64,000 bases of DNA from positions 416,001 through 480,000 of the forward strand of contig CAWDVW010000005.1 of assembly GCA_963805855.1 (NCBI GenBank). Reading direction: 5' to 3'. The notes under the pieces were generated by a model that had not been told where the DNA came from, did no database searches, and saw only the letters and a list, made by a program, of their open reading frames with translations. Position numbers and translations under genes: made by a program. Source of the DNA: Candidatus Dadabacteria bacterium (GTDB lineage Bacteria; Desulfobacterota_D; UBA1144; Nemesobacterales; CSP1-2). Below, piece after piece: positions 1-64,000 of this stretch. Every line of letters begins with the position of its first letter. Position 1 is the first letter of the stretch.

Positions 1-392
1 AGTTTCGAAAGGGCAATTACAAAGGGCATAAGAACTACCTTTGGATGAGGCCGCCTCAGGAAGCGCGAAAAAATGAAGTTTCACCTTTGTGTTCGTTACC
101 CCATAATACAAGCAATATACCATCTTACAGGGACAAAAAAAGCATAAAAATAATTCTTTGACAAAATTAACATGTTAACCCTTGACATATATATCAAGAA
201 TATATTAGTATCGTAAAACTATGATCGAGCGCGTATACATGGGTCCGGATGGGGTGACCCATTTATCGATTGCACGAAAATAGCCGTGGTTAACTCACCG
301 GATACGGGTAAAAAATTTCCACAGAGTTTAGAGCAGTATCCTATTAACAACAATACTTAAAAGTAAAATATTTCATTAAAGGAGGATTTAGT

Positions 393-1043
393 ATGAATAA
401 GGGAATGGTTGGATCATTATTTTTAATTTTGGTTTTTTCATTCGCAGCGTATTTGTCGACTTCAAGCATCGCTAAAGAAGCGGCCACCGAGAAAGCAGGC
501 GAGATGAAGTCAATTGAAGGGAATGTGTACTGTGTTGAGTTGGATGACAAAGGACAAATCATTATGAAAGAGGAATGGACTGAATGCAAAGGATCTCTCG
601 TCGAGGCAGGAGCGGACGGTAGATCGTATGTTATCCAGGGAACCGTCGAGGATGAGAAAATGATCATGAAGCAAACAGATGAAAAGAAGACGGTCAACGG
701 AATAGTTTCAGGAAATAATCGCGGCTGGATTCTGGCGGCAACCTCCGCAGAGCATCCCGAGCCAGCGGTAACATCCGCCGAGGATATAACGGTTAAAGGT
801 ACGATAGTTTGCCTGCTCCCAAACTACCAAGCAGGGAATTTCAAGCAGGTTGTAGCAGCTGGCCCGTGTACTGAGTTGGATCAGCATCTACATGTAATTC
901 AAACGAGCGATGGTCAAGTTTATGCAATTCACGGGTCCGAAGAAGCAATTCACAGCATTGAATCCATGTCCAATAGAAATAACGTAGAATTAAAGGGGAA
1001 AATCCAAGGCGATCAGGGAGCCTGGGTGTTATTTGTTCAGTAG
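393..1043 (+). CDS. Exported hypothetical protein with two tandem Cys-containing repeats
   Basis: GGAGG RBS at 381-385; signal-peptide-like N-terminus; internal duplication (IEGNVYC..C..GRSYVIQG..W / VKGTIVC..C..GQVYAIHG..W). Confidence 0.8.
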   Translation: MNKGMVGSLFLILVFSFAAYLSTSSIAKEAATEKAGEMKSIEGNVYCVELDDKGQIIMKEEWTECKGSLVEAGADGRSYVIQGTVEDEKMIMKQTDEKKTVNGIVSGNNRGWILAATSAEHPEPAVTSAEDITVKGTIVCLLPNYQAGNFKQVVAAGPCTELDQHLHVIQTSDGQVYAIHGSEEAIHSIESMSNRNNVELKGKIQGDQGAWVLFVQ

Positions 1044-1075
1044 AACTCCTTCTTAAAATATTGTACATCAGGATG

Positions 1076-1120
1076 GAGGGGAATCTGTCAGGGATAGATT
1101 GCCCCTCTGGTTTTATTTTT
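1076..1120 (+). terminator. Probable intrinsic terminator
   Basis: GAGGGGAATCT/AGATTGCCCCTC stem followed by a T-rich tract, 33 bp after the stop codon. Confidence 0.6.
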
Positions 1121-1580
1121 ATCTTGAACAAGAAAGCATAGTCGAAACCTTATAATCGACGTATCCGTGATTAGATTTGAACCTAGACCACGCAATCGGG
1201 AATCGCTTTTCGAAGCTGAGTATCAAAGGTCGAAATTCGAAACGGAGCACTCTTACCGTTTTCCACAGCGGCCATGCGACAGTGCCTGGCCCAAAAGGAC
1301 CGAATATGGCGATATCAGTGGAGGAATGAAAGGTTTCCTTGATTGGGAAAGGGGAGAGAACTTTGCAAACCCCACTCTATTAATATCGGTTTGAAAGCCA
1401 GCACAACTCGTAACTTTAAACAAATTACAAACATCTTGACATCGTACCAATTAAGAAGTTTTGATGAAAAATAATTGACTCAGATACATAACTTGCTTTA
1501 AATTGTAATATAAAGATATAATCTTCGGTACTTCATCGAATCACAATAACTTTACGCCATTATGAAATTGGAATCATGGT

Positions 1581-2348
1581 ATGAATCAAACCGACCACCT
1601 AAAATTGATTCTTGGGATTGATATCGGAGGAACCCATATAAAGGCATCGCTCGCTGACATTGATTCTGGAAGACTGACCGGAAAGCATCTATTTGTAACA
1701 ACTCCACAGCCGTCGACACCAGATGCTATGTTCTCGATAATTAATAATATGATTTCTGATCTAAATTGGAGAGGCCAAATCGGGAGTGGATTTCCAGGTG
1801 TCATAAAAAAGGGTACGGTATTTACTGCCGCAAATCTGTCTAAAGAATGGATCGGAGTGAACCTAGAGAACGAAATTCATAAATTTACCGAGGGTAATGT
1901 CACCGTAATAAATGACGCCGATGCCGCTGGCCTCGCGGAAATGAAGTTTGGAGCCGGGGTTGAATATAATAGGCAAGATGGTGGTATCGTACTAATGGTA
2001 ACATTGGGTACCGGCATTGGTACTGCCTTGTTTGCGAATGGAGCCCTAGTTCGAAATACGGAATTCGGTCACATTGAAATTGATGGCGTTGATGCCGAAA
2101 CACGCGCGGCGACAGTGCATAGAGAAAGGGAGGGTCTCAGCTGGCAGGATTGGGGAGCTCGCGTGAATAAGTATCTTCAAACTATGGAGAAGCTACTATC
2201 CCCAGATGTGTTTATAATAGGCGGCGGAGTTAGCGAAAGCAGCGAGAAATTCTTTCCATTTATAGAAGTTAAAGCAAAGATGATCCCCGCACAAATGGGT
2301 AATGATGCGGGAATCGTGGGAGCGGCGATCGCGACAAATATCCAGTAA
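1581..2348 (+). CDS. ppgK: Polyphosphate/ATP glucokinase (ROK family)
   Basis: GIDIGG, TPQPSTP, NDADAAGLAE, TLGTGIGTA, NTEFGH and IIGGGVS motifs. Confidence 0.88.
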   Translation: MNQTDHLKLILGIDIGGTHIKASLADIDSGRLTGKHLFVTTPQPSTPDAMFSIINNMISDLNWRGQIGSGFPGVIKKGTVFTAANLSKEWIGVNLENEIHKFTEGNVTVINDADAAGLAEMKFGAGVEYNRQDGGIVLMVTLGTGIGTALFANGALVRNTEFGHIEIDGVDAETRAATVHREREGLSWQDWGARVNKYLQTMEKLLSPDVFIIGGGVSESSEKFFPFIEVKAKMIPAQMGNDAGIVGAAIATNIQ

Positions 2349-2387
2349 ATTAAGAAATAGAGGATAGAAAAGATAAGGAGATCAGCA

Positions 2388-4442
2388 ATGCCCCGAAAAC
2401 AAAGCCTGGAACAACTTATTATCAACACAATAAGAACACTATCAATGGACGCTGTTCAAAAAGCAAATTCAGGCCACCCCGGGACGCCGATGGCAATGGC
2501 CCCAGTGGCGTATACGGTCTGGGATAAATTCATCCATCATAATCCCAGGAACCCAGACTGGCCCAATCGAGACCGTTTCGTGCTCTCCGCTGGACATGCT
2601 TGCATGCTATTATATAGTATCTTCCATATATCCGGATATGACGTCTCACTAAACGACATCAAGACTTTTCGTCAACTAGGAAGTAAATGCGCCGGGCATC
2701 CTGAATACGGACTGATACGCGGAATTGAAACAACAACCGGACCGCTCGGTCAGGGCGTAGCCACCAGTGTGGGAATGGCTATAGCTGAAAAATGGCTTGG
2801 CACCTATTTTAACCGTCCAGGACATGAAATCATAAACTATAATATTTTCGCCCTTGCCGGAGATGGATGTATGATGGAGGGAATTTCTAGTGAGGCCGCT
2901 TCTCTTGCCGGGCACCTGGGTCTCAACAACCTGATTTGGATTTACGATAATAACCATATAACCATCGAGGGGCATACGGCATTGGCGTTTACGGAGGACG
3001 TGGCCGCCAGATTCATGGGTTATAACTGGCATGTTCAAAGAGTCGGCGATGCCAATAATCTTGAACTGCTTGAGGAATCGTTTCAGAGAGCGGTTGACGA
3101 AGCAGACCGACCGTCCTTAATCATTGTAGACAGCCATATTGGTTATGGTAGCCCGAACAAACAGGATACATCCGCGGCTCATGGTGAGCCGCTGGGCGAA
3201 GAAGAAATACGTAAGACGAAAATCAATTATGGTTGGGATCCCAATAAGAAGTTTTACGTTCCTGAAGAAGTAAAGGCTTATCGTACTACAGTCATCGAGA
3301 AAGGTGAAAGGGTTGAGGAAGAGTGGAAACTGAAGTTTTCGAGGTATGAATTTGAATACCCTGACCTGGCAGAGCAATTCAAACTGATCCAAAGTCGTGA
3401 GATGCCACCCGGTTGGGACTCATGCCTTCCAAAATTTTCCCCTGACCCTAAAGGTCCAGCTACCCGGGTATCAAATGGCAAAATTTTAAACACAATCGCG
3501 ACGAATATACCATGGTTCATGGGTGGAGCCGCCGACGTGGGACCATCAACAAAGACTTACATAGATAATGCGAGTAGTTTCGAAAGGAATGTCTACAGTG
3601 GAAGGAACTTTCATTTTGGAGTTCGGGAGAACGCGATGGCCGCAGTAGCAAATGGCATGGTTCTCAGTAAACTTCGAACCTATGTCGCTTGCTACTTTGT
3701 TTTCTCAGACTACATGCGAGCCCCACTCAGACTCTCCTGCTTGATGCAACAGCCGGTCATTTTTGTCTTTACACATGATAGCATAGCGTTAGGTGAAGAC
3801 GGTCCAACTCATCAGCCAATTGAACACTTGGCTTCCCTAAGGGCTATTCCAAATATGGAAGTAATCAGGCCAGCTGATGCAAATGAACTAAGTGCCCTCT
3901 GGAAGTATATAATGGCGGTAAAAAATCATCCAGTTGCTTTAATACTAACGCGGCAGGGTGTGCCGACATTTGACCGATCTAAGTACGCCCCGGCGGAAGG
4001 TGCCTTACGCGGTGCTTATATTATTGCACACACTAGAGGAAAACCCGACATAATAATGATAAGCACTGGGTCAGAGGTTCAGTTATGTCTTGAAGCCCAT
4101 CAGAGATTAAAAAGTCAGGGAATCAAATCGCGAGTTGTCAGCATGCCTTCTATGAATCTATTCGAGACACAAGACGCTGAATACAGGGAGGAGGTTTTGC
4201 CTAGTTCAATACGAGCTCGTCTGGCAGTTGAAGCGGGATCCACATTCGGCTGGGGTAGGTATACAGGGATCAGGAACCTTGACGGTGGTGTAATAGGTAT
4301 GAGGGATTTCGGCGACTCTGCCCCTGTACATGATTTGTTGAAAGAATTTGGACTGACGTCAGATCACGTTGTTGCTGAAGCCAAGAGGATATTAAATAAA
4401 CATAGGAAGAAAGCCCATAGGCAGATTAAAAAACGAGCATGA
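2388..4442 (+). CDS. tkt: Transketolase
   Basis: ANSGHPG, NRDRFVLSAGH, GDG..MEG ThDP motif, THDSIALGEDGPTHQP. Confidence 0.97.
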   Translation: MPRKQSLEQLIINTIRTLSMDAVQKANSGHPGTPMAMAPVAYTVWDKFIHHNPRNPDWPNRDRFVLSAGHACMLLYSIFHISGYDVSLNDIKTFRQLGSKCAGHPEYGLIRGIETTTGPLGQGVATSVGMAIAEKWLGTYFNRPGHEIINYNIFALAGDGCMMEGISSEAASLAGHLGLNNLIWIYDNNHITIEGHTALAFTEDVAARFMGYNWHVQRVGDANNLELLEESFQRAVDEADRPSLIIVDSHIGYGSPNKQDTSAAHGEPLGEEEIRKTKINYGWDPNKKFYVPEEVKAYRTTVIEKGERVEEEWKLKFSRYEFEYPDLAEQFKLIQSREMPPGWDSCLPKFSPDPKGPATRVSNGKILNTIATNIPWFMGGAADVGPSTKTYIDNASSFERNVYSGRNFHFGVRENAMAAVANGMVLSKLRTYVACYFVFSDYMRAPLRLSCLMQQPVIFVFTHDSIALGEDGPTHQPIEHLASLRAIPNMEVIRPADANELSALWKYIMAVKNHPVALILTRQGVPTFDRSKYAPAEGALRGAYIIAHTRGKPDIIMISTGSEVQLCLEAHQRLKSQGIKSRVVSMPSMNLFETQDAEYREEVLPSSIRARLAVEAGSTFGWGRYTGIRNLDGGVIGMRDFGDSAPVHDLLKEFGLTSDHVVAEAKRILNKHRKKAHRQIKKRA

Positions 4443-4510
4443 ACTATCGCTGAACCACGACTGGTTAGACCGACCCGCAGGCAGGTAAATTATCAGGAAA
4501 GGAGAACACA

Positions 4511-7339
4511 ATGTCGAAAATAAAGGAGTTAACCGACTTAGGTCAATCCATATGGTACGACTACATCCGTCGCTCGTTCATCACCTCGGGAGAGCTAAAA
4601 GCATTAATCGATGAGGGCCTCCTAGGAGAAACCTCAAATCCCTCGATTCTGGAAAAAGCAATCGCAGGCAGTTCCGACTATGACGGCGATATAAAAAGGC
4701 TTGTAAAAGAAAACAGGTCTGTCGAAGAGATTTATGAAGCGCTCGCGCTGGAAGATATTACGCTGGCTGCTGATCTATTTAGACCATCGTATGATTCTAC
4801 AAATGGCGCGGATGGGTTTATAAGCCTGGAAGTCAGTCCGACATTGGCCCATGATACTCAAAGCACGATCGCCGAGGCAAAAAGGTATCACAGATTGATA
4901 AATCGTCCAAATTTACTGATAAAGGTTCCGGCCACTCCGGAGGGTATACCAGCGATAACAGAATTAATAGGCTCGGGGATTAGCGTGAACGTTACCCTAA
5001 TGTTCAGTCTCGACCACTATAAGGCGGTTTCGGAGGCTTATATTAAAGGGCTAGAAAAATTAGCTTCGGACGGACCATCAGTTCCAGGCGGTCATAAGGT
5101 TGATAAGGTCGCGTCGGTGGCGTCATTTTTTGTAAGTCGCGTGGACACAGCCGTTGATCACGAATTGGAAAAGATCGGAAATACCCAGCTACAAGGTAAA
5201 ATAGCGATTGCTAATTCGAAAGCGACATACTTAGAATTTCAAAACACCTTCAGGGGTCCTCGATGGGAGAATCTAGCGTCAAAAGGAGCCAGAGTCCAAA
5301 GGGTATTGTGGGCGAGTACCAGCACCAAAAATCCTCTTTATCCCGATACCATGTATGTAGACGAGCTGATCGGGCCAAACACAGTTAATACAGTTCCACC
5401 TGTAACATACAAAAGCTTTCGAGACCATGGAACACCAAAAGTCACGATTACAGAGGGCGTCGATCACGCGATGTCCCAACTCTCCGAATTAAATAAGCTA
5501 GGTATAGATCTTAGCGCGGTAACGGCAAAATTGCAGGATGACGGCGTAGTAGCCTTTGCTAAATCATTTGAAACTCTCATGGCCAGCATCGAGGAGAAGA
5601 AAGATAGGCTGATTGCAAAGAAAAAAGGGTTTTCCGCAAGTCTAGGAAAACACCGGAAGGTCGTTACTGACGAGCTTAAAAGGATGGAGGACAATCATAT
5701 CAGCCAGCGAATCTGGAATTTTGACTTCTTCGTTTGGAAGGATGATCCCACCGAGATCAGTAATAGACTAGGTTGGCTGCACATTCCCGAGGTTATGATG
5801 GACGCCATACCTGGGATAAATTTCGTCGTGGATTCGGCCAGAGCGGATGGATACCGGTATGCCGTACTCCTTGGAATGGGCGGGTCAAGCTTGGCTCCGT
5901 ATGTTTTTCGGGAAACCTTTGGTGCAAAGAAAGACTATCTGGATCTATCAGTCCTCGACAGCACCGATCCTGGCGCCGTACTCGACAACAGAAACAGGGT
6001 TGAGCTCGATAAGACCCTCTTCATCGTCTCCACAAAGTCCGGAAGTACCAACGAAACCCTCTCATTCATGAGATATTTCTATAATGAGGTGTTGGACGTT
6101 GTTGGAGCAGAAAATGCCGGAAAACACTTCATAGCCATTACTGATCCCGGAAGTCCATTGGCGAAGACAGCAACTGAACTGAAATTTCGAAAGACATTTC
6201 TCAACGACCCCAATATTGGCGGCCGTTACTCTGTTCTATCTTATTTTGGCTTGGTCCCTGCAGCCTTAATCGGTATCGATTTAAATCTTCTGTTGGAAAG
6301 GTCAATCGCCATGCTCCACAACAATGAGAGCTGTAATTCACCGATCGCGGGAAATAATTCGGGTGCATGGTTAGGGACGAGCATGGGAATTCTTGCCAAC
6401 CTGGGTCGAGATAAAACGACACTGGTTGCTTCTCCACCCATTTCGCACATTGGAACATGGGTAGAGCAGCTGATTGCGGAGAGCACTGGTAAAGAGGGAA
6501 AGGGAATTTTACCGGTGGACGGGGAGGAATTACTACCCCCTGAATTTTACGGAAATGATCGCTTATTTGTCTACATGAGATTGGAAGATGATGCTACTTA
6601 CGATGATAAGGTGAAAGCACTTGAAGATGCGGGACAGCCAGTCGTCCAATTAAATCTCAGAGATCTTTACGACCTAGGGGGAGAATTTTTCAGGTGGGAA
6701 ATGGCGATTGCCGTCGCCGGCATGCACCTTGGAATTAATCCGTTTAATCAACCAAATGTTGAGGCGGCAAAGGTTCTTGCCAGAAATATGGTCGCGGCCT
6801 ATCAAAAGGAAGGACGACTGCCGGAGATTGATGCGTCCTTAGTAGCAAATGGCTTGAAAGTGTATTCAGATTTTTCAACCGACAGTATAGAAGACGCTCT
6901 TCATAAATTTTTAGCGCTTGGAAATCCTGGTCAGAACGAGGGTAAAGGAAGGAGTTATGTTACGCTACAGGCTTATATAAAACCTTCGCCTGAACACGAT
7001 AAAGCGCTTCATACTTTACGTACCACAATTCAGAAAAAATACCGACTCGCAACAACTCAAGGCTACGGCCCTCGATTTTTGCATTCCACCGGTCAACTCC
7101 ACAAGGGAGATGCCGGCCATGGATTATTTATTCAGTTCTTGTCAGAAATGCCGCAAGACATTCCCGTACCTGATAAGCCTGGCGAGCCTGCCTCTTCAAT
7201 AACCTTTGGTATAATAAAGAACGCCGCTGCCCTTGGCGACCGTCAGGCGCTCAAGGACGTTGGCAGAAAGGTTATAACGTTTGATTTGGGTAGAGACATC
7301 GTCGGTGGTTTAACAAAGCTAAATGACAGCATAAAGTGA
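4511..7339 (+). CDS. tal-pgi: Bifunctional transaldolase / glucose-6-phosphate isomerase fusion
   Basis: N-terminal TSNPSI, LIKVPAT, LWASTSTK; C-terminal GMGGSSL, STKSGST, IGGRYS, QLIAESTGK, NPFNQPNVE. Confidence 0.95.
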   Translation: MSKIKELTDLGQSIWYDYIRRSFITSGELKALIDEGLLGETSNPSILEKAIAGSSDYDGDIKRLVKENRSVEEIYEALALEDITLAADLFRPSYDSTNGADGFISLEVSPTLAHDTQSTIAEAKRYHRLINRPNLLIKVPATPEGIPAITELIGSGISVNVTLMFSLDHYKAVSEAYIKGLEKLASDGPSVPGGHKVDKVASVASFFVSRVDTAVDHELEKIGNTQLQGKIAIANSKATYLEFQNTFRGPRWENLASKGARVQRVLWASTSTKNPLYPDTMYVDELIGPNTVNTVPPVTYKSFRDHGTPKVTITEGVDHAMSQLSELNKLGIDLSAVTAKLQDDGVVAFAKSFETLMASIEEKKDRLIAKKKGFSASLGKHRKVVTDELKRMEDNHISQRIWNFDFFVWKDDPTEISNRLGWLHIPEVMMDAIPGINFVVDSARADGYRYAVLLGMGGSSLAPYVFRETFGAKKDYLDLSVLDSTDPGAVLDNRNRVELDKTLFIVSTKSGSTNETLSFMRYFYNEVLDVVGAENAGKHFIAITDPGSPLAKTATELKFRKTFLNDPNIGGRYSVLSYFGLVPAALIGIDLNLLLERSIAMLHNNESCNSPIAGNNSGAWLGTSMGILANLGRDKTTLVASPPISHIGTWVEQLIAESTGKEGKGILPVDGEELLPPEFYGNDRLFVYMRLEDDATYDDKVKALEDAGQPVVQLNLRDLYDLGGEFFRWEMAIAVAGMHLGINPFNQPNVEAAKVLARNMVAAYQKEGRLPEIDASLVANGLKVYSDFSTDSIEDALHKFLALGNPGQNEGKGRSYVTLQAYIKPSPEHDKALHTLRTTIQKKYRLATTQGYGPRFLHSTGQLHKGDAGHGLFIQFLSEMPQDIPVPDKPGEPASSITFGIIKNAAALGDRQALKDVGRKVITFDLGRDIVGGLTKLNDSIK

Positions 7340-8091
7340 TTAAAGTTTTCATATTCGATCTCGATGGTACATTGGTGCAGACCGAAACTCTAAAGGCCAG
7401 GTCATACGCTAAAGCTGCGGTGGAACTGAAACCCACACTTAAAGAAGAGCAAATTATAGAGGCATTCAAAGATGTTGTGGGGCTTTCCCGAAAAGAGGTT
7501 TCCGAAGCCATAATGGAACGCTTTGGTTTACGAGAGATGGCTAGCGCCAAGATGACGGAATTTAACGTGCACAAACCTTGGCAGGCATTTGCGCAGATTA
7601 GAATGGGTATCTACGACTCTTTGATTTCAAACCCTGAGATTTTAAGCCAACACCTGTGCCCATATAATGTTGGTCTCTTAAAATGGGCAAGACAAAATGG
7701 ATACCCAACCGGCCTAGGCACGCAGTCTCATCGACCACAGACTCTACGCATCCTGGAAATCCTGAACATTCGGGACGAGTTCGACTTCATTGCTACCCGT
7801 GAAGATGTTGAAAATCCGAAGCCCGATCCGGAGATTTATCTACTGTTGGCGAATGAGTTACAGATCTCTCCTCCGGAAAGTCTTGTTATTGAAGACTCCG
7901 CCACTGGAGTTCAAGCCGCTCTTAGCGCGGGAATGAGGTGCATCGCAGTTACAACTGAGTTTACGAAAGAAGGTGTGCATAAGATGAACAACTTTGATGA
8001 GCGCTGGATTGTGGACTCCCCGCCAGAATTACTGGAAGTAGCAAAACGTTTTATTGCTGAAAACGCTGGGGGAGGGGAGAGGATCAGTTGA
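7336..8091 (+). CDS. HAD-superfamily phosphatase (beta-phosphoglucomutase-like)
   Basis: FDLDGTL, KPDPEIY, IEDS motifs; GTG start overlaps the tal-pgi stop. Confidence 0.88.
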   Translation: MIKVFIFDLDGTLVQTETLKARSYAKAAVELKPTLKEEQIIEAFKDVVGLSRKEVSEAIMERFGLREMASAKMTEFNVHKPWQAFAQIRMGIYDSLISNPEILSQHLCPYNVGLLKWARQNGYPTGLGTQSHRPQTLRILEILNIRDEFDFIATREDVENPKPDPEIYLLLANELQISPPESLVIEDSATGVQAALSAGMRCIAVTTEFTKEGVHKMNNFDERWIVDSPPELLEVAKRFIAENAGGGERIS

Positions 8092-8810
8092 GCGAAAACG
8101 CGAAGTCCGAACAACTAAAACTGCAGGATCGCCTTAAAAAGGAAGCGGGGCGGGCTGCCGTGGATTTTATCGAATCGAGTATGGTTTTGGGTCTTGGGAC
8201 AGGTTCTACAACCAGGTATGCATTAGAGGAGATTGGAAGAAGGATAAAGTCGGGAAAGTTAAAAGACATCGTTGGAATACCAAGTTCAATACAAACGGAG
8301 AAGATCGCGGGAGAATTAGGAATCAGCCTAACTACCTTCGATGAGTTCCAAGAATTAGATCTTACGATCGATGGGGCCGATGAGGTGGATCCTGAACTCA
8401 ACTTGATCAAGGGAGGAGGAGGTGCTTTGCTCAGGGAAAAGATTTTGGCTCAGGCAAGCAGACGCAATATTATGATTGTGGACGAGAGCAAGCTCTCCCC
8501 GCGGTTGGGAACCCACTGGCCCGTGCCAATTGAGGTGATCCCTTTTGCCTGGAAACTGGTAGAGAAGTTCCTCTTGTCATTAGGTGGAAAGGCTAGACTA
8601 CGAATGAAAGATGATGGCAATCCATATACTACGGATCAGAGCAACTTTATACTCGACACTAAATTTGGACCAATTGCTGATCTTGAGCGCCTCGCATCAA
8701 ATCTAAGCAAAAAGGCAGGTATAGTGGAATTTGGATTATTTCTGGGAACCGCATCCGAGGTAATCGTTGCTGGCGAGAACGGAATTCGCTTTTTAAGACG
8801 TAATGATTAA
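8088..8810 (+). CDS. rpiA: Ribose-5-phosphate isomerase A
   Basis: GLGTGST, DGADEVD, LIKGGGGALLREKI. Confidence 0.96.
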   Translation: MSENAKSEQLKLQDRLKKEAGRAAVDFIESSMVLGLGTGSTTRYALEEIGRRIKSGKLKDIVGIPSSIQTEKIAGELGISLTTFDEFQELDLTIDGADEVDPELNLIKGGGGALLREKILAQASRRNIMIVDESKLSPRLGTHWPVPIEVIPFAWKLVEKFLLSLGGKARLRMKDDGNPYTTDQSNFILDTKFGPIADLERLASNLSKKAGIVEFGLFLGTASEVIVAGENGIRFLRRND

Positions 8811-8839
8811 TAATTTGTTAATGACCATTTCAGACCTTT

Positions 8840-9517
8840 ATGCAGAATCTCAAAGTTGAAATAGAACCATCAATACTATCAGCAGATTTTTCCAGGATTG
8901 GGCAGGCTGCAAAAGAGGCGGAAGAAGCGGGCGTCTCGGCAATTCAGATCGACGTTATGGACGGGAGGTTCGTACCTAATATAAATTTTGGACCAGGCGT
9001 TGTATCAGCCTTAAGACCGCTGGTTAAACTAAAGCTTGACGTACATTTAATGATTATGGAACCCGAACGATACATAGAGACATTTGCCGAAGCTGGTGCA
9101 GATCGTATAATCGTTCATCAGGAGGCGTGTATTCATCTCCACAGGGCGCTTGAATCTATACGAGAGCTAGGAATTGAGGCAGGGGTTACTCTAAATCCCG
9201 GCACACCCGCGTCTACTATAGGAGAAGTCCTTGAATTAGCTGATCTCGTCCAGGTAATGGGTGTGAATCCAGGTTTTGGCGGTCAAAAGTTTATCCATAA
9301 TCAGTTGGACAAGATAAAGCGTATCCGAGGGATGCTCGACGAATTGAACATTGACACCCCGATAGCCTTAGACGGAGGAATCGATACGCAAACAGCTCCC
9401 CTAGTCGTCGGAGCAGGAGCAACGGTCTTAGTTGCCGGTTCAAGCGTTTATAACTCCAGAGACTCTGTCGTTAATAATATAAATGCACTGCTGAAAAGCG
9501 TGCAATGTCATATGTGA
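8840..9517 (+). CDS. rpe: Ribulose-phosphate 3-epimerase
   Basis: PSILSADF, DVMDG.FVPN, DVHLMI, NPGFGGQKF, DGGI. Confidence 0.96.
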   Translation: MQNLKVEIEPSILSADFSRIGQAAKEAEEAGVSAIQIDVMDGRFVPNINFGPGVVSALRPLVKLKLDVHLMIMEPERYIETFAEAGADRIIVHQEACIHLHRALESIRELGIEAGVTLNPGTPASTIGEVLELADLVQVMGVNPGFGGQKFIHNQLDKIKRIRGMLDELNIDTPIALDGGIDTQTAPLVVGAGATVLVAGSSVYNSRDSVVNNINALLKSVQCHM

Positions 9518-9691
9518 ACTGATATTCATATTCGGTATCGTAAATACCGGATTTTATAAAGACATGATCTCAGGGAGGCAATAATCAAAATCTGGACTAT
9601 CGGTCTAGGGTGATATTATTATCGACGGCGTAAGCCAAATGACGCTGGGAATAATGTTTAATCTACTATAAGAAAAGCGAGGTGTTAAAAT

Positions 9692-11227
9692 ATGGCTAAG
9701 CCTGACAATTGTGTCGTTGTAATTTTTGGTGCGTCCGGCGATCTGACAAAGAGAAAACTGGTACCGGCGCTCTACGCCCTTTATATTCAATATGAACTAC
9801 CAAAACAGTTTGCGGTCTTGGGGACAAGCAGGAGCCCCATCTCCGACATAGATTTCCAGAAAAGGATTGTAGAAGATATCAAAGCGTTCGGCCCGAAAAA
9901 GCCAATCGATCGAAAAAAGCTAAGTGAATTTTCGAAAAACTTCTATTATCAACCCCTTGACGCCACTAATGCAGACGAGTTTGAATTACTGAAGAACAGA
10001 CTCTCTGACTTATCCAAAAAAACGAAAAGCAACGAGAATTATCTCTATTATCTCTCCACGTCGCCTGCCCTATTCCCGACGATTGCGGAGAATCTAGGGA
10101 AAAAGGGGCTTCAGAAGGAACAGAACGGGACAGGCTGGAAGAGAATCATAATCGAAAAACCCTTCGGGCGCGACCTTAACTCCGCCCGGGGTTTAAATGC
10201 CAGATTGCAAAGCCATTTCAAGGAAGACCAGATTTACCGAATCGATCATTACTTAGGTAAAGAAACGGTCCAAAATATCATGGCTTTTCGTTTTGCTAAT
10301 GGGCTTATCGAGCCAATATGGAATAGAAATTTCATTTCTCGCGTGGAGGTAACCGCGGCCGAATCGATCGGAGTTGAAGAAAGGGGTGGATACTATGACC
10401 ACTATGGTGTTATAAGGGATATGGTTCAAAACCACCTGCTCCAGGTGGTAGGAACAATAGCAATGGAACCTCCACCCATTTTTGATGCAACTGCAGTGCG
10501 TAACGAAACAGTTAAGGTATTTCAGTCTCTAAAGCCAATCAAAACAAATGAAGTCAGAAAATACGTCGTTGCGGGTCAATACGTGGCATCAAAGATTCGG
10601 GGTGAAAGTGTTCCTGGATATCGTGATGAAAAGGACGTCGTGAAAGATTCCAGAACACCAACATTTGTCGCTCTAAAAATATTCATCGAGAATTGGCGCT
10701 GGGGGGATGTACCGTTTTTTGTAAGAACAGGAAAACGACTACCTACAAGGGTTACAGAGGTTGTCATATATTTTAAGAAAACGCCCCACCATCTGTTTGC
10801 TGCAAACGATAATCGTAACATCAGTTGTAACCAGCTGATCATCAGGATACAACCCGATGAAGGCACATTGCTTAAATTTGGAATTAAAACGCCCGGTTCA
10901 GGTTTCAATATCGAAGACGTAAGCATGGACTTCCATTATTCCGAGCTTGCTAATACACATGTTCCAGAAGCATATGAGCGCTTGATTCTTGATTGCATGG
11001 TCGGAGATGCGACACTGTACGCCCGTATAGATGCAGTTGAGTCGTGCTGGAGATTTGTAGATCCTATTCTCAATGTATTGGAAAAAAATTCAAGGACGAA
11101 AATGTACGGCTATCCTGCAGGCACGTGGGGCCCGATTGAGTCTCATAAACTTTTTGACAGCCCCAGCGAGGATTGGCGCTATCCCTGTAAGAACCTAGCA
11201 ACCGAAGGGGAGTATTGCGAACTGTAG
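9692..11227 (+). CDS. zwf: Glucose-6-phosphate 1-dehydrogenase
   Basis: GASGDL, EKPFG, RIDHYLGKE, RDMVQNH. Confidence 0.97.
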   Translation: MAKPDNCVVVIFGASGDLTKRKLVPALYALYIQYELPKQFAVLGTSRSPISDIDFQKRIVEDIKAFGPKKPIDRKKLSEFSKNFYYQPLDATNADEFELLKNRLSDLSKKTKSNENYLYYLSTSPALFPTIAENLGKKGLQKEQNGTGWKRIIIEKPFGRDLNSARGLNARLQSHFKEDQIYRIDHYLGKETVQNIMAFRFANGLIEPIWNRNFISRVEVTAAESIGVEERGGYYDHYGVIRDMVQNHLLQVVGTIAMEPPPIFDATAVRNETVKVFQSLKPIKTNEVRKYVVAGQYVASKIRGESVPGYRDEKDVVKDSRTPTFVALKIFIENWRWGDVPFFVRTGKRLPTRVTEVVIYFKKTPHHLFAANDNRNISCNQLIIRIQPDEGTLLKFGIKTPGSGFNIEDVSMDFHYSELANTHVPEAYERLILDCMVGDATLYARIDAVESCWRFVDPILNVLEKNSRTKMYGYPAGTWGPIESHKLFDSPSEDWRYPCKNLATEGEYCEL

Positions 11228-11280
11228 TATCTATATTTAATGCCTAATCGACATTTTAGCTTTAGCAGTAAGGTAAATTT

Positions 11281-12012
11281 ATGAATAGAGAAATCTATAT
11301 TTTCAATGATAAACAGGAACTTGCAGATAGATTAGCATCAGATTTTCAAAGGGCGGTGGAACATAGTAGAAACCGAGGAAAGGGAATTTCTATTGCGCTT
11401 TCCGGAGGTAGCACCCCCCGCATCTTTTTCGAAAGGCTGGCACTACCGCCATATCTCGAACGAGTTCCCTGGAGCAATGTAAACCTATTCTGGGGAGATG
11501 AACGCTGTGTCCCACCTGACGACGGACAAAGCAACTTTAAAATGGCAAACGATACTTTCATATCCAAAGTAAATATCCCTGATCAGAATGTCCACCGAAT
11601 AATTGGAGAAAATCCGCCTGAAGCAGAGGTACTAAGATATGCAGATGAAATCCAAAAAAATCTTCCTTCCAACAATGGCTTTCCCGAGTTTGACTGGATT
11701 TTCCTGGGAATGGGAACAGACGGACATACCGCATCACTTTTTCCAGACGCCCCGACTCTAAAGGAAATGAACTCAATATGTGTAGTAGCGGAACATCCAG
11801 AAACTGGGCAAAAAAGAATCAGCCTTACCCTACCGGTAATCAATAACGCCAGGCGTGTTTCTTTCCTGGCAGCTGGCAAAGACAAAGCCAAGGTTCTCAA
11901 AGAAATCCTGGAAAAAGGGGATTCGCCTCTAAGCTATCCTGCTTCAAAAGTTAATCCCAAAAATGGAGTTCTCGAGTGGTACATAGATAAGGCGGCGGCT
12001 TCTGAGAATTAA
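11281..12012 (+). CDS. pgl: 6-phosphogluconolactonase
   Basis: LSGGSTP, WGDERCVP, LGMGTDGHTASLFP. Confidence 0.95.
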   Translation: MNREIYIFNDKQELADRLASDFQRAVEHSRNRGKGISIALSGGSTPRIFFERLALPPYLERVPWSNVNLFWGDERCVPPDDGQSNFKMANDTFISKVNIPDQNVHRIIGENPPEAEVLRYADEIQKNLPSNNGFPEFDWIFLGMGTDGHTASLFPDAPTLKEMNSICVVAEHPETGQKRISLTLPVINNARRVSFLAAGKDKAKVLKEILEKGDSPLSYPASKVNPKNGVLEWYIDKAAASEN

Positions 12013-12414
12013 AGACAAGATTACAAAAAGCAGTTTTTGTCATTTTAATCTACAATTTAGAATATACTTGAACTTGAATTTGATAGAGTCGATTAAAAAA
12101 ATCTTTGGTAAGCTCGGTACTGTAAGAGAAATAATTCTTATACTTAGAGCTTTTCTTTTCGTCTCACTCCTTGCTCTTCTGGTAGCGCTCATAATTTATT
12201 ACTTGCTTCAACCCATATATTTCTAGACTAGGATTCTCAGACACGAACCCGAGATTTTCTAATCTCTGGCTAAAGCACAGTATTCCTATTATGGGTAGGT
12301 CATGAGTCTTGCTCGTGACATTTGATTTTTCCACCAGCAAGACTGGTGGGCTACCCACGTTAAGACTACCAATATAGCCGGATCGGCTATGAGCGTTACC
12401 AAAAAAGAAAAAAA

Positions 12415-13743
12415 TCACTCCGTCAACCATATGTATCGGGCGATAAATAAGATAGCAAAAAAATAAATCAACCAGTGGACTTCTTTCCTTTTCCCGGTAA
12501 AAAGCTTTAGAAGCGAGTAAGAAATAACTCCTATCGATATGCCCTCGGTTATACTAAAGGCAAGAGGCATAATGATTAGTGTCAGAAACGCAGGAATAGA
12601 TTCCGTAAAATCATCCCACTCAACGTTAACAATATTCTTAAACATCAGGCCACCGACAATTATTAATGCAGGCGCTATCACAGGATAAAGAGTAACGCCA
12701 TCCTGAATCTTGTATCCAGCGCCTATCATCTGTATGATAGGATGGAAAAAGATTGCACCAATCATTAATAGGGCTGTAACTACGTTTGTGAGGCCAGTAC
12801 GACCCCCAGCGGAAATACCGGATGCGCTTTCGATATAGGCGGTAATAGTTGATGTCCCGAGCAGTGCCCCTGCACTCGTCGATATCGCATCAGTGAGAAG
12901 AGCCTGCCTAGCCCTCGGCAGCTTCCCGTCGACCATCAGGCCGGATTGCTGGCCGACTCCGATTAAAGTCCCAATTGTATCAAACATATCGAGAAAAAGA
13001 AAAATAAATATCACGGTGAGTAGATTAGGATCCTTGAAGACATTGGGGAACTGAAGCTTCAACATGGTGGGTAAAATTGAGGGGGGAGCAGACACGATTC
13101 CCTTAAATTCGATAACCCCAACAATCAGCCCAAGTATACTGGTTGCAACGATTCCAATTAATATAGCTCCTCTTATCCTTAGAGCTAGGAGCAGGGCGAT
13201 TAAAAGTAAACCAAACACGGAAACTAGGGTAGGAGCAGATTTTAGATTACCGAGGGTGACATATGTTACTTGATGACCTACTACGATGCCACTCCATTCC
13301 AGCCCTACTAAGGCTATTAAGAGACCAATGCCAACTGGGATCCCGTTCTTTAAACAGTCGGGAAGCACAATCATTAACTTCTCGCGCAAACCGACTGTAG
13401 AAAGAAGGATAAAAATTAAACCGGCTATGAAAACCGAACCGAGCGCAACCTGCCATGAATAGCCAAGGGTCAATACAACAATATAGGCAAAGAAGAAATT
13501 ATGACCCATGGCTGGCGCAAGAGCGATTGGATAATTGGTCAATACCGCCATTAAAACCATGGCAATAGCGCTAGACAAGCAGGTTGCGACCATAACAGCA
13601 CCCGGATTCATGCCCGCTGCTCCAAGGACAGCCGGCTGTACAAAGATTATGTAGGACATCGTCATAAACGTTGTCACGCCGGCAACGATTTCAGTCCTTA
13701 CATTAGTGCCTGCTTCCTCTAGGTCGAATAGTCCGTCAATCAT
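12415..13743 (-). CDS. NCS2/AzgA-family nucleobase (purine) permease
   Basis: EIVAGVTTFMTMSYI, APAMG.N.FF, DMFDTIGT, YIESASG..AGGRTGL; many TM segments. Confidence 0.92.
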   Translation of the reverse strand: MIDGLFDLEEAGTNVRTEIVAGVTTFMTMSYIIFVQPAVLGAAGMNPGAVMVATCLSSAIAMVLMAVLTNYPIALAPAMGHNFFFAYIVVLTLGYSWQVALGSVFIAGLIFILLSTVGLREKLMIVLPDCLKNGIPVGIGLLIALVGLEWSGIVVGHQVTYVTLGNLKSAPTLVSVFGLLLIALLLALRIRGAILIGIVATSILGLIVGVIEFKGIVSAPPSILPTMLKLQFPNVFKDPNLLTVIFIFLFLDMFDTIGTLIGVGQQSGLMVDGKLPRARQALLTDAISTSAGALLGTSTITAYIESASGISAGGRTGLTNVVTALLMIGAIFFHPIIQMIGAGYKIQDGVTLYPVIAPALIIVGGLMFKNIVNVEWDDFTESIPAFLTLIIMPLAFSITEGISIGVISYSLLKLFTGKRKEVHWLIYFFAILFIARYIWLTE

Positions 13744-14072
13744 TTCTTAAACAGGAATTAGCATAAGCATAAGATTTAGATATCTATCATTAACCACGGC
13801 ATTATTACACGAACTATGTTTCAATGTCAATTAAATACTGTCAGTTTTCTGTACCCTTTATTAGCTCCAAGAGAGGCTCAGGGGAAATTACCCTTAAAAC
13901 GGGAAGAGAGAGTCTCCGCCCGGCGAGTGCGGGAATTAAAGGTTGGAGTCGAAAATGATACGAATGCTTATCCGTATCAGAACATGATTAATTCATAATC
14001 CAATATTTTATCGACCGAACTGGGAAGCTCAGTCTATCTGGATTATTGCTTATGCCACTACTTAGTGAAAAT

Positions 14073-14660
14073 TTAACCACCTATGTCAATCGGAAGTTCA
14101 CACTCTGGGGCATCTTTACAGGGCTCAAAGTCCCTCCGATTGCCGTGATCTGCCTCCATTCCGTACCTATGGGCAAGCTCGTGTTTGAAGAAAGAAAAAT
14201 CCTTGCACTGGCCGATAGTCCTTTTTGATATGATTGTCAAATCCGCGCCGGGACCAGCAAAGTAGACCCCTGCACACACATCCGTAGTCGGTCCTACACA
14301 TTTAAATGTCAACGGTACTACAAATACCCTTTGCTCTGAAAGCGGAGGGATTATTTGTCCGTTTTCAATCTCAACATCCTGAAATCCGACATTAGGGTCT
14401 CCAAATTGACAGTCTAAGAAGCTTGCCGCTCTGTTATCTAGCTTATTCAAGATGTCGTCAACATTACCACTCACATCGCCTCTAATTGCCACCTTCATAC
14501 CATAAAGCGGGGTCCTCAAATTGTAACTCTGGGCATCGGCGTCCTCAAACGTAATCAGCGGATCTGGTGAACCTGTTTCCGGAACAACATCACCCAGACT
14601 ATCACAAGATATAAGGACAAGAACAGTAATTAGCAGATTTAAAATAAACAATAATCTCAA
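14073..14660 (-). CDS. Lipoprotein with HExxH zinc-binding motif (putative zincin)
   Basis: AGGAGG RBS, TTG start, lipobox LISC, HELAHRYG, several Cys. Confidence 0.7.
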   Translation of the reverse strand: MRLLFILNLLITVLVLISCDSLGDVVPETGSPDPLITFEDADAQSYNLRTPLYGMKVAIRGDVSGNVDDILNKLDNRAASFLDCQFGDPNVGFQDVEIENGQIIPPLSEQRVFVVPLTFKCVGPTTDVCAGVYFAGPGADLTIISKRTIGQCKDFSFFKHELAHRYGMEADHGNRRDFEPCKDAPECELPIDIGG

Positions 14661-14939
14661 TTTTTATTTCCTCCTTTACAATTTTTTTCCGGATCTAATG
14701 CCTTATATTTTTCATTACGAAGTTAAAACAATACACTCATAATAATCTTTTGACCAATATTACATGATGCTTTCATGAAAAATTCGAACTCGAGTAAAAT
14801 ATCAGACACCGGTGGTCAATGAATGGAAGGAGGAGATGAGCTTTGAGCATTTGCTCGTTTGTTGGTCTGCACCGTAAGGTTCCGACGATCCAGAACTTTT
14901 TATATCATAAGGTGAAACGTCTACTCAGAGCACATGACC

Positions 14940-15716
14940 TCATATTTCCCGGGGTAAAATCAACGGCTCATTAGTAAGAATCTTCTCGGCGGCCTCGTAT
15001 GATTCGATTGTTCCAACATCCAATCTCTTGCCGTTCATCTTAATTGCGTATACAGGTTCCCGTTCAACTAGATAGGATATGAAATGTCCCGGAGCATCCC
15101 CAGCATCCGGTCGTGCCGCATATTCCTCTATGCAACCAAGAGCGGAGGTTTGTATAAAATATATAGGCGGACAGGCCCAGCCTGACCTAGCTTCTATAGG
15201 TTTTTCGCAAAAGCTTAACACGCGATTATCCGGTCCAACTTCAAGAACACCCTTTAGGTTTTTTCTACCGTGATTTATTTCATCTAAAGCTACCACAATA
15301 TTTTTCCCAGTCTTTATAAACGTCTGAGCAACAGGCTTTAATGAGAAGCGAAATATATTATCCCCTGCAGAAACTATAGCAGGCGCTATGGTTTTTAATG
15401 ATTTCACCGCAAGCGCCAAATCTTTAGTAGCTCCAAGACGATTCTCATTACTAGTAGCTCCATCATTATAGAGATGTATATCGATATCATATTCTCTCGA
15501 AATCTTTTTCCACCTGGCTTGCCACTCAAGAAAATTCTTATAAAAGAGTCCATTAGTCACTACATGTATCGACTCCATTTCGGGTAATACCAGCAATTGG
15601 TCCATTAAGTAGTCGAGAACAGGCCTGCCGCCAACCTTTAGCAACGGCTTAGGAAAATTCTTCGTGAGAGGATACATTCGTGTGGCAAATCCAGCGCAGA
15701 GCAGTATAGCTATCAT
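14940..15716 (-). CDS. Sugar-1-phosphate nucleotidyltransferase (NTP_transferase family)
   Basis: LLCAGFATRMYPLT..PKPLL, NDG...ENRLGA, EKP, DVG; start overlaps the kinase stop. Confidence 0.88.
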   Translation of the reverse strand: MIAILLCAGFATRMYPLTKNFPKPLLKVGGRPVLDYLMDQLLVLPEMESIHVVTNGLFYKNFLEWQARWKKISREYDIDIHLYNDGATSNENRLGATKDLALAVKSLKTIAPAIVSAGDNIFRFSLKPVAQTFIKTGKNIVVALDEINHGRKNLKGVLEVGPDNRVLSFCEKPIEARSGWACPPIYFIQTSALGCIEEYAARPDAGDAPGHFISYLVEREPVYAIKMNGKRLDVGTIESYEAAEKILTNEPLILPREI

Positions 15717-16936
15717 AAGAATCTAATCTCTTCATCGGATTTCACTCTATAAACCGCTGCTTTCCCCTTTGCTTCAGGGAGGCTACTCAGATAGTTCTCT
15801 AATAATTTGGATGAATCTTCATCCGAAAATTCAGGTGTCACGAAACCCATAACACACCCACCATAACCACCACCGCAGAACCTGCTGCCGTAAACTCCAT
15901 TAGTCTCGCTAAATATTCTTTGTAATTTAATGAGCGCAGGACTACCGCTCTCGTAATTCTCAATTGAACTATTACAGGACTCATTCATCAAACGGCCAAA
16001 ATTTACCCAATTCCCGTGGCGCCAACACATAAAACCATCTTCCACAGATCTAACCTCAGAAAAATAGTGGTCAGCCCTCTTCGTTAAATTTTCGGGCAAT
16101 GCGGCTCGATATCGTCTATATACCTCTTCCGGTATGTCAGATAGCGTATTTGCCGGTTCGATTCCCGCCAACTCGCCCAACAACGTCGAAGCTTTCTTGC
16201 ACTCCTCGACACGGGTATTGAAACCACTTGATGTTAGTTCCCTGCTAAATCCAGAATTAACAATTATGATCCTAAAGTCATCACTGTTATTTGGTCTTTC
16301 TACTGATTTTACCTCCGCATTAAGCGTGTTTATATAGAGTAAATGATCTTTCCTTCCATTAAGAATCGTTGCCTGGTCAAGTATCCCGTTTTGCAAGCCT
16401 AGGTATTCGTTTTCAAGCCTCCGATCCAACTGAATAAAGTCATGGTTCGAGAAGTCCAGTTCGTTTACCCTTGCAAGGGCATAAAGATATGACAAACCAA
16501 CCGAAGCAGAAGAACTCAAGCCACTCGAGGGCAGGGTCCCGTTTACAGCGCCCACAAATCCGCGGGAAAGAGTGTTTACGTCCCCGAGTACTTTCGTCGC
16601 TCCTCGAGCATATCTTCCCCAATCACCAATATCAGCCGGAAAGACCTTCTGAAGATCAAATTCCACTACACCCGGATAATTCATGCTGTGCAACCGCACT
16701 TTTGGAGCGACAACCGGTATGAAAGCAAGAACCGTATAGGCTTCTATCGTCATTCCTAATACCGGCCCGCCCTGATGGTCAATATGTGCTCCCAGAGGAC
16801 AAACTCGGTAAGGAGAAACTATAAAGTTGAGATTTCTTTCAGAAATCCTCTCGCGTCGCTGAAGAAATGATATCAGTTCCTCTTTAAGTTTATAAATAGG
16901 CTTAAATTCTTTAATCACCTTTAATATGATCTGCAA
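15713..16936 (-). CDS. GHMP sugar kinase, galacturonokinase-like (galactokinase family)
   Basis: PYRVCPLGAHIDHQGG, SSGLSSSA, ENEYLGLQNGILDQ, GSRFCGGGYGG; exact start uncertain. Confidence 0.85.
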   Translation of the reverse strand: MQIILKVIKEFKPIYKLKEELISFLQRRERISERNLNFIVSPYRVCPLGAHIDHQGGPVLGMTIEAYTVLAFIPVVAPKVRLHSMNYPGVVEFDLQKVFPADIGDWGRYARGATKVLGDVNTLSRGFVGAVNGTLPSSGLSSSASVGLSYLYALARVNELDFSNHDFIQLDRRLENEYLGLQNGILDQATILNGRKDHLLYINTLNAEVKSVERPNNSDDFRIIIVNSGFSRELTSSGFNTRVEECKKASTLLGELAGIEPANTLSDIPEEVYRRYRAALPENLTKRADHYFSEVRSVEDGFMCWRHGNWVNFGRLMNESCNSSIENYESGSPALIKLQRIFSETNGVYGSRFCGGGYGGCVMGFVTPEFSDEDSSKLLENYLSSLPEAKGKAAVYRVKSDEEIRFL

Positions 16937-17021
16937 AAATAGAACGGGATCTTTAGCGTTTATTAATAATTCATAGACCTACGATCAAATCTTTTACATG
17001 ATTTTTATATCCTTCACTATT

Positions 17022-17049
17022 GTAGGGAACGCATATATGCGTTCCCTAC
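17022..17049. repeat. GTAG-type REP-like perfect 28-bp palindrome
   Basis: GTAGGGAACGCATA|TATGCGTTCCCTAC. Confidence 0.7.
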
Positions 17050-17134
17050 TTTGTAACCACAAGCCACTACGGCAAAAGAATTTCCCCTACAATCACTCCT
17101 CTTATTAGGAGGATGAAGGTCTGGCGAATGAATT

Positions 17135-19216
17135 TTATTCCGCGACAGCAGAAATTCTTTGAATCTCATTTTGAAGCTGGTATAGATTAAAATAAATTCC
17201 TTCCCTTTTTAATAATTCATCGTGAGTACCAACCTCATAGATCTCACCTTTATGGATGACGATAATCTTGTCTGCATCTCTGACATTAGAGAGCCTATGA
17301 GCAATAATTAAAGTTGTTCGCTTTTTCGACCCTTTTTTAATTTCATCTCGCACCCTCGATTCTATTTGAGCATCTATATGAGAAGTAGCTTCATCGAGTA
17401 TCAAGAAATTGACATCTTTATTAAAAGCGTGGCCAATTGAAACGAGCTGTCTCTCTCCGGAAGAAATAAAACTACCGTCACTCTCTACAAGATCATCAAC
17501 CCCTGTAGCCCTTGCAAAATCATCTCCATTTCCAGAATGACCATCGGTCATAGTCCTCCCGAACAGAAATAGATCCTGAAAGACCGCAGATATATTTGCC
17601 CTCAAAAACTCCCGACTATACTCTCTTATATCCAACCCATCAAAAATGATCTGGCCTTTCTGTATGTCGTAAAACCGTAGGATTAAATTAACTATAGTGG
17701 TTTTTCCAGAGCCTGTCAGGCCAACAAGGGCGACAGTCTGCCCGGCACCCACTGTAAAAGAAACGTCTTTTAAAACCCACTCGCCTTCATCATATGCAAA
17801 CCAGACATTCCTAAATTCAAGCTCTCCGTTAACATTTTCCTCCCTTCTTCCTCTATCCCTTCCCTCAGGCTCAACTTTTGAAAGATCGTAAAGATTTTCC
17901 GATGCGGCAATTGCGGATTGAAAAATATTGTACCTCTCCGTGAGCTCCACGATTGGCCTAAAGAGCATTCTTACATAGTAAAGGTATGCGATAAGTGCCC
18001 CGAGAGTGAGGTCCAGGCTCAAAACGCTAAGACCCCCATACCAGAGTATTAAGGCTACGGAGAAAACACTAATAAATTCAATGACCGGCCTGAACGTAGC
18101 GAATGCCCATAACTGATCCATATTTGCTTCATAGTTCTTTCGATTCACATCCTTAAATCTTTCAAAGTTTTCCCCCTCTCTCCCATATAGTTTAATCAGC
18201 ACGATTCCTCTGACGCTTTCCTGAACAAACGCATTTAGCTGAGCGACCGTCTTTCTAACGTTTCTATAAACCATCTTGAGCCTCATTCTAAACAGGGCCC
18301 CGACAACTCCGACTACGATGGTAAGGCAAAGTATAAAGATGGTTAGATTCCTGTTCATATAAAACATCAAAATCAGCACCCCAAAAATTACCAAAACATC
18401 TTTAAGAAATTGAACCAGCACAGAGGTATACATCTCGTTTATCGCGTCTACATCATTCGTAACACGGGTTGACAACCTGCCTACAGGGTTATTGTCAAAG
18501 AATGTCTGAGGAAGGGATAGGATATGCGAAAACACCCCTACCCTGATGTTATGCATGATTTTTTGCCCTGAGTAATTGAGAAAGTATGTATATAATGAAC
18601 TGAAAAGGAAAACGCCAAAAAGACTCATTAAAAGAATTGTTGCAAGCCTTTTTACTCCGCTAATTTCCTCGCTTCTTAATATACCAACCTCAGATCTGCT
18701 CAATTTGTTAAGGGACGAATAGCCGACGATAAAAGATTTACCAAGAGGGCTAATCACATCGGGGTGATCTTCGATAATTTCGTGTATTTTCCTCATCCTG
18801 TCTGTACTAACCTTTGCCGGGTCAATAACCAAGTATCTTTCTTCCGAGACCATCCCAAGCTTCTCTAGATTATTCTTTTCTGCCGTATTGACTGCGGAGA
18901 GATCGATTAAATATCTATCTTCATCCAGTTTGATTATCGAAGTAGGGTATTTCTCTTTTAGCTGTTTTTCGAATTTGCTATCTTGCTCCTGATCCGAAAA
19001 GGTTGCCTCCCTCCAGGATGGGAAAATGAATGCATCCACTGCGATCTTGGTTAAATATGGTATGAGAAGCTCAAGTCCGGCGGTGATGATCATAAAAACC
19101 AATGAGAAAAGAAATAACCGCTTAAAAGGCTTAGCAAAGCCAAATAGCCACCGGATCAACTTTAGGTCATAGGTAACCTTTGCTCGCTTTTCCTCTTCCT
19201 GTTTCATTAACGCCAA
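17135..19216 (-). CDS. ABC exporter permease/ATPase (MdlB-like half of a heterodimer)
   Basis: TMD plus NBD; GLTGSGKT, LILDEATS, IAHRLS; degenerate signature ISSGERQ. Confidence 0.9.
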   Translation of the reverse strand: MALMKQEEEKRAKVTYDLKLIRWLFGFAKPFKRLFLFSLVFMIITAGLELLIPYLTKIAVDAFIFPSWREATFSDQEQDSKFEKQLKEKYPTSIIKLDEDRYLIDLSAVNTAEKNNLEKLGMVSEERYLVIDPAKVSTDRMRKIHEIIEDHPDVISPLGKSFIVGYSSLNKLSRSEVGILRSEEISGVKRLATILLMSLFGVFLFSSLYTYFLNYSGQKIMHNIRVGVFSHILSLPQTFFDNNPVGRLSTRVTNDVDAINEMYTSVLVQFLKDVLVIFGVLILMFYMNRNLTIFILCLTIVVGVVGALFRMRLKMVYRNVRKTVAQLNAFVQESVRGIVLIKLYGREGENFERFKDVNRKNYEANMDQLWAFATFRPVIEFISVFSVALILWYGGLSVLSLDLTLGALIAYLYYVRMLFRPIVELTERYNIFQSAIAASENLYDLSKVEPEGRDRGRREENVNGELEFRNVWFAYDEGEWVLKDVSFTVGAGQTVALVGLTGSGKTTIVNLILRFYDIQKGQIIFDGLDIREYSREFLRANISAVFQDLFLFGRTMTDGHSGNGDDFARATGVDDLVESDGSFISSGERQLVSIGHAFNKDVNFLILDEATSHIDAQIESRVRDEIKKGSKKRTTLIIAHRLSNVRDADKIIVIHKGEIYEVGTHDELLKREGIYFNLYQLQNEIQRISAVAE

Positions 19217-19273
19217 TTTAAACGCTCCATTTTATATGAAATCTTTTTGTGCTCACTTCCCAACCTATCTCTC

Positions 19274-19310
19274 CCTCCCCCCTTGAGGGGGAGGAATTAA
19301 AAGTGGGGGG
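19274..19310 (+). repeat. C-rich/G-rich hairpin repeat, copy 1 (DUF559-associated)
   Basis: CCTCCCCCC-TTGA-GGGGGAGG-AATTAAAAGTGGGGGG. Confidence 0.75.
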
Positions 19311-19647
19311 TATCATCCTCAAGACCCAACGCCTCTGCAATAACCTCTTGTACTACTTCAATCTCCGTCAAAACTTGGTTATTCCAAAATCTAATCACTC
19401 TAAAACCGCGAGACTCTAACCAGTGACTACGCCTAGCATCGTGAGCAATCTGTTCATCATGATGTCCTCCGTCTACCTCTATTATCAACCTTTTTTCTAA
19501 ACATATAAAATCAACTATATAAGGTCCTAATATGTGCTGTCTTCGAAACTTATGGCCACCAATCTGTCTTCTCTGTAAATGAATCCACAATTTCCTTTCA
19601 GCATCGGTTGGGTTTTTTCTTAACTCTCTAGCTCTACTCCTGCTCAT
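19297..19647 (-). CDS. DUF559 / Vsr-like endonuclease
   Basis: ARELRKNPTDAERKLW, FRRQH, YIVDF, IEVDGGHH, GFRVIRFWN. Confidence 0.9.
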   Translation of the reverse strand: MSRSRARELRKNPTDAERKLWIHLQRRQIGGHKFRRQHILGPYIVDFICLEKRLIIEVDGGHHDEQIAHDARRSHWLESRGFRVIRFWNNQVLTEIEVVQEVIAEALGLEDDTPHF

Positions 19648-19655
19648 GTGTTAAT

Positions 19656-19765
19656 CACCCCCATCTTTAATCTTCCCCCGTCAAGGGGGAAGAGAATATG
19701 AAATGCCACCTTCGCCGAACGAAACCTCCTCCCCCCTTGAGGGGGAGGAACTAAAGGTGGGGGGG
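19656..19765. repeat. Inverted doublet of the same hairpin repeat (copies 2 and 3)
   Basis: 19656-19693 CACCCCCATCTTTAATCTTCCCCCGTCAAGGGGGAAGA (reverse orientation); 19728-19765 CCTCCCCCCTTGAGGGGGAGGAACTAAAGGTGGGGGGG. Confidence 0.75.
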
Positions 19766-19798
19766 CAAGAATTATAACCTTCCTCATCATCGTAATTA

Positions 19799-21517
19799 TC
19801 ATGTTATCGTCTGCACGTTATATAGACTCTCATAGATTCCTTCTTTTGCCATGAGCTCATCATGGCTTCCTATCTCCACAACCCTTCCCTTCTCGAGTAC
19901 GGCAATCCTGTCAAAACTGCTTATCGAAGGCACCCTGCTCGAGATGACAATCAGTGTCTTCTCTTTCATTATCGCCCTTAGATTTTGTAGCACTAAATGT
20001 TCAGTCTTTAAATCAAGGGAAGAAAGAACATCGTCGAGGATTAATACCCTGGGGTCTAAGAGAATCGCCCTCGCTAAAGCTACTCTCTGCCGCTGCCCTC
20101 CTGAAAGAGTGAGACCCCTTTCTCCAACCCTGGCACCGAAGCCGCCTGGGAATTCCATTATCTCCTCATAAATCCCGGCGAGCATGGAGGCTTCTATGAT
20201 TTCAGGATCAGACAAATTAGGGTTCATAAAGGAAATGTTATCTTTGATTGTCCCACTGAATACCGTGGTCTCCTGCGGTATATAAACCACGCCCTTCCTC
20301 AAGCTGTCTCGTTTCAGCTTTTTTACATCTACTCCATCAACAAATATTTGATTTTCGTCAGATTCGATCACCCTCATTAAGAGCTCAACGAGCGTAGTTT
20401 TTCCGGACGCCGTGCCCCCTGTTATTCCAAAGGCGCTTCCCTTCGGTATAGACAAATTAACACCCTTTAAGACCCTGTTTCCATTATAAGAGAATTTCAC
20501 GTTGCGAAACTCGATATCACCCTCTATGTCAACTTCGATCTCTTCGCTGCTATCAGTTTTCATAGGCTCGGCGCCAAGCACCTCATTTATTCTGTTAATA
20601 GAAGCGTTACCCCGCTTGATAAGGTCCACAGCCCAGCCCATTGCCATCATCGGCCAGGTAAGCATCGTAAGGTATATTAGGATCGCAGCAAAATCACCCA
20701 GTGTTATACCCATCTTGATTGCACTTGTTCCGCCAAGCCAGAGGAATATGGCAATAGATATTCCCGCAATAAATGTGATCAATGGTTCATATACGCCCCA
20801 AATCTTAATAAGGTGCAGATTCTTATTTAAATACGTGGCGCTGGACGATCCGAAATCATTGACCTCATCATCTTCTCTGACGTACGCTTTTACCACTTTT
20901 ATCCCCGAAATAACCTCTCTCGCCTTCTCAGTGACGTCAGAAAAAGATGCCTGAACCTTCTCAAAACGCTCCTCTATCATGCTTCCAAATTTGAAAATAA
21001 CGATTGCCAGTATCGGAAAAGGAATAAAGGCATATAGAGTCAAGACAGGAGACACATACAGCATGGCGCCAAGTATAAAAATAAGAAGGAACACACCGTC
21101 ATAAGCTATTAGCACACCTAAACCGGAAGCCATTCTGATAGCCTCTATATCGTTTACGGTATGCGCCATTAGGTCGCCGGTCTTTCTCTTGGAGAAGAAA
21201 TCGAATTTAAGGCTCTGGAGGTGGGCAAAAAACTCGTTTCTAAGACTGAACTCAATTATCCTAGCCGCTCCCATCAGGAAATATCTCCAAACAAATCTGA
21301 AAATAGACATGATCAATGCCAGACCCAGCAAATAAAAAGCGTATCGATTTAAATCTCTGATCGAAGACCCCTTAAGTGTTAGGACATCCACGACCCGCTC
21401 AATAATCAATGGAATAGAAAGCGTCGCCAAATCCACGACTGAAAGCGCGAGGAGACCGGCTATGAATGAATACTTGTGCTCCAAAAGTAAAGAGGTTATT
21501 GACTTCTTCTTAGTCAA
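19799..21517 (-). CDS. ABC exporter permease/ATPase (MdlA-like half of a heterodimer)
   Basis: TMD plus NBD; GGTASGKT, LSGGQRQR, non-canonical Walker B LILDD and switch SSR. Confidence 0.9.
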   Translation of the reverse strand: MTKKKSITSLLLEHKYSFIAGLLALSVVDLATLSIPLIIERVVDVLTLKGSSIRDLNRYAFYLLGLALIMSIFRFVWRYFLMGAARIIEFSLRNEFFAHLQSLKFDFFSKRKTGDLMAHTVNDIEAIRMASGLGVLIAYDGVFLLIFILGAMLYVSPVLTLYAFIPFPILAIVIFKFGSMIEERFEKVQASFSDVTEKAREVISGIKVVKAYVREDDEVNDFGSSSATYLNKNLHLIKIWGVYEPLITFIAGISIAIFLWLGGTSAIKMGITLGDFAAILIYLTMLTWPMMAMGWAVDLIKRGNASINRINEVLGAEPMKTDSSEEIEVDIEGDIEFRNVKFSYNGNRVLKGVNLSIPKGSAFGITGGTASGKTTLVELLMRVIESDENQIFVDGVDVKKLKRDSLRKGVVYIPQETTVFSGTIKDNISFMNPNLSDPEIIEASMLAGIYEEIMEFPGGFGARVGERGLTLSGGQRQRVALARAILLDPRVLILDDVLSSLDLKTEHLVLQNLRAIMKEKTLIVISSRVPSISSFDRIAVLEKGRVVEIGSHDELMAKEGIYESLYNVQTIT

Positions 21518-21771
21518 GAAATAGACTCCGCATAGTTAAATTAACTAACTGAATACGCAAAATCCCAACCAATATTAACTAAACTGAAAGTATACCATGA
21601 CAGGCCGCTCTGTTATCTTCTCCACCAATGCAACTTACTCATTGTGCTCGAAATATTTTTACGAATTTAGATACATTCACAACATAGTTAGACTTGTTGT
21701 AAGACATGTAGAGTCGCAAGTGATGTTTGAAAATAATTAAGAGGCTTGCTGTTTAGCGGGCTATCACGCCT

Positions 21772-22896
21772 TTATAGACGATCGAAATCTTCGAGACACT
21801 TATTTCCGAACGTGAACGAGTAAATACGAATGCCACCGTTTTTAGGAAAGAACCTTAATTCGTGCGGCTTATCATCCTCTTTTGTGACAACATAATACAT
21901 TCTAGGCTCGTCAATCTTGATTAGAGTTCGCCCCTGGTTATCTGCCATAATATCCTGTCCTCTCATTGATTTTGGGATCGGCAGGCCATCTCTCATTACC
22001 ACCAGCGTAGCAGGCCCTTCCGTCCCTCGACCGAGAACGGAATAAACATCCCTACCCCTATATGTTATCCCAAGATAAGAAACGTCATCAGGCTCGGAGG
22101 GAGTGACAGATTCAAAAAAGTCTTTTGTGTTGGTCCAGCCACCCTTCACGAAGAATCCCCTTTTAACTCTTTTTTCAGTTGGAGCATAATGAACAGTCTT
22201 TTCTGGCTTAAATCCCTCGCTGTTTGCCATTTCACCACCCCACTTCGAGCCGCGCTGGTACCCCACGTAAACCTCTTCGCTTTCCTCTCCACATCCAGGA
22301 CCAAACAGAGGCTGATCCGCTGGCATATCATATTTGGAAAAGTCAAGCTCAGGATGATCTTGCTTGAGTAAAGTTTGAATTTCCTTCTCGAATTTCCCAT
22401 AATCCCCTTCGCCGTTATGGACCTCTCGTATGATCCCATTTCGGTCTATCAAAAAAGAGTTGGGCCAGAAGTTGCTATCATAAAGATCCCAAATCTTGTC
22501 ATCGACATCGGCTATGGCAGGATAAGGGAGTTTGAATCGTTTATATGCGCGTTTAACATTTTTGGGATCAGAGGCAAAATCAAATTCACCCTTATGCACC
22601 CCAATGATCTCGAGGCCATCCTTATGATATCGGTTATACCACTCCTTCAAATGGGAAAATGTCCGGACACAGTTGATGCAGGTGTACTCCCAAAAGTCGA
22701 TCAGCACAACCTTACCCTTCAATTCTTCCATCGATAATCTCTCTCCGTTTGTACCGATCCAGATCGCATCCGTTGGAAATGCCGGCGCCGGCGTACCAGG
22801 TGTCAACTCGGCAAAGACGCTTCCCGAATAAGTTAATACGAATAACATCAGGGCAAGGCTTTTTAATTTCAACTTTCCGGCATTACGGATAATCAT
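21772..22896 (-). CDS. Exported redoxin, DipZ C-terminal-like thiol-disulfide oxidoreductase
   Basis: GGAGG RBS before ATG at 22896; signal peptide; LIDFWEYTCINC; C-terminal YSFTFG. Confidence 0.82.
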   Translation of the reverse strand: MIIRNAGKLKLKSLALMLFVLTYSGSVFAELTPGTPAPAFPTDAIWIGTNGERLSMEELKGKVVLIDFWEYTCINCVRTFSHLKEWYNRYHKDGLEIIGVHKGEFDFASDPKNVKRAYKRFKLPYPAIADVDDKIWDLYDSNFWPNSFLIDRNGIIREVHNGEGDYGKFEKEIQTLLKQDHPELDFSKYDMPADQPLFGPGCGEESEEVYVGYQRGSKWGGEMANSEGFKPEKTVHYAPTEKRVKRGFFVKGGWTNTKDFFESVTPSEPDDVSYLGITYRGRDVYSVLGRGTEGPATLVVMRDGLPIPKSMRGQDIMADNQGRTLIKIDEPRMYYVVTKEDDKPHELRFFPKNGGIRIYSFTFGNKCLEDFDRL

Positions 22897-23184
22897 TGAT
22901 AATTTCCTCCAAAATAACGAAGATATTATGGATTTCAACTTGCATCAGTGGGCTTGGTTCTCCAATCTAAGCCATTTAGTTCTCCATATAAATTTCTTAA
23001 GATCACTGGTTTAATTAATCCAATTATGTTATTACGATGAGAAAAGCTGAAAGATGATTCAGACCCTCGTTAAAATATTCATTAAAATAATACACAAGAA
23101 CAATAGTAAATATAACTAATCGACATATTATACGTCAGGAATTTAAGAACAGGTTTATCCCAGGAATAAGGAGACTTTAGAAGG

Positions 23185-23961
23185 TTGGTAGCTCAAAGCG
23201 CTCTCTCTCTGTTAATTTTAGTCCTCATTTATCAACTCTCCTGTGCCGGCGTGAAACCGACTCAAATCGATGTACTAAAAATGCCACATGACTTTGTCGA
23301 TGTAAAAGAAGTAATTCCATCAATCATTTTAGACATAAGATATTACACGCCTTACAACTTTGTCGGAGAAAGAATCGATGGTTATAATGCCCCAAAATGC
23401 TTTTTGACCAAACGCGCGGCATTTGCACTAAACAACGTTCAGGAAGAGCTAAAAAAATATTCTCTTTCTTTAAAGTTATATGACTGTTACAGACCGCAAC
23501 GTGCCGTAAATCAATTTAGCAGATGGGCGGAAGATCCAGACGATACCAAAATGAAAAGTGAATTCTATCCGGATATTGATAAAAAGAACCTTTTTAATCA
23601 GGACTATATTGCTAAAAAGTCAGGGCACAGCAGGGGGAGCACCGTTGATGTAACAATCGTGCCGGTCCCAACTCCACCCGAGGTGAAATACATTCCAGGA
23701 CAAGGTCTACGCCCATGTTACTGGCCAAGGGGAAAAAGGTTTAACGATAACAGTATAGATATGGGAACCGGGTTTGATTGCTTTAGCAAATTCTCCCACA
23801 CAGACAACAAGCAAATAAATGTTCAACATCGAGTTAACCGACTAGCCCTCAAATCCATTATGGAAAAATATGGTTTTATTAATCTTGAGACTGAATGGTG
23901 GCATTACACTCTTAAAGACGAACCGTACCTCAATACATATTTTGATTTTGTGATTGAATAG
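23185..23961 (+). CDS. ddpX: D-Ala-D-Ala dipeptidase (VanX/DdpX, peptidase M15D), lipoprotein
   Basis: YDCYRPQ, SGHSRGSTVD, DMGTGFD, EWWHY; lipobox LSC. Confidence 0.88.
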   Translation: MVAQSALSLLILVLIYQLSCAGVKPTQIDVLKMPHDFVDVKEVIPSIILDIRYYTPYNFVGERIDGYNAPKCFLTKRAAFALNNVQEELKKYSLSLKLYDCYRPQRAVNQFSRWAEDPDDTKMKSEFYPDIDKKNLFNQDYIAKKSGHSRGSTVDVTIVPVPTPPEVKYIPGQGLRPCYWPRGKRFNDNSIDMGTGFDCFSKFSHTDNKQINVQHRVNRLALKSIMEKYGFINLETEWWHYTLKDEPYLNTYFDFVIE

Positions 23962-24133
23962 AACATAACTGCTTTAATGGAAACGAAATCGGGGTAACAT
24001 TTAGATTCAAAACGCCTATGTTTTATATTGGTGAATAACTCTGCAGCAATCCTATCAAGTTTGCAGAGGGACTGAAGGCACTAAAATATAGATATTATTT
24101 ATCTCTTCACATTGAGGAGGTCTCGCAATTATC

Positions 24134-24670
24134 ATGAGACTACTACTGATTTCATCATTGCTGATTATAACTCAATCTTTGTATGCCTGTCACGAGGGAG
24201 GGCCGGACCAAACGGTGAACAAATTATATAGCATCTATCTCAAATTGCACTCATTCGGCATCCCGAATGAGCAGGAACAGGCCCAGTACTCTCCATATTT
24301 GTCGCCTGAGTTGGCAGAGCTGTTAAAGAGAGCCGATGAGTCAGAGCGGAAGCATCAAATCGCTACTAAGGGAGAAGAACCCCCTATGGTTGAGGGTGAC
24401 CTCTTTACGTCACTATTTGAAGGGGCAAGCTCCTACACTATCGCTTCGTGTGAGAGCAGTGACGAGCACGGGTTCTGTATCGTTGAGTTTAAATATTTAA
24501 ACCCTGGAGACAAGTCGGAAGTTAAGTGGAAAGATAAAGTGTATTTGGTCAAGAGCAATCGCGGCTGGGCTGTTGATGACATCGAGTATCTTGGAGAATG
24601 GCAGTTCATGCATAAAGGGAGGCTCAAGAACCTACTTAAAGAAGTGATTGAGGAAGGTAACAGTAATTAG
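24134..24670 (+). CDS. Lipoprotein (possibly DUF3828/YbjP-like)
   Basis: GAGGAGG RBS; lipobox LYAC; EGDLFTS, W.D...L.....W.VDDI. Confidence 0.65.
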   Translation: MRLLLISSLLIITQSLYACHEGGPDQTVNKLYSIYLKLHSFGIPNEQEQAQYSPYLSPELAELLKRADESERKHQIATKGEEPPMVEGDLFTSLFEGASSYTIASCESSDEHGFCIVEFKYLNPGDKSEVKWKDKVYLVKSNRGWAVDDIEYLGEWQFMHKGRLKNLLKEVIEEGNSN

Positions 24671-24733
24671 AACCAATTTCATTTACGTGCCTCTTTACCT
24701 TGTTTATTGCCACTGTATAATATGATGCTACTT

Positions 24734-25477
24734 ATGGAGAAAAACAGCAATACATGGATTGGTCTGACACTTTTAGGCATCTGCCTGGCTATAGGTATTA
24801 TCGCCTCGTCACTGCTTGTAGCCAAAACAGTAGAGAAAGTAAAGATACAAAACCAGCGCATCCAGATAAAGGGCTTCGCAGAGCAAAAGATAACCTCGGA
24901 TCTAGCAGTGTGGCAGAGCAGGATTACAACGCGCTCCCAAAATCTTGTTACGGCATACAATAAGCTAAAGCAAGACCTGCAAAAGGTTCTCAGCTACCTC
25001 GAGCAAAAGGGAATCGACAGGAATGATATAGAGGTTTCTTCTGTATCGACAATTATTCAATACCAGTTAACGGCCGAAGGTGTCGCAACCAATATTATTG
25101 ATGGTTACGTTTTGGACCAAAATATAAGTATCACTTCTCCCAATGTTCCAGAAATATCAGAAATAGCGAATGAATCAACCTCTTTGATAGAGGAGGGAAT
25201 CGAGTTCGCATCTTATAATCCTCAGTATTACTACACGAAGCTGGATGACTTGAAGATCCAACTGCTTGGCGAGGCTACCAAAAATGCCAGAATGCGCGCC
25301 GAGGAACTTGCTAAGAATAGCGGCAGTGAAGTAGGTACTTTGAAGTATGCCAGCCAAGGTGTCTTTCAAATCACCCCTGTGAACTCAACTGATGTCTCAG
25401 ACTACGGGATATACGACACCTCCACGGTCGATAAGAGCATCAAAGCAGTCGTAACGATCGAATACTCAATAAAATAG
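24734..25477 (+). CDS. SIMPL (DUF541) domain protein
   Basis: N-terminal TM; IKGFAEQKITSDLAVW; A..NA..RAEELA; QGVFQIT; start uncertain (24707-24734). Confidence 0.85.
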   Translation: MEKNSNTWIGLTLLGICLAIGIIASSLLVAKTVEKVKIQNQRIQIKGFAEQKITSDLAVWQSRITTRSQNLVTAYNKLKQDLQKVLSYLEQKGIDRNDIEVSSVSTIIQYQLTAEGVATNIIDGYVLDQNISITSPNVPEISEIANESTSLIEEGIEFASYNPQYYYTKLDDLKIQLLGEATKNARMRAEELAKNSGSEVGTLKYASQGVFQITPVNSTDVSDYGIYDTSTVDKSIKAVVTIEYSIK

Positions 25478-25555
25478 GGGATCGTTCCCGCGCGGTTTTT
25501 CATCGCAATCACTTCGTTACAATCCCTTGTTAACCGACAATGGTAAGCGTGACCT

Positions 25556-25578
25556 GTAGGAGCGGCTTCCAGCCGCGA
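25556..25578 (+). repeat. GTAG-type REP element
   Basis: GTAGGAGCGGCTTCCAGCCGCGA hairpin. Confidence 0.6.
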
Positions 25579-25685
25579 GGATAAACGCAAGTCATCCATA
25601 ATCCGCGCAGCACACCAGTCCCTGCCCTGAGCAGGGTCGAAGGGTTGCTTGTGTGACTTCGGAATAGATTCGGACCACGCCCTGT

Positions 25686-26000
25686 CTAACGGCCGTATTT
25701 CTTGACCGCTCGATCGATCGCAGGCCCCGCCTTAGCGAGATCCTTTGGTACCATTACCGGCTGAATCTCGATGCTTGCGTTGAACGCGAGGAACCACGGT
25801 TCTGCAATCGCAGGAATCTGTGAAGCGTCCTTCATCTCCAGGAATATGAAGGCCGTTCGTCGCCCGTTGTCGGCCGCGAAGTAGACAGCCTCGGGCTTCA
25901 AATCATCCAGAATGGACTGGATGGTCTTACCAAGTTTTCCTTCCTTCGCAGCCGCGTTGCCGGCCTCAACCGGCATGTTCACCTTTAATAAGAAGCGCAT
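25686..26000 (-). CDS. Small conserved hypothetical protein (GC-rich cargo)
   Basis: AGGAGG RBS; KPEAVYF...G.RT, IPAIAEPWF, PVM...DL. Confidence 0.8.
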   Translation of the reverse strand: MRFLLKVNMPVEAGNAAAKEGKLGKTIQSILDDLKPEAVYFAADNGRRTAFIFLEMKDASQIPAIAEPWFLAFNASIEIQPVMVPKDLAKAGPAIDRAVKKYGR

Positions 26001-26111
26001 AGCTTACCTCCTGAGGTTTTAGGTTCTCGGATTCATGAGTGCCGAATAGCAATCAATTATACCTCAAATCCCTCAATACTCATCTTGTAAAAAGCCCAAT
26101 TTCAACTAAAT

Positions 26112-26190
26112 AGACAAAATGAAGGAATTGGCTAAATCGACCCAGACTTGCTAGGTTTATTGAAAAGGTACAATGTTAAGCAATGATCCC
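26112..26190 (+). repeat. ~80-bp repeat ending AAGCAATGAYCC, copy 1
   Basis: Core AAAAGGTACAATGTTAAGCAATGATCCC (26163-26190); similar to 27815-27894 and 29144-29224. Confidence 0.75.
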
Positions 26191-26207
26191 GTGATCTTCG
26201 TCAAAAC

Positions 26208-27386
26208 CTATTTGGGCTGCCCACTCTTTTCCGCTATGAACACGTCACGCTTGGGGAAACTTTCGAACAACTCTGGTGGTTGAGCAAAGTTAGTGGCGAG
26301 AACGTCGGCGGGATTGCCCGCAATCCATTGCGACAAATCGATCGTCGCATAGATGCCAGTGTTGAAGCCGATGAGAATGCGCGCGTTGTTTTCCCCAACG
26401 TTCTCAATCGAGTGCCCATATCCCTGCGGGATGTACCCGACGTCTCCCTTCTCCAGTTGCTCGATCCGATACCGGCCGTGGGAACCGAACAGGGTCACGC
26501 TTATCTGACCCTCGATGACATACTGCCACTCGTCAGCAGTCGGATGCCAGTGTAACTCGCGTAAGGCTCCGGGATCGAGATCGAGGACAACTCCAGTGAT
26601 CGTCCTGGAGATGGGGAATTGCGTCGAATCGACACGCCAATCGCGGCCGCCCTTGAACACGCCACGCGGTGGCTGGGCGAGGAGCCGGTACTTGTGCGTC
26701 TGCGGTGGTTTCTTCCGGCCCTGGAGCGGCGGCGCGGGTGCCTCGGGAGGAACAGGCCCACGGGCAAAGTAGACCTCTTCTTTGGGGATTGTGTCGAACG
26801 CCGCCTCGGGCAGGCCGAAGTTTTTCGCCAAGAGTGCCTTGGGTGTGTGGCCAATCCAGTCGGTGATGCTAAAAGTCCCGAATTCGGAGAAATAGCCGTT
26901 GTCGAAGATCAGGATGAAATGGCACGGCTGCTTGCCGAGGCACTGCAACATGTGGCCGTGACCGCGTGGAAAGTACCAAACGTCACCCGGATCGAAGTCG
27001 TCCGTCTCCGCGTAACCCTCCGGATCGATGACAGTTGTCCGCACACGCCCCGCGATGACGAAGGCCCATTCGGCTGCCGTGGCGTGCCAGTGAAGCTCGC
27101 GCATTACCCCAGGCTCGAGCCGCATGGAGACTCCTGCGATCCCCTTGGAAATCGGCAATTGTGTGACGGTTGCCTCCTTCCCATAGCTCTTACCGATGAC
27201 CTTGCCTTCGGACTTCTCGAGGGCAAATTTAAACGTCGGGAGTTCCTTACCGGACAGGATGGGATCTGGGACATTGTTCATGAAACTCGGATCTCCAGCT
27301 ACTGCCGGCAATGACCCTCTCCCCACAGTCTGAGCCGCGAGGCCCGTGCTCCCTGCTGGAAACTCTTGATGTTGCGAATCCGCCAT
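26208..27386 (-). CDS. Oxalate decarboxylase family Mn-bicupin
   Basis: Two RELHWH..A.EW cupin motifs; WYFPRGHGH, YIPQGYGH; lid SEFGTF; GGAGG RBS before ATG at 27386. Confidence 0.88.
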   Translation of the reverse strand: MADSQHQEFPAGSTGLAAQTVGRGSLPAVAGDPSFMNNVPDPILSGKELPTFKFALEKSEGKVIGKSYGKEATVTQLPISKGIAGVSMRLEPGVMRELHWHATAAEWAFVIAGRVRTTVIDPEGYAETDDFDPGDVWYFPRGHGHMLQCLGKQPCHFILIFDNGYFSEFGTFSITDWIGHTPKALLAKNFGLPEAAFDTIPKEEVYFARGPVPPEAPAPPLQGRKKPPQTHKYRLLAQPPRGVFKGGRDWRVDSTQFPISRTITGVVLDLDPGALRELHWHPTADEWQYVIEGQISVTLFGSHGRYRIEQLEKGDVGYIPQGYGHSIENVGENNARILIGFNTGIYATIDLSQWIAGNPADVLATNFAQPPELFESFPKRDVFIAEKSGQPK

Positions 27387-27433
27387 GTTGCCTCCTAGAT
27401 ATGTGCCATCGATAGTCGCCCCCAATTCTCTTC

Positions 27434-27458
27434 GGCCGAACTATAAATTAGACGGCAC
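27434..27458 (-). other. Putative integron attI simple site
   Basis: Minus strand GTCTAAT-ttata-GTTCGGC (L box, 5-bp spacer, GTT core) between the divergent intI fragment and the first cargo gene. Confidence 0.5.
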
Positions 27459-27564
27459 AGATTTACACTGAAATTCTTGCTGTTTAATCACCTCAACTGG
27501 GTATCCTAGACAGCAGAAACTTAGATGATTAACAGGGAAACCAATTTAAGCTAAACAGAGTAAT

Positions 27565-27834
27565 ATGTCAAGAATCACCGTGAATCCCTCGAACACGGAA
27601 AATAAGCCCAAGAAGCTCCTTGACCAAGCCCGGGGTGCAATACAGCTCAACCACTATTCCGGCCGCACCGGCGAGAGTTACGGTCAGTGGAGTAGGCGAT
27701 ATATCTTCGTTCATAATAAACGTCACCGAAAGAATATGGGTAACGCGGAGACCGAGCCATTTCCGACACACCTTACCATCAAAAAGCAGGTGTCTGCCTC
27801 TACTCAAAATCCAGAGAGAAATTTAAGGAATTGA
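27565..27834 (+). pseudogene. intI: Integron integrase N-terminal fragment (decayed, truncated)
   Basis: KKLLDQ.R..I...HYS.RT..SY..W.RRYI..HNKRH...MG..E...F.THL.....VSASTQN; no catalytic domain follows. Confidence 0.85.
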
Positions 27835-27894
27835 CCAAACGCTTGCAAAATTACTAAAATTGTTGAAAAAGGTACAAAGTCAAGCAATGACCCC
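27815..27894 (+). repeat. ~80-bp repeat, copy 2 (begins where intI homology ends)
   Basis: Core AAAAGGTACAAAGTCAAGCAATGACCCC (27867-27894). Confidence 0.75.
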
Positions 27895-27910
27895 TTTATT
27901 TTGTCACGCA

Positions 27911-28936
27911 CTAGCGAAACGCCGGAATTACTTTTCTCGCGAACAGCTCCAGGTGCGGCTGCACCCAGCTCGCCGGGAGACCCGGCGGGACCGTAAAGGA
28001 GTAATAGTGAGTCAGCGGCACTTCTTTTACATACGCGCGAATCATCTCTATACAGGTATCGACATCCACCACGTTAAACAAGCCCAGCTCCCGGAGGTGC
28101 TCCGCATCACGGATATGGGGTAGTAACGGCATCCCCGCCTTTTCAAACCACGCCGCATAACCGTTCAGCTGATAGAGTATGTGCTCCACGGCTTCGTGCC
28201 ATGTCTTCTCGGGATCGTGTGAAGCGATCAGCCAAAAGTACCCCCCGCCAATCGTGAGATTGCTCGTCGGCTTGCCCAGGTTCTCTAATTCAGCTATGTA
28301 GTGGTCGTAGAGTTCTTTAATAGGTCCGGTCCCCACAAACCCGTCCCCGTATTTCGCGGCGCGCCGAACCGCGGCTGGGCTGAACCCTCCGACCAGCAGG
28401 GGCGGCCGGGGTTTCTGGACGGGCTCCGGGGCGAGTTTGGCGTTATTGACCTCGTAATATTTCCCTTTGTAGGTGAGCGTCTCGCCTTCCCAAAGACGAC
28501 GGATGATTTCCAGCCCTTCATCGCTGCGCCCGCCCCGCTCTTTTCTGGGAATTCCGAAGCTCTCGAACTCCTCCACCTTGTAGCCGTTCCCTACTCCGAG
28601 CTGGAAGCGGCCTTCAGAGAGTATGTCGATTGTTGCGCCGTCCTCCGCCACCCGGATAGGATTATGAAGGGGTAAAAGCATGACGGCCGTACCGATGCGG
28701 ATTGTCCTGGTTCGCGCTGCGATAGCCGCCGCGATCGGTAACACCGACGATGAGAAACCGTCCTCGTGGAAGTGGTGTTCCTGGAGCCAGACATCCTCGA
28801 AGCCGTTACGCTCTGCCCAGACGATCTGGTCCAGTGTTTCACCATATATATCCGTATAGGGACGTCTCCACTGAGGAGGATTGCGAAAGTCATACCACAA
28901 ACCGAACCGCAGACGAGCGTTTGTATCCATGTTCAT
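27911..28936 (-). CDS. LLM-class flavin-dependent oxidoreductase
   Basis: WLQEHHF, IRIGTAV.LLPLHNP.RVAED..T.D.LS.GRF.LGVG, PVQKPRPP. Confidence 0.9.
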   Translation of the reverse strand: MNMDTNARLRFGLWYDFRNPPQWRRPYTDIYGETLDQIVWAERNGFEDVWLQEHHFHEDGFSSSVLPIAAAIAARTRTIRIGTAVMLLPLHNPIRVAEDGATIDILSEGRFQLGVGNGYKVEEFESFGIPRKERGGRSDEGLEIIRRLWEGETLTYKGKYYEVNNAKLAPEPVQKPRPPLLVGGFSPAAVRRAAKYGDGFVGTGPIKELYDHYIAELENLGKPTSNLTIGGGYFWLIASHDPEKTWHEAVEHILYQLNGYAAWFEKAGMPLLPHIRDAEHLRELGLFNVVDVDTCIEMIRAYVKEVPLTHYYSFTVPPGLPASWVQPHLELFARKVIPAFR

Positions 28937-29143
28937 ACCCCCAAATAGTTTTGGCCCTCGATGTTTAACCCAGTTCGGGCGTGAATGTTTCCTATCCCCA
29001 TTATTTCACAGGGGATAAACTTTTTCAAACATAATCTGTTTTGCTGCTACGCGCAGGCATGACAAGCATAATGAATAATTCGCAATTCCATACCGAAACT
29101 AATCTTTTATAATCGGTGACACATCCCGACCCTCAGGATAAAG

Positions 29144-29224
29144 GGAGAAATTGAAATAACTGATCAAATCGATCCAACCTTGTTTTAATTGTATTCAAAA
29201 AGTACAAAGCCAAGCAATGACCCG
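29144..29224 (+). repeat. ~80-bp repeat, copy 3
   Basis: Core AAAAAGTACAAAGCCAAGCAATGACCCG (29197-29224). Confidence 0.75.
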
Positions 29225-29237
29225 ATAATCATTCAAT

Positions 29238-29663
29238 TTAGGTCAGCTGGGCCTTGAGGCCGTCGAAGTCAAACCAGAGGTTCTCCTTTGCGATAAGCCC
29301 ATCCCGCAGCTCGAAGACGTGCAGAAGCCGTAGGCGCACCCTGCCGCTCTTACCGTCGAGTTTGAAGGGACGGCCATCCACCACGTCCCCGATCCAAATC
29401 GTCTCGTCGATGATGAAGTTGTCTCCGCCGAAGCGCATCACCGGCTCCACGCGCTCACCATTGACATCCGCGAACAGGCGCTCGTAAAAGCGACGAATCG
29501 CAGCTTTTCCGCGCAGCGGACCATCCGGCCCACCGACCACCTCGTGCTCGGCGTCGTCGGTGAAAGTTCGAAGCACGCCCTCAATGTCGTCGGTCGCCTC
29601 GTACATAAAGTGGTCATTTATGACCTTGTCCATCATTTCCCTGCTCATGGTTCCCACGTTCAT
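29238..29663 (-). CDS. SnoaL/NTF2-like protein (ester cyclase family)
   Basis: GGAGG RBS before ATG at 29663; HF.YE..DDIEG.L.T.TDD, LHVFE.RDG.I..E..W.D. Confidence 0.8.
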   Translation of the reverse strand: MNVGTMSREMMDKVINDHFMYEATDDIEGVLRTFTDDAEHEVVGGPDGPLRGKAAIRRFYERLFADVNGERVEPVMRFGGDNFIIDETIWIGDVVDGRPFKLDGKSGRVRLRLLHVFELRDGLIAKENLWFDFDGLKAQLT

Positions 29664-30027
29664 GACCTCCGCTCTTCTTTGATTGTTGAGAATTACCCGC
29701 GTTGGCACCCAAGTCGGCCCACCAGCCGGTATCCCGGCTTCGATTCCTTCCAGCGACTACTAACTACACTCCGAGAATGCAGTAAAATTCTCAGTTGGAG
29801 TTATGATAACACGAATCGCTGTTTTGCCCCAACATGCAACAAGTCTAATTACACATCAAGAGACGGAAAATGGAAGCCCCCAAAATACAAGATTCTTGTT
29901 CTGTTTCGCCAAGCTATGCGGCGAAAGCGTTGCTCTATTCGTACGGAACGGGCCATACCTTATGAATCAGGCTTACCTCTTTTTGGATAGGATCACCCTG
30001 TTGTCCCACTCGTTTGGGATCTGTGCT

Positions 30028-31129
30028 CTACTTCCTCACCACATACCAGTTGTTCTGGATGTCGTGATCAAGACGGTGCGTTTCGATAGAGCGAAAACCC
30101 GCCCGCTCCAGATACTCCCGCGTTCTTTCTTCTCCCCACATCGCCCCCAACCCTTCACCGCCTTGCGCGAGGGAAACTGTCATGCAGTGCATGCAGGAGA
30201 CCGTATAAAGGAGTGTCCCGATTGGGTGCTCGATGTCCTTATGAATATGGCTCGTACCGCTGATGTCCTGCATCAGATACACACCGTCCGGTTTCAGAGC
30301 CCGGTAAATGCCCCGGAGAACGTTGAGTGGCTTGGCTTGGTCATGGATCGCATCAAAGGTCGCAACGAAATCGAAGGATTCGGCCTCGGCGGTCTCGTCG
30401 AAGTTGCTCAAATCCCTTGCGACGAACTCAATGTTGTTTAGCCCACGCCGTGCTGCCTCCGCTCTTGCGAATGCGATCGCCTCCTCCGAGAGATCCATTC
30501 CCACAAGTCGGCTCCTTGGATAAAGCTCGGCCACTCGCATCATGATCAGACCCCGACCACAACCAACATCAAGAACCCGCATGCCTTTCTGCAAGGACTC
30601 AGTCAAGCCCGGCACGAGCGGGAGGATGTGCGATTCCAGGGACGAAAGCACGGACTGGCCGCTATCCTCCGCCATCACTTCGTGAAACCGTGGGAATCTG
30701 GAATATGGGAACTCCTCCCCCCTTCCTGAAACATTCCACGATGTCATCCTCTACGCCGCCAAGCCCTGAAATATACTGCGTAAATACCGCAATGTTGTCC
30801 GCACCCGCCGACCGGGTGAGAAACGCCGCGTGTTCCGCTGGCAACAGGAACCTGCCGGTGTTCGGATCGATCTCCACCACTCGCCCGGTGACCATGGCTC
30901 CAAGCCACTCACGCACGTAGCGCTCGTTAAGGCCTGAAGCACGTGCGATTTCCTCGGAGGTGCTCGGCGGCAATGTGCTCATGACATCGAAAAGCCCGGT
31001 GCGATGGCCTAAAGAAACCATTAGACAAAGGGCACCATTGTTGAGCACAGTTAGTAATTTGTCGGCGAATCCCTCTGCCTTCGCCTGATCGAATTTGGAA
31101 TCTGCGTCTGTCTTTGACACGGTTCTCAT
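30028..31129 (-). pseudogene. wHTH + class I SAM methyltransferase (Rv2258c-like) with one apparent +1 frameshift near 30707 (possibly a sequencing error)
   Basis: LNERYVREWL in the 5' frame; VLDVGCGRG, FDAIHDQ, SCMHCMTVSLAQGG in the 3' frame; frames join at KGGGVP/YSRF. Confidence 0.85.
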
Positions 31130-31158
31130 ACCTCCATAGTTGCTGTATTGCTTTTCCC

Positions 31159-31182
31159 GCCTAACGCCGGATTTCAGCCGTC
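31159..31182 (-). other. 3' half of an attC-like site
   Basis: Minus strand ..CGGCTGAAATCCGGC-GTTAGGC, 30 bp upstream of the methyltransferase ATG; no RYYYAAC partner found. Confidence 0.45.
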
Positions 31183-31253
31183 GCTTCGACGAGCTGTCGA
31201 TTTCAAACTAACAATGAGCCGACCACCACTTAATATTACAAAATCACCACAGC

Positions 31254-31616
31254 TCATTCATTGATCCATCGCAATGCGTCCTCGCGTTTGCTTGAAGAGA
31301 AACTCCTTATCTCGCCGCTAATCGCCAATGTAGCGATTTTCAATCCCCACTCGACCCATTTTGGCCCGCCAATTACACCCATCTTTTCAAAATCGTTTCT
31401 GTGTGTGAGTCCAAAACGAGAGTCATCCCATAATGCTGCAGCCTCCCAACCATGGAATTCATCACCCATATCCAGCAGAAGCCGCGCCTTGCCGTGTTCG
31501 CGGATAATCGATTCCAAGCGTGGAATAAGTACATCCTTATAGTCCCCGTCTGTCAATTTGCCCACAGCGCCAAGTATAAGAATATTCCCCTTGCTTTCCG
31601 GTGACACCTTAATCAT
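31254..31616 (-). CDS. STAS/SEC14 (SpoIIAA-like) domain protein
   Basis: GKLTDGDY...IP, F.GW...A.WDD..FG..H..DFEK.GVIG..W, A..W. Confidence 0.85.
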   Translation of the reverse strand: MIKVSPESKGNILILGAVGKLTDGDYKDVLIPRLESIIREHGKARLLLDMGDEFHGWEAAALWDDSRFGLTHRNDFEKMGVIGGPKWVEWGLKIATLAISGEIRSFSSSKREDALRWINE

Positions 31617-32013
31617 GGGATTCTCGGTTCAGGTCGCGCGTTGAATTACGCGAATGTTCGCAACCACTTTAAATTATACCGTGTGAAATCGGAAACAGTT
31701 AAACAATAATCACTCGAATGAAACTTCGCATAAACACCCCAATATCTGGTGTTATGAGAACAATTGTCACCCTTATGTTTGTAAGGGAGTATACTTAAAA
31801 ATGTTCCGTTGAGGCAAAATCTACGAGACGAAATGCAATGACAGACCGGGTGTGGGCTCCCGCTAAAGCCCGTACTCCAGTGTCACCCGATCAACGCATT
31901 CGAGTGCAGGATTGATCGGGTAATTAGGTGGAATGACACACCCAAAACGGAATAGCGCAGGGAAATTGTTGCCTGACAGCTTTTTCCTAATTCTGCATCG
32001 TACTTGAATCATG

Positions 32014-32028
32014 TGCATGAATCATGCA
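32014..32028. promoter_or_regulatory. Putative VapBC operator palindrome
   Basis: TGCATGA-A-TCATGCA directly upstream of the vapB start. Confidence 0.5.
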
Positions 32029-32039
32029 TATTAATACAT

Positions 32040-32243
32040 ATGAGAACGACCTTGAACATTGACGACAATCTTTTAAAAAGGGCGTCAGAGCTTTCAGGCA
32101 TAAGCGAAAAGACCTCTCTTGTGAAAGCCGGTCTTGAAGCATTAATCGTGATAGAGAGCGGAAAAAGGCTCGCTCGATTGGGCGGCACTGAAAAGCTAAT
32201 TCGATCTGTGCCACGAAGAAGAGAAAGAGCTAAAAGACGCTAA
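32040..32243 (+). CDS. vapB: Type II antitoxin, VapB family
   Basis: MRTTLNIDD.LL..A..LSG..EKT.LV..GL.ALI..ES..RLA.LGG. Confidence 0.88.
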   Translation: MRTTLNIDDNLLKRASELSGISEKTSLVKAGLEALIVIESGKRLARLGGTEKLIRSVPRRRERAKRR

Positions 32244-32245
32244 CG

Positions 32246-32611
32246 ATGATCCTAGTCGACACTGCTGTATGGATCGGTCATTTCAGAAAAGGTAACGCCC
32301 GTCTCAAAGAGCTACTCATCGAAGGGCACGTCGCCTGCCATCCCTTCATTATAGGCGAGCTTGCCTGTGGAGACCTTAAAAAGAGAGGTGAAATTATCTT
32401 ATTACTTCACGCGCTTCCTACGGTGAATAGTATAAGCGACGATGAAGCGCTTTATTTGATCGAAGAAAAGCGCCTAATGGGCTTGGGGATTGGAATCGTA
32501 GATGTACATTTACTCGCATCAGCAATAATATCGAATACGCCGCTATGGACAAGCGATAGCCGATTAAGAGAAGTAGCCACGAAACTTGATATACTTTATA
32601 AAACAACATGA
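32246..32611 (+). CDS. vapC: PIN-domain toxin, VapC family
   Basis: ILVDT.VWI, HPFIIGELACG, G.G.VD.HLLAS, LWT.D..L. Confidence 0.9.
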   Translation: MILVDTAVWIGHFRKGNARLKELLIEGHVACHPFIIGELACGDLKKRGEIILLLHALPTVNSISDDEALYLIEEKRLMGLGIGIVDVHLLASAIISNTPLWTSDSRLREVATKLDILYKTT

Positions 32612-32660
32612 TCCGAGAAAAACATTTACGATGTTACTCATCCTTTAGGAGAATCTCTAC

Positions 32661-33464
32661 ATGGAGTTAAAACCACTGGGGAATTCAGGAGTCACGGTTC
32701 CCGCGATTGGGCTTGGAACATGGAACTACAGAGGTGGAGTCGACCCGCTCCGAAAGGGAATCGAGCTCGGAGCCACATTAATAGATACCGCCGAGGGTTA
32801 CTACACTGAGGATGTCGTAGGCGAAGCAGTAAAGGGAATTCGAGACCAGGTTTTTATCGCAACTAAAGTTTCCGGGAGGCACCTGGATTATGACGGCGTT
32901 CTGAGAGCAGCCGAGGGCAGCCTCATCCAGTTGGGAACCGATTATATTGACCTTTATCAGATACACTGGCCTAACCCACGCTTCCCGATTAAGGGGACGA
33001 TGAGAGCAATGGAAAAGCTTGTGGACGATGGAGTTGTTAATTATATTGGTGTGAGTAATTTTACACTCGAGGAGATAGAAGAGGCTCAGGCGTATATGAG
33101 ACATCATTCAATTGTTTCAAATCAGGTTTTGTATAATCTGAACAGCAGGGAAATTGAGCATGATCTATTACCATACTGCCAAAAGCAACGAATAACCATT
33201 CTAGCCTATACACCCCTGGACAATGGGAATTTGGCGAAAGGCTCAAGCCTTTTTAAGAGAAACAGATTGAAGGTATTAGAACAAATAGCATCAGAGACAA
33301 ATAAGACCAAGCCGCAAGTTGCTTTAAACTGGTGCATTTCGAAACCATATGTTATCGCAATACCAAAATCCGACAGCGTAAAGAGAACAATTGAGAACTG
33401 CGGTGCGTCGGGCTGGAGGCTCTCTCCGGAGCAAATAGATAGACTAAACGAAGCATTTTCATAA
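32661..33464 (+). CDS. Aldo/keto reductase
   Basis: IGLGTW, IDTAEGY, FIATKV, DLYQIHWP, IGVSNF, AIPKS. Confidence 0.92.
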   Translation: MELKPLGNSGVTVPAIGLGTWNYRGGVDPLRKGIELGATLIDTAEGYYTEDVVGEAVKGIRDQVFIATKVSGRHLDYDGVLRAAEGSLIQLGTDYIDLYQIHWPNPRFPIKGTMRAMEKLVDDGVVNYIGVSNFTLEEIEEAQAYMRHHSIVSNQVLYNLNSREIEHDLLPYCQKQRITILAYTPLDNGNLAKGSSLFKRNRLKVLEQIASETNKTKPQVALNWCISKPYVIAIPKSDSVKRTIENCGASGWRLSPEQIDRLNEAFS

Positions 33465-33466
33465 CC

Positions 33467-34450
33467 ATGCCATCCATCAAAGAGACAAGGAATCAAATGA
33501 TCCAGCTGGTATTCCCTGAGCATGCAAACACCGTAGGCACGCTTCATGGCGGAAGAGTTATGGACTGGATCATGCTAGCGGCAAGCATAACCTCATCCAG
33601 GATAGCAAAAGGTATAACAATCCTCGGAACAACCGACAGCATAGATTTTATTAATCCTATAAAGGTAGGTGAAATCACCATTCTAGATAGCTGGGTTGAG
33701 TACATAGGTAATAGTTCGCTAGAACTCGGAGTTAGGGTACACTCGGAAAACCCGGAAACAGGTGAGAAGAAATTAACGACAACCTCGCATTTAGCATTTA
33801 TAGCAGTTGATGAACAGGGAAATCCAAGAAGCGTAAAGGAAAAGATAACGCCGGCTGATGAAGTTGAGGAATCAATCTATCTCGAGGCCAAGAATAGAAA
33901 AGATGCCAGAATGCCCGAGTTGGCAAACAGAAACGAAATGGCGGAGAACCTTGTCGACGAAACAGAGGTGACCAGATTTAATCTGGAGACCATAAGGGCC
34001 GTTCTGCCAGACGACACATTCTACGGCAATTTTATGTCAGTCGGGAAACTCATGTTGGATATCGATGAGACTGCCGCAATACTTGCCGGACGATATGTTA
34101 AAGGATTAATAGTCACAGGTTCTCTCGACAATCTCTATTTCTACTCGCCAATAATCGTGGGAGATGTCATTATCCTCAAGGCAGGAATCAACTACGTTGG
34201 TAACACATCTTTGGAGGTCGGAATAAAAGTTCTTACTGAGGATCTGACCACAGGTGATCAGAAGCATACATGCACCGCCTTTCTCAGCTTCGTTCATATT
34301 GGTGATAACGGAAAACCAATACCCATCCCCGGTTTCAAGCCTGAGACACCTTATGAAATTAGGCTCTGGAAAGAGGCCGAAATCAGGAAGAAGAGGCGGG
34401 TTGAGAGGGTTAGAGAGATTAAAGAATCAGTTGGCAAGTTTTTACCCTAG
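33467..34450 (+). CDS. Double-hotdog acyl-CoA thioesterase
   Basis: VFPEHAN..GTLHGG, VLP.D...GN...G, GN(S/T)SLE.G repeated twice. Confidence 0.88.
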   Translation: MPSIKETRNQMIQLVFPEHANTVGTLHGGRVMDWIMLAASITSSRIAKGITILGTTDSIDFINPIKVGEITILDSWVEYIGNSSLELGVRVHSENPETGEKKLTTTSHLAFIAVDEQGNPRSVKEKITPADEVEESIYLEAKNRKDARMPELANRNEMAENLVDETEVTRFNLETIRAVLPDDTFYGNFMSVGKLMLDIDETAAILAGRYVKGLIVTGSLDNLYFYSPIIVGDVIILKAGINYVGNTSLEVGIKVLTEDLTTGDQKHTCTAFLSFVHIGDNGKPIPIPGFKPETPYEIRLWKEAEIRKKRRVERVREIKESVGKFLP

Positions 34451-34465
34451 TATTGGGATTGGACT

Positions 34466-34576
34466 ACCCCCACCTTAATCCTCCCCCTTCATCTATAGGG
34501 GGAGGAGACAATTTCCCCCCCCTTTTTGAGGCGAAGCGTAGAATCTCTTGCCCCTTGAGGGAAGAACTAGATGGCG
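34466..34576. repeat. Orphan doublet of the DUF559-associated hairpin repeat
   Basis: ACCCCCACCTTAATCCTCCCCC..GGGGGAGG (34466-34505) and degenerate opposite copy TCTTGCCCCTTGAGGGAAGAACTAGATGG. Confidence 0.6.
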
Positions 34577-34661
34577 TTGATTTTTTGGTTTCTAGGTATA
34601 CCATGTAAGTAAATTTACCGAAAAGATGTAAAAACAAGTTAAATAAATCTCATTCAAAACA

Positions 34662-34723
34662 GTAAACCCCGTTCACAGAATACGTAAACCGAGTTGACGC
34701 TAAAAGTTCAACTATGCTATAAT
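34662..34723 (+). promoter_or_regulatory. Sigma70-like promoter overlapped by tandem GTAAAC-N3-GTTNAC boxes
   Basis: Boxes at 34662-34676 and 34684-34698; -35 TTGACG 34694-34699; extended -10 TGcTATAAT 34715-34723. Confidence 0.6.
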
Positions 34724-34736
34724 TTTAACCATTACC

Positions 34737-36287
34737 ATGAGCCCAGGAAATAAGGACTCAGAATCCAGTTTCGTCAAAGAACACAACTCCCTCTTTAACC
34801 TCTCTCGTATGATTAATGCAGAAAGAGACCTAAACGTCCTTCTCGATTTTCTGGTGAAGGAGTCGTCAAGGATTGTAAACGCAGACAGGACAACGCTATT
34901 TCTTTATGACGAAAATACAGACCAGCTCTGGTCACACCTCGCAATGGGAACGTCTGAAATAATCAGATTTGACGCGAAGCTTGGGATAGCAGGCGAATCA
35001 CTTAAGAGTGGGAAAATCATAAACGTGAAAGATGCTTATTCGTACCCAAAATTTAACCCGGAAATAGACAAAAGGACTGGCTACAAAACAAAATCGATTC
35101 TATGCGTGCCATTGAAAGATTTAAAAGGAAAAACAATAGGAGTCTTGCAAACCCTCAATAAAAATGACGGATCGTTTACAAAGCAGGACGAAGAAACTTT
35201 GGAAATCTTTGCCTCAAATGCGGCCGTCGCAATCGAAAATGCACAGTTGATAAAGGAGCTCGAAGAAGCAAAATCTCGCATCCAGCGTGAAAACGTGGTT
35301 TTAAGAGATAAGGTAAAGGGCAAGTTCTTCACAAGCAAGATAATCGGAACGAGCAAGAGGATACAGGACGTGGTAAATCTTATAGAAAAGATTGCGGACA
35401 CTCCAATCAATATTCTGATCACAGGAGAGAGCGGCACCGGGAAGGAATTGGCTGCGCGCATGATCCACTTCAACAGCTCAAGGTCAAATAAACCCTTTGT
35501 GGACATTAACTGTGCCGCTCTTCCGGAGAGCTTACTGGAGAGCGAGCTCTTCGGTATAGAAAAAGGGGTTGCCACAGGTGTTGAAAGAAGAGAAGGAAAA
35601 TTCGAGATGGCAAATGGCGGCAGCCTCTTTCTCGACGAGATCGGAGATATGAGTCTTCCCGCTCAGGCTAGGCTTCTCCGTGTGATACAGGAACAGAGGG
35701 TAAGAAGGGTCGGTGGAAAACAAGATATATCGGTTGATGTGAGGATAATCGCGGCAACAAATAAAGATCTGATCAGTGAAATTAACAAAGACCTATTCAG
35801 AGAAGATTTATATTACCGACTAAATGTTGTTCACATCCGTATGCCGTCACTAAGAGAGATAAGAGAAGATATCCCTATACTCGCTAAACATTTCTTAAAT
35901 ATTTTTACAAGCGAACTGGGACATCGACAGATGCATTTCTCTCAAGAGGCTATGGATTGTATTACGAACTACAGCTGGCCTGGCAATGTAAGAGAGCTGG
36001 AAAACGAAATCAAAAGGGCCGTCATCCTGACAGAAAGCGATGCTATAGAAAAGACAGATCTTTCAGAACAAATCCAACGTGAGATGCAAGTAATGGGTTC
36101 TACACTTGTGAGGTCGTATGCAAGCGGAGATAGCCGATCTCTTAAAGAAACTGTCGAAGAAATTGAGATAGAAATGATAAAAGGCGCCCTGGAAAAAACA
36201 CGAGGAAACAAGCAGAAGGCATCAGAAATTCTTGGAATAACAAGGCAGGGATTGATAAAGAAGATAAAGAGATACGAGTTACTATGA
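34737..36287 (+). CDS. Sigma54-dependent activator (GAF-AAA+-Fis HTH)
   Basis: GAF domain; GESGTGKE, ESELFG, GVATGV loop, LFLDEIG, FREDLYYRL, WPGNVREL; C-terminal HTH. Confidence 0.93.
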   Translation: MSPGNKDSESSFVKEHNSLFNLSRMINAERDLNVLLDFLVKESSRIVNADRTTLFLYDENTDQLWSHLAMGTSEIIRFDAKLGIAGESLKSGKIINVKDAYSYPKFNPEIDKRTGYKTKSILCVPLKDLKGKTIGVLQTLNKNDGSFTKQDEETLEIFASNAAVAIENAQLIKELEEAKSRIQRENVVLRDKVKGKFFTSKIIGTSKRIQDVVNLIEKIADTPINILITGESGTGKELAARMIHFNSSRSNKPFVDINCAALPESLLESELFGIEKGVATGVERREGKFEMANGGSLFLDEIGDMSLPAQARLLRVIQEQRVRRVGGKQDISVDVRIIAATNKDLISEINKDLFREDLYYRLNVVHIRMPSLREIREDIPILAKHFLNIFTSELGHRQMHFSQEAMDCITNYSWPGNVRELENEIKRAVILTESDAIEKTDLSEQIQREMQVMGSTLVRSYASGDSRSLKETVEEIEIEMIKGALEKTRGNKQKASEILGITRQGLIKKIKRYELL

Positions 36288-36465
36288 TCTAACTTTACAA
36301 TTTCAAAACAGAAAAACCCTACTCAACATCAATCAAAAGGGTTAGATTCTCGTACTAAACCGATTCCTTCATTTCTTAATACCTATTGATATTGGGAACA
36401 GAAAGACCCCATTACCTTACAAATCCTGCTATAATCATAAGTTGATATAATATGACGGGTGATTT

Positions 36466-37935
36466 ATGAGTACAACACACGATACCGTAACAGTTAACGA
36501 TATGCATTCAGAAGAGGAAACCTTAAGGGAAAAATTAAACCGGATGCATCTCTTCGCCGAGCTTTCAGCGGAACATATTAACAGCTTGGTCGCTAAATCT
36601 AAAGAGCAACATTTTTCACCAGGGACTGTTGTTTGCCGAGAGGGAGAATACGGCGACACGTTTTTTGCTATTCTTGAGGGTTCCGTAGAGATCACTATCA
36701 AAACCGCTGGGTACGACAGTTTGACTCTCGCCAACCTTGAAGAGGGTGACGTTTTCGGGGAAATGGCTGCATTATCAGGTTATCCAAGGAGTGCCACAGT
36801 TTCTGCCAAGGACGACTTACGCCTGCTAGAGATACCCTCAGAGGTTCTCAAGGAATTAATGAAGATTTCTCCTAAGTTCAGGGAAATAATCGAAGAAAAA
36901 TATACCGCACGAGCGGTTCGTACATATCTGAGAAAGGTACCGCTCTTTGGAAATTTGAGCGACACCATGCTCGAGGAACTGGAAGGTAAGGTCAAATTAA
37001 AATCATTCAATCAGTCGGATGTTATATTCAGGGAAGGCGATCCCGGTGATTCTCTATATATAATACGGAATGGATTCGTCAAGATAACAAAGCAAAGTGG
37101 GGATAAAGACCAGATAATCGCTTATCTTGCGCAGGGAAGCTACTTCGGGGAGATGGCACTTCTTGAAGATGAAAAACGAAGCGCAACGGTATCAGCCTTC
37201 ACAAAGGTTGAGACAATCCAGGTGGTAAAGGACGATTTTAACACACTGCTACTTACAGATCCAAAATTGGCTGAAGAGGTGAACGACATCATTATGGAGC
37301 GAAAGCTCAAGACCCTCGAGGTCCAGAGGGATCCGGCAAAGGCCGAGAGGCTTGAAACGCTGGTGGAGAAGGGAATTATACAGAGTGAGAGTCTTCTAAT
37401 CATTGACTTAGCAACCTGTATTCACTGTAACAATTGTGTTGAGGCCTGTGAGGACCGACATGGATATCCGCGCCTTGACAGGAGGGGAACACGGTTCGCC
37501 GAAATATCTGTTCCCGTTGCGTGTCGTCTTTGCCAAGACCCGGTTTGCCTTATCTGCAATTTCGATGCTATAAAAAGGGCGCCAACAGGCGAGATCTATG
37601 TGATAAATGATAAATGCATAGGGTGTGCGGGATGCGCAATTAGATGCCCATATAATGTTATCCAGATGGTCTCAACCAAGAAAGAGAGTAAATCTGGAGT
37701 GTTTGACATTATTGGAACCTTCTTTGGCAGGGACGAAAGACCGGCTGCGGAAGATGAGGAGGAGCGCAAACCTAAGCCGAAACGTATTGCGATTAAATGT
37801 GACAATTGTATGGGTTATAGCGATACCGCATGCACTAATAACTGCCCAACAAATGCCATTCGGTGGGTGAACCCCCTTGAATACTTTAGAGATCTTGAGG
37901 ATGTATTAACAAAACGGGGCAAATATCAATATTAA
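36466..37935 (+). CDS. Tandem cNMP-binding domains fused to a 4x[4Fe-4S] (DmsB/NrfC-type) ferredoxin
   Basis: Two FGEMA....RSATV cassettes; CIHCNNCVEAC, CRLCQDPVCLIC, CIGCAGCAIRCP, KCDNC....CTNNCP. Confidence 0.88.
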   Translation: MSTTHDTVTVNDMHSEEETLREKLNRMHLFAELSAEHINSLVAKSKEQHFSPGTVVCREGEYGDTFFAILEGSVEITIKTAGYDSLTLANLEEGDVFGEMAALSGYPRSATVSAKDDLRLLEIPSEVLKELMKISPKFREIIEEKYTARAVRTYLRKVPLFGNLSDTMLEELEGKVKLKSFNQSDVIFREGDPGDSLYIIRNGFVKITKQSGDKDQIIAYLAQGSYFGEMALLEDEKRSATVSAFTKVETIQVVKDDFNTLLLTDPKLAEEVNDIIMERKLKTLEVQRDPAKAERLETLVEKGIIQSESLLIIDLATCIHCNNCVEACEDRHGYPRLDRRGTRFAEISVPVACRLCQDPVCLICNFDAIKRAPTGEIYVINDKCIGCAGCAIRCPYNVIQMVSTKKESKSGVFDIIGTFFGRDERPAAEDEEERKPKPKRIAIKCDNCMGYSDTACTNNCPTNAIRWVNPLEYFRDLEDVLTKRGKYQY

Positions 37936-37948
37936 ACATTTCAGGAAC

Positions 37949-38230
37949 TCAACAAAATATGTTCTTTTCTTCCTGATAAGTACGCATAACTTCCCGCAAG
38001 TCCTCGGGATCGAGTTGCTCAGATAGTCGCGTAGAGCCAACCAAGTCACAAAACATTACGGTCACCTGACGCCGTTCGGGTTCACGAGCTAAACGGTCAG
38101 TGACTCTAGTTTCGGAAGACAAGTCCAATGATCGTGGGGCAGTTGTGTCTCCTTTGACCAATCTTGTTCCACACTTCATGCAAAATAATGCTTCCTTAGG
38201 GTTGTCATACTCACAGTTTGGACATGGCAT
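37949..38230 (-). pseudogene. Truncated zinc-ribbon + cyclase N-terminal fragment
   Basis: CPNC..NP..A.FC.KCG, ERRQVTVMFCDLVGST; ends after 93 aa; shares 109 bp with the neighbouring gene. Confidence 0.8.
37971..38079. repeat. 109-bp direct repeat (partner 41322-41430), 2 mismatches
   Basis: Manual alignment, 107/109 identical. Confidence 0.9.
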
Positions 38231-38266
38231 TTTAATTGCCTCTCTGAACTATTGAGATACGAGAAC

Positions 38267-41200
38267 CTATGACAATTCATCAAGAACTAGCTTCGCTTCC
38301 TTTAGATCTCTGGTGTTGAATCCTTCTTCAAACCAACTATAAATATTCAAAAGGATCTTCTTACCTTCTTCTGCTCTATCCGTGTTTTTCAGCCACCGTC
38401 CAAGGCTGGTCGCTGCTCGTAGTTCGAAAGACTTGGCTCCCTGTTCTTTAGCCAAAGTCAGTGATTTGAGCAGACATTCTTCAAAATTTTCGCGATCCTT
38501 TTTGGGAAGACCCTTAATTGAGCCCTTGGCGGTCATCTTAAGTAAGAGTAATTCGCCCTTTAGTCTCAATAGCTCGGGATCATAATTATGTTCGTTTTTT
38601 GATCTGGCGACTTCTAAAAGCTCTTCTACGAGTTTAAGACCCTGTTCAGGCATATTGGCTAAAATGTACAGTTCTGCAAGCATACTCATATAACCGGGGT
38701 CCTTATACCCCAATTTCTCCATCGAATCAGCAATAACAGAAATCCCTGCCCCGATTTCACCATTTTGCCCTAGTATCCAGCCCTTAAAGATTGATGCCCA
38801 TAACACATGAACCGGTAATTTTTTTAAGTTTGCATGTTCTATGATTAGATCAGCCTGCTTTTCAGTTTGTTCAATATCCCCTCTTTGCTTATGAATGAAT
38901 GCCGTAGCCATATGTGCGGTAATCAAACTGAAGTTATGAGATTGTGCCAACTTTATGGCTTCATATCCCGCCTTAATAGCCCTATCGGGATAACCCATTG
39001 TCCAACTGATTAAACACAAAGCCCTGTGGCAACACATGCCCGGGTCGTGCCCTCCATAATTGAAACAATGTGTTTCATGCATCTCCGGACTGTATAGCTT
39101 CCGTCCTTCTTCCAGGTGCTCATATGAGCGTTTATAATCGGGGATCAACATCAATGTGGTCCAAAGGGCATGGTGGGCCTGCAAAAGCAGCTCTTTGTCA
39201 TCTTCTTTCTTGGCGATCCTATAGAGCTTCTCACCGAGCTGAATTTCTACCTCTGTGTCTTGCGAGAAATGATAGCCTAGCCATACACCCCATAAAACGG
39301 GGAAAACGTCGGGTGAATCTCCGATCTGCTCACTTAGTGGCCATGCCCTGTCATAAATCTCCTTAGTTTGTTTAGACCCGTATCCAGTAGTTGCAAAGGA
39401 TGCTATTCCTAGATTCTTTAGTAACTTGAGCTCCCGATCTGAATTTTTTTCAGAAGCTGGCAATGAATCATACCAATCTAGGGCCTTACATAGGAATTCA
39501 TAGGCTTCTTTAAATGCGCCACTTCGAAGGGCTGTCTCACCAGCCAGTTGGAGATAATTAATGGTTTTGATAGCAGCTTCTCTATAGTCCATATTTTCTC
39601 CAGCCGCCAGAGCCCAGTGGTATGCTAAGATTGGGTAATAGGCCATTAAATCATTCTTATATTTTTTCTCATAAGCCATTGCAGCTCTATGATGATATTG
39701 CCTACGCTTGCTCTTAAGCAATGACTCATAAGCCGCGTCACATATTAGGGCATGTTTAAAGATGTATGTTGATTCAGGAGGAATGCCTTGTTGATAAAGT
39801 ATTTCCACATCGACTAACTGAGACAAAGAATCCCTTAACGTGTCATCATCCATGGATGATACTTCAGACAGCATCTCATAAGAAAATTCACGACCAAGCG
39901 TTGACGATAATTGTGCCACTTCCCTCACTGGTGCAAGGCGATCCAGCCTCGCCATTAGAGAGTCTTGTATAGATGAAGGTATTGCCAATGATGGTATTGA
40001 TCCTGTCACCTCATAATTCTCATCATGCTCTTTCAGAAAATCGGATTCCAACACCATCTTTGTCAATTCTTCCACGAAAAGTGGTACACCATCAGTTTTG
40101 GCAACCAACTGCTGAATGACTTCCCGCGGAAGCGACTTTCCCCCTGCTACACTCTTAGCCATAAGCTCAATATCCTTTGCAGATAGTCGAGTTAAATTTA
40201 TCTCTGTGATATTTTCTGAACTGTCCCAAGAATGGGTAAAATCCGGACGGAATGTCAAAAGAGTTAAAATTCGTGACTTAGAAATATCATCAAAGATGAG
40301 ACTCAACAACTCAAGTGTTGAAGGATCCACCCAATGCATGTCCTCCAATATGAATAAAACAGGAGAATTCTCCATCGCATTCCTTAGCCATTTAAGTAAG
40401 GCTTTCTGTGTCTTTTGCTTTTGAATCTGTGGAGATAAGTTAAGAGGCTGAATATCATTGTTAACCGGGATTGTAAGCAAAGAAGCAAAAAGTTGTAACG
40501 ATTCGTTTGTTGAAAAACCCATTTTCGCTTGACCTCTTTTAAGCTTCTCTAATTTTTTCTCAGGGGAATCTGCCTTACTTATCTCCAGAAATCGCTCTAG
40601 ATAATCAATCACAGGATATAGAAAACTATTCTGAAAATACGGTAAGCATCGGGCACTTATTATATGATGTGGCTCGTCAACTAAGCGGCCTTTTAAGACT
40701 TCTACAAGACGTGATTTGCCAATTCCAGCCTCTCCACTCAGGAGAACAAATTGTCCAAGACCTTCTTTAGCCTTCTCCCATGAAGCAAGCATAAGTTCAA
40801 TTTCCTTTTTCCTCCCCACAAGAGAAGTCAATCCTTTGGTGGTAGCTACTTCTAGGTGACTTTTTAAACCACTCTCTCCCACTACCTTATATGCTTCCAT
40901 AGGCTGGGATATGCCTTTTAGAGTGTGCTGACCCGTGGATTCACACTCAAAATAACCCTCGATAAGCCGATAAGTAGCTTTACTAATTACTACCGTGTCA
41001 GTCTCGGCAAGCCCCTGTAGGCGAGCCGCTATATTTGGTGTATCACCCACTATCGCCATCTGCTCACGCACCTCTCCCGCACCCATTTCCCCTGCTATTA
41101 CCAGCCCAGTGTGAATCCCTATTCGCACTTGTAGAGGCTGTTCTAATTGCTTTTTCTGGAGGGGAAGATCCCGCACCGACTGAACAACTTCTAGACCTGC

Positions 41201-41620
41201 ATGAACGGCCCTTCGGGCATCATCCTCATGTGCCTTCGGATATCCAAAGTAAACAAGGATGCCGTCACCTAGATACTTTGCTATATGTCCATCAAATCCT
41301 TTTATTACCTTTGCGCAAACCTCCTGATAAGCACGCATAACTTCCCGCAAGTCCTCGGGATCGAGTTGCTCAGAAAGTCGCGTAGAGCCAACCAAGTCAC
41401 AAAACATTACGGTCACCTGACGCCGTTCGGCATCTTGTTTTCGCTTATATATAGCTTCGTGTACTTCCTCTGAAAGAGTAGTCCCGCACTCTCCGCAGAA
41501 CTTCGATCCCGAGGGATTCTCAAAATTGCAATTAGGGCATAGTCGCCCGAGTGGACTACCACACTCATTACAAAACTTCATTCCATCCGGATTTTTAAAA
41601 CCGCATTTTGAGCAGGCCAT
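38267..41620 (-). CDS. Double zinc ribbon-class III cyclase-STAND ATPase-TPR protein
   Basis: Four CxxC; FCDLVGST, AKYLGDG, GDTPNIAARL; GEAGIGKS; EDMHW; helical C-terminus ending ELRAATSL..GFNT.DL. Confidence 0.9.
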   Translation of the reverse strand: MACSKCGFKNPDGMKFCNECGSPLGRLCPNCNFENPSGSKFCGECGTTLSEEVHEAIYKRKQDAERRQVTVMFCDLVGSTRLSEQLDPEDLREVMRAYQEVCAKVIKGFDGHIAKYLGDGILVYFGYPKAHEDDARRAVHAGLEVVQSVRDLPLQKKQLEQPLQVRIGIHTGLVIAGEMGAGEVREQMAIVGDTPNIAARLQGLAETDTVVISKATYRLIEGYFECESTGQHTLKGISQPMEAYKVVGESGLKSHLEVATTKGLTSLVGRKKEIELMLASWEKAKEGLGQFVLLSGEAGIGKSRLVEVLKGRLVDEPHHIISARCLPYFQNSFLYPVIDYLERFLEISKADSPEKKLEKLKRGQAKMGFSTNESLQLFASLLTIPVNNDIQPLNLSPQIQKQKTQKALLKWLRNAMENSPVLFILEDMHWVDPSTLELLSLIFDDISKSRILTLLTFRPDFTHSWDSSENITEINLTRLSAKDIELMAKSVAGGKSLPREVIQQLVAKTDGVPLFVEELTKMVLESDFLKEHDENYEVTGSIPSLAIPSSIQDSLMARLDRLAPVREVAQLSSTLGREFSYEMLSEVSSMDDDTLRDSLSQLVDVEILYQQGIPPESTYIFKHALICDAAYESLLKSKRRQYHHRAAMAYEKKYKNDLMAYYPILAYHWALAAGENMDYREAAIKTINYLQLAGETALRSGAFKEAYEFLCKALDWYDSLPASEKNSDRELKLLKNLGIASFATTGYGSKQTKEIYDRAWPLSEQIGDSPDVFPVLWGVWLGYHFSQDTEVEIQLGEKLYRIAKKEDDKELLLQAHHALWTTLMLIPDYKRSYEHLEEGRKLYSPEMHETHCFNYGGHDPGMCCHRALCLISWTMGYPDRAIKAGYEAIKLAQSHNFSLITAHMATAFIHKQRGDIEQTEKQADLIIEHANLKKLPVHVLWASIFKGWILGQNGEIGAGISVIADSMEKLGYKDPGYMSMLAELYILANMPEQGLKLVEELLEVARSKNEHNYDPELLRLKGELLLLKMTAKGSIKGLPKKDRENFEECLLKSLTLAKEQGAKSFELRAATSLGRWLKNTDRAEEGKKILLNIYSWFEEGFNTRDLKEAKLVLDELS

Positions 41621-41983
41621 GCCTCAACCCCCGAATTGGTCAAAGACTTTATCAATAAAAATTGAGTGGATTAACTGATTCAACAAACTCGAGCTCACCA
41701 CCGCCAAATCAATCCCATTTCAAATGCTTATTATCTAAAATTTGGTCCAAGAATGCAAGCTAACCAAAAATAACTCCTAGAATCGAAGCTGATTCAATAT
41801 ACCATTTATCCCAATATGTTTAATTTCCTTGGTTTGATGTTTGAGTAGGAAACTTTTATAATTTCGTATCATCTAATTAACAATTTTCTTCCTTTTGGGT
41901 GGATGAGATCGATTTGGCTGAAGTGGAGAGGCCATTTTGACCTGTGATCTTCTCAATAATCTGAGTACACCAGGACTTAATCA

Positions 41984-43075
41984 ATGACACAAAAAGGCTA
42001 TTTAGTAGCTGCTAACATCTCGGGATATGAAGAATTTCTCACGAAGGCTGAGCTTGAGCATGCACAATCGATTGTAAATGATCTAGTAAATACCCTCATA
42101 GATGGTATCAGCCATCCGCTAGTCTTCTCAAAAATAGAAGGAAATTCCATTTTCCTATGCTCACCTGAAGGTAGTTTTGTACAAGGTCAGACCTTGCTGG
42201 AAATAATTGAGAACCTGTATTGTACCTTCGCTAGGACACTAGAAACTATGTCTCGGAACACCGTGTGTCCTTGCCAAGCATGCCAGCTTATGTCTGGTTT
42301 GGATCTCAAATTTATCGTCCACTACGGAACATTTAGCTTGACTAAAATTGATGGTCAGCACGATCTGATGGGTCCGGACGTAATGATTCTGCGTGAATTA
42401 TTTAAAAGCCCTATCTCCGATGCTGCAGGTAATAATGGCTATCTGTTCATCACAAGCGCGTGCACAGATGCCATGGGATTAAGCAGGTTGACTGATCGTA
42501 TGAAGACCTACTCCGCCACGTTTGAAGACCTTGGAGAATTAAAAGGGCTTATCCACGACCTCCACGCCGTTTGGGAACGCGAACGCGAGCAACGTCGCAT
42601 CACGATTAAACCTGAGGACGCCTGGCTTCAGGTTGAGACAGATCTACCCGTTTCCTCGGCTTTAGCCTGGGAATACGTCACAGAACCGAATTTTAGGAAA
42701 CAGTGGCTTTCGGCAAGCAATGTTACGGCCTATACAAACGATAAGGGCCGAATGGGAATCGGTACTACATATATTTGCTCCCATGGGAATTATAAGATAA
42801 ACCAGGTCATAGTCGATTGGCGCCCCTTCGAATATCTGACAGTTGACACTGCGATGCCGATGAAGGGGATGCAGAGAAATACCACGCAGCTCACCCCTCA
42901 TGGAAGCGGAACCCGTGTTTCATGGAGATTTGATGAAATAACGGGGAGAAACCGAATACATACGCTTATGCTGAGGATGCTTTTGAATTCTATGAAGGGT
43001 AAGATAACGAGCCGCTTAAAAGAGGGCGGCAAGAAGGTACTAAAAATGATTGAAGACGATCGAATTGCGGAGTAA
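41984..43075 (+). CDS. DUF2652 (cyclase-like) + SRPBCC protein, degenerate active-site motifs
   Basis: ANISGYE, KIEGNS, CPCQAC, LKFIVHYG, YICSHG; paralog of the next gene. Confidence 0.8.
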   Translation: MTQKGYLVAANISGYEEFLTKAELEHAQSIVNDLVNTLIDGISHPLVFSKIEGNSIFLCSPEGSFVQGQTLLEIIENLYCTFARTLETMSRNTVCPCQACQLMSGLDLKFIVHYGTFSLTKIDGQHDLMGPDVMILRELFKSPISDAAGNNGYLFITSACTDAMGLSRLTDRMKTYSATFEDLGELKGLIHDLHAVWEREREQRRITIKPEDAWLQVETDLPVSSALAWEYVTEPNFRKQWLSASNVTAYTNDKGRMGIGTTYICSHGNYKINQVIVDWRPFEYLTVDTAMPMKGMQRNTTQLTPHGSGTRVSWRFDEITGRNRIHTLMLRMLLNSMKGKITSRLKEGGKKVLKMIEDDRIAE

Positions 43076-43173
43076 TTGATTAAATGCTTCGTATTTGAGA
43101 GGAGCGATTTAAAAACTTTCTTTGATTGAATCAAATTTTGTTTAGACAATAGTGATAAGGGGAGGTATTAATT

Positions 43174-44286
43174 ATGGCTCAAGAAAAGGGTTACCTTGTT
43201 ATCGCCGATATAAGTGGTTACACAGCCTTTTTGACCCAGGCAGAGCTAGAACACGCCGAAGGGATCATGAAAAGCCTGTTCGACACGCTTGAAAAAAGCA
43301 TGCAATCACCGCTTGTTATATCCAAATTGGAAGGGGATGCAATCTTCGCTTATGCACCGGACGGAAGTTTCATTAAGGGTCAGACGCTGCTTGAGGCTAT
43401 TGAGAATATATACTGTGCCTTTGCAATGTCTTTAGAGAGCATGCGTCGTAGCACAACGTGTACCTGCAAGGCATGCGAACTCATTCCCACCCTGGATCTA
43501 AAGTTTGTATCGCACTATGGCACATATATTCTGAGTGATATAGGCGGACGACAGGAACTTAGCGGACCTGACGTAATACTAACACATAGGCTTCTCAAGA
43601 ATAAAATAGATGAAACAAATGGAAAGATAGCCTATGCCTTTCTATCTGAATCCTGTGCGGATGCTATGGGTTTGGGCGAATTGAAAGAGGTAATGAAGCC
43701 GCACTCCGAGACGTACGAGCACCTCGGAGAGATTCGCGGCTATGTTCATGACCTGCATAAAGTTTGGGAGAGAGAACGCGAAGCGAGGCGTGTTTATGTT
43801 GATCCTGACGAATCCTGGTTCAAAGTCGAGGTTGATATACCGGCGAAACCTGCGCTTGTATGGGATTATTTGGCCGACCCGCAACTGAGGCGTCATTGGC
43901 TTCAAGCAGACGGCATGACTGCGAAGGGTGCTGAAAAGGGAAGATTGGGAGTCGGATCAGAATATCACTGTGCCCATGGAGACCTGACCGTCGTCCAGAC
44001 TGTTGTGGACTGGAAGCCATTCGACTATATGACCCTTGATGTCGCTTTCGCAAAGGATCAACGTTTTCGGCTCACCACCAAACTTACTCCAACAGATGGC
44101 GTTACACGTGTGTCATGGTACTTTTTCAAGCTAGGCAGCAGCAATTTCATCAACTCATTCGTAACCAAATGGAAGACGTCCAAGATGCAGGGTATGCTCG
44201 CTGACTTTTTCGGTAAGGGTAGCACGCTGCTCCGCGAGATGATAGAAAAGGACATCACAGAGGGTAAGGTAGCAACCAAAAATTAG
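43174..44286 (+). CDS. DUF2652 (cyclase-like) + SRPBCC protein
   Basis: IADISGYT, KLEGDA, CTCKAC, LKFVSHYG, GPDVILTHRLLKN, YHCAHG. Confidence 0.85.
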   Translation: MAQEKGYLVIADISGYTAFLTQAELEHAEGIMKSLFDTLEKSMQSPLVISKLEGDAIFAYAPDGSFIKGQTLLEAIENIYCAFAMSLESMRRSTTCTCKACELIPTLDLKFVSHYGTYILSDIGGRQELSGPDVILTHRLLKNKIDETNGKIAYAFLSESCADAMGLGELKEVMKPHSETYEHLGEIRGYVHDLHKVWEREREARRVYVDPDESWFKVEVDIPAKPALVWDYLADPQLRRHWLQADGMTAKGAEKGRLGVGSEYHCAHGDLTVVQTVVDWKPFDYMTLDVAFAKDQRFRLTTKLTPTDGVTRVSWYFFKLGSSNFINSFVTKWKTSKMQGMLADFFGKGSTLLREMIEKDITEGKVATKN

Positions 44287-44301
44287 TTTTGGTTGGTAGA
44301 T

Positions 44302-45297
44302 CTATGGCGAGAGGTTATTGATCGTCTCCCTCGCCAAATCTCTCGAGGCTTTGGGAGGCAAAATAATGATAGGAATGTCCGCGCCCGCTTTCCTGAATTC
44401 CTCGATTTTGCTTCTGCCGGCATTCGCCGAACCTGTAACCGCGACTGAATTCAGCAAGGTATCGCTGACACCTTCGATTGCTTCTGTTTTGCTTCCCTTT
44501 TTCCAAGCCTCAACAATCGAATTGGCTTCATGTTGGAATCCGTACCTGCTGATCAATCCAGAATAAAAAGTCCCCATCGCACCAATGTAATAGGCGATGT
44601 ATTCCTTGATTAATCTTCGTGTGCCATCCTCGTCATCAGAAACTAGCGCTGGGATGTAGGGACAAATTTTGATCTTATCAAACGCCTTTCCTCCCTTTTC
44701 AGCTCCAGCGCGTAGGTAATCTTCGGTTTGTTTGTAATGTTGAGTTGGAACCAGAAACGGAATCCAACCATCGGCAATTTCACCTGTAAGGGTTATATTC
44801 TTAGGTCCAATAGATGCAATATAAATCGGTATTACCTCTCTGAATGGCTTAAATTGGAGACTAAAGTTTTTTAGTTTAAAAATCTCGCCCTGATAATTTA
44901 CTCTTTGTCCACTAATTATCATCCTTATTATTTCGACGTATTCTCGAGTCCTTCGTAGTGGTTTCTCAAACTTAACACCATGCCAGTTTTCAATCACTAC
45001 GGGTCCGCTTGTACCCAGGCCGAGTATCACTCTTCCCTCTGAGATCTCATCTAATGTCGCAATAGTTTGTGCAATAATCGCCGGGGTTCTGCTGTAGACC
45101 GAAACGATTCCCGTTCCGAGCTTAATCCTTTTTGTATGTAGCGCGATCACCGAGAGAATAGAGAATGCGTCCCTACCCCACATCTCGGGAACCCAGATAG
45201 AATCATATCCAAGTCCTTCTGCAAGTTGGGCAAAATCAATGATCTCGTCTTTTGTGATATCATTCCAGTAAGGAATTACAAGACCTATTGCGGACAA
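44302..45297 (-). CDS. LLM-class oxidoreductase, probably F420-dependent
   Basis: GGAGG RBS before TTG at 45297; WVPEMWGRDA, RTPA..AQT.ATLD.IS.GR.ILGLGTSGP.VIE.WHG, GEIADGW. Confidence 0.85.
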   Translation of the reverse strand: MSAIGLVIPYWNDITKDEIIDFAQLAEGLGYDSIWVPEMWGRDAFSILSVIALHTKRIKLGTGIVSVYSRTPAIIAQTIATLDEISEGRVILGLGTSGPVVIENWHGVKFEKPLRRTREYVEIIRMIISGQRVNYQGEIFKLKNFSLQFKPFREVIPIYIASIGPKNITLTGEIADGWIPFLVPTQHYKQTEDYLRAGAEKGGKAFDKIKICPYIPALVSDDEDGTRRLIKEYIAYYIGAMGTFYSGLISRYGFQHEANSIVEAWKKGSKTEAIEGVSDTLLNSVAVTGSANAGRSKIEEFRKAGADIPIIILPPKASRDLARETINNLSP

Positions 45298-45337
45298 TTT
45301 GTCACCTCCTTCAAATTCAGCATCTATATCATAATTT

Positions 45338-45600
45338 TGCCAATCCCGCAACGAGTGAGTGGGAATCCGTCTGGCCATTGTCCCGACTTCCTTTATTGGA
45401 AATCGATATAAATTATCTTTTGGATCACCGATTACGCTTTTCCCGCATGAACTAAGCGGGGATTACTCGGTGATGACAAATGAGATATCGCCATCAGCGG
45501 TAGTCATTGAAAACCATCCTCTTGTGTCATTCCCGCGGATTGTTAGCGGGAATCCATATTTTTCTTTCTGGATCCCCGACAACTGTCCTCGGGGATGACA
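45338..45600. repeat. Cluster of TGTCATTCCCGC..GCGGGAATCCA-type palindromic repeats in inverted pairs
   Basis: Units at 45338-45368, 45421-45478 (inverted), 45525-45557, 45569-45600 (inverted). Confidence 0.75.
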
Positions 45601-45664
45601 AATTACTCGTCATTTCAATTAGAGCATTATACTTACAGTGTCGGTATTAAAATACAGCTAGACT

Positions 45665-45955
45665 ATGAACGCGTACTTTGTTTATATAATGGCGAGTAAA
45701 AGAAACGGTACCTTGTACGTTGGTGTAACCTACAATCTAATGAAAAGAGTTTACGAACACAGAACTGATATAATCCAGGGATTTACGAAGAAATATTCGA
45801 TACATAAATTAGTTTATTACGAACAGACAAATGACATTTACAACGCAATCGAAAGAGAAAAACGTCTAAAAAAATGGCACCGAAAGTGGAAAATAAAGCT
45901 GATTGAGAAGTTTAATCCGAATTGGGATGATTTGTATGACGAGGTAACAGGCTAA
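45665..45955 (+). CDS. Small GIY-YIG nuclease
   Basis: YFVYIMASKRNGTLYVGVT..L..RVYEH, GFT.KY...KLVYYE, AI.REK.LKKW.R.WK..LIE..NP.W.DL. Confidence 0.92.
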   Translation: MNAYFVYIMASKRNGTLYVGVTYNLMKRVYEHRTDIIQGFTKKYSIHKLVYYEQTNDIYNAIEREKRLKKWHRKWKIKLIEKFNPNWDDLYDEVTG

Positions 45956-45974
45956 TTGTAAAACCAACCTAAGC

Positions 45975-46007
45975 TGTCATTCCCGCGGATTGTTAGCGGG
46001 AATCCAT
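45975..46007 (+). repeat. Exact 33-bp copy of the 45525-45557 repeat
   Basis: TGTCATTCCCGCGGATTGTTAGCGGGAATCCAT. Confidence 0.85.
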
Positions 46008-46161
46008 GCTCCTGGTTTTGGATCGCCAATCCAAATTGTGCCAGTTAGGCTTTCGAAGTACTGAAATCCCATTTAATGATGTTAAGATATTTTATAAATA
46101 ATGTCCAAAATTCCAAAAGACTTATTAAGCGAAGTAAACAAATGGAGAAATTTAGCAGAGA

Positions 46162-46661
46162 ATGAGACCGACTAACATTATAATTCCTGGTCCTGGGCAG
46201 GAATCGGTCTGGGACTATCCTAGACCTCCCCGTGTAGAACCGGTAAAAAGTAGAATTCGTGTTGAGTTTGGAGGTCTTGTAATCGCAGATAGCAATAAAA
46301 CCTATAGGGTGTGAAGAGACCGCAAGTCCCCCGGTTTATTACATACCTCAAGCAGATATACAAATGAAATATCTGGAGCCTGGCAATAAATCGACCCTCT
46401 GTGAATGGAAAGGAAAAGCCAGATATTGGACTGTCCGCGTTGGGAAGAAATGCTCTGAAAACGCCGGCCTGGAGCTACCCAGAGCCCTGGGATGGTTTTG
46501 AGTTGATAACCGATTACATAGCCTTCAATGCGAGCAAGATGGACGCCTGCTACGTTGGAAATGAAAAAGTGTTGCCGCAACCGGGTAATTACTATGGGGG
46601 ATGGATAACATCGGACATTGTAGGCCCCTTCAAAGGCGAACCGGGAACTGAGGGGTGGTAG
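46162..46661 (+). pseudogene. DUF427 protein with two apparent +1 frameshifts (near 46313 and 46465)
   Basis: PGPGQESVWDYPRPP; ETASPPVYYIP, CEWKGKA.YW; AWSYPEP, PQPG.YYGGWIT..IVGPFKG across three frames. Confidence 0.8.
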
Positions 46662-46901
46662 AAACTAAGTTTCAAAAACGCAAAATAACAGTTAACTTAT
46701 CTCCGCACTGTAAGACAATTACCCTTATTAAACAGATACCGAAGGCATTGGTAACCAAAGCAGCTTCTTCATCTTAAGAATGAAGATGCTACTGGTTTTT
46801 CCGTTCGCAACCAATTCTTTATTTTCATTTTTATGACAAATCTCATATAATATTTCAATAATAAAACGAATAAATTTGGTCGAATATTATTTCTTGAGAA
46901 T

Positions 46902-49900
46902 ATGGAAACTAAGATTTTAGTCTGTGCGCATTGCGGATTTCAAAATCCTGAGAATGCTAAGTTCTGCGTTGAATGTGGAACGAAGGTGGAGATCAGATGT
47001 CAGAACTGTGGCAAAGATAACCCTCCTACCCATAAGTTCTGCTTCGAATGCGGAGGAAAGCTCGGCAAAAGTGCAGATGTTAAAGAAGATAAGCAACTTA
47101 ATTTAAGTGAACCCCAGAGTTACATCCCAAAACACCTTGCCGATAAAATTCTCGTCAATAGAGCCCGCCTTGAAGGAGAGCGAAAGCTGGTAACGGTGCT
47201 ATTTGCCGACGCTTCGAGCTTCACTGCATTATCAGAAAAATTAGACCCTGAGGAGGTTCGCACTTTGATGAATCAGGCCCTCAGGCTTATTATAGATCAG
47301 GTACATCGCTATGAGGGCACAATCAACAAATTTACGGGCGATGGCGCAATGGCACTATTCGGTGCCCCTATTGCCCAGGAGGATCATGCCTATAGGTCGG
47401 TAACTTCGGCTTTGGGTATTCAGAAGGCCATCAGATTATACGGTGAAGAGCTTAAGTTAGCGCAGGGGATAGACTTCAAGATGCGAATTGGCATTAATAC
47501 CGGGCTCGTAGTCGTTGGAAGTATTGGTAATGACCTAAGTATGGAATATACAGCCATGGGAGATACGGTTAATCTGGCTTCACGTTTAGAAGGCCTGGCT
47601 GAACCGGGGTCTATCCTGATTAGTGAGAGTACCTACAAACTCGTGAAGGATTACTTTGAGTGTATCCCACTCGAAGAAGCTCGCGTTAAGGGAAAAAGTC
47701 AGCCTGTAAAGGCCTGTACAGTAATTGGGAAAACGGATCGAAAAGTAAGATTTGATTTATCCCTGGAGCGAGGGTTAACAAAATTTGTAGGAAGGGAAAA
47801 GGAACTGGGGCTTATAAAGGATTCCTTTGAAAACGTAAAGAAAGGACACGGACAGATTTTATGTATTATTGGCGAAGCGGGGTTGGGAAAATCAAGATTG
47901 GTTCACGAGTTTAAAACTACGCTCCGTGATGAAGAAGTGAGCTACCTGGAAGGGAATTGCATCTCTTACGGCAAATCATTTTCTTATCTTCCAATCATTG
48001 AGATATTAAAGAATAGTTTTGATATTGATGATAGAGACGATGACGACCTGATTAAGGCTAAAGTGGAGATTGCGATAAACAGGATCGACGATAAATTAAC
48101 GGATACGATCCCACTTATTCTCGATCTCCTTTCTGTAAAAGCCGATTCTGATATATTGAAAAACTTAGATGCAGCACAGAAAAGACAAGCTATATTTGAC
48201 GCCCTTAAAGCCATAATCCTGAGAATGAGTCAAACTAAACCGCTGGTTTTAGCAATTGAAGACCTCCATTGGATTGATAAAACCTCAGAGGAACTTCTTA
48301 ATAGTATTGCAAGGAGTATGGGTAATGAACGAATTATGCTTCTCTTTACCTGTCGCCCGGGATTTGTTCATAGCTTTATCGACAAACCTTACTACACCCA
48401 GATCGCGCTAACGTCTCTTTCAACAGGCGAATGCAGGTTTCTAGTAGAATCGATTCTGAAAAGTGAAGAAATATCCGAAGAATTAATGGGACTAATACTT
48501 AAAAAAACCGGAGGTAATGCACTATTTGTTGAAGAGGTAACAAGGTCGCTTATCGATAGCGGAATAATCGTCAAGAGCGATGGACGATACACGGCAGAGA
48601 AAGAAGTATCTGAGATTGAAGTCCCGAGCAGTGTACAAGATATAATCATGGCCCGGATAGACCGACTTGAGGAAACCCGAAAATCGAAACTCCAAGTATG
48701 CTCGGTTATCGGAAGGGAGTTCAGTTTTGAGCTACTTCAAAAGATATCTGCTATTGACGAAAATGAACTTCGGGAACGCCTGATGACACTCACAAACTCC
48801 GATCTGATCTACGAAAGGGGGGTTTACCCGGACGTTGACTACCTGTTCAAACATGCTCTTACCCTAGAAGTTGCATACAACACACTTTTGCTTCAAAAGA
48901 GAAAGGAACTCCATGAAAAGGTGGGTAGTGCAATCGAAGAGATGTATCCTTCCCGTCTTGAAGATTTCTATGGTGTCCTTGCCCATCATTTTAGTAAGAG
49001 TGATAACAGGGAAAAGGCGGTTAATTATTTAACACTGGTTGGCAAAAGGGCAAAGGATGTTCTTTCAACCGATGAAGCCCTTACCAATTTTAACGAAGTG
49101 CTAAAACTTCTTGGGCAAATGGAAAAGACCGATACCGGCAAGGCTAAAAGGATAGATATTCTATTTGAGATAGAAAACATATACGACAACATGGCAAAAA
49201 GAGATGATCAGAAAAAGATACTCGAAGAAATAATAACTCTATCTAAAGATATAAATGATAAGAGCAGGCTTTCAGATGGTTACATCAAGCAAGGCGAACT
49301 CTTGAGTGTGATGGGAGAATACCAGAAAGCAAAGGAAATCTGCCAATCAGCGCTTACCCTTAAAAGGGAGATAAGAGATAAGATAGGCGAGGGAAAAGCA
49401 TTGAGGGGTATGGGATTCATAAATTGGCGTTCGGCGGATTACAACGACGCTCTGAAGTACCACAAAGAGGCCTTAATGGTGCATAGAGAAATGGGCAGTC
49501 GCGAAGCAGAAGGATTTGAACTTATCAGCCTGGGAGAAATCTATAGGAAGCTTGGTCAATATGAAGATGCCCTGTCACATCTTCACGAGGCCTTTAACAT
49601 ACATAGAGGCGCGAGAATCGTAACAGGTCAGAACGTTTCCGCATTTAACATCGGAACCGTCTACGGAGAAATGGGCAATTACGAGAAATGCGCGGAGTAC
49701 TATCGGGAATGCTGGAGAGTAATTAAAGAGGGCGGGTTCAGGAGCTTTCGTGCATACTCGCATCTTATTGTTCCAATCAGTTTGGGAAATGTATACTCGC
49801 GTTTGGGTAATTACGAAGATTCACTCCAATACTACACTGAAGCGCTGGATATAAGCAGAGGCCTTGGGGATAAGACCGAAGAGGGCAACATACTGAGTTA

Positions 49901-50660
49901 CATTGCTGCCACATACAATATTTTGGGAAAATATGATGAGTCTATAAAATATTACAAAGAGGCCTTGAAGATCTATCGAAAATTAGGAGACAAGGTAGCA
50001 GAAGGCGCAGTTCTCAATCACATTGGTAATACCTACCGTCAATATCTTAACGACTATCGAGAGGCCCTATCATATTATAAAGAGGGTTTGGAAGTTGCAA
50101 AAAAGAACGGCGACGAAGATGGGGCCAGAAGTATTCTTAACAACCTGGGGGTAGTAAATTGGAATCTTGGTCTCCACGAAGAAGCCCTTGCTTACTACCG
50201 CGAGGCATTGGAAATATGTAAGAGGATTGGAAATACGATCGGAGAAGGTGTTACGCTCAGTGGAATGGCAATTGTTTATCTGAGCCTTCGAAAGTACGAT
50301 GAGGCCTTGAAGTGTAACGAGGATGCCTTGAATATTCTAAAGCCAACGGGAGACCAAAAGGTTGAGGGTTATATCCTAAATTCTATCGGGAACGTGTATA
50401 ATGAGATGGGTGATTACCAGAAGGCTTGGAGGTACTATCAAGAGACTCTAAGGATAAGAAGGGAGCTCCAGGATAAAAAGGGAGAGGCCTGGGCACTTCA
50501 TAATCTCGGCAGGGTCTATACGAACCTGTCTAATTATGAGGAGGCATCGAAACATTACGAGGAAGCCCTTTGCCTGGCTGAAGAACTGGGAGAGGAAGAA
50601 TTGACCGTCACCACCAAGGACGCTTTGAGCGAGATCAAAGGAATGGAGAAGAGTATTTAG
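46902..50660 (+). CDS. Double zinc ribbon-adenylate cyclase-STAND ATPase-TPR protein
   Basis: Four CxxC; FADASSFT, NKFTGDG, YTAMGDTVNLASRL; GEAGLGKS; EDLHW; long array of ~40-aa TPR repeats. Confidence 0.92.
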   Translation: METKILVCAHCGFQNPENAKFCVECGTKVEIRCQNCGKDNPPTHKFCFECGGKLGKSADVKEDKQLNLSEPQSYIPKHLADKILVNRARLEGERKLVTVLFADASSFTALSEKLDPEEVRTLMNQALRLIIDQVHRYEGTINKFTGDGAMALFGAPIAQEDHAYRSVTSALGIQKAIRLYGEELKLAQGIDFKMRIGINTGLVVVGSIGNDLSMEYTAMGDTVNLASRLEGLAEPGSILISESTYKLVKDYFECIPLEEARVKGKSQPVKACTVIGKTDRKVRFDLSLERGLTKFVGREKELGLIKDSFENVKKGHGQILCIIGEAGLGKSRLVHEFKTTLRDEEVSYLEGNCISYGKSFSYLPIIEILKNSFDIDDRDDDDLIKAKVEIAINRIDDKLTDTIPLILDLLSVKADSDILKNLDAAQKRQAIFDALKAIILRMSQTKPLVLAIEDLHWIDKTSEELLNSIARSMGNERIMLLFTCRPGFVHSFIDKPYYTQIALTSLSTGECRFLVESILKSEEISEELMGLILKKTGGNALFVEEVTRSLIDSGIIVKSDGRYTAEKEVSEIEVPSSVQDIIMARIDRLEETRKSKLQVCSVIGREFSFELLQKISAIDENELRERLMTLTNSDLIYERGVYPDVDYLFKHALTLEVAYNTLLLQKRKELHEKVGSAIEEMYPSRLEDFYGVLAHHFSKSDNREKAVNYLTLVGKRAKDVLSTDEALTNFNEVLKLLGQMEKTDTGKAKRIDILFEIENIYDNMAKRDDQKKILEEIITLSKDINDKSRLSDGYIKQGELLSVMGEYQKAKEICQSALTLKREIRDKIGEGKALRGMGFINWRSADYNDALKYHKEALMVHREMGSREAEGFELISLGEIYRKLGQYEDALSHLHEAFNIHRGARIVTGQNVSAFNIGTVYGEMGNYEKCAEYYRECWRVIKEGGFRSFRAYSHLIVPISLGNVYSRLGNYEDSLQYYTEALDISRGLGDKTEEGNILSYIAATYNILGKYDESIKYYKEALKIYRKLGDKVAEGAVLNHIGNTYRQYLNDYREALSYYKEGLEVAKKNGDEDGARSILNNLGVVNWNLGLHEEALAYYREALEICKRIGNTIGEGVTLSGMAIVYLSLRKYDEALKCNEDALNILKPTGDQKVEGYILNSIGNVYNEMGDYQKAWRYYQETLRIRRELQDKKGEAWALHNLGRVYTNLSNYEEASKHYEEALCLAEELGEEELTVTTKDALSEIKGMEKSI

Positions 50661-50708
50661 CTTTAGTTTCAAAAAAGTTTAAAAAATATTATAGGGAGGT
50701 TAATAGAG

Positions 50709-50972
50709 ATGCCAAGATATCTAATCACCCGGACGGTGCCCCCATTGACGGAAGAACAAATAGCAGCGGCAGGAAAACTTTCTAAAGCTGTTACCGAAGA
50801 GTTGGGAATAAAGTGGATAAAGAGTTACTACTCAGAGAAAGAGGGAAAATTCTACTGTGAGTATGAAGCACCAAACGTTGATTTAATCTATGAACACGGA
50901 AGACGGGCACAACTCCCGGTGGATTCTGTCTCTATGATTTCGGGCGAGTTTGATCCCAGCATGTTTAAGTAG
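50709..50972 (+). CDS. DUF4242 (SCO4226-like) small protein, copy 1
   Basis: MPRYLITRTVP, WIKSY, K.YCEYEAP, EH.RRA.LPVD; GGAGG RBS. Confidence 0.82.
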   Translation: MPRYLITRTVPPLTEEQIAAAGKLSKAVTEELGIKWIKSYYSEKEGKFYCEYEAPNVDLIYEHGRRAQLPVDSVSMISGEFDPSMFK

Positions 50973-51011
50973 TTATAATATAGTCAGAGTTAATTTAGAG
51001 AAATATTACTT

Positions 51012-51275
51012 ATGCCAAAATTCCTTACTGTGCGGACGGTGCCTCCTTTAACAGAGGAGCAGATCTCCTCATCGTCAAAACGATCCATGACTGTTGGCGA
51101 GGAGATAGGGGTAAAGTGGATAAAGAGCTATTATTCAGCGAAGGATGGAAAGCTCTATTGCGAATGGGAAGCAACGAGCGTAGAAGCGATATATGAACAC
51201 GCAAAGCTCATGAATAGTCCAGTAGATTCCGTTTCAATCATATCGGACGAATTTGACCCCAGTATGTTTAAGTAA
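51012..51275 (+). CDS. DUF4242 small protein, copy 2
   Basis: WIKSY, KLYCEWEA, EHA...SPVD, EFDPSMFK. Confidence 0.82.
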   Translation: MPKFLTVRTVPPLTEEQISSSSKRSMTVGEEIGVKWIKSYYSAKDGKLYCEWEATSVEAIYEHAKLMNSPVDSVSIISDEFDPSMFK

Positions 51276-51425
51276 AAACTCTGGTTTTATTCCAAGATTA
51301 CCGCTTTCGATGAATCCTTAATTATGCTTACTAGAAAATGAAAGGCTCAGGTGTCGCAATGACAGGCGAGGGAAAGACCTGTACCAAGCTACCAAGAGTT
51401 CACTAGTTAAAATGGAGAATTTTAG

Positions 51426-51692
51426 GTGCCCAAATTTTTAGTTACTCGAACTGTTCCCAATCTGACCAAGGAAGAAATTGATTCGGCAAACAAACGCGAC
51501 GTAGCCATCTGCAGAGAGATGGGAACCGTGAGATGGATAAAAAGCTATCATTCCGCAAAAGATGGAAAGTTCTATTGTGAGTATGAGGCACCGAGCGTAG
51601 ATGCAATCTATGAACACGCAAGGCGGGCAAAATTACCGGTAGACTCGGTTTCACTGATTTCCAATGAATTTGATCCAAGCATGTTTAAGTAG
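51426..51692 (+). CDS. DUF4242 small protein, copy 3
   Basis: WIKSY, KFYCEYEAP, EHARRAKLPVD, EFDPSMFK. Confidence 0.82.
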   Translation: MPKFLVTRTVPNLTKEEIDSANKRDVAICREMGTVRWIKSYHSAKDGKFYCEYEAPSVDAIYEHARRAKLPVDSVSLISNEFDPSMFK

Positions 51693-51742
51693 AAATCTAA
51701 AGGACATATCTTCATGGACTAAGTACCGATATCTATAAAGTC

Positions 51743-51778
51743 GTAAACGTTGTTTCCACCTGTGTAAACTTCGTTGAT
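51743..51778. promoter_or_regulatory. Putative upstream activator sequence (tandem GTAAAC-N3-GTT boxes)
   Basis: GTAAACgttGTTTCC at 51743 and GTAAACttcGTTGAT at 51764, 21 bp apart. Confidence 0.5.
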
Positions 51779-51870
51779 GCGATGACGCTACTAATGTTGT
51801 TCGCACATGTTAATCTAAAATCCTAAAGATAGCTCACAAAACAAATACGTTTGGGGACTTGATGTGATAT

Positions 51871-51887
51871 TTGGCATGAAACTTGCT
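51871..51887 (+). promoter_or_regulatory. Sigma54 (-24/-12) promoter
   Basis: TTGGCATGAAACTTGCT matches TGGCAY-N5-TTGCW; GG and GC 12 bp apart; about 50 bp before the ATG. Confidence 0.75.
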
Positions 51888-51939
51888 AATTTGCGTTGAA
51901 TAGGATAAACCTGACAAAATCATAAACTAGGAGGAAACT

Positions 51940-53358
51940 ATGGCTAATAGCAGAGTTACCAATTCCAAGGGAAATGTCGTCCAGGAAAAGACGATAGACG
52001 AATTCAAATCCAATTTGCGGGGTGAATTGATAAGTAAAACCGATGAACAATACGACGAGGCTCGTAAGGTTTACAATGGGATGATTGACAAGAAACCGGG
52101 ACTGATCGCGCGTTGTGTGGACGCAGCAGACGTGATAAACGCAGTAAATTTCGCACGTGATAATGATATGCTCGTCTCTATCAGGGGTGGTGGCCACAAT
52201 GTCGGAGGGTTGGGTATATGCGATGATGGTCTTGCAATCGATCTTTCGCTCATGAAGTACACCAGAGTAGATACTGGTGAACGAACTGTGAGAGTCGGGG
52301 CAGGTTGCACATGGGGAGATGTTGATCACGCAACCCATCCTTTTGGACTAGCTATACCGGCCGGAATTATATCAACTACTGGCGTAGCCGGACTAACCCT
52401 TGGCGGAGGGGTTGGTCACCTCACAAGAAAATGTGGATTGACGATAGATAACCTATTGGCCGCCGACATGGTGTTGGCTGATGGTAGGTTCGTTACAGTC
52501 AGTGATAAGGAAAACCAGGATCTATACTGGGCAATTCGGGGTGGAGGTGGGAATTTCGGAGTAGTTACCTCTTTTCTTTTCAGGGCTCATCCCGTTAGCA
52601 CTGTCCATGCCGGACCGATGCTATGGGAACTGGATCAGACAACAGAGGTTATGCAGTGGTACCGTGAATTCATCATAGATGCGCCGGAAGATATTAACGG
52701 CTTCTTTTTATTTCTAGTTGTTCCTCCAGGACCTCCCTTTCCCGAACATCTCCATGGTAAGAATATGTGCGGAATTGTTTGGTGTTACGCCGGCCCAAAG
52801 GAAAAGGTTGAAGAAGCCTTCAAGCCCATTCGTAGAATTTCGAAGCCGGCGTTCGAGCATGTGGGACCCATCCCATTGCCCATGCTAAATAGTGCGTTTG
52901 ATGCGCTTTATCCTAAGGGGCTACAGCAATACTGGAAAGCTGATTTTATGAACGAGCTTAGCAACGAAGCCATAGCTCAACACGTGAAGTACGGGTCGAA
53001 ATTACCTACTCCGCTTACTACAATGCACATATATCCGATAAACGGTGCTGCGCATCGCGTCGAAAAGAACGATACACCATGGAACTACCGCGATGCCATT
53101 TGGGCTCAGGTCATTGTAGGAGTCGATCCAGATCCGGCAAACAACGAAAAGATTATATCCTGGACTAGGGAGTACTGGGATGCCTTGCATCCGCATTCTG
53201 CCGGCGGCGCTTACGTAAACTTCATGATGGACGAGGGTGAAGATAGGATAAGAGCTACGTATGGTGATAACTACGAACGTTTAGTCCAGATAAAAAACAA
53301 ATACGACCCGACCAACCTGTTCCGCGTTAATCAGAACATTAAACCAACAGCTAAATGA
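51940..53358 (+). CDS. FAD-linked oxidase (VAO/BBE family)
   Basis: RGGGHN covalent-FAD motif, GVAGLTLGGG, WAIRGGGGNFGVVT, YVNF, K.KYDP.NLFR.NQNI. Confidence 0.92.
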   Translation: MANSRVTNSKGNVVQEKTIDEFKSNLRGELISKTDEQYDEARKVYNGMIDKKPGLIARCVDAADVINAVNFARDNDMLVSIRGGGHNVGGLGICDDGLAIDLSLMKYTRVDTGERTVRVGAGCTWGDVDHATHPFGLAIPAGIISTTGVAGLTLGGGVGHLTRKCGLTIDNLLAADMVLADGRFVTVSDKENQDLYWAIRGGGGNFGVVTSFLFRAHPVSTVHAGPMLWELDQTTEVMQWYREFIIDAPEDINGFFLFLVVPPGPPFPEHLHGKNMCGIVWCYAGPKEKVEEAFKPIRRISKPAFEHVGPIPLPMLNSAFDALYPKGLQQYWKADFMNELSNEAIAQHVKYGSKLPTPLTTMHIYPINGAAHRVEKNDTPWNYRDAIWAQVIVGVDPDPANNEKIISWTREYWDALHPHSAGGAYVNFMMDEGEDRIRATYGDNYERLVQIKNKYDPTNLFRVNQNIKPTAK

Positions 53359-53466
53359 TCCTGGGGAAGCATAAGCTAGATACCGCTCAAAAATGCTTAA
53401 CCAGCGATTGTTGGGACACCACCTTGCTGGGAATATCTTAATCACGGCTGAGTCTACACAATCGAT

Positions 53467-53494
53467 AGGCGAGGTTTTCCAACCTCGCCTTCTT
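53467..53494 (+). terminator. Hairpin (terminator or REP-like)
   Basis: AGGCGAGGTT-TTCC-AACCTCGCCT followed by TCTT. Confidence 0.5.
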
Positions 53495-53654
53495 CACATT
53501 ATTTATAGGAATCTGTCAGTATTAATTAGTGACACTAATTGATCGCTAATACTTTCGCTGCACGTTATGGCGTTGACTTTTTAACTCTTAATAAATTATA
53601 ATTAGAGATAGTTTTAATTTAGACGTGGAACGATTAGGATTGGGGTACGATCGT

Positions 53655-55845
53655 ATGGCTCGAACCATATCTGCACGATTAGCAGAGCGGGCACAAACCT
53701 AGCTTCGTTGGGCGAAAAGAAGAACTTTCATTACTAAGAAGTGCAATATCATCAGATGAGCTTCCATTCGTTGTAGTTTACACTCACGGAGTTGGGGGCA
53801 TTGGAAAATCCAGGCTGCTCCAAGCCATATTTCAAAATCTACATCCAGACATTACGGCGATCAGATTGGACTGTCGAGAAATTGAACCAACCGAGCAGGG
53901 CTTTCTAAATGCACTTAGAAATGCTGTTTGTCCAGAAGAGTTGGAGTTAGAGAAAACTAAGATCATCTCAAAGTTGGCCCAACCAGGCAGACGCACGGTA
54001 CTCGCTCTTGACACTTATGAGACCTTTGGCTTAATGGACACGTGGTTGCGTCAAGAGTTTATTCCTGATCTCCCGGATACGGTTCTCGTCCTCATCAACA
54101 GCCGTGAAAGACCAAATTCAGCCTGGCTAACCACTCCAGGTTGGGAATCTCTATTTCATGAAATTCATCTTGAAGAACTTCCAGAAAGGGACGCTCATGA
54201 AATGTTGAGGCTTCGTGGACTCAATAAATCGCAGATAAAAAAGGTAAACCGTTTCGCGCGCGGTTATCCGCTGGCATTAGAGCTAGCTTGTGCCGCGATC
54301 AAGAACAATCCTGATCTCGAGATGATAGAAGGGCCGCCTCCCAAGGTTTTAAAACATCTAACGGATCGGTTTCTCAGTGGTCTCCCGTTAGAAATAAAAG
54401 AGGCCATAGAAGCTTCGTCAACCGTCTGTCGGTTCACCGAGCCTGTTTTAAGGTCTTTGCTAAATAAGACCAATGTCAAAGAGGTATTCAATAAATTGCA
54501 AGAACTTCCCTTTGTAAATGCTACGGATGAAGGATTATTTCTACATGATCTGGTTCGGGAGACTATTTCCAACAGCTTATCGAGCAGAGATCCGGAAAGT
54601 TACCGCGGGTATCGCAGGAGGGCATGGCGGTATTTTAATACAGAATCGTATCGAGCCCAGGCAATTAATCTCTGGCAATACACCGCGGACTTACTCTATC
54701 TGATACAGAACCCCAATATCAGAGAGGCTTTCTTTCCGCGAGGAGCCAGCGATTACACAGTAGAGCGGGCCACCACGGGTGACACCGAGGAGATTTGTAA
54801 TATTTGCTCAACTACAGAGCCCAAAGAGGCAACTCGGCTCATCCAGCGTTGGTGGGACCGGCATCCTGAGACCTTTAGCGTCGCAAGGACGCGGGATGTC
54901 AGGGTCGCAGCGTTTTACATCCTATTCGAACCCAATGACGTTGACCCTGACTTACTGGCAGATGATCCCCTGACTGCCGCGTGGTTGGAGCACCTACAGA
55001 TAAATCCCCTTGCTCCCGGGGAGCGTGTGCTCTTCCTCCGGAGGTGGCTTACCCGATTAATCGGCGAGGCTCACTCACCAGCTCTGGCTGCGTCTTGGCT
55101 CGACGTCAAGCGCACCTACATGGAGCTCCGACCTGGTTTGCGGCGGCTCTACGGAACAGTAATTGATCCTCTGCCTTTTCTTCCCATGCTAGGTCCCCTT
55201 GGCTTCGTTCCGCTCGAGGAAGCAAATATAATGCTCGGTGGGGTCACGTATCACACAGCCCTCCTCGACTTTGGCCCCTCCAGTGTTGATGGCTGGCTCA
55301 GTAGACTGATTGGTGCGGAACTGGGTGTGGATAAAGAAGAAATTGAAGAAATTCCAGAAGGCACTGTAACTATTTTGTTCGCCGACATTGCAGACTCAAC
55401 AAAGCTCACTGAAAAACTCAGCGATTCGGCCTTTAGAGATGAATCCCGGAAACTGGAGGAGGCGCTAAAGAAAGCAATTACTGCGTGCGACGGAAAGATG
55501 ATCGAAGGGAAACTACTTGGTGACGGTGTCTTGGCTGTGTTCAAATCGGCGAATAAGGCAATTGATTGTGCGTTCAGCTTTAATAATGCAGCTAATTCGA
55601 CCATCCTTAGACTTCACATCGGATTGCATGCCGGCGACGTTATTCGGGAGGGCAAGAATATATATGGAGGCGCAGTAAATATAGCTGCGCGTATTTCTGA
55701 TAAATCTGCTCCTGGGGAAATTGTTGTGTCTGAAACTGTGAGGAGTATTGCCAGAACGTCAATCAGAGTTAAATTTGAGGACAGGGGATTACACAGCTTA
55801 AAAGGCATTTCAGATCCGCATCGCCTCTTCTCAGTCCGTTTATAA
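53655..55845 (+). CDS. STAND ATPase with C-terminal class III cyclase; apparent +1 frameshift at ~53700
   Basis: ATG at 53655, then FVGR.EE, GVGGIGKS, LALDTYE, GYPLAL; C-terminal FADIADST, KLLGDG, GGAVNIAAR. Confidence 0.85.
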
Positions 55846-56013
55846 GATTTGATTATTGACTGAATAAATCTCTTTTAAATTGTACGTTGAAAATTCATCC
55901 TAACGATCTCGATCTAAAAATCGAACTAGTTTTATATCATTTCTTGTTATAATCAGTAAAATTAAGGGTTCACACCAATAAACATAATCAAAATAGATAG
56001 AGGAGGACAAACT

Positions 56014-56403
56014 ATGAAAGACTTTTCAGGGACCTTTATATTGCTTCTTATAACAATCTTGATGACCCTGTTTATGATTGATAGGGCTATGGCTCAAGAT
56101 GCGTTGGAAGTAGCGCCAGAGCACTACACCGTGCTGCTGGAAAATGACAAGGTAAGGGTGCTTGAAGTTAAAATCAAACCGGGCGAGAAGGAAGCGATGC
56201 ATACCCATCCGGCTACTGTGCACATAGAATTGGTTCCTACCAAGGTCAAAATCGGCTATCCCGATGGAAAAAGTGTAACGCTAGAAGGAAAGAAAGGGGA
56301 AGCAATATGGGTTGGTCCCGTGAAGCATACCGTGGAGAACATAGGCGACACGGAGATTCACGCCTATATAATTGAGCTAAAAGACATACCGTATAAAGAC
56401 TGA
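56014..56403 (+). CDS. Exported cupin-domain protein
   Basis: GAGGAG RBS; signal peptide; LLENDKVRVLE, HTHP, HTVENIG. Confidence 0.82.
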   Translation: MKDFSGTFILLLITILMTLFMIDRAMAQDALEVAPEHYTVLLENDKVRVLEVKIKPGEKEAMHTHPATVHIELVPTKVKIGYPDGKSVTLEGKKGEAIWVGPVKHTVENIGDTEIHAYIIELKDIPYKD

Positions 56404-56410
56404 GGTCCAA

Positions 56411-57884
56411 TTGAACCGCAGGGATTTTCTAAGGTCTATCCTAGGATCATCTGGTCTAATTCCAACATTATCGTGGAAGTCCGCCACTTCAGAGACGAAA
56501 GGTAAGGGAGTATTGGTAAATGATGCGCATACACAACTTAATCCGACCTATGTGGATCAGATCGTTTACCCGCAGTCTATCGACACAGTTCAAAGTATAA
56601 TCCAAAACGCCTCCCGTAACGGAAGCAAGATTTGTATAGCTGGTGCACGCCATGCCATGGGAGCGCAACAGTTCGCAACCGATGGAATTCTTATAGACAC
56701 GACGACACTTAGCAAGGTGTTGAAATTCAACCCGGAGAAGGCGACTATCGAGGTGGAAGCTGGAGTGAGGTGGCCCCAACTGATTGGCTACTACATCGAA
56801 GCACAGAAAGGAAAGAAGGCTCAATGGGGAATTGCCCAAAAACAGACTGCTGACTGGCTATCAATTGGCGGTAGCCTCGGATCCAATATCCATGGCCGTG
56901 GACTCACAGATGAAACCCTTTGTTCAGGATATTGAATCGTTTCAATTAATCGATTCAAATGGAGAGCCTACACAAATGCAGTCGTAAAGAGAATCCGGAG
57001 CTCTTCGGTCTCGCCATCGGCGGATACGGATTGCTTGGAATCGTTTATTCCGTCGAACTGCGTCTTGTGCCCAGGCAAAAGGTAGAGCGTGTGAGCAAGA
57101 TTCTAAGTGTAGATGACTTAATGCCAGCTTATGAAAAGCGCATTGCAGACGGTTTCCTGTATGGAGAATTTCTTTACAACTCTGACGCAAAATCAAAAGA
57201 CTTTCTCAGAAAGGGAATATTTGTCTGCTACCGGCCTGTAGAAACGAAGAAAACCAGTACCGGACTACCCGGAGCAACCTTCAGCCGAAAAGTGGATGAA
57301 TCTACGGTATCTGGCTCATGCAAAGAAAGAGGAGTTTTTCCGCAAAGTTTCTGATCACTATCTGTCGACCTCTGGTAATGTATATTGGTCAGACACACAC
57401 CAGATGGGGTTATACATTTATGACTATCACAAGCAACTTGATAGAATGCTCGGTTCTCCAGAGGCAACCGATATCCCGGCGGAGGTCTATGTACCGAGAG
57501 ACAGGCTAACCGATCTCATAAACGAGATGCGAGAAGATTTCTTAAAAAACAATGTGGATTTAATATTTGGAAATATAGGTGTGATAGAAGAGGATAATGA
57601 GAGCTTTTTGGCTTACGCAAAAGAGCCTTATGCGACAATCAGCTTTCATATACACACAGTCCATACACCTGACGGTCTAAAGCGCTCTGCCGAGGCGCAT
57701 CGCAGAGTCATTGATATGGCAATAGAGCGCGGAGGAAGTTACTACCTCACCAACCACAGGTTTGCAACGCCAAAGCAATTAAATGCCTGTTATCCGCAAT
57801 TCCCTGAATTTCTTCAGTTAAAAAAAAAATATGATAAAGAAGATATTCCAGAGCGATTGGTACAGCTACTATAAGAACATGTAA
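56411..57884 (+). pseudogene. Tat-exported FAD-binding oxidoreductase (lactone oxidase/DprE1-like) with four apparent +1 frameshifts
   Basis: NRRDFL Tat motif; GARHAMG.QQF, SIGGSLGSNIHGRG, ENPELF.LAIGGYGL.G, GGSYYL, FQSDWY across successive frames. Confidence 0.8.
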
Positions 57885-58147
57885 GGAGAACTATAATTGC
57901 GAGTCGCAAAGAGACGAATCCACCATCATTCTGGTTGAGCACTTATTCTGCTTAGCTTTCGAAATTTCAATTTGCCAGTCGCAGACCGTCGTAATTTTTC
58001 AAAGTTAATCCTTTCACTTTTTTTGGACTTGGGAAAAGCGTGCGCGTAAAAAATAAGTGTCAGTTTCCCCTCAGATGTTTTATGTAGTATCTTTTATAAT
58101 TAAGAAATATTTGAAGAGCAAAAAATAGCGAGGGTAGAGGTAAGCGG

Positions 58148-61100
58148 ATGATATGTCCTTCCTGTAACTTTCAAAATCGAGAAAAGCTAAAGTATCTGTA
58201 AAGAATGTGGAGCAAAATTAGAATTCGTCTGTCCCCAGTGTAACAATAAAGTTGAACTAAATGCCAAATTTTGTGATGAGTGCGGTCATAATTTTAAACG
58301 AGCTAAGAGAGACCAGAAATCTCCCCAAATTGAGTTAGGCAAACCCCATAGCTATATCCCTCAAAATCTCGCTGATAAAATTCGGGCCTCAAGAAGTGGT
58401 ATAGAAGGAGAAAGGAAGCTTGTTACCGTTCTGTTTGCCGATGTAAAGGGCTCAACGGCAATCGGTGAAAATCTCGACCCTGAGGAACTTCACTCAATAA
58501 TAGAAAAATCATATGAAATCTCGTTGAAAGAAATTCATCGATTTGAAGGAACTGTAAATCAGTTTCTCGGTGACGGATTCATGGCCCTTTTTGGTGCACC
58601 AATAGCACACGAAGACCATGCCATACGAGCAATCCACTCTGCCCTTGCTATACAAAACGCTATGACTTTTTATACCGATGAGTTAAAGAAAGACCGGGAT
58701 ATAGAATTTAAGATGAGACTTGGAATAAACACCGGAACTGTAGTAGTTGGAAATATAGGAGACGACCTCAAGATGGACTACACCGCATTGGGCGACACAG
58801 TAAACCTAGCATCTAGAATGGAACAGATTGCTCAGCCTGGAAGCATTACCATTGCTGAAGACAGCTATAAGCTCGTAAAAGATCACTTCAGTTTTAGGTC
58901 ATTAGGTCCACTAGAGATAAAAGGAAAGAAGAAACCAGTATCCGTTTATGAGGTTATAGAGCCCAGAGGAAGGGAGAAAACGAGAATTGAGATTTCAGAG
59001 GAGCGGGGATTTACAAGATTTATAGGCAGAGAGAGAGAAATAGAGGTACTAAGAGACTCTCTTGCAAGATCGAGAGATGGCCACGGACAGGCCGTAACCA
59101 TAGTTGGCGATGCAGGGATAGGTAAATCTCGACTTCTTTATGAATTTAGAAAACTCCTGGAAGACGAGAATATACTTTATTTAGAGGGTAGATGCATTTA
59201 TTATGGTAAATCAATGTCTTATTTGCCAGTTATAGACATTATAAAAAAGAGGTTTCGAGTAGATAAATTAGACACTGAAAAAACGATCAGAAAAAAGATA
59301 GAAAAGGGGATAAGAGATATAGACCCAAGCTTAAAAGAGGGTGTTCCTTTCCTCTATGACATACTTTCGATTGATTCGGATGACCCTACACTTAAGAGCC
59401 TGGACGTAAGAGACAAGAGGAGGAGAACGATTGACACCATCAAAAATATAATCTTAGCGGATAGTACACCTAGACCTCTTGTGGTAGTTGTTGAGAATCT
59501 TCACTGGATAGACGGTGCCTCTGAGGAATTTATTAGCTTTCTTATCGATAACTTGCCAGGTAATCGGATAATGCTGATTCTAACTAGTCGTCCCGGATAC
59601 AGGCCCAAATGGAGTGAGAAATCCTATCACAATCAAATCGCTCCAAGCCGTTTGTCAAATTCCGAAGTGGGGGAGATGATTGGGTCAATCTTAGATGCCA
59701 AAAATGTAGCTGGAGCGCTAACCAAATTGGTTACTCAAAAAGCCGATGGAATACCTTTTTATGTCGAGGAAATCATTAAATCCTTCACTGAATCTGGAAT
59801 TATAGTGGAAAGCAAAGATGGCTATGATGTCAGCAAAGGAATAGCTGAGATGAACGTGCCTGACACAATTCAGGACATTATCATGGCCCGGATTGATAGG
59901 TTAGAGGAGAGTCACAAAAGTACACTTCAATTTGCCTCTGTAATCGGTAGGGATTTTAACTACAAGCTACTGAAAGAGCTAATGGAAGTAGGAGAAGAGC
60001 TTCAAGACTATCTTACCAAGCTAAAAAGCTTAGAGCTGGTTTATGAAAGGAGTCTCTTTCCAGATCCAGAATATCGATTCAAACATACTCTAACACAGGA
60101 AGTAGCTTACAACAGCGTCCTAATTAGGAGAAGAAAAGAACTACATGGGAAGATAGGTGAGATCATGGAGGATCTATATGGGGATAAGCTGGAAGAAAAT
60201 TATGAGCTATTGGCGTATCACTATGGAAGAAGCCCCAGAGACGAGAAAGCAGTTGATTATTTGGTCCTGGCAGGGGATAAGTCTGCAAAGATATATTCTC
60301 CCGAGGATGCTATAGCCTATTATGAAGAAGCCCTTAAGAAACTGGATAATTTGCCGGATACCAGATCCAATAAGGAAAAGAGGGTAGATATTTTCATAAA
60401 GCAGGCGAGAGTTATGCGTCTTATGGGTCGCTTTAAAGAGTACATAAAAACACTGGAAAAGCACTTACCAATAGTAGAAGAGCTCGGAGACAAAAATAGG
60501 CTAGCGGAATACTACTTTAAAATGGGATTCTATTACTCAGTTATGGGAGAACTTTCAGATTCAATCAAGTACCTGGCTAACTCTATCAAACTCGCTCAGG
60601 TAACAAAAAATGAAAGGATCATTGGATTGGCATCAGCTAGGCAAGGGTATAACTACTGGTACAAGGGCGAATTCAAGAAGGGGATTCCCATCATTAAAAA
60701 AGGTATAAAAATTCTAGAAAAGCTAGGTGATGATTATTGGCTTGCTAGGTCGTTCCAACCGTTAGGAGCATGCTATTGGCAACTTGGTGACTGGGATAAC
60801 AGCATCAACTGCATGCAAAAGCTTCTGAAAAAAAGCGAAGAATTATCAGACAACAACCTAATGGTTTTAGCAAACTGGTCTGCTGCTCTTCCCCATTTAG
60901 AAAAAGGAGAATGGGACATAGCGATTAAGTACTGTGAAAAAAGCCTTGAAATGTCTCCTCCACCCGTGTTCGCTGCGTTTGCAACAGGATTTCTCGGCAC
61001 TGCATATTACAGGAGTGGTCAATTAAAGAAAGGAATAGATTGTATGGAGAAAGCCATCCAACAGAGCAAATCGTTTGGACTGAAGCAACAAGAAGCTATA

Positions 61101-61499
61101 TGCACCGTTTCTTTAGCAGAGGCTTATTTATCCATAGGTGAAAGGGAACGAGCCCAAGAGACAATCAAAAGTGCTTTGGATATTAGTACAAAAGCCGGCT
61201 TTAAGCACATCGAGGCCATGGCTTTAAGGGTCTCGGGTGAAATATATGGTTCATCAAATTTTCATAAGGCTAAAAAGCATATCGAAGATAGCATTACGAT
61301 CTTTAGGAAAATAGGAGCGAAAAACGAGCTTGCTAAGAGCTATTTTAGTTTGGGGAGGCTATACAAGGAAAAAGGTGAAAAAACTAAGGCAAAGAAATAC
61401 GTCACTCAGGCTCTCACCATCTTCGAAAAGCTGGGCACACTCCACGAACCCGAGAAGGCAAGGGAAATACTCAGGGATGTAAAGGGGTCGCCGTCCTAA
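58148..61499 (+). CDS. Double zinc ribbon-class III cyclase-STAND ATPase-TPR protein; apparent +1 frameshift near 58190
   Basis: MICPSC then, in the open frame from 58197, CKECG..CPQC..FCDECG, GERKLVTVLFADVKGST, NQFLGDG, YTALGDTVNLASR; GDAGIGKS; ENLHW; TPRs. Confidence 0.88.
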
Positions 61500-61556
61500 C
61501 AAACTGACCGCACGCATACGAGTTAGCAGTTTAACATGAAGTAACAATTGATACTG

Positions 61557-62431
61557 CTAAATTAGTAAACGTTTCTTCATTGCGTCAGTAAGATGTAGCT
61601 CAGGATTACTTTGCTTAAGGATAGCTTCCATCCTTAAACGAACTATTTCGAGTGGCTGAGAATTCGGAAAAATATAGAATTTTTCTTCACGTATTGCATT
61701 TATCGTGTGATCGGCAACCTCTTCTCGGCGTCATTCCATGTGAAATGAACTCTCTATAGGCATCGAGCCACACTTCCTCTATCTCAGTTCGTGGCTTGTC
61801 ATTTCGCCTGAAGATGAGTCGGCCGATTTCGCTCTGATTCCATGAACTTTGTCTTTACCATCCCTGGGCATAGTACCGACACTTTCAACTTGGCATTTTG
61901 CAATAAAAGCTCATGGTAAAGCGACTCAGATAAGGTTATGATGGCACCTTTGGTCACGTGGTAAAGAGAAACCAGAGGCATAGAAAACAACCCCGCCACC
62001 GAAGCTGTATTTATTATGTGGGCTTCTTCATCTTGTTCCAGCATTATTGGCACAAATGTTCTGATTCCATGAATCACTCCCCAGAGGTTTACACCTAACA
62101 CCCACTCCCAGTCTTTAAGGCTTTGCCTCCATAATGGTGCGAAATCTCCGAAAACACCGGCGTTGTTGCAAAGAATATGAACCACACCAAAGGTGTCAAT
62201 CGATTTTCTGGCGAGCCTTTCGACGTCCTCTGCGTTGGAGACATCAGTTAAGACTCCAATAACCTCTGTGCCCATATCCCTTAATTCACTCTCTGCCTTA
62301 GAGAGTGACAATTCCTCGACATCTGCGAGTACAATCTTCATTTGTTCTCGAGCCAATCTCTCGGCAATAGCACGCCCAATGCCACTCCCAGCTCCAGTTA
62401 TAACAGCCACCTTTTCTTTAAACTCTTTCAT
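61557..62431 (-). CDS. Short-chain dehydrogenase/reductase; two apparent +1 frameshifts near 61803 and 61725
   Basis: TGAGSGIG, CNNAGV, INTAS, YHVTK, LCPG; C-terminal GMTP/EVAD...AIREEKFYI continues in shifted frames. Confidence 0.85.
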
Positions 62432-62714
62432 AGTATTGCCCCGCTTTTTTTTAAGATTTCATAGATGACAAGAACAAATCGTATAGGGAAATAAATGTGA
62501 TCCTTACAAATAACCCTCTTATTTCCCTCGCATAAAAAACATGCCAAGGTCGTCTCAAGCCTGCCAAAATTAGGTCTACCTATTAGAGTTAGAGTTTTTG
62601 CCATACTCTCGTTATTTCTCAAATAGTCCTACAACTCTGATGTCAGTTAAACTATGACACTATTATTAGGTGGGCAAATCAGTTTCAATTTATGTCTTTG
62701 ATTGATAACTGAGT

Positions 62715-63239
62715 TTATTTTTCCGCAGAAGGTGGCGTAATTGTAAATCCAAGCTGTCTAAACACAGAAGCCATGTTTACATAAAACCACTCCTCTGCTA
62801 TTTTCCCATGATCTATACGAGTAATTATTACACCTGAAACTTTGACATTTTTACCAGTAGGTGGTGCATCTCCCCTGGGTCCTGTATTTGTACCAATGAA
62901 ACGCATGAGCATTATAACCATATCATCACTTACGATTAATTCATCGGCTTCAATTTTCATGTCAGGATAGGCTGTTCTCAAGAAATTAACATATTCCTTG
63001 AACGCTTCCGTGCCCGCTCGCTCCGGACCGACTTGATCTACAAGATGTAGTTTGAATTCAGGTGCATAGAGTACCTCAACCAGTGCCATGTTACCTTTGT
63101 TCCATACCTCCAAACTTTGTTCTACGAGAGCCTTAGGATCCGCACCTGATTCCGCTTTGGCAGCCTGAACACCGGAAGTCACGAAAAGTGCTAGAACTAA
63201 CAATAGAGGTAATTTCAAAGGAAGTAAATGATTTTTCAT
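62715..63239 (-). CDS. Exported SnoaL-like ester cyclase family protein
   Basis: Signal peptide; WNKGN, RTAYPD, GTNTGP...PPTGK, GKIAEEW. Confidence 0.85.
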   Translation of the reverse strand: MKNHLLPLKLPLLLVLALFVTSGVQAAKAESGADPKALVEQSLEVWNKGNMALVEVLYAPEFKLHLVDQVGPERAGTEAFKEYVNFLRTAYPDMKIEADELIVSDDMVIMLMRFIGTNTGPRGDAPPTGKNVKVSGVIITRIDHGKIAEEWFYVNMASVFRQLGFTITPPSAEK

Positions 63240-63461
63240 TTTACTTCTCCCATTATATTATTTTGATTCTTGAAACTCATTATATCACGCATCTTGTTTT
63301 AAAACTATTTTCTAGGTGATAAGATACTTTTATACCAAAAGTACACAAGAAATCTTCCTCAATGTGATGAGGAATAAATAGGGGCAGGCCACACTAATTT
63401 CAATGGGTTGAGGGAATTCATTGAAATAAATAGTTATAATCTATATTGAAAAGGAGAATAT

Positions 63462-64000
63462 ATGTTAAAGGTTGCAATAGGGCATAGTGATGATGTGGAT
63501 TCGGCAGACGCAATCGAAGCAGTCCTGGAACAATGCCGGGACTCCCTCAATGGGCTATCTGCCCAAGCAGGCTTATTGTTTTCTTCTATTGACCAGGATT
63601 TTCAGTTAATTCTCGACAAAATCAATGAAACCTACCCGGGAATTGAACTAATCGGTTGTTCGACTGACGGTGAATTTTCCTCGGTGCTAGGTTTTGCGGA
63701 AGACTCCATAGCGCTGACATTGTTTCATTCCGATGAGTGCGAATGGAAAGCAGGTGTAGGACGTGATATTTCCAAGGACCCGATTGGAATTGTTGAGCAG
63801 GCGGTGAAATCGGTTATGCCTCAACTTCACCAGGAACCGAAATTGTGTATTGTCACTCCGGAAAGTTTAACAGTCAGTGGTGACTCCATTCTGGAGGGAC
63901 TGCGAAAACAGTTAGGAAAAAACTTCCCCATTATTGGGGGAACAGCCGGAGATCAATTGAGAGTAAAGCAGACCTATCAATTTTATAAGGATCAGGTCTT
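63462..64000 (+). CDS. FIST N-terminal domain protein (partial, runs off the window)
   Basis: AGGAG RBS; MLKVAIGHSDDVDS, LIGCSTDGE, PIIGGTAGD; open to the window end; absent from the ORF track. Confidence 0.85.
   Translation, partial: MLKVAIGHSDDVDSADAIEAVLEQCRDSLNGLSAQAGLLFSSIDQDFQLILDKINETYPGIELIGCSTDGEFSSVLGFAEDSIALTLFHSDECEWKAGVGRDISKDPIGIVEQAVKSVMPQLHQEPKLCIVTPESLTVSGDSILEGLRKQLGKNFPIIGGTAGDQLRVKQTYQFYKDQV

Follow-up and report, generated by a model that had tools for sequence, protein, structure and literature searches.

What sugar is handled by a kinase whose gene runs into that of a nucleotidyltransferase, and what would the two enzymes make together? The question arises from the genome of an uncultured sediment bacterium (Candidatus Dadabacteria), in which the window, that is, the whole 64,000-nt stretch of contig CAWDVW010000005.1 that was analysed, carries the following pair, designated by its products P0001 and P0002.

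15713..16936, minus strand: P0001, GalAK-clade GHMP sugar-1-kinase gene (407 aa, by translation)
14940..15716, minus strand: P0002, sugar-1-phosphate nucleotidyltransferase gene (258 aa, PF00483)
15713..15716, minus strand: ATGA, 4-bp overlap of the P0001 stop and the P0002 start

The 4-bp overlap claimed by the initial annotation was read directly in the sequence: the junction, ...TTC TTA TGA, contains the ATG of P0002. The P0001 start is ambiguous (TTG at 16936 or GTG at 16918, six codons on); its homologues are mostly 399 aa, and alignments begin near residues 8-10. The same ATGA geometry was found in 19 related loci, where tblastn coordinates place residue 1 of the transferase at the point at which kinase residue 407 ends. 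Scans for promoters and terminators returned signals no better than those of shuffled sequence. Two 151-base contigs from an oligo-dT RNA library matched the kinase gene (15872-16170, 95-99% likeness); we rejected them as evidence of P0001 expression or co-transcription, as they come from a relative, may reflect DNA carry-over, and do not span the junction.

Family and active site of the kinase

P0001 contains the Pfam domains PF00288, PF10509, and PF08544, with scores above the gathering values (GHMP_kinases_N, 41.6 bits against 22.3; GHMP_kinases_C, 29.2 against 21; GalKase_gal_bdg, 35 against 23.1) that place it in the galactokinase-like branch of the GHMP kinases. The AF2 model (pLDDT 96) adopts the galactokinase fold, with a Foldseek TM of 0.87 to human GALK1 and a range of 0.85-0.87 across E. 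coli GalK (b0757), the L. lactis enzyme (1pie), and GALK1. P0001 was below all five NCBIfam galactokinase equivalog cut-offs (193 against 385, 178.9 against 226.65, 168.3 against 443, 158.2 against 499, and 95.7 against 509 bits) and was 26-28% identical to solved galactokinases. For the plant comparison of identity and motifs we used the Camellia sinensis GalAK (AHC32019.1), a galacturonokinase by its source-given name, to which P0001 was 38-43% identical. A search of the ESM Atlas with the kinase returned generic GHMP/galactokinase clusters alone.

The phylogeny proposed earlier as a check, with GalK and GalAK included, put P0001 outside GalK. In the first tree (LG+G4), P0001 and the plant sequences, which are galacturonokinases by source-given name alone, shared a clade (SH-aLRT 99; 94 of 99 rows), as they did in the second (SH-aLRT 100; 85 of 91 rows); in both, E. 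coli GalK and the GalK-like representatives fell outside it. The grouping with plant proteins of that name was thus recovered in both trees, and P0001 is, as judged from its sequence, no ordinary galactokinase. The label "plant-type" had matters the wrong way round: in tree 2 the plant sequences are nested within a large, mostly bacterial family. Within that family, a clade termed C holds the window's subclade and a clade, C1, linked to UxaC and UxaE (SH-aLRT 96). Public pipelines already name the bacterial family "galacturonokinase", including through a JGI label; our literature searches found no biochemically characterised bacterial member.

The kinase motifs listed in the initial annotation were all present on translation of 15713-16936, and the segments that define the active site are as follows.

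16766..16813, minus strand: Motif I, PYRVCPLGAHIDHQGG, residues 42-57, sugar-binding signature with A50, H54, and Q55
16496..16531, minus strand: Motif II, PSSGLSSSASVG, residues 136-147, phosphate-binding loop
16373..16414, minus strand: ENEYLGLQNGILDQ, residues 175-188, containing D187, which corresponds to the catalytic Asp of galactokinase
15944..15970, minus strand: SSIENYESG, residues 323-331, with G331 in the family versus T/S in GalK
15854..15874, minus strand: Motif III, GGGYGGC, residues 355-361, with subclade-specific G356, Y358, and G359

The catalytic features of P0001 are intact (R44, D53, D187, and motifs II and III), and the catalytic Arg and Asp as well as motifs II and III are common to GalK. 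Alignment with 1pie showed R44, H51, D53, and D187 to be the galactokinase residues, and revealed the substitutions of Glu by A50, Tyr by H54, Asn by Q55, and Tyr by F239. Where GalK has GRVNLIGEHTDYN, P0001 has YRVCPLGAHIDHQ; Y43, C46, P47, A50, H54, and Q55 stand in place of G, N, L, E/D, Y, and N, and the GalK signature G-R-x-N-L-I-G-E-H-x-D-Y-N is not matched. Columns 50/54/55 read E/Y/N in E. coli GalK and A/H/Q in the plant protein named galacturonokinase, which bears out the Ala-for-Glu difference that had been pointed to. P42, R44, G49, H51, D53, H54, Q55, and G57 were invariant across a 43-sequence alignment, as were G139 and S143 of Motif II, with S141, S142, and A144 nearly so, and the combination A/C50-H54-Q55 occurred in 201 of 218 aligned homologues. 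Going by these columns, the Motif I string is family-defining and no chance match. We take the Glu, the Tyr, and an Ala-to-Ser change to have roles in sugar contact, with the Glu at column 50 presumably touching O6 of galactose. Yang and colleagues, in 2009, reportedly provided the basis for associating the Glu-to-Ala change with uronic-acid specificity.

Four further columns set the window's subclade apart. Columns 239/356/358/359 read F, G, Y, G there, as against Y, G, F, G in clade C1 and Y, A, F, R in the plant type (Y263, A381, F383, and R384 of the Camellia protein); plant sequences and clade B together have Y, A/G, F, R. P0001 therefore lacks the plant-type set at these positions, two of which are said to influence sugar choice according to the same 2009 work.

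The transferase and a candidate two-step route

P0002 scored 87.6 bits against the PF00483 cut-off of 21.2, and was far below the cut-offs for the named transferases RmlA, GalU, GlgC, MurU, HddC, and AglF. The best equivalog score was for AglF (64.9 of 400 bits), ahead of galU (40.8 of 326.8) and rmlA (35 of 360.65), and the MurU and HddC models matched weakly (38.3 of 250 and 35.6 of 300). In the AF2 model (pLDDT 92.6) the nearest folds were of the GalU and short RmlA types (TM 0.73-0.81, 19-23% identity), with which P0002 shares the fold, a G-x-x-T-R loop, K23, and the GDN and EKP motifs. The loop is located at:

15663..15701, minus strand: nucleotide-binding loop, LCAGFATRMYPLT, P0002 residues 6-18, with A8, G9, T12, R13, P16, and T18 invariant

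This loop, the Lys, and the GDN and EKP motifs were conserved across sets of 121 and 26 homologues; the loop sequence CAGFATR and the region NDGAT-N-NRLGA are specific to the family. Neither motifs nor fold gave any indication of the NTP base preferred by P0002. One RmlA enzyme is inactive on GalA-1-P (PMC9056299), and use of a uronate by P0002 would therefore require a specialised site.

Five long fused forms of the transferase were found, with epimerase, NUDIX, WecG-type glycosyltransferase, or PLP-enzyme partners; none joined a transferase to a kinase, a blank that by this search is weak evidence. Four kinase representatives that appeared to be fusions (P0206 with NTP_transferase, P0219 with part of a UDP-glucose dehydrogenase, P0196 with part of DctM, and P0212 with AAA_25) were given no weight because each joined a truncated kinase to a truncated partner; we attribute them to run-on or chimeric gene calling.

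The explanation that we favor, with modest confidence, is that P0001 and P0002 carry out a two-step salvage in which a free hexuronic acid becomes first a 1-phosphate and then an NDP-uronate. ATP-dependent phosphorylation by P0001 would take place at the anomeric hydroxyl of the free acid, which may be galacturonic acid or something closely related (glucuronic acid, for instance), and P0002 would then combine the resulting sugar-acid 1-phosphate with an NTP, probably UTP, to yield the NDP-uronic acid. The product might enter glycan synthesis or further NDP-sugar conversions.

The same two-step logic operates in plants, where galacturonic acid is converted to GalA-1-P by GalAK and then to UDP-GalA by the UDP-sugar pyrophosphorylase USP/Sloppy, as described in PMC8636097. 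Plant GalAK (Arabidopsis At3g10700, EC 2.7.1.44), compared here through the Camellia protein, and P0001 have in common the GHMP subfamily, the clade, and the Motif I A/H/Q residues; they differ at Y239, A356, F358, and R359, which are F, G, Y, and G in P0001. The second steps also differ. Plant USP belongs to the UDPGP family, whereas the enzyme here is of the PF00483 type and its gene overlaps that of the kinase; no UDPGP domain, as in the eukaryote-type USP, was present in P0002, for which PF00483 and PF12804 were the only Pfam matches at E ≤ 0.01. The partner of P0001 is likewise a pyrophosphorylase-type transferase, in contrast to the GalT that accompanies GalK. Bacteria have other pairs of an anomeric kinase and a nucleotidyltransferase, namely AmgK-MurU for MurNAc, Fkp for fucose, and HddA-HddC for heptose, which follow a two-step design with a PF00483-type transferase and act on substrates other than the uronate proposed here; AmgK is a kinase outside the GHMP group. 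In zebrafish, the protein DrGKUP, a glucuronokinase/putative UDP-GlcA pyrophosphorylase, combines a GHMP uronic-acid 1-kinase with a short bacterial-type nucleotidyltransferase for UDP-uronate salvage (available part of PMC3938481). By that published description, to which our comparison is limited, DrGKUP is one fused polypeptide with the transferase first, whereas the window has two genes.

Pairing, gene neighbors, and choice of substrate

Of the 72 related loci that offer 300 bp or more beyond the kinase gene, 59 have a PF00483 gene immediately downstream in the same orientation, and Pfam confirmed the downstream transferase in 43 of the 63 loci scanned. This adjacency and co-orientation hold in distant relatives, as in a kinase-nucleotidyltransferase cassette, so that the coupling of the two genes asserted in the initial annotation was substantiated. 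The pairing is common in uncultured bacteria. Inside the phylum, a P0002-type transferase gene occurs in 19 genomes and adjoins the kinase in 18 of them; of the 40 genomes with a kinase, 22 gave no match of that type, and in all 11 of these that were fetched no transferase was found within ~3 kb of the kinase.

Genes of hexuronate metabolism accompany the kinase in related clades, with UxaC adjoining it in three loci (L027, L039, and L094), UxaE in two (L024 and L025), and the TRAP component DctP in two (L028 and L077); such placement beside hexuronate genes fits a uronic-acid substrate. In clade C1, tblastn found a transferase in 9 of 13 loci, 44-48% identical to P0002 and of the same type. 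What the sequences show directly is how the genes are arranged, the family to which the kinase belongs, that its catalytic motifs are intact, that the pairing is conserved, and that related clades have uronate neighbors; substrate, nucleotide, and product fate are inferred. Uronate salvage itself, as first suggested, stands in part: family, pairing, and hexuronate neighbors speak for it, whereas the subclade residues at columns 239/356/358/359, a host lacking UxaC, GH28, and DctP, phylum members with no adjacent transferase, and catalytically dead kinase copies speak against it.

The subclade residues and the lack of uronate genes in the host also lend some plausibility to identical two-step chemistry acting on a sugar other than a simple hexuronic acid, an alternative to which we assign a minor but real share of the probability, taken jointly over N-acetyl-hexosaminuronic acid, an amino sugar, a pentose (L-arabinose), and galactose itself. 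The host genome, 93.8% complete, gave no match to UxaC, GH28, or TRAP DctP and no canonical GalK, and contains two GalT-family genes elsewhere. It encodes three NDP-sugar dehydrogenases; two are TuaD-like, each adjoining an SDR epimerase-like gene, and the third, of the UDP-ManNAc/GlcNAc type, would suit a sugar other than a simple hexuronic acid. Kinases of the sister subclade lie among YdjC, PIG-L, BcrAD_BadFG, MFS_2, and DegT genes, of which the first three point to N-acetylated sugars, and the transferase there is only 24-30% identical to P0002. Against such a substrate, A50, H54, and Q55 of Motif I are kept from plants to P0001, every galactokinase cut-off was failed, and the nearest clade with informative neighbors is the UxaC/UxaE-linked one, whose transferase is of the window's type. 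For hexuronate salvage, the dehydrogenases cut both ways: the host makes NDP-uronic acids anyway, so a use for the pathway product exists, and this de novo route would make salvage dispensable.

It appears unlikely that the pair instead opens a breakdown route, in which the NDP-uronate would be epimerised or decarboxylated into central metabolism in a Leloir-like manner for sugar acids. Neighbors in other clades do have a catabolic or uptake-like character, including SBP_bac_1 and glycerate kinase besides UxaC, UxaE, and DctP (GntR/FCD, GFO_IDH_MocA, and a xylose-isomerase-like TIM barrel also occur there), and a pentose-phosphate gene cluster lies ~2.9 kb from the pair in the window. However, no epimerase, decarboxylase, or uptake gene adjoins the window pair, and in loci that have UxaC or UxaE the ordinary isomerase route already serves breakdown, making it more likely that the kinase diverts part of the pool to glycans. 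We know of no NDP-uronate-based Leloir-like breakdown route.

The adjoining ABC transporter gene and kinase-dead copies

Upstream of the kinase lie a transporter gene and, in the 198-bp gap between the two, a repeated element.

17135..19216, minus strand: P0003, ABC half-transporter (693 aa)
17021..17052, strand not assigned: perfect palindrome in the ABC-kinase gap, with 6 copies in the genome

P0003 has an insert of ~125 residues between its first two membrane helices, for which the ESM Atlas gave no match at 0.9 or above. The ABC gene immediately precedes the kinase in all 12 close genome loci and in all 11 further genomes, and a MarR gene follows in many loci. In one genus of the phylum (7 genomes, 32-39% identity), the three kinase copies inspected lacked the catalytic motifs; these dead copies are full-length and still adjoin the ABC gene. 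It is very improbable that P0001 acts mainly as a non-catalytic, ABC/MarR-tied ligand sensor, much as yeast Gal3p does, with the transferase incidental: the ABC link, which in the phylum is tighter than that of kinase to transferase, the retained dead copies, and the MarR gene would fit such a role, but P0001 retains every catalytic motif and an overlapping transferase, the ABC gene is absent outside the phylum where the transferase is the constant partner, and the presence of an unrelated GSDH gene in the kinase's place in one genome (G008) suggests that the gene order reflects inheritance and not function.

Returning to uronate salvage, a broader picture can be offered tentatively from these comparisons. 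A GalAK-family uronate 1-kinase, partnered by a uronate-1-phosphate nucleotidyltransferase family peculiar to it, may provide widespread NDP-uronic-acid salvage in sediment and soil bacteria, with streptophyte GalAK as an offshoot; in the window's lineage the pocket may have been re-arranged (the Tyr of column 239 moving to 358), perhaps for a different sugar acid, and the pair may have become locked beside an unusual ABC transporter and repeatedly decayed to a retained kinase-dead protein. Automatic annotation has already given the family a name, similar designs are known from other salvage pairs, and the evidence is sequence-based. Uronate salvage has so far been described in plants (GalAK or GlcAK with USP) and in fish (the fusion protein). 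If the picture is correct, bacteria would have a direct means of turning free uronic acids into NDP-uronic acids, the galacturonate and glucuronate that plant and algal polymers release in marshes and soils would have an added fate, a compact two-enzyme tool for UDP-GalA-type donors would be at hand, and the origin of the plant enzyme would be placed within bacteria. The kinase-dead copies are a naturally occurring example of an enzyme that is becoming something else.

Contigs of other runs break at the 17021..17052 palindrome, and this repeated element is possibly a transcript boundary.

Gene pair and surroundings in the window

The kinase gene and the nucleotidyltransferase gene that follows it are encoded on the reverse strand, among the features listed below.

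Features of the window (position, strand, description)
4511-7339, +, 942-aa ORF combining transaldolase and phosphoglucose isomerase domains, in a pentose-phosphate cluster
14940-15716, -, transferase gene (P0002, 258 aa), by translation
15713-16936, -, kinase gene (P0001, 407 aa; the query), by translation
17021-17052, perfect 28-base palindrome in the 198-bp gap between ABC and kinase genes
17135-19216, -, ABC half-transporter gene (P0003, 693 aa), upstream of the kinase
19297-19647, -, DUF559 (endonuclease-like) gene, between two ABC half-transporter genes

The three motifs from which the initial annotation had recognized a galacturonokinase-like enzyme are all found in the P0001 translation, at residues 42-57, 175-188, and 323-331. 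The 4-bp overlap that it had described with the next gene is likewise seen (ATGA), the junction being TTC TTA TGA with the ATG of P0002 inside. Upstream of the kinase come the 198-bp gap, P0003, the DUF559 gene, and another ABC half-transporter gene; downstream of P0002, 280 bp precede an ORF matching no family (P0004), the N-terminus of which looks like a lipoprotein signal, and then a xanthine/uracil-type permease gene. The pentose-phosphate cluster, on the opposite strand, also encodes transketolase, HAD, RpiA, Rpe, G6PD, and 6-phosphogluconolactonase. The palindrome occurs in six genome copies, and contigs from other metagenomes end or diverge at it in the fashion of REP-like repeats. P0003 carries ∼125 extra residues (roughly 60-185) separating membrane helices 1 and 2, for which a Pfam scan gave no family and the Atlas only weak look-alikes. 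The G+C content is 0.52-0.53 at 26001-32000 versus about 0.42-0.46 in the rest of the window.

Family of the kinase

Pfam detected three galactokinase-type GHMP domains in P0001, which fell by a wide margin under every curated NCBIfam galactokinase cut-off (best, 193/385 and 178.9/226.65 bits). The closest solved relative by sequence was the L. lactis galactokinase (1pie, E 3e-37). An AlphaFold model built from 43 homologues (pLDDT 96) matched the human, Pyrococcus, and L. lactis galactokinases with TM scores of 0.79-0.87 at 25-28% identity, and a PDB search with this model found nothing closer than galactokinases. Alignment with 1pie revealed that the catalytic R44 and D187 are retained along with H51 and D53, that the Glu of GEHTDY is replaced by Ala50 and the next Tyr-Asn by His54-Gln55, and that the sugar-site Tyr corresponds to Phe239.

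A word-indexed search with P0001 returned at least 2675 matches among 8000 candidates scored. The best 120 belong to bins of uncultured Thermodesulfobacteriota, Dadabacteria, and the like; for those that bear a name, JGI uses "galacturonokinase", "galactokinase/galacturonokinase", or "galactokinase", and NCBI uses "galactokinase family protein". A HMMER scan of 1.84 billion representatives yielded 7680 matches, 426 of them below 1e-30. Cluster look-up among the best 150 representatives identified P0177 as the Camellia sinensis galacturonokinase AHC32019.1 (38-43% identical to P0001), P0189 as a Tetracentron protein named "Galacturonokinase" by its source, and P0166 and P0230 as proteins from the alga Spirogloea and from Chara, respectively. 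Activity of the Arabidopsis galacturonokinase was reportedly measured by Yang et al. in 2009. A passage of one review ties the plant names to measured Arabidopsis activity (PMC8636097).

Phylogeny was assessed with two quick LG+G4 searches, in which the outgroup held few true galactokinases. Tree 1 (99 rows) comprised the query, E. coli GalK (K-12 record), all HMMER representatives of 355-440 aa, and the Spirogloea protein, whereas any fragment or fused form of another length was left out; the query and the plant proteins fell within one 94-row clade (SH-aLRT 99), outside of which stood E. coli GalK and four GalK-like representatives. Tree 2 (91 rows, including 82 complete-reading kinases from fetched loci) repeated the split between galacturonokinase (GalAK) clade and GalK (SH-aLRT 100) and resolved three groups, A to C. 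Together with the missed galactokinase cut-offs, these trees bear out the earlier assignment: as judged from sequence, the kinase is a member of the GalAK clade, not an ordinary GalK.

Clades of tree 2, with residues at clade-specific columns (P0001 numbering)
A: 7 rows
B: 30 rows, including plants; B and plants have 239 Y, 356 A/G, 358 F, 359 R
C: 48 rows (support 96), consisting of L077, C1, and C2
C1: 13 rows (support 99); 239 Y, 356 G, 358 F, 359 G
C2: 34 rows (support 97), the query's subclade (16 rows, 99) plus a 17-row sister subclade; 239 F (14/18 sister-subclade rows), 356 G, 358 Y, 359 G

Within clade B, four metagenome sequences form the sister group of the plants (98), a nesting that hints at a bacterial origin of the plant enzyme. 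The plant and streptophyte-alga rows P0177, P0189, and P0166 lie with loci L048, L069, L060, and L064 inside a mostly bacterial clade.

The kinase family differs from GalK (residue in parentheses) at Y/L43 (G), C/S46 (N), P47 (L), A50 (E/D), H54 (Y), Q55 (N), W305 (L), G331 (T/S), and F353 (M/L), and at all of these columns the query is identical to Camellia; A/C50-H54-Q55 occurs in 201 of 218 aligned homologues. Columns 239, 356, 358, and 359 segregate by clade inside the family, and a Tyr seems to have shifted from column 239 to 358 in C2. The Arabidopsis equivalents of columns 239 and 356 are reportedly the sites at which mutagenesis altered sugar choice, and for this reason galacturonic acid is not confidently transferred to the query as its substrate.

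Kinase-transferase pairing

Of 553 confirmed metagenome matches the 80 best were collected, in addition to 18 loci taken from species genomes. A profile made from 20 neighbouring transferases placed a co-oriented transferase immediately after the kinase in 59 of the 72 loci with at least 300 bp past the kinase, a count of loci that are interrelated and picked by likeness to the query, hence not independent. The 13 others are L012, L018, L023, L025, L041, L044, L048, L050, L068, L069, L074, L099, and L098. As an independent check, a Pfam scan of 63 loci matched the downstream ORF to PF00483 in 43, and tblastn coordinates gave the overlap geometry of the window in 19. The coupling proposed initially is thus kept well beyond the window, and a two-step reading, kinase then transferase, is well supported by the conserved pairing. 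At least three kinds of transferase occur at kinase loci. Besides the P0002 type there is one of ∼240 aa, which shows 24-30% identity, and one of ∼315 aa that carries a hexapeptide tail. In L098 an Xre-type antitoxin and RES-domain toxin pair (7230-8150, +) lies between kinase and transferase, and in L028 a second, different GHMP kinase gene (6813-7868, +) follows the transferase.

P0002 matched PF00483 (87.6 bits) and reached no equivalog cut-off (AglF 64.9/400, RmlA 35/360.65, GalU 40.8/326.8, MurU 38.3/250). The fold of its model (pLDDT 92.6) is similar to that of GalU-type and short RmlA-type enzymes, at 19-23% identity. Its 837 homologues, named "glucose-1-phosphate thymidylyltransferase" (JGI) or "nucleotidyltransferase family protein" (NCBI), share the motifs LCAGFATRMYPLT, FPKPLL, NDGAT-N-NRLGA, AGDNI, EKP, DAPG, and LDIG. 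A pneumococcal RmlA has been described as inactive on GalA-1-P (PMC9056299).

The literature describes a zebrafish protein in which glucuronokinase and a bacterial-type transferase are fused (PMC3938481), and glucuronokinase as having almost no identity with the GalA kinase and being present in a few bacteria (PMC2823444). Among the titles and abstracts listed for galacturonokinase and related terms, none concerned a bacterial enzyme; subscription papers may hold more. We read the pair as a bacterial version of an established salvage design, one to which annotation pipelines have already given half a name.

Neighbours, substrate, and distribution in the phylum

The neighbourhood scan covered the two ORFs on each side, with rough gene calls of our own. 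The kinase adjoins a glucuronate isomerase gene (UxaC) in L027, L039, and L094, a tagaturonate epimerase gene (UxaE) in L024 and L025, and a TRAP binding protein gene (DctP) in L028 and L077; further neighbours include a GntR/FCD regulator (L053) and, at other loci, GFO_IDH_MocA oxidoreductases and a sugar ABC binding protein, among others. In tree 2 the UxaC, UxaE, and DctP loci belong to C1, apart from L077 at the base of C and L094 in B; the L027 kinase is truncated and stands outside the tree. The C1 transferases (found by tblastn in 9/13 loci) are 44-48% identical to P0002, and for this reason the C1 pairs appear to form a single unit with that of the window. The sister subclade has a YdjC-(MFS_2)-kinase-∼240-aa transferase-BcrAD_BadFG ATPase arrangement (L017, L049, L058, L066, L070, L073, L076, L082, L084, and L087), often with an epimerase, PIG-L deacetylase, or DegT aminotransferase gene, which suggests a different pathway, acting on N-acetylated sugars. 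Our best guess for the substrate is a uronic acid, drawing on motif I and on neighbours in related clades, not in the query's subclade.

Among 120 genomes of the phylum, 40 contain the kinase and 19 a P0002-type transferase, adjacent to the kinase in 18. In the kinase-bearing genomes without such a transferase, the ABC gene is directly upstream in 11/11 fetched, and the transferase profile found none within about 3 kb of the kinase in those 11; MarR and sigma-70 genes follow the kinase in two scanned loci of this set. The ABC gene is also present in 12/12 close genome loci (G074/L012 belongs to both sets), making P0003 the kinase's most constant neighbour in the phylum. Three loci of one genus (L109, L110, and L111; kinase about 3001-4164 in each) encode full-length homologues without Arg44, Asp53, the phosphate loop, Asp187, and motif III, that of L110 giving no Pfam match; they still adjoin the ABC gene, without a transferase, and may be pseudo-enzymes with a new role. 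The kinase is partly degraded in L108, from another genus. In genome G008 an unrelated PQQ-type glucose/sorbosone dehydrogenase gene (L116, 2893-4056, +) stands where the kinase would be, flanked by the ABC gene and a P0002-type transferase gene. With the ABC gene constant, the transferase often missing, and the kinase decayed or swapped at some loci, the gene order in this phylum is therefore old and the cassette dispensable; the link between ABC gene and kinase may reflect inherited order, not function.

The query genome (3.1 Mb, 9 contigs) is 93.8% complete, and searches of it for UxaC, GH28, and DctP found none. The P0001 gene is its sole galactokinase-family match; it has eight PF00483 matches and two GalT-family matches, the latter distant from the kinase. 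Three full NDP-sugar dehydrogenases, each beside an SDR epimerase-like gene, best match UDP-glucose 6-dehydrogenase TuaD (two) and UDP-ManNAc/GlcNAc dehydrogenases (one). Metagenomes of salt marsh, mangrove, marsh, and soil contain near-identical DNA.

What the first reader, a model, noticed from the sequence alone, without database searches (positions are those of the whole stretch)
36466..61499. Candidate cyclic-nucleotide signalling island: NLR-like cyclase-STAND proteins clustered with a cNMP receptor and uncharacterised partners
Seen: within 25 kb there are three zinc ribbon-cyclase-STAND-TPR genes, one STAND-cyclase gene, one truncated paralog, two cyclase-like DUF2652 genes, three DUF4242 genes, a double cNMP-binding polyferredoxin and several flavoenzymes. 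Established: STAND ATPases switch by ligand-induced oligomerisation and class III cyclases must dimerise to be active. Inference: TPR-sensed ligands trigger cNMP synthesis that is read locally by the cNMP-ferredoxin, with DUF4242/DUF2652 as modulators. Neighbouring cargo is redox/small-molecule metabolism, which favours metabolic sensing over phage defence. I am not aware of this combination being described as a system.
Basis: partly seen in the sequence, partly recalled or inferred. Interest (0 to 1): 0.82.

Follow-up and report, generated by a model that had tools for sequence, protein, structure and literature searches.

The report
Cyclase-switch gene cluster with DUF4242 partners
An uncultured sediment bacterium keeps nearly all its large switch-controlled cyclic-nucleotide enzymes in one gene cluster, which is a patchwork of small modules, not one machine; the best-conserved module pairs the switch with a tiny protein of unknown role.

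Summary
Every listed gene is present. Six of the genome's 10 class III cyclase domains, and all five strong AAA_16 (STAND) matches, lie within about 34 kb. That clustering occurred in 0 of 200,000 random placements. The cluster continues beyond the window.

It is not one fixed system. Related genomes carry the same pieces in other combinations.

One core is conserved: a zinc-ribbon-cyclase-AAA_16-TPR gene followed by DUF4242 gene(s). This DUF4242 subfamily sits just downstream of an AAA_16-TPR gene in 16 of 17 genome loci and 52 of 58 assessable metagenome loci. The fused output domain can be a cyclase, a SARP DNA-binding domain or a kinase. A BBE-type oxidase often follows.

Cyclase versions repeatedly have cNMP-binding redox proteins nearby. 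This partly supports local read-out.

The DUF2652 genes are a catalytic-looking/degenerate pair, only loosely tied to cyclase-STANDs.

Two cyclase-STAND genes are frameshifted in this assembly.

This scan noted the DUF4242-STAND pairing before on other DNA. My two literature searches found no paper on it.

The parts
34737..36287 (+). GAF + sigma-54 activator + HTH_8 (516 aa).
   Evidence: Pfam. Orthologues (64-93% identity) lie next to or near cyclase-STAND/DUF4242 genes in G006, G005, G002, G007 and G014 and in L085, L088 and L092. It is one of 11 strong Sigma54_activat genes in the genome.
36466..37935 (+). Protein with two cNMP-binding domains and a 4Fe-4S polyferredoxin part (489 aa).
   Evidence: Pfam. 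Best solved relatives are PKG/PKA cNMP-binding domains, with an aligned FGE..AL...RSAT cassette in both domains. It is one of 6 cNMP_binding proteins in the genome.
37949..38230 (-). 93-aa remnant of a second, tandem copy of the 1117-aa gene (zinc ribbon plus the start of a cyclase domain).
   Evidence: Pfam; alignment. G010 has two tandem copies at the matching place.
38267..41620 (-). Double zinc ribbon + class III cyclase + AAA_16 STAND NTPase + unassigned helical C-terminal domain (1117 aa).
   Evidence: Pfam. TIGR03903 scores 597 bits over model positions 280-1264, below its cut-off of 705.75. Both metal Asp are present; the substrate pair is Lys...Ala.
41984..43075 (+). DUF2652a-SRPBCC, the degenerate paralogue. 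Both putative metal-binding Asp are replaced by Asn.
   Evidence: Pfam; alignments.
43174..44286 (+). DUF2652b-SRPBCC, the canonical paralogue. It keeps Asp...Asp and the HRLLKN Arg.
   Evidence: Pfam; alignments; profile alignment to the cyclase domains.
44302..45378 (-). Luciferase-like, F420-class oxidoreductase.
   Evidence: Pfam. TIGR04024 scores 306.6 bits, below its cut-off of 345.4.
45510..46027 (+). Small GIY-YIG gene (45665-45955) flanked by 68-nt hairpin-bearing direct repeats. It is an insertion relative to G006.
   Evidence: Pfam; repeats; the segment 45352-45952 is absent from the G006 alignment.
46902..50660 (+). Double zinc ribbon + class III cyclase + AAA_16 + TPR_12 array (1252 aa). 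This is the conserved core switch.
   Evidence: Pfam. Metal Asp are present; the substrate pair is Lys...Thr. Orthologues in G006, G002, G007 and G014 are each followed by DUF4242.
50709..51692 (+). Three tandem DUF4242 / SCO4226-like genes (87, 87 and 88 aa), starting 48 nt after the switch gene.
   Evidence: Pfam; alignments A4 and A6; neighbourhood counts.
51872..51886 (+). Candidate sigma-54 -24/-12 element, one mismatch to the consensus, about 54 nt upstream of the oxidase ATG.
   Evidence: Kept at the same place in G006, but its GG is lost in L035. The total motif count in the window is not above chance.
51940..53358 (+). BBE-type FAD-linked oxidase (472 aa), the only copy of its kind in the genome.
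   Evidence: Pfam; single copy. A homologue neighbours the DUF4242 module in L018, L022, L023 and L035, and in 7 of 36 assessable metagenome loci.
53656..55845 (+). STAND NTPase + C-terminal class III cyclase. It is frameshifted near 53690-53705, leaving a 659-aa ORF from 53866.
   Evidence: Sequence; Pfam; AAA_16 in the 720-aa frame. Orthologues of 738 and 750 aa in G002 and G010 are intact.
56014..56403 (+). Small cupin-like protein with an N-terminal hydrophobic leader.
   Evidence: Weak Cupin_2 match, E 0.007; sequence.
56411..57874 (+). FAD_binding_4 oxidase with an RRDFL twin-arginine-type leader, broken into three frames.
   Evidence: Contigs of related strains carry indels at 56905-56966 and 57254.
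58149..61499 (+). Zinc ribbon + cyclase + AAA_16 + TPR_12 gene with a frameshift in the first zinc ribbon, leaving a 991-aa ORF from 58524.
   Evidence: Every contig that covers 58182-58194 in three runs differs from the window by a net one base fewer. Orthologues in G006 and G010 are intact. The substrate pair Gln...Thr is kept in the orthologues.
63462..64000 (+). Start of a FIST / NosP-like sensor gene. Beyond the window it is followed by a 275-aa coiled-coil cyclase with a canonical Lys...Asp pair.
   Evidence: PF00211 scores 226 bits.

Best explanation
The stretch is the larger part of a hot spot of about 40 kb where this genome keeps all of its cyclase-STAND genes. Its closest titled relatives are labelled Candidatus Dadabacteria or Thermodesulfobacteriota. 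The region is a mosaic of small signalling modules that related genomes inherit separately. It grew by tandem duplication and insertion. It is not one fixed multi-gene system.

Modules:
1. A zinc-ribbon / class III cyclase / AAA_16 / TPR switch, co-transcribed with 1-3 small DUF4242 proteins and often followed by a BBE-type FAD oxidase.
2. A second type of cyclase-STAND, transcribed divergently from a tandem DUF2652-SRPBCC pair. One member looks catalytic and the other has lost its metal ligands.
3. A GAF/sigma-54 activator with a double cNMP-binding polyferredoxin.
4. A STAND-cyclase with the reversed domain order.
5. A FIST/NosP-like sensor with a canonical adenylate cyclase.

Proposed mechanism. 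Inferred from established STAND and class III cyclase biology: a signal received by the TPR arm lets the NTPase oligomerise. This brings the N-terminal cyclase domains into the dimers they need for activity, so a cyclic nucleotide is made. cAMP is the likely product but is not proven.

Inferred from gene context: DUF4242 works on the input side with the NTPase-TPR chassis. It would bind or process the small-molecule cue, with the BBE oxidase as a frequent third member.

Shown: DUF4242 follows that chassis whichever output domain is fused to it.

Inferred: the nucleotide is read by cNMP-binding redox proteins encoded nearby, a polyferredoxin here and NDH-2/cNMP fusions in relatives. This would link a chemical cue to electron transfer. 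The neighbouring GAF/sigma-54 activator may be a second reader that drives the oxidase gene.
For: Clustering: 6 of 10 PF00211 matches and the five best AAA_16 matches lie in C5:456-491 kb. This occurred in 0 of 200,000 random placements.

Clusters of 3-4 cyclase genes on one contig also occur in G002, G005, G006, G007 and G010.

Mosaic structure: compared with G006, the window carries extra blocks at 37976-44257, 45352-45952 and 53351-57114. G010 joins the 1117-type, DUF2652 and 991-type blocks directly. G006 keeps the DUF2652 pair on another contig.

Catalytic competence: all 9 full cyclase domains keep both metal Asp.

DUF4242 link within the genome and phylum:
- All 5 PF14026 matches in the genome are either beside a cyclase-STAND (3) or fused to a cyclase (2).
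- In the phylum, 10 of 18 other PF14026 loci are fused to, or within about 4.5 kb of, a cyclase domain. Two more are cut by contig ends.

DUF4242 link in public collections:
- In public genomes, 16 of 17 loci with a near full-length match have an NTPase/TPR ORF ending just upstream.
- Its effector is a cyclase in the Dadabacteria-type loci, and Trans_reg_C+BTAD (SARP) in the 4 of 4 Rubrobacterales proteins scanned. In a Gemmatimonadaceae locus it is Pkinase by Pfam, with a weak cyclase-like stretch seen only by phmmer.
- In metagenome contigs, 52 of 58 loci with more than 600 nt upstream are positive. The 27 complete upstream ORFs comprise 12 cyclase, 8 SARP, 5 'other' and 2 kinase(+cyclase-like). 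Three 'other' ORFs were scanned and all three are BTAD+AAA_16+TPR.
- The stop and start codons abut in many SARP-type loci.
- G121 (4.7 Mb) and G122 each have a single PF14026 match, and it is the one beside the STAND gene.
- DUF4242 is 41-52% identical across phyla, while the partner proteins are only 24-26% identical.

BBE oxidase: it is single-copy here. It is present in L018, L022, L023 and L035 and in 7 of 36 assessable metagenome loci.

Local readers:
- The cNMP-ferredoxin has PKG/PKA-like domains.
- NDH-2/cNMP fusions lie directly after DUF4242 in G007, L085 and L090.
- No such protein appears in any SARP-type locus.
- Ferredoxin orthologues lie within about 7 kb of a PF00211 domain in 3 of 8 other genomes, and 2.4 kb from a DUF2652 gene in a fourth.
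Against: No experiment exists. The DUF4242-STAND link rests on gene order only.

Related genomes are not independent. Five of the 12 cyclase-type metagenome loci (L079-L083) are near-identical.

Six of 58 assessable metagenome loci, and 6 of 18 PF14026 loci in the phylum, have no STAND or cyclase beside them.

The 991-type cyclase-STANDs carry TPR_12 but have no DUF4242 next to them.

The ferredoxin is followed by a multiheme cytochrome in 3 of the 5 loci examined. Its orthologues in G002, G004, G010 and G080 have no cyclase on the same contig.

One cNMP-binding protein out of six lying near one of ten cyclases is not significant in a single genome.

The substrate-specifying pairs are non-canonical in the STAND-linked cyclases (Lys/Gln...Thr, Lys...Ala, Lys...Asn), so the product is unknown.

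The sigma-54 motif count is at chance level: 38 found against 39.9 expected. The site loses its GG in L035.

Two cyclase-STAND genes and one oxidase are out of frame in this assembly.
Confidence: 0.55

Rival explanations
1. One reading: the whole 25 kb is one integrated cyclic-nucleotide signalling system. Several TPR-gated cyclases feed one local receptor, the cNMP-ferredoxin, and DUF4242 and DUF2652 act as modulators.
For: The clustering is extreme. The ferredoxin has intact cNMP-binding domains. In G006 the ferredoxin lies 2.4 kb from the 1256-aa cyclase-STAND. G007 has the ferredoxin 6.7 kb from a DUF4242-cyclase fusion.
Against: The blocks are inherited separately. The 1117-type gene and the DUF2652 pair are absent from the G006 locus. 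The DUF2652 pair lies elsewhere in G006, beside an AcrB gene. G010 lacks the 1252/DUF4242/BBE block between its other blocks. Ferredoxin orthologues lie on contigs with no cyclase in 4 of 8 other genomes. DUF4242 goes with non-cyclase STANDs in other phyla.
Confidence: 0.12
2. DUF4242 and the BBE oxidase are not input partners. They are the regulated cargo: small-molecule enzymes or binding proteins switched on by, or simply co-expressed with, the STAND regulator, as afsS is by AfsR (recalled example).
For: In SARP-type modules the STAND protein is a transcription activator, and DUF4242 and BBE lie directly downstream or divergently upstream. A candidate sigma-54 promoter precedes the oxidase here and in G006.
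Against: Cyclase-type and kinase-type STANDs cannot activate a neighbouring promoter directly, yet they keep the same downstream gene. The stop and start codons often abut, which fits co-translation in one operon with the regulator. A distinct DUF4242 subfamily is fused N-terminally to a cyclase, the usual place for a regulatory domain. BBE is present in only about a fifth of assessable loci.
Confidence: 0.25
3. The cluster is an anti-phage system of the Pycsar or Avs kind: STAND sensors recognise phage proteins, and the cyclases make an alarm nucleotide for a killing effector.
For: The cyclase domains match PADLOC PycC models, with E-values down to 1e-24. The ferredoxin matches PycTIR models through its cNMP-binding part. 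TPR-bearing STAND ATPases act in phage defence (recalled).
Against: The PADLOC matches cover only the generic cyclase, TPR or cNMP-binding domains. No TIR or PycTM effector and no Avs model matched. DUF2652 and DUF4242 match nothing in PADLOC. The neighbours are oxidoreductases and a sigma-54 activator, and the core is syntenic across genera of one family. The same chassis is fused to SARP DNA-binding domains elsewhere.
Confidence: 0.04
4. The cluster is only a paralogue expansion undergoing decay, and the neighbouring small genes have no functional tie to the cyclases.
For: There is one truncated copy, two frameshifted cyclase-STAND genes, one broken oxidase, a GIY-YIG insertion and an IS110 fragment. 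Block content differs between genomes of one genus.
Against: DUF4242 adjacency holds across three or more phyla and several effector types. The degenerate DUF2652a paralogue stays intact, at 73-88% identity, in three genomes. In three runs, every contig that covers the 58192 frameshift site has one base fewer than the window, so that break may be private to this assembly.
Confidence: 0.08

Closest known systems
Mycobacterial cyclase-ATPase(-TPR)-HTH proteins (Rv0386, Rv1358, Rv2488c; names recalled). For the survey of actinobacterial cyclases, PMC2447327, I saw only the search listing and abstract.
   Same: A class III cyclase is fused N-terminally to a STAND-type P-loop NTPase and a helical repeat region. 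Non-canonical substrate-specifying residues occur, such as the Gln at the Lys position that I recall for Rv0386 and see here in the 991-type genes.
   Different: The proteins here have an N-terminal double zinc ribbon and no LuxR HTH. I know of no DUF4242 partner, cNMP-binding redox neighbour or sigma-54 activator described for the mycobacterial proteins.
MalT and AfsR, STAND transcription regulators (for MalT, PMC4381067, I saw only the search listing and abstract; AfsR/AfsS is recalled).
   Same: The same chassis: an AAA_16-type NTPase, an arm and a TPR-like sensor, activated by inducer-dependent multimerisation. AfsR-like SARP-AAA_16-TPR proteins carry the same DUF4242 downstream gene in Rubrobacterales. 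MalT activity is set by small partner proteins (recalled).
   Different: The output here is a cyclase, not a DNA-binding domain. The partner is a PF14026 protein, unrelated to MalK, MalY, Aes or AfsS.
NCBIfam TIGR03903, 'TOMM system kinase/cyclase fusion protein'.
   Same: The 1117-aa protein aligns to model positions 280-1264 of 1267 (597 bits). The 1252-aa protein aligns to positions 283-929 (361 bits). A kinase-bearing AAA_16-TPR protein, with a weak cyclase-like stretch seen only by phmmer, is followed by DUF4242 in a Gemmatimonadaceae locus. Two similar metagenome loci were mapped by phmmer only.
   Different: Both proteins score below the cut-off of 705.75 and have no kinase domain. None of the proteins I scanned is a TOMM or RiPP gene.
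SCO4226 of Streptomyces coelicolor (PDB 4OI3 and 4OI6; PMC4186839, passages read).
   Same: Same Pfam family, PF14026. The profile matches chain 4oi3_A at E 2e-12. It is a small ferredoxin-like dimer according to the paper, and the Cys is invariant.
   Different: In the paper the Ni-1 ligands are Asp43, Ser46 and His76. The first two align to Ser and Asp in the STAND-linked subfamily, and His76 lies outside the alignment. The NCBIfam SCO4226 equivalog scores 24 bits against a cut-off of 125. Nickel is therefore not supported as the signal.
DUF2652 nucleotide-cyclase-like proteins (Ramakrishnan et al. 2016, PMC4886424, passages read).
   Same: PF10851 matches. The conserved Asp...Asp and Lys...Glu positions the paper describes are present in DUF2652b and in all 35 alignable Chloroflexota members. 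The paper mentions one fusion to a polyketide-cyclase domain.
   Different: Here there is a tandem pair in which one member has lost both Asp and shifted the Arg. The passages I read do not describe such a pair or the neighbouring cNMP-binding proteins.
Pycsar (a PycC cyclase plus a PycTM or PycTIR effector).
   Same: Class III-type cyclase domains, and a protein with a cNMP-binding domain nearby.
   Different: There is no membrane or TIR effector. The cyclases are fused to STAND switches. The context is chromosomal and syntenic, with redox genes.

Membership tests
Class III nucleotidyl cyclase (PF00211) | Profile match above the curated cut-off | tested here: met
   Scores of 95.6, 99.7, 82.3 and 40.8 bits against a cut-off of 21.9 for the four large genes in the window. 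The genome holds 10 matches.
Class III nucleotidyl cyclase (PF00211) | Two metal-binding Asp (positions recalled from the literature) | tested here: met
   Present in all 9 full-length domains aligned. The 93-aa remnant has only the first.
Class III nucleotidyl cyclase (PF00211) | Canonical substrate-specifying pair: Lys...Asp for ATP, Glu...Cys/Ser for GTP (recalled) | tested here: not met
   The STAND-linked domains have Lys...Thr (1252), Gln...Thr (991), Lys...Ala (1117 and 1083) and Lys...Asn (STAND-cyclase). Only the 275-aa cyclase, the DUF4242 fusion and C5:719073 have Lys...Asp. The product is therefore unassigned.
Class III nucleotidyl cyclase (PF00211) | Cyclase activity as a dimer | not testable with these tools
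   Needs an enzyme assay.
STAND NTPase, AAA_16 / MalT-AfsR-like | P-loop NTPase domain of the AAA_16 type | tested here: met
   Scores of 73.0, 93.2 and 94.1 bits. The STAND-cyclase scores 38.6 bits when read as a 720-aa frame.
STAND NTPase, AAA_16 / MalT-AfsR-like | C-terminal repeat (TPR) sensor domain | tested here: inconclusive
   TPR_12 scores 245.7 bits in the 1252-aa protein and 116.1 bits in the 991-aa protein. Pfam finds no TPR in the 1117-aa protein. Its C-terminal part aligns only to TIGR03903.
STAND NTPase, AAA_16 / MalT-AfsR-like | Ligand-induced, nucleotide-dependent oligomerisation | not testable with these tools
   Established for MalT and others; assumed here.
TIGR03903 TOMM system kinase/cyclase fusion protein | Score above the curated cut-off, with the N-terminal kinase domain | tested here: not met
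   597.4 and 361.1 bits against a cut-off of 705.75. The alignments start at model positions 280 and 283, after the kinase part.
Pycsar | Cyclase paired with a PycTM or PycTIR effector | tested here: not met
   The PycC models match only the cyclase domains. The PycTIR models match only the cNMP-binding part of the ferredoxin, residues 17-149 against model positions 10-137 of 288.
SCO4226-like / DUF4242 (PF14026) | Profile match above the cut-off | tested here: met
   Scores of 70.7, 61.1 and 74.5 bits against a cut-off of 28.5.
SCO4226 nickel-binding protein (NF033706 equivalog) | Equivalog score, and the conserved Ni-1 ligands Asp43, Ser46 and His76 | tested here: not met
   24.3 bits against a cut-off of 125. 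Asp43 aligns to Ser and Ser46 to Asp; His76 lies outside the aligned part.
DUF2652 cyclase-like family (PF10851) | Profile match and conserved Asp...Asp metal ligands | tested here: inconclusive
   Both genes match, at 77.4 and 95.1 bits. DUF2652b keeps Asp...Asp. DUF2652a has Asn...Asn, as its orthologues have Asn...Glu or Asn...Asn. The profile-profile alignment to cyclase domains spans 155 columns but has only 14.7% probability. The fold relationship rests on PMC4886424.
Cyclic nucleotide-binding domain (PF00027) | Profile match and an intact phosphate-binding cassette (Gly-Glu ... Arg-Ser/Thr-Ala; motif recalled) | tested here: met
   155.2 bits over two stretches. Both cassettes read FGEMA(A/L)L...RSATVSA and align to those of cGMP-dependent kinases.

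The most novel reading that the evidence does not exclude
A subfamily of DUF4242 proteins is the dedicated small partner of one clade of bacterial STAND (AAA_16-TPR) switches. It would bind or convert an unknown small molecule, often together with a BBE-type oxidase, and so gate the switch. Evolution has plugged different outputs onto the same input pair: cyclic-nucleotide synthesis, SARP-type transcription activation, or Ser/Thr phosphorylation. In the Dadabacteria-type lineage the cyclic nucleotide would then gate electron-transfer proteins directly, through cNMP-binding ferredoxin and NDH-2 fusions. That would be a rarely considered way for a second messenger to control respiration.
Probability: 0.35. 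Interest if true: 0.75.

Novelty: new variant of a known kind. Interest (0 to 1): 0.6.

Why it matters
Cyclase-STAND-TPR proteins are common in bacterial genomes, yet the signal that switches them is, to my knowledge, unknown. A small protein that stays with the sensor chassis across phyla and across output types is the best available handle on that signal. It is a short, soluble protein that could be expressed, used in pull-downs and screened for ligands. The same partner would bear on AfsR-like SARP regulators of secondary metabolism.

The recurrence of cNMP-binding ferredoxin and NDH-2 fusions beside the cyclase versions suggests that cyclic nucleotides may regulate electron-transfer proteins directly. 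The catalytic/degenerate DUF2652-SRPBCC pair, and the cNMP-binding neighbours of DUF2652 in Chloroflexota, add context evidence that this untested family really makes a cyclic nucleotide.

Tried and rejected
1. Complex prediction of the TPR part (residues 690-1252, alignment A5) with DUF4242 (alignment A6) gave no verdict (score 0.00, controls not run). I do not use it for or against binding.

2. A search for longer, fused forms of the STAND-type DUF4242 found nothing: none of 62 candidates scored E <= 1e-5. The tool itself calls this weak evidence.

3. A sigma-54 promoter scan of the window found 38 matches at up to 2 mismatches, against 39.9 expected. There is no enrichment. Only the site upstream of the oxidase is suggestively placed.

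4. Rfam found no family above its gathering score in the window, so no riboswitch was found.

5. The profile-profile comparison of DUF2652 with the cyclase domains gave a full-length alignment with the motifs in register, but only 14.7% probability. It is not independent proof of the fold.

6. The PF00211 search of 25 Chloroflexota genomes listed only part of its matches (261 were not shown), so proximity could not be counted from it. I replaced it by fetching the 34 loci and mapping domains locally.

7. Contigs from the public runs did not resolve the frameshift near 53690. Coverage there is thin and the relevant indels were not listed.

8. The nickel-sensing idea for DUF4242 is rejected because the published ligands are not conserved.

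9. A RiPP/TOMM link is rejected because there is no kinase domain and no TOMM gene among the proteins I scanned.

10. I did not predict or search any single-protein structure, so no fold was confirmed here.

Full report
**What is there.**
- a protein with two cNMP-binding domains and 4Fe-4S clusters (36466-37935);
- a 93-aa zinc-ribbon/cyclase remnant (37949-38230, minus strand);
- three large zinc-ribbon/cyclase/AAA_16 genes (38267-41620 minus; 46902-50660; 58524-61499);
- one gene with a C-terminal cyclase (53866-55845);
- two DUF2652+SRPBCC genes (41984-43075; 43174-44286);
- three PF14026 (DUF4242) genes (50709-51692);
- a luciferase-like oxidoreductase, a BBE-type FAD oxidase and a second FAD oxidase.

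**Corrections to the observation.**
- The gene at 58524 has its ATG and first zinc ribbon at 58149 in another frame.
- The gene at 53866 has its ATG at 53656 in another frame, and its Walker A motif lies upstream of the listed start.
- The oxidase at 56411-57874 is in three frames.
- Pfam sees no TPR in the 1117-aa protein. Only NCBIfam TIGR03903 aligns to its C-terminal half, at 597 bits, below the cut-off of 705.75.

**Extent and significance.** The window is C5:416001-480000 of a 3.11-Mb, 9-contig genome that is 93.8% complete.
- Six of its 10 PF00211 matches lie in C5:456883-490466. Two of them are beyond the window end.
- Those two are a 275-aa coiled-coil cyclase that follows a FIST/NosP-like gene, and a 1083-aa paralogue of the 1117-aa gene.
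- The five best AAA_16 matches in the genome are these five cyclase-linked genes.
- Both PF10851 matches and 3 of 5 PF14026 matches are in the window.
- Six of ten points fell within 33.6 kb in 0 of 200,000 random placements.
- Tandem duplication is the obvious cause. The 93-aa remnant matches the start of the 1117-aa gene, and G010 has two tandem copies there.

**Are the cyclases competent?** All 9 full-length domains keep both metal-binding Asp. The residue roles are recalled from the class III literature.
- The STAND-linked domains have non-canonical substrate pairs: Lys...Thr (1252), Gln...Thr (991), Lys...Ala (1117 and 1083) and Lys...Asn (STAND-cyclase).
- These variants are kept in orthologues, so they are not decay.
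- Only the 275-aa cyclase, the DUF4242 fusion and one distant gene have Lys...Asp.
- cAMP is the default expectation, but the product is open.

**Is it one system?** No. The genome's phylum holds only 120 species genomes in the collection. Titled relatives are labelled Candidatus Dadabacteria or Thermodesulfobacteriota. I compared fetched relatives by blastp and blastn against the window.
- G006 (same genus) is collinear from the aldo/keto reductase through the sigma-54 activator and the ferredoxin.
- G006 then lacks window 37976-44257 (the remnant, the 1117-aa gene and the DUF2652 pair), 45352-45952 (the GIY-YIG gene) and 53351-57114.
- G006 keeps the DUF2652 pair on another contig beside an AcrB gene, with no cyclase.
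- G010 (another genus) joins the 1117-type genes, the DUF2652 pair, two 991-type genes and the SDR directly.
- G002, G007 and G014 each have yet other orders.
- Clusters of 3-4 cyclase genes per contig recur in G002, G005, G006, G007 and G010.
- Clustering is therefore a trait of the family, but the block content is fluid.

**The conserved core: STAND switch plus DUF4242.**

*Within the genome and phylum.*
- In G006, G002, G007 and G014 the orthologue of the 1252-aa gene is followed at once by 1-3 DUF4242 genes.
- In this genome the other two PF14026 matches are fused N-terminally to a cyclase in two near-identical 279-aa genes beside IS debris.
- Across the phylum there are 18 PF14026 loci outside this genome. 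Four are cyclase fusions, 5 follow a large cyclase ORF, 1 lies beside a 750-aa STAND-cyclase, 2 are cut by contig ends, and 6 have no cyclase on the contig.

*Public genomes.* A scan with the DUF4242 alignment gave 25 loci.
- Of the 17 with a near full-length match, 16 have an ORF with NTPase/TPR homology ending just upstream on the same strand.
- The 7 weakest hits have none.
- Pfam shows Trans_reg_C+BTAD+AAA_16+TPR (AfsR-like SARP) in the 4 of 4 Rubrobacterales upstream proteins scanned. In a Gemmatimonadaceae locus it shows Pkinase+AAA_16+TPR, with a weak cyclase-like stretch seen only by phmmer.
- That Rubrobacteraceae genome (4.7 Mb) and that Gemmatimonadaceae genome each have one PF14026 match, the one beside the STAND gene.

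*Metagenome contigs.* A scan found 172 relatives, of which the best 80 were kept.
- Of 58 loci with more than 600 nt upstream, 52 have the NTPase/TPR ORF ending within 450 nt. One of the 6 negatives has the STAND gene downstream instead.
- The 27 complete upstream ORFs comprise 12 cyclase (five of them near-identical contigs), 8 SARP, 5 'other' and 2 kinase(+cyclase-like). Three 'other' ORFs were scanned and all three are BTAD+AAA_16+TPR.
- In many SARP-type loci the stop codon abuts the DUF4242 ATG.

*Conservation.* DUF4242 is 41-52% identical between phyla, while the partner proteins are only 24-26% identical.

I conclude that this DUF4242 subfamily belongs to the NTPase-TPR chassis, not to the cyclase as such.

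**What DUF4242 might do.** It is a relative of SCO4226 (4oi3_A, E 2e-12), described as a ferredoxin-like dimer that binds nickel weakly (PMC4186839, passages read).
- The paper's conserved Ni-1 ligands Asp43 and Ser46 align to Ser and Asp here. Nickel is therefore unsupported. A Cys is invariant.
- A BBE-type oxidase is a frequent third member. It follows the DUF4242 array here and in G006, follows a cyclase-STAND in L035, and is divergent from the SARP-STAND in two Rubrobacteraceae loci.
- It is present in 7 of 36 metagenome loci with enough downstream sequence. It directly follows DUF4242 in L107, L122, L143 and L145.
- It is single-copy in this genome and 65-69% identical to the Rubrobacteraceae copies.
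- My preferred reading is that DUF4242 handles the small-molecule cue for the TPR sensor.
- The main rival is that DUF4242 and the oxidase are co-expressed cargo.

**Local readers of the nucleotide.** The ferredoxin's two domains resemble PKG/PKA domains, with E-values down to 1e-32, and have intact phosphate-binding cassettes.
- It is one of only 6 cNMP_binding proteins in the genome.
- Its orthologues (61-93% identity) occur in 8 other genomes. Three lie within about 7 kb of a PF00211 domain, one lies 2.4 kb from a DUF2652 gene, and four have no cyclase on the contig.
- In 3 of the 5 loci examined it is followed by a 700-820-aa multiheme cytochrome, so it belongs to an electron-transfer unit.
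- Independently, an NDH-2 fused to a cNMP-binding domain lies directly after DUF4242 in G007, L085 and L090.
- No SARP-type locus has a cNMP-binding protein.
It is suggestive, not conclusive.

**The sigma-54 activator.** Orthologues of the GAF/sigma-54 activator at 34737-36287 lie next to or near the core in G002, G005, G006, G007 and G014, and in L085, L088 and L092.
- In G014-type loci a sigma-54 activator domain even shares an open frame with the cyclase-STAND.
- A -24/-12-like element lies upstream of the oxidase here and in G006. However, the motif count is at chance level and the GG is lost in L035.
- A cAMP-to-GAF-to-sigma-54 path is speculation.

**DUF2652.** The family was linked to class III cyclases by computation (PMC4886424, passages read). 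My profile alignment puts the motifs in register, but with low probability.
- The two genes are a pair. DUF2652b keeps both Asp and the Arg. DUF2652a and its orthologues in G010 and G006 have Asn/Asn, Asn/Glu or Asn/Asn and a shifted Arg, yet stay intact at 73-88% identity.
- All 35 alignable Chloroflexota members keep the canonical residues.
- This suggests a catalytic subunit with a pseudo-enzyme partner, as in heterodimeric cyclases. That is an inference.
- PF10851 is found in 26 of 301 sampled Chloroflexota genomes. I examined 34 loci with 8 kb on each side.
- A class III cyclase is present in 8 of the 34 (directly adjacent in 4), a cyclase-STAND in 1, and a cNMP-binding protein in 5 (directly adjacent in 4).
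- The tie to cyclase-STAND genes is therefore loose, while the cNMP-binding neighbours fit a cyclase function.

**Defence?** PADLOC models match only the generic cyclase, TPR and cNMP-binding domains. No TIR, PycTM or Avs model matches, and DUF2652 and DUF4242 match nothing.

**State of the genes.** Contigs from four public runs were laid on 53500-58400.
- In the three runs that cover 58182-58194, every contig has a net one base fewer than the window, which would restore the frame of the 991-type gene.
- Variant contigs also differ by indels inside the broken oxidase.
- The frameshift near 53690 was not resolved.
- The breaks may be private to this strain, or assembly errors.

**Literature and earlier notes.**
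- 'DUF4242' occurs in 4 papers and 'SCO4226' in 6. Judging from titles and abstract openings, plus the SCO4226 paper's passages, none concerns STAND proteins.
- 'DUF2652' occurs in 2 papers.
- A search for adenylyl cyclase, STAND, TPR and NB-ARC gave no paper on this module among the 15 listed.
- I saw no supplementary files.
- Earlier notes of this scan on other genomes had already reported a cyclase-STAND with a DUF4242 partner, LAL regulators with DUF4242 genes, the DUF4242-cyclase fusion, and DUF2652 genes flanking a cyclase-STAND. I used them as leads and re-tested them here on different data.

**Verdict.** The cluster is real and highly non-random, but it is a mosaic and not a single system. 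Its conserved core, a STAND switch with a DUF4242 partner and often a BBE oxidase, is a new variant of known STAND signalling. The output domain is exchangeable, and the cyclase versions have cNMP-binding redox neighbours. The module deserves experimental work.

Noticed in passing
window 45510-46027: A 96-aa GIY-YIG gene (45665-45955) is flanked by two copies of a 68-nt repeat (81% alike) that contains a GC-rich hairpin. The whole segment is missing at this place in the same-genus relative G006.
   Followed up: partly
window 26000-32000: A segment with G+C of 0.52, against 0.41-0.46 around it, holds a bicupin, a second luciferase-like oxidoreductase and a methyltransferase. It may be foreign DNA.
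   Followed up: partly
L002 2591-3430 and L003 2987-3826 (G000:C6 and G000:C5, outside the window): There are two copies of a 279-aa DUF4242-cyclase fusion that differ by one residue. Each lies beside transposase or integrase fragments. The cyclase part has Gln in place of the usual Asn.
   Followed up: partly
window 63462 to L001 3550: A FIST-domain protein resembling the nitric-oxide sensor NosP (98 bits, far below the cut-off of 450) is followed by a coiled-coil adenylate cyclase with fully canonical residues. This is a separate sensor-cyclase pair at the edge of the cluster.
   Followed up: partly
L014 2471-7177; L092 2218-6921: A sigma-54 activator domain with HTH_8 shares one stop-free frame (1568-1569 aa) with a cyclase-AAA_16-TPR protein. 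This is either a true fusion or two genes with no stop codon between them.
   Followed up: no
L013 4552-6954, L012 8720-11179, L011 5525-7600: In three relatives the cNMP-binding ferredoxin is followed by a 690-820-aa multiheme cytochrome c. In four other genomes, more distant homologues or an orthologue of the ferredoxin lie in frames of about 800-844 aa, which suggests fusion to a further domain.
   Followed up: partly
L056, L058, L064, L068 (Chloroflexota): DUF2652-SRPBCC genes lie directly beside genes for cNMP-binding domain proteins in 4 of 34 loci. Two of those neighbours are proteins of about 1,000 aa with the binding domain at the C-terminus.
   Followed up: partly
G121:C5:419872-421251 and G121:C5:114857-116248: The BBE-type oxidase is 65-69% identical between this genome and a Rubrobacteraceae genome. 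That is far more than their STAND proteins (24-26%) and suggests lateral transfer of the oxidase.
   Followed up: no
L001 4035-7848: An IS110 transposase fragment, a LysR regulator and a KatG catalase-peroxidase lie between two cyclase genes of the cluster.
   Followed up: no
window 53500-58400: Contig pieces with no differences from the window, up to 404 nt long, occur in public salt-marsh metagenome runs from four studies, one of which may be the source. Pieces 90-99% alike show that related strains live alongside.
   Followed up: partly
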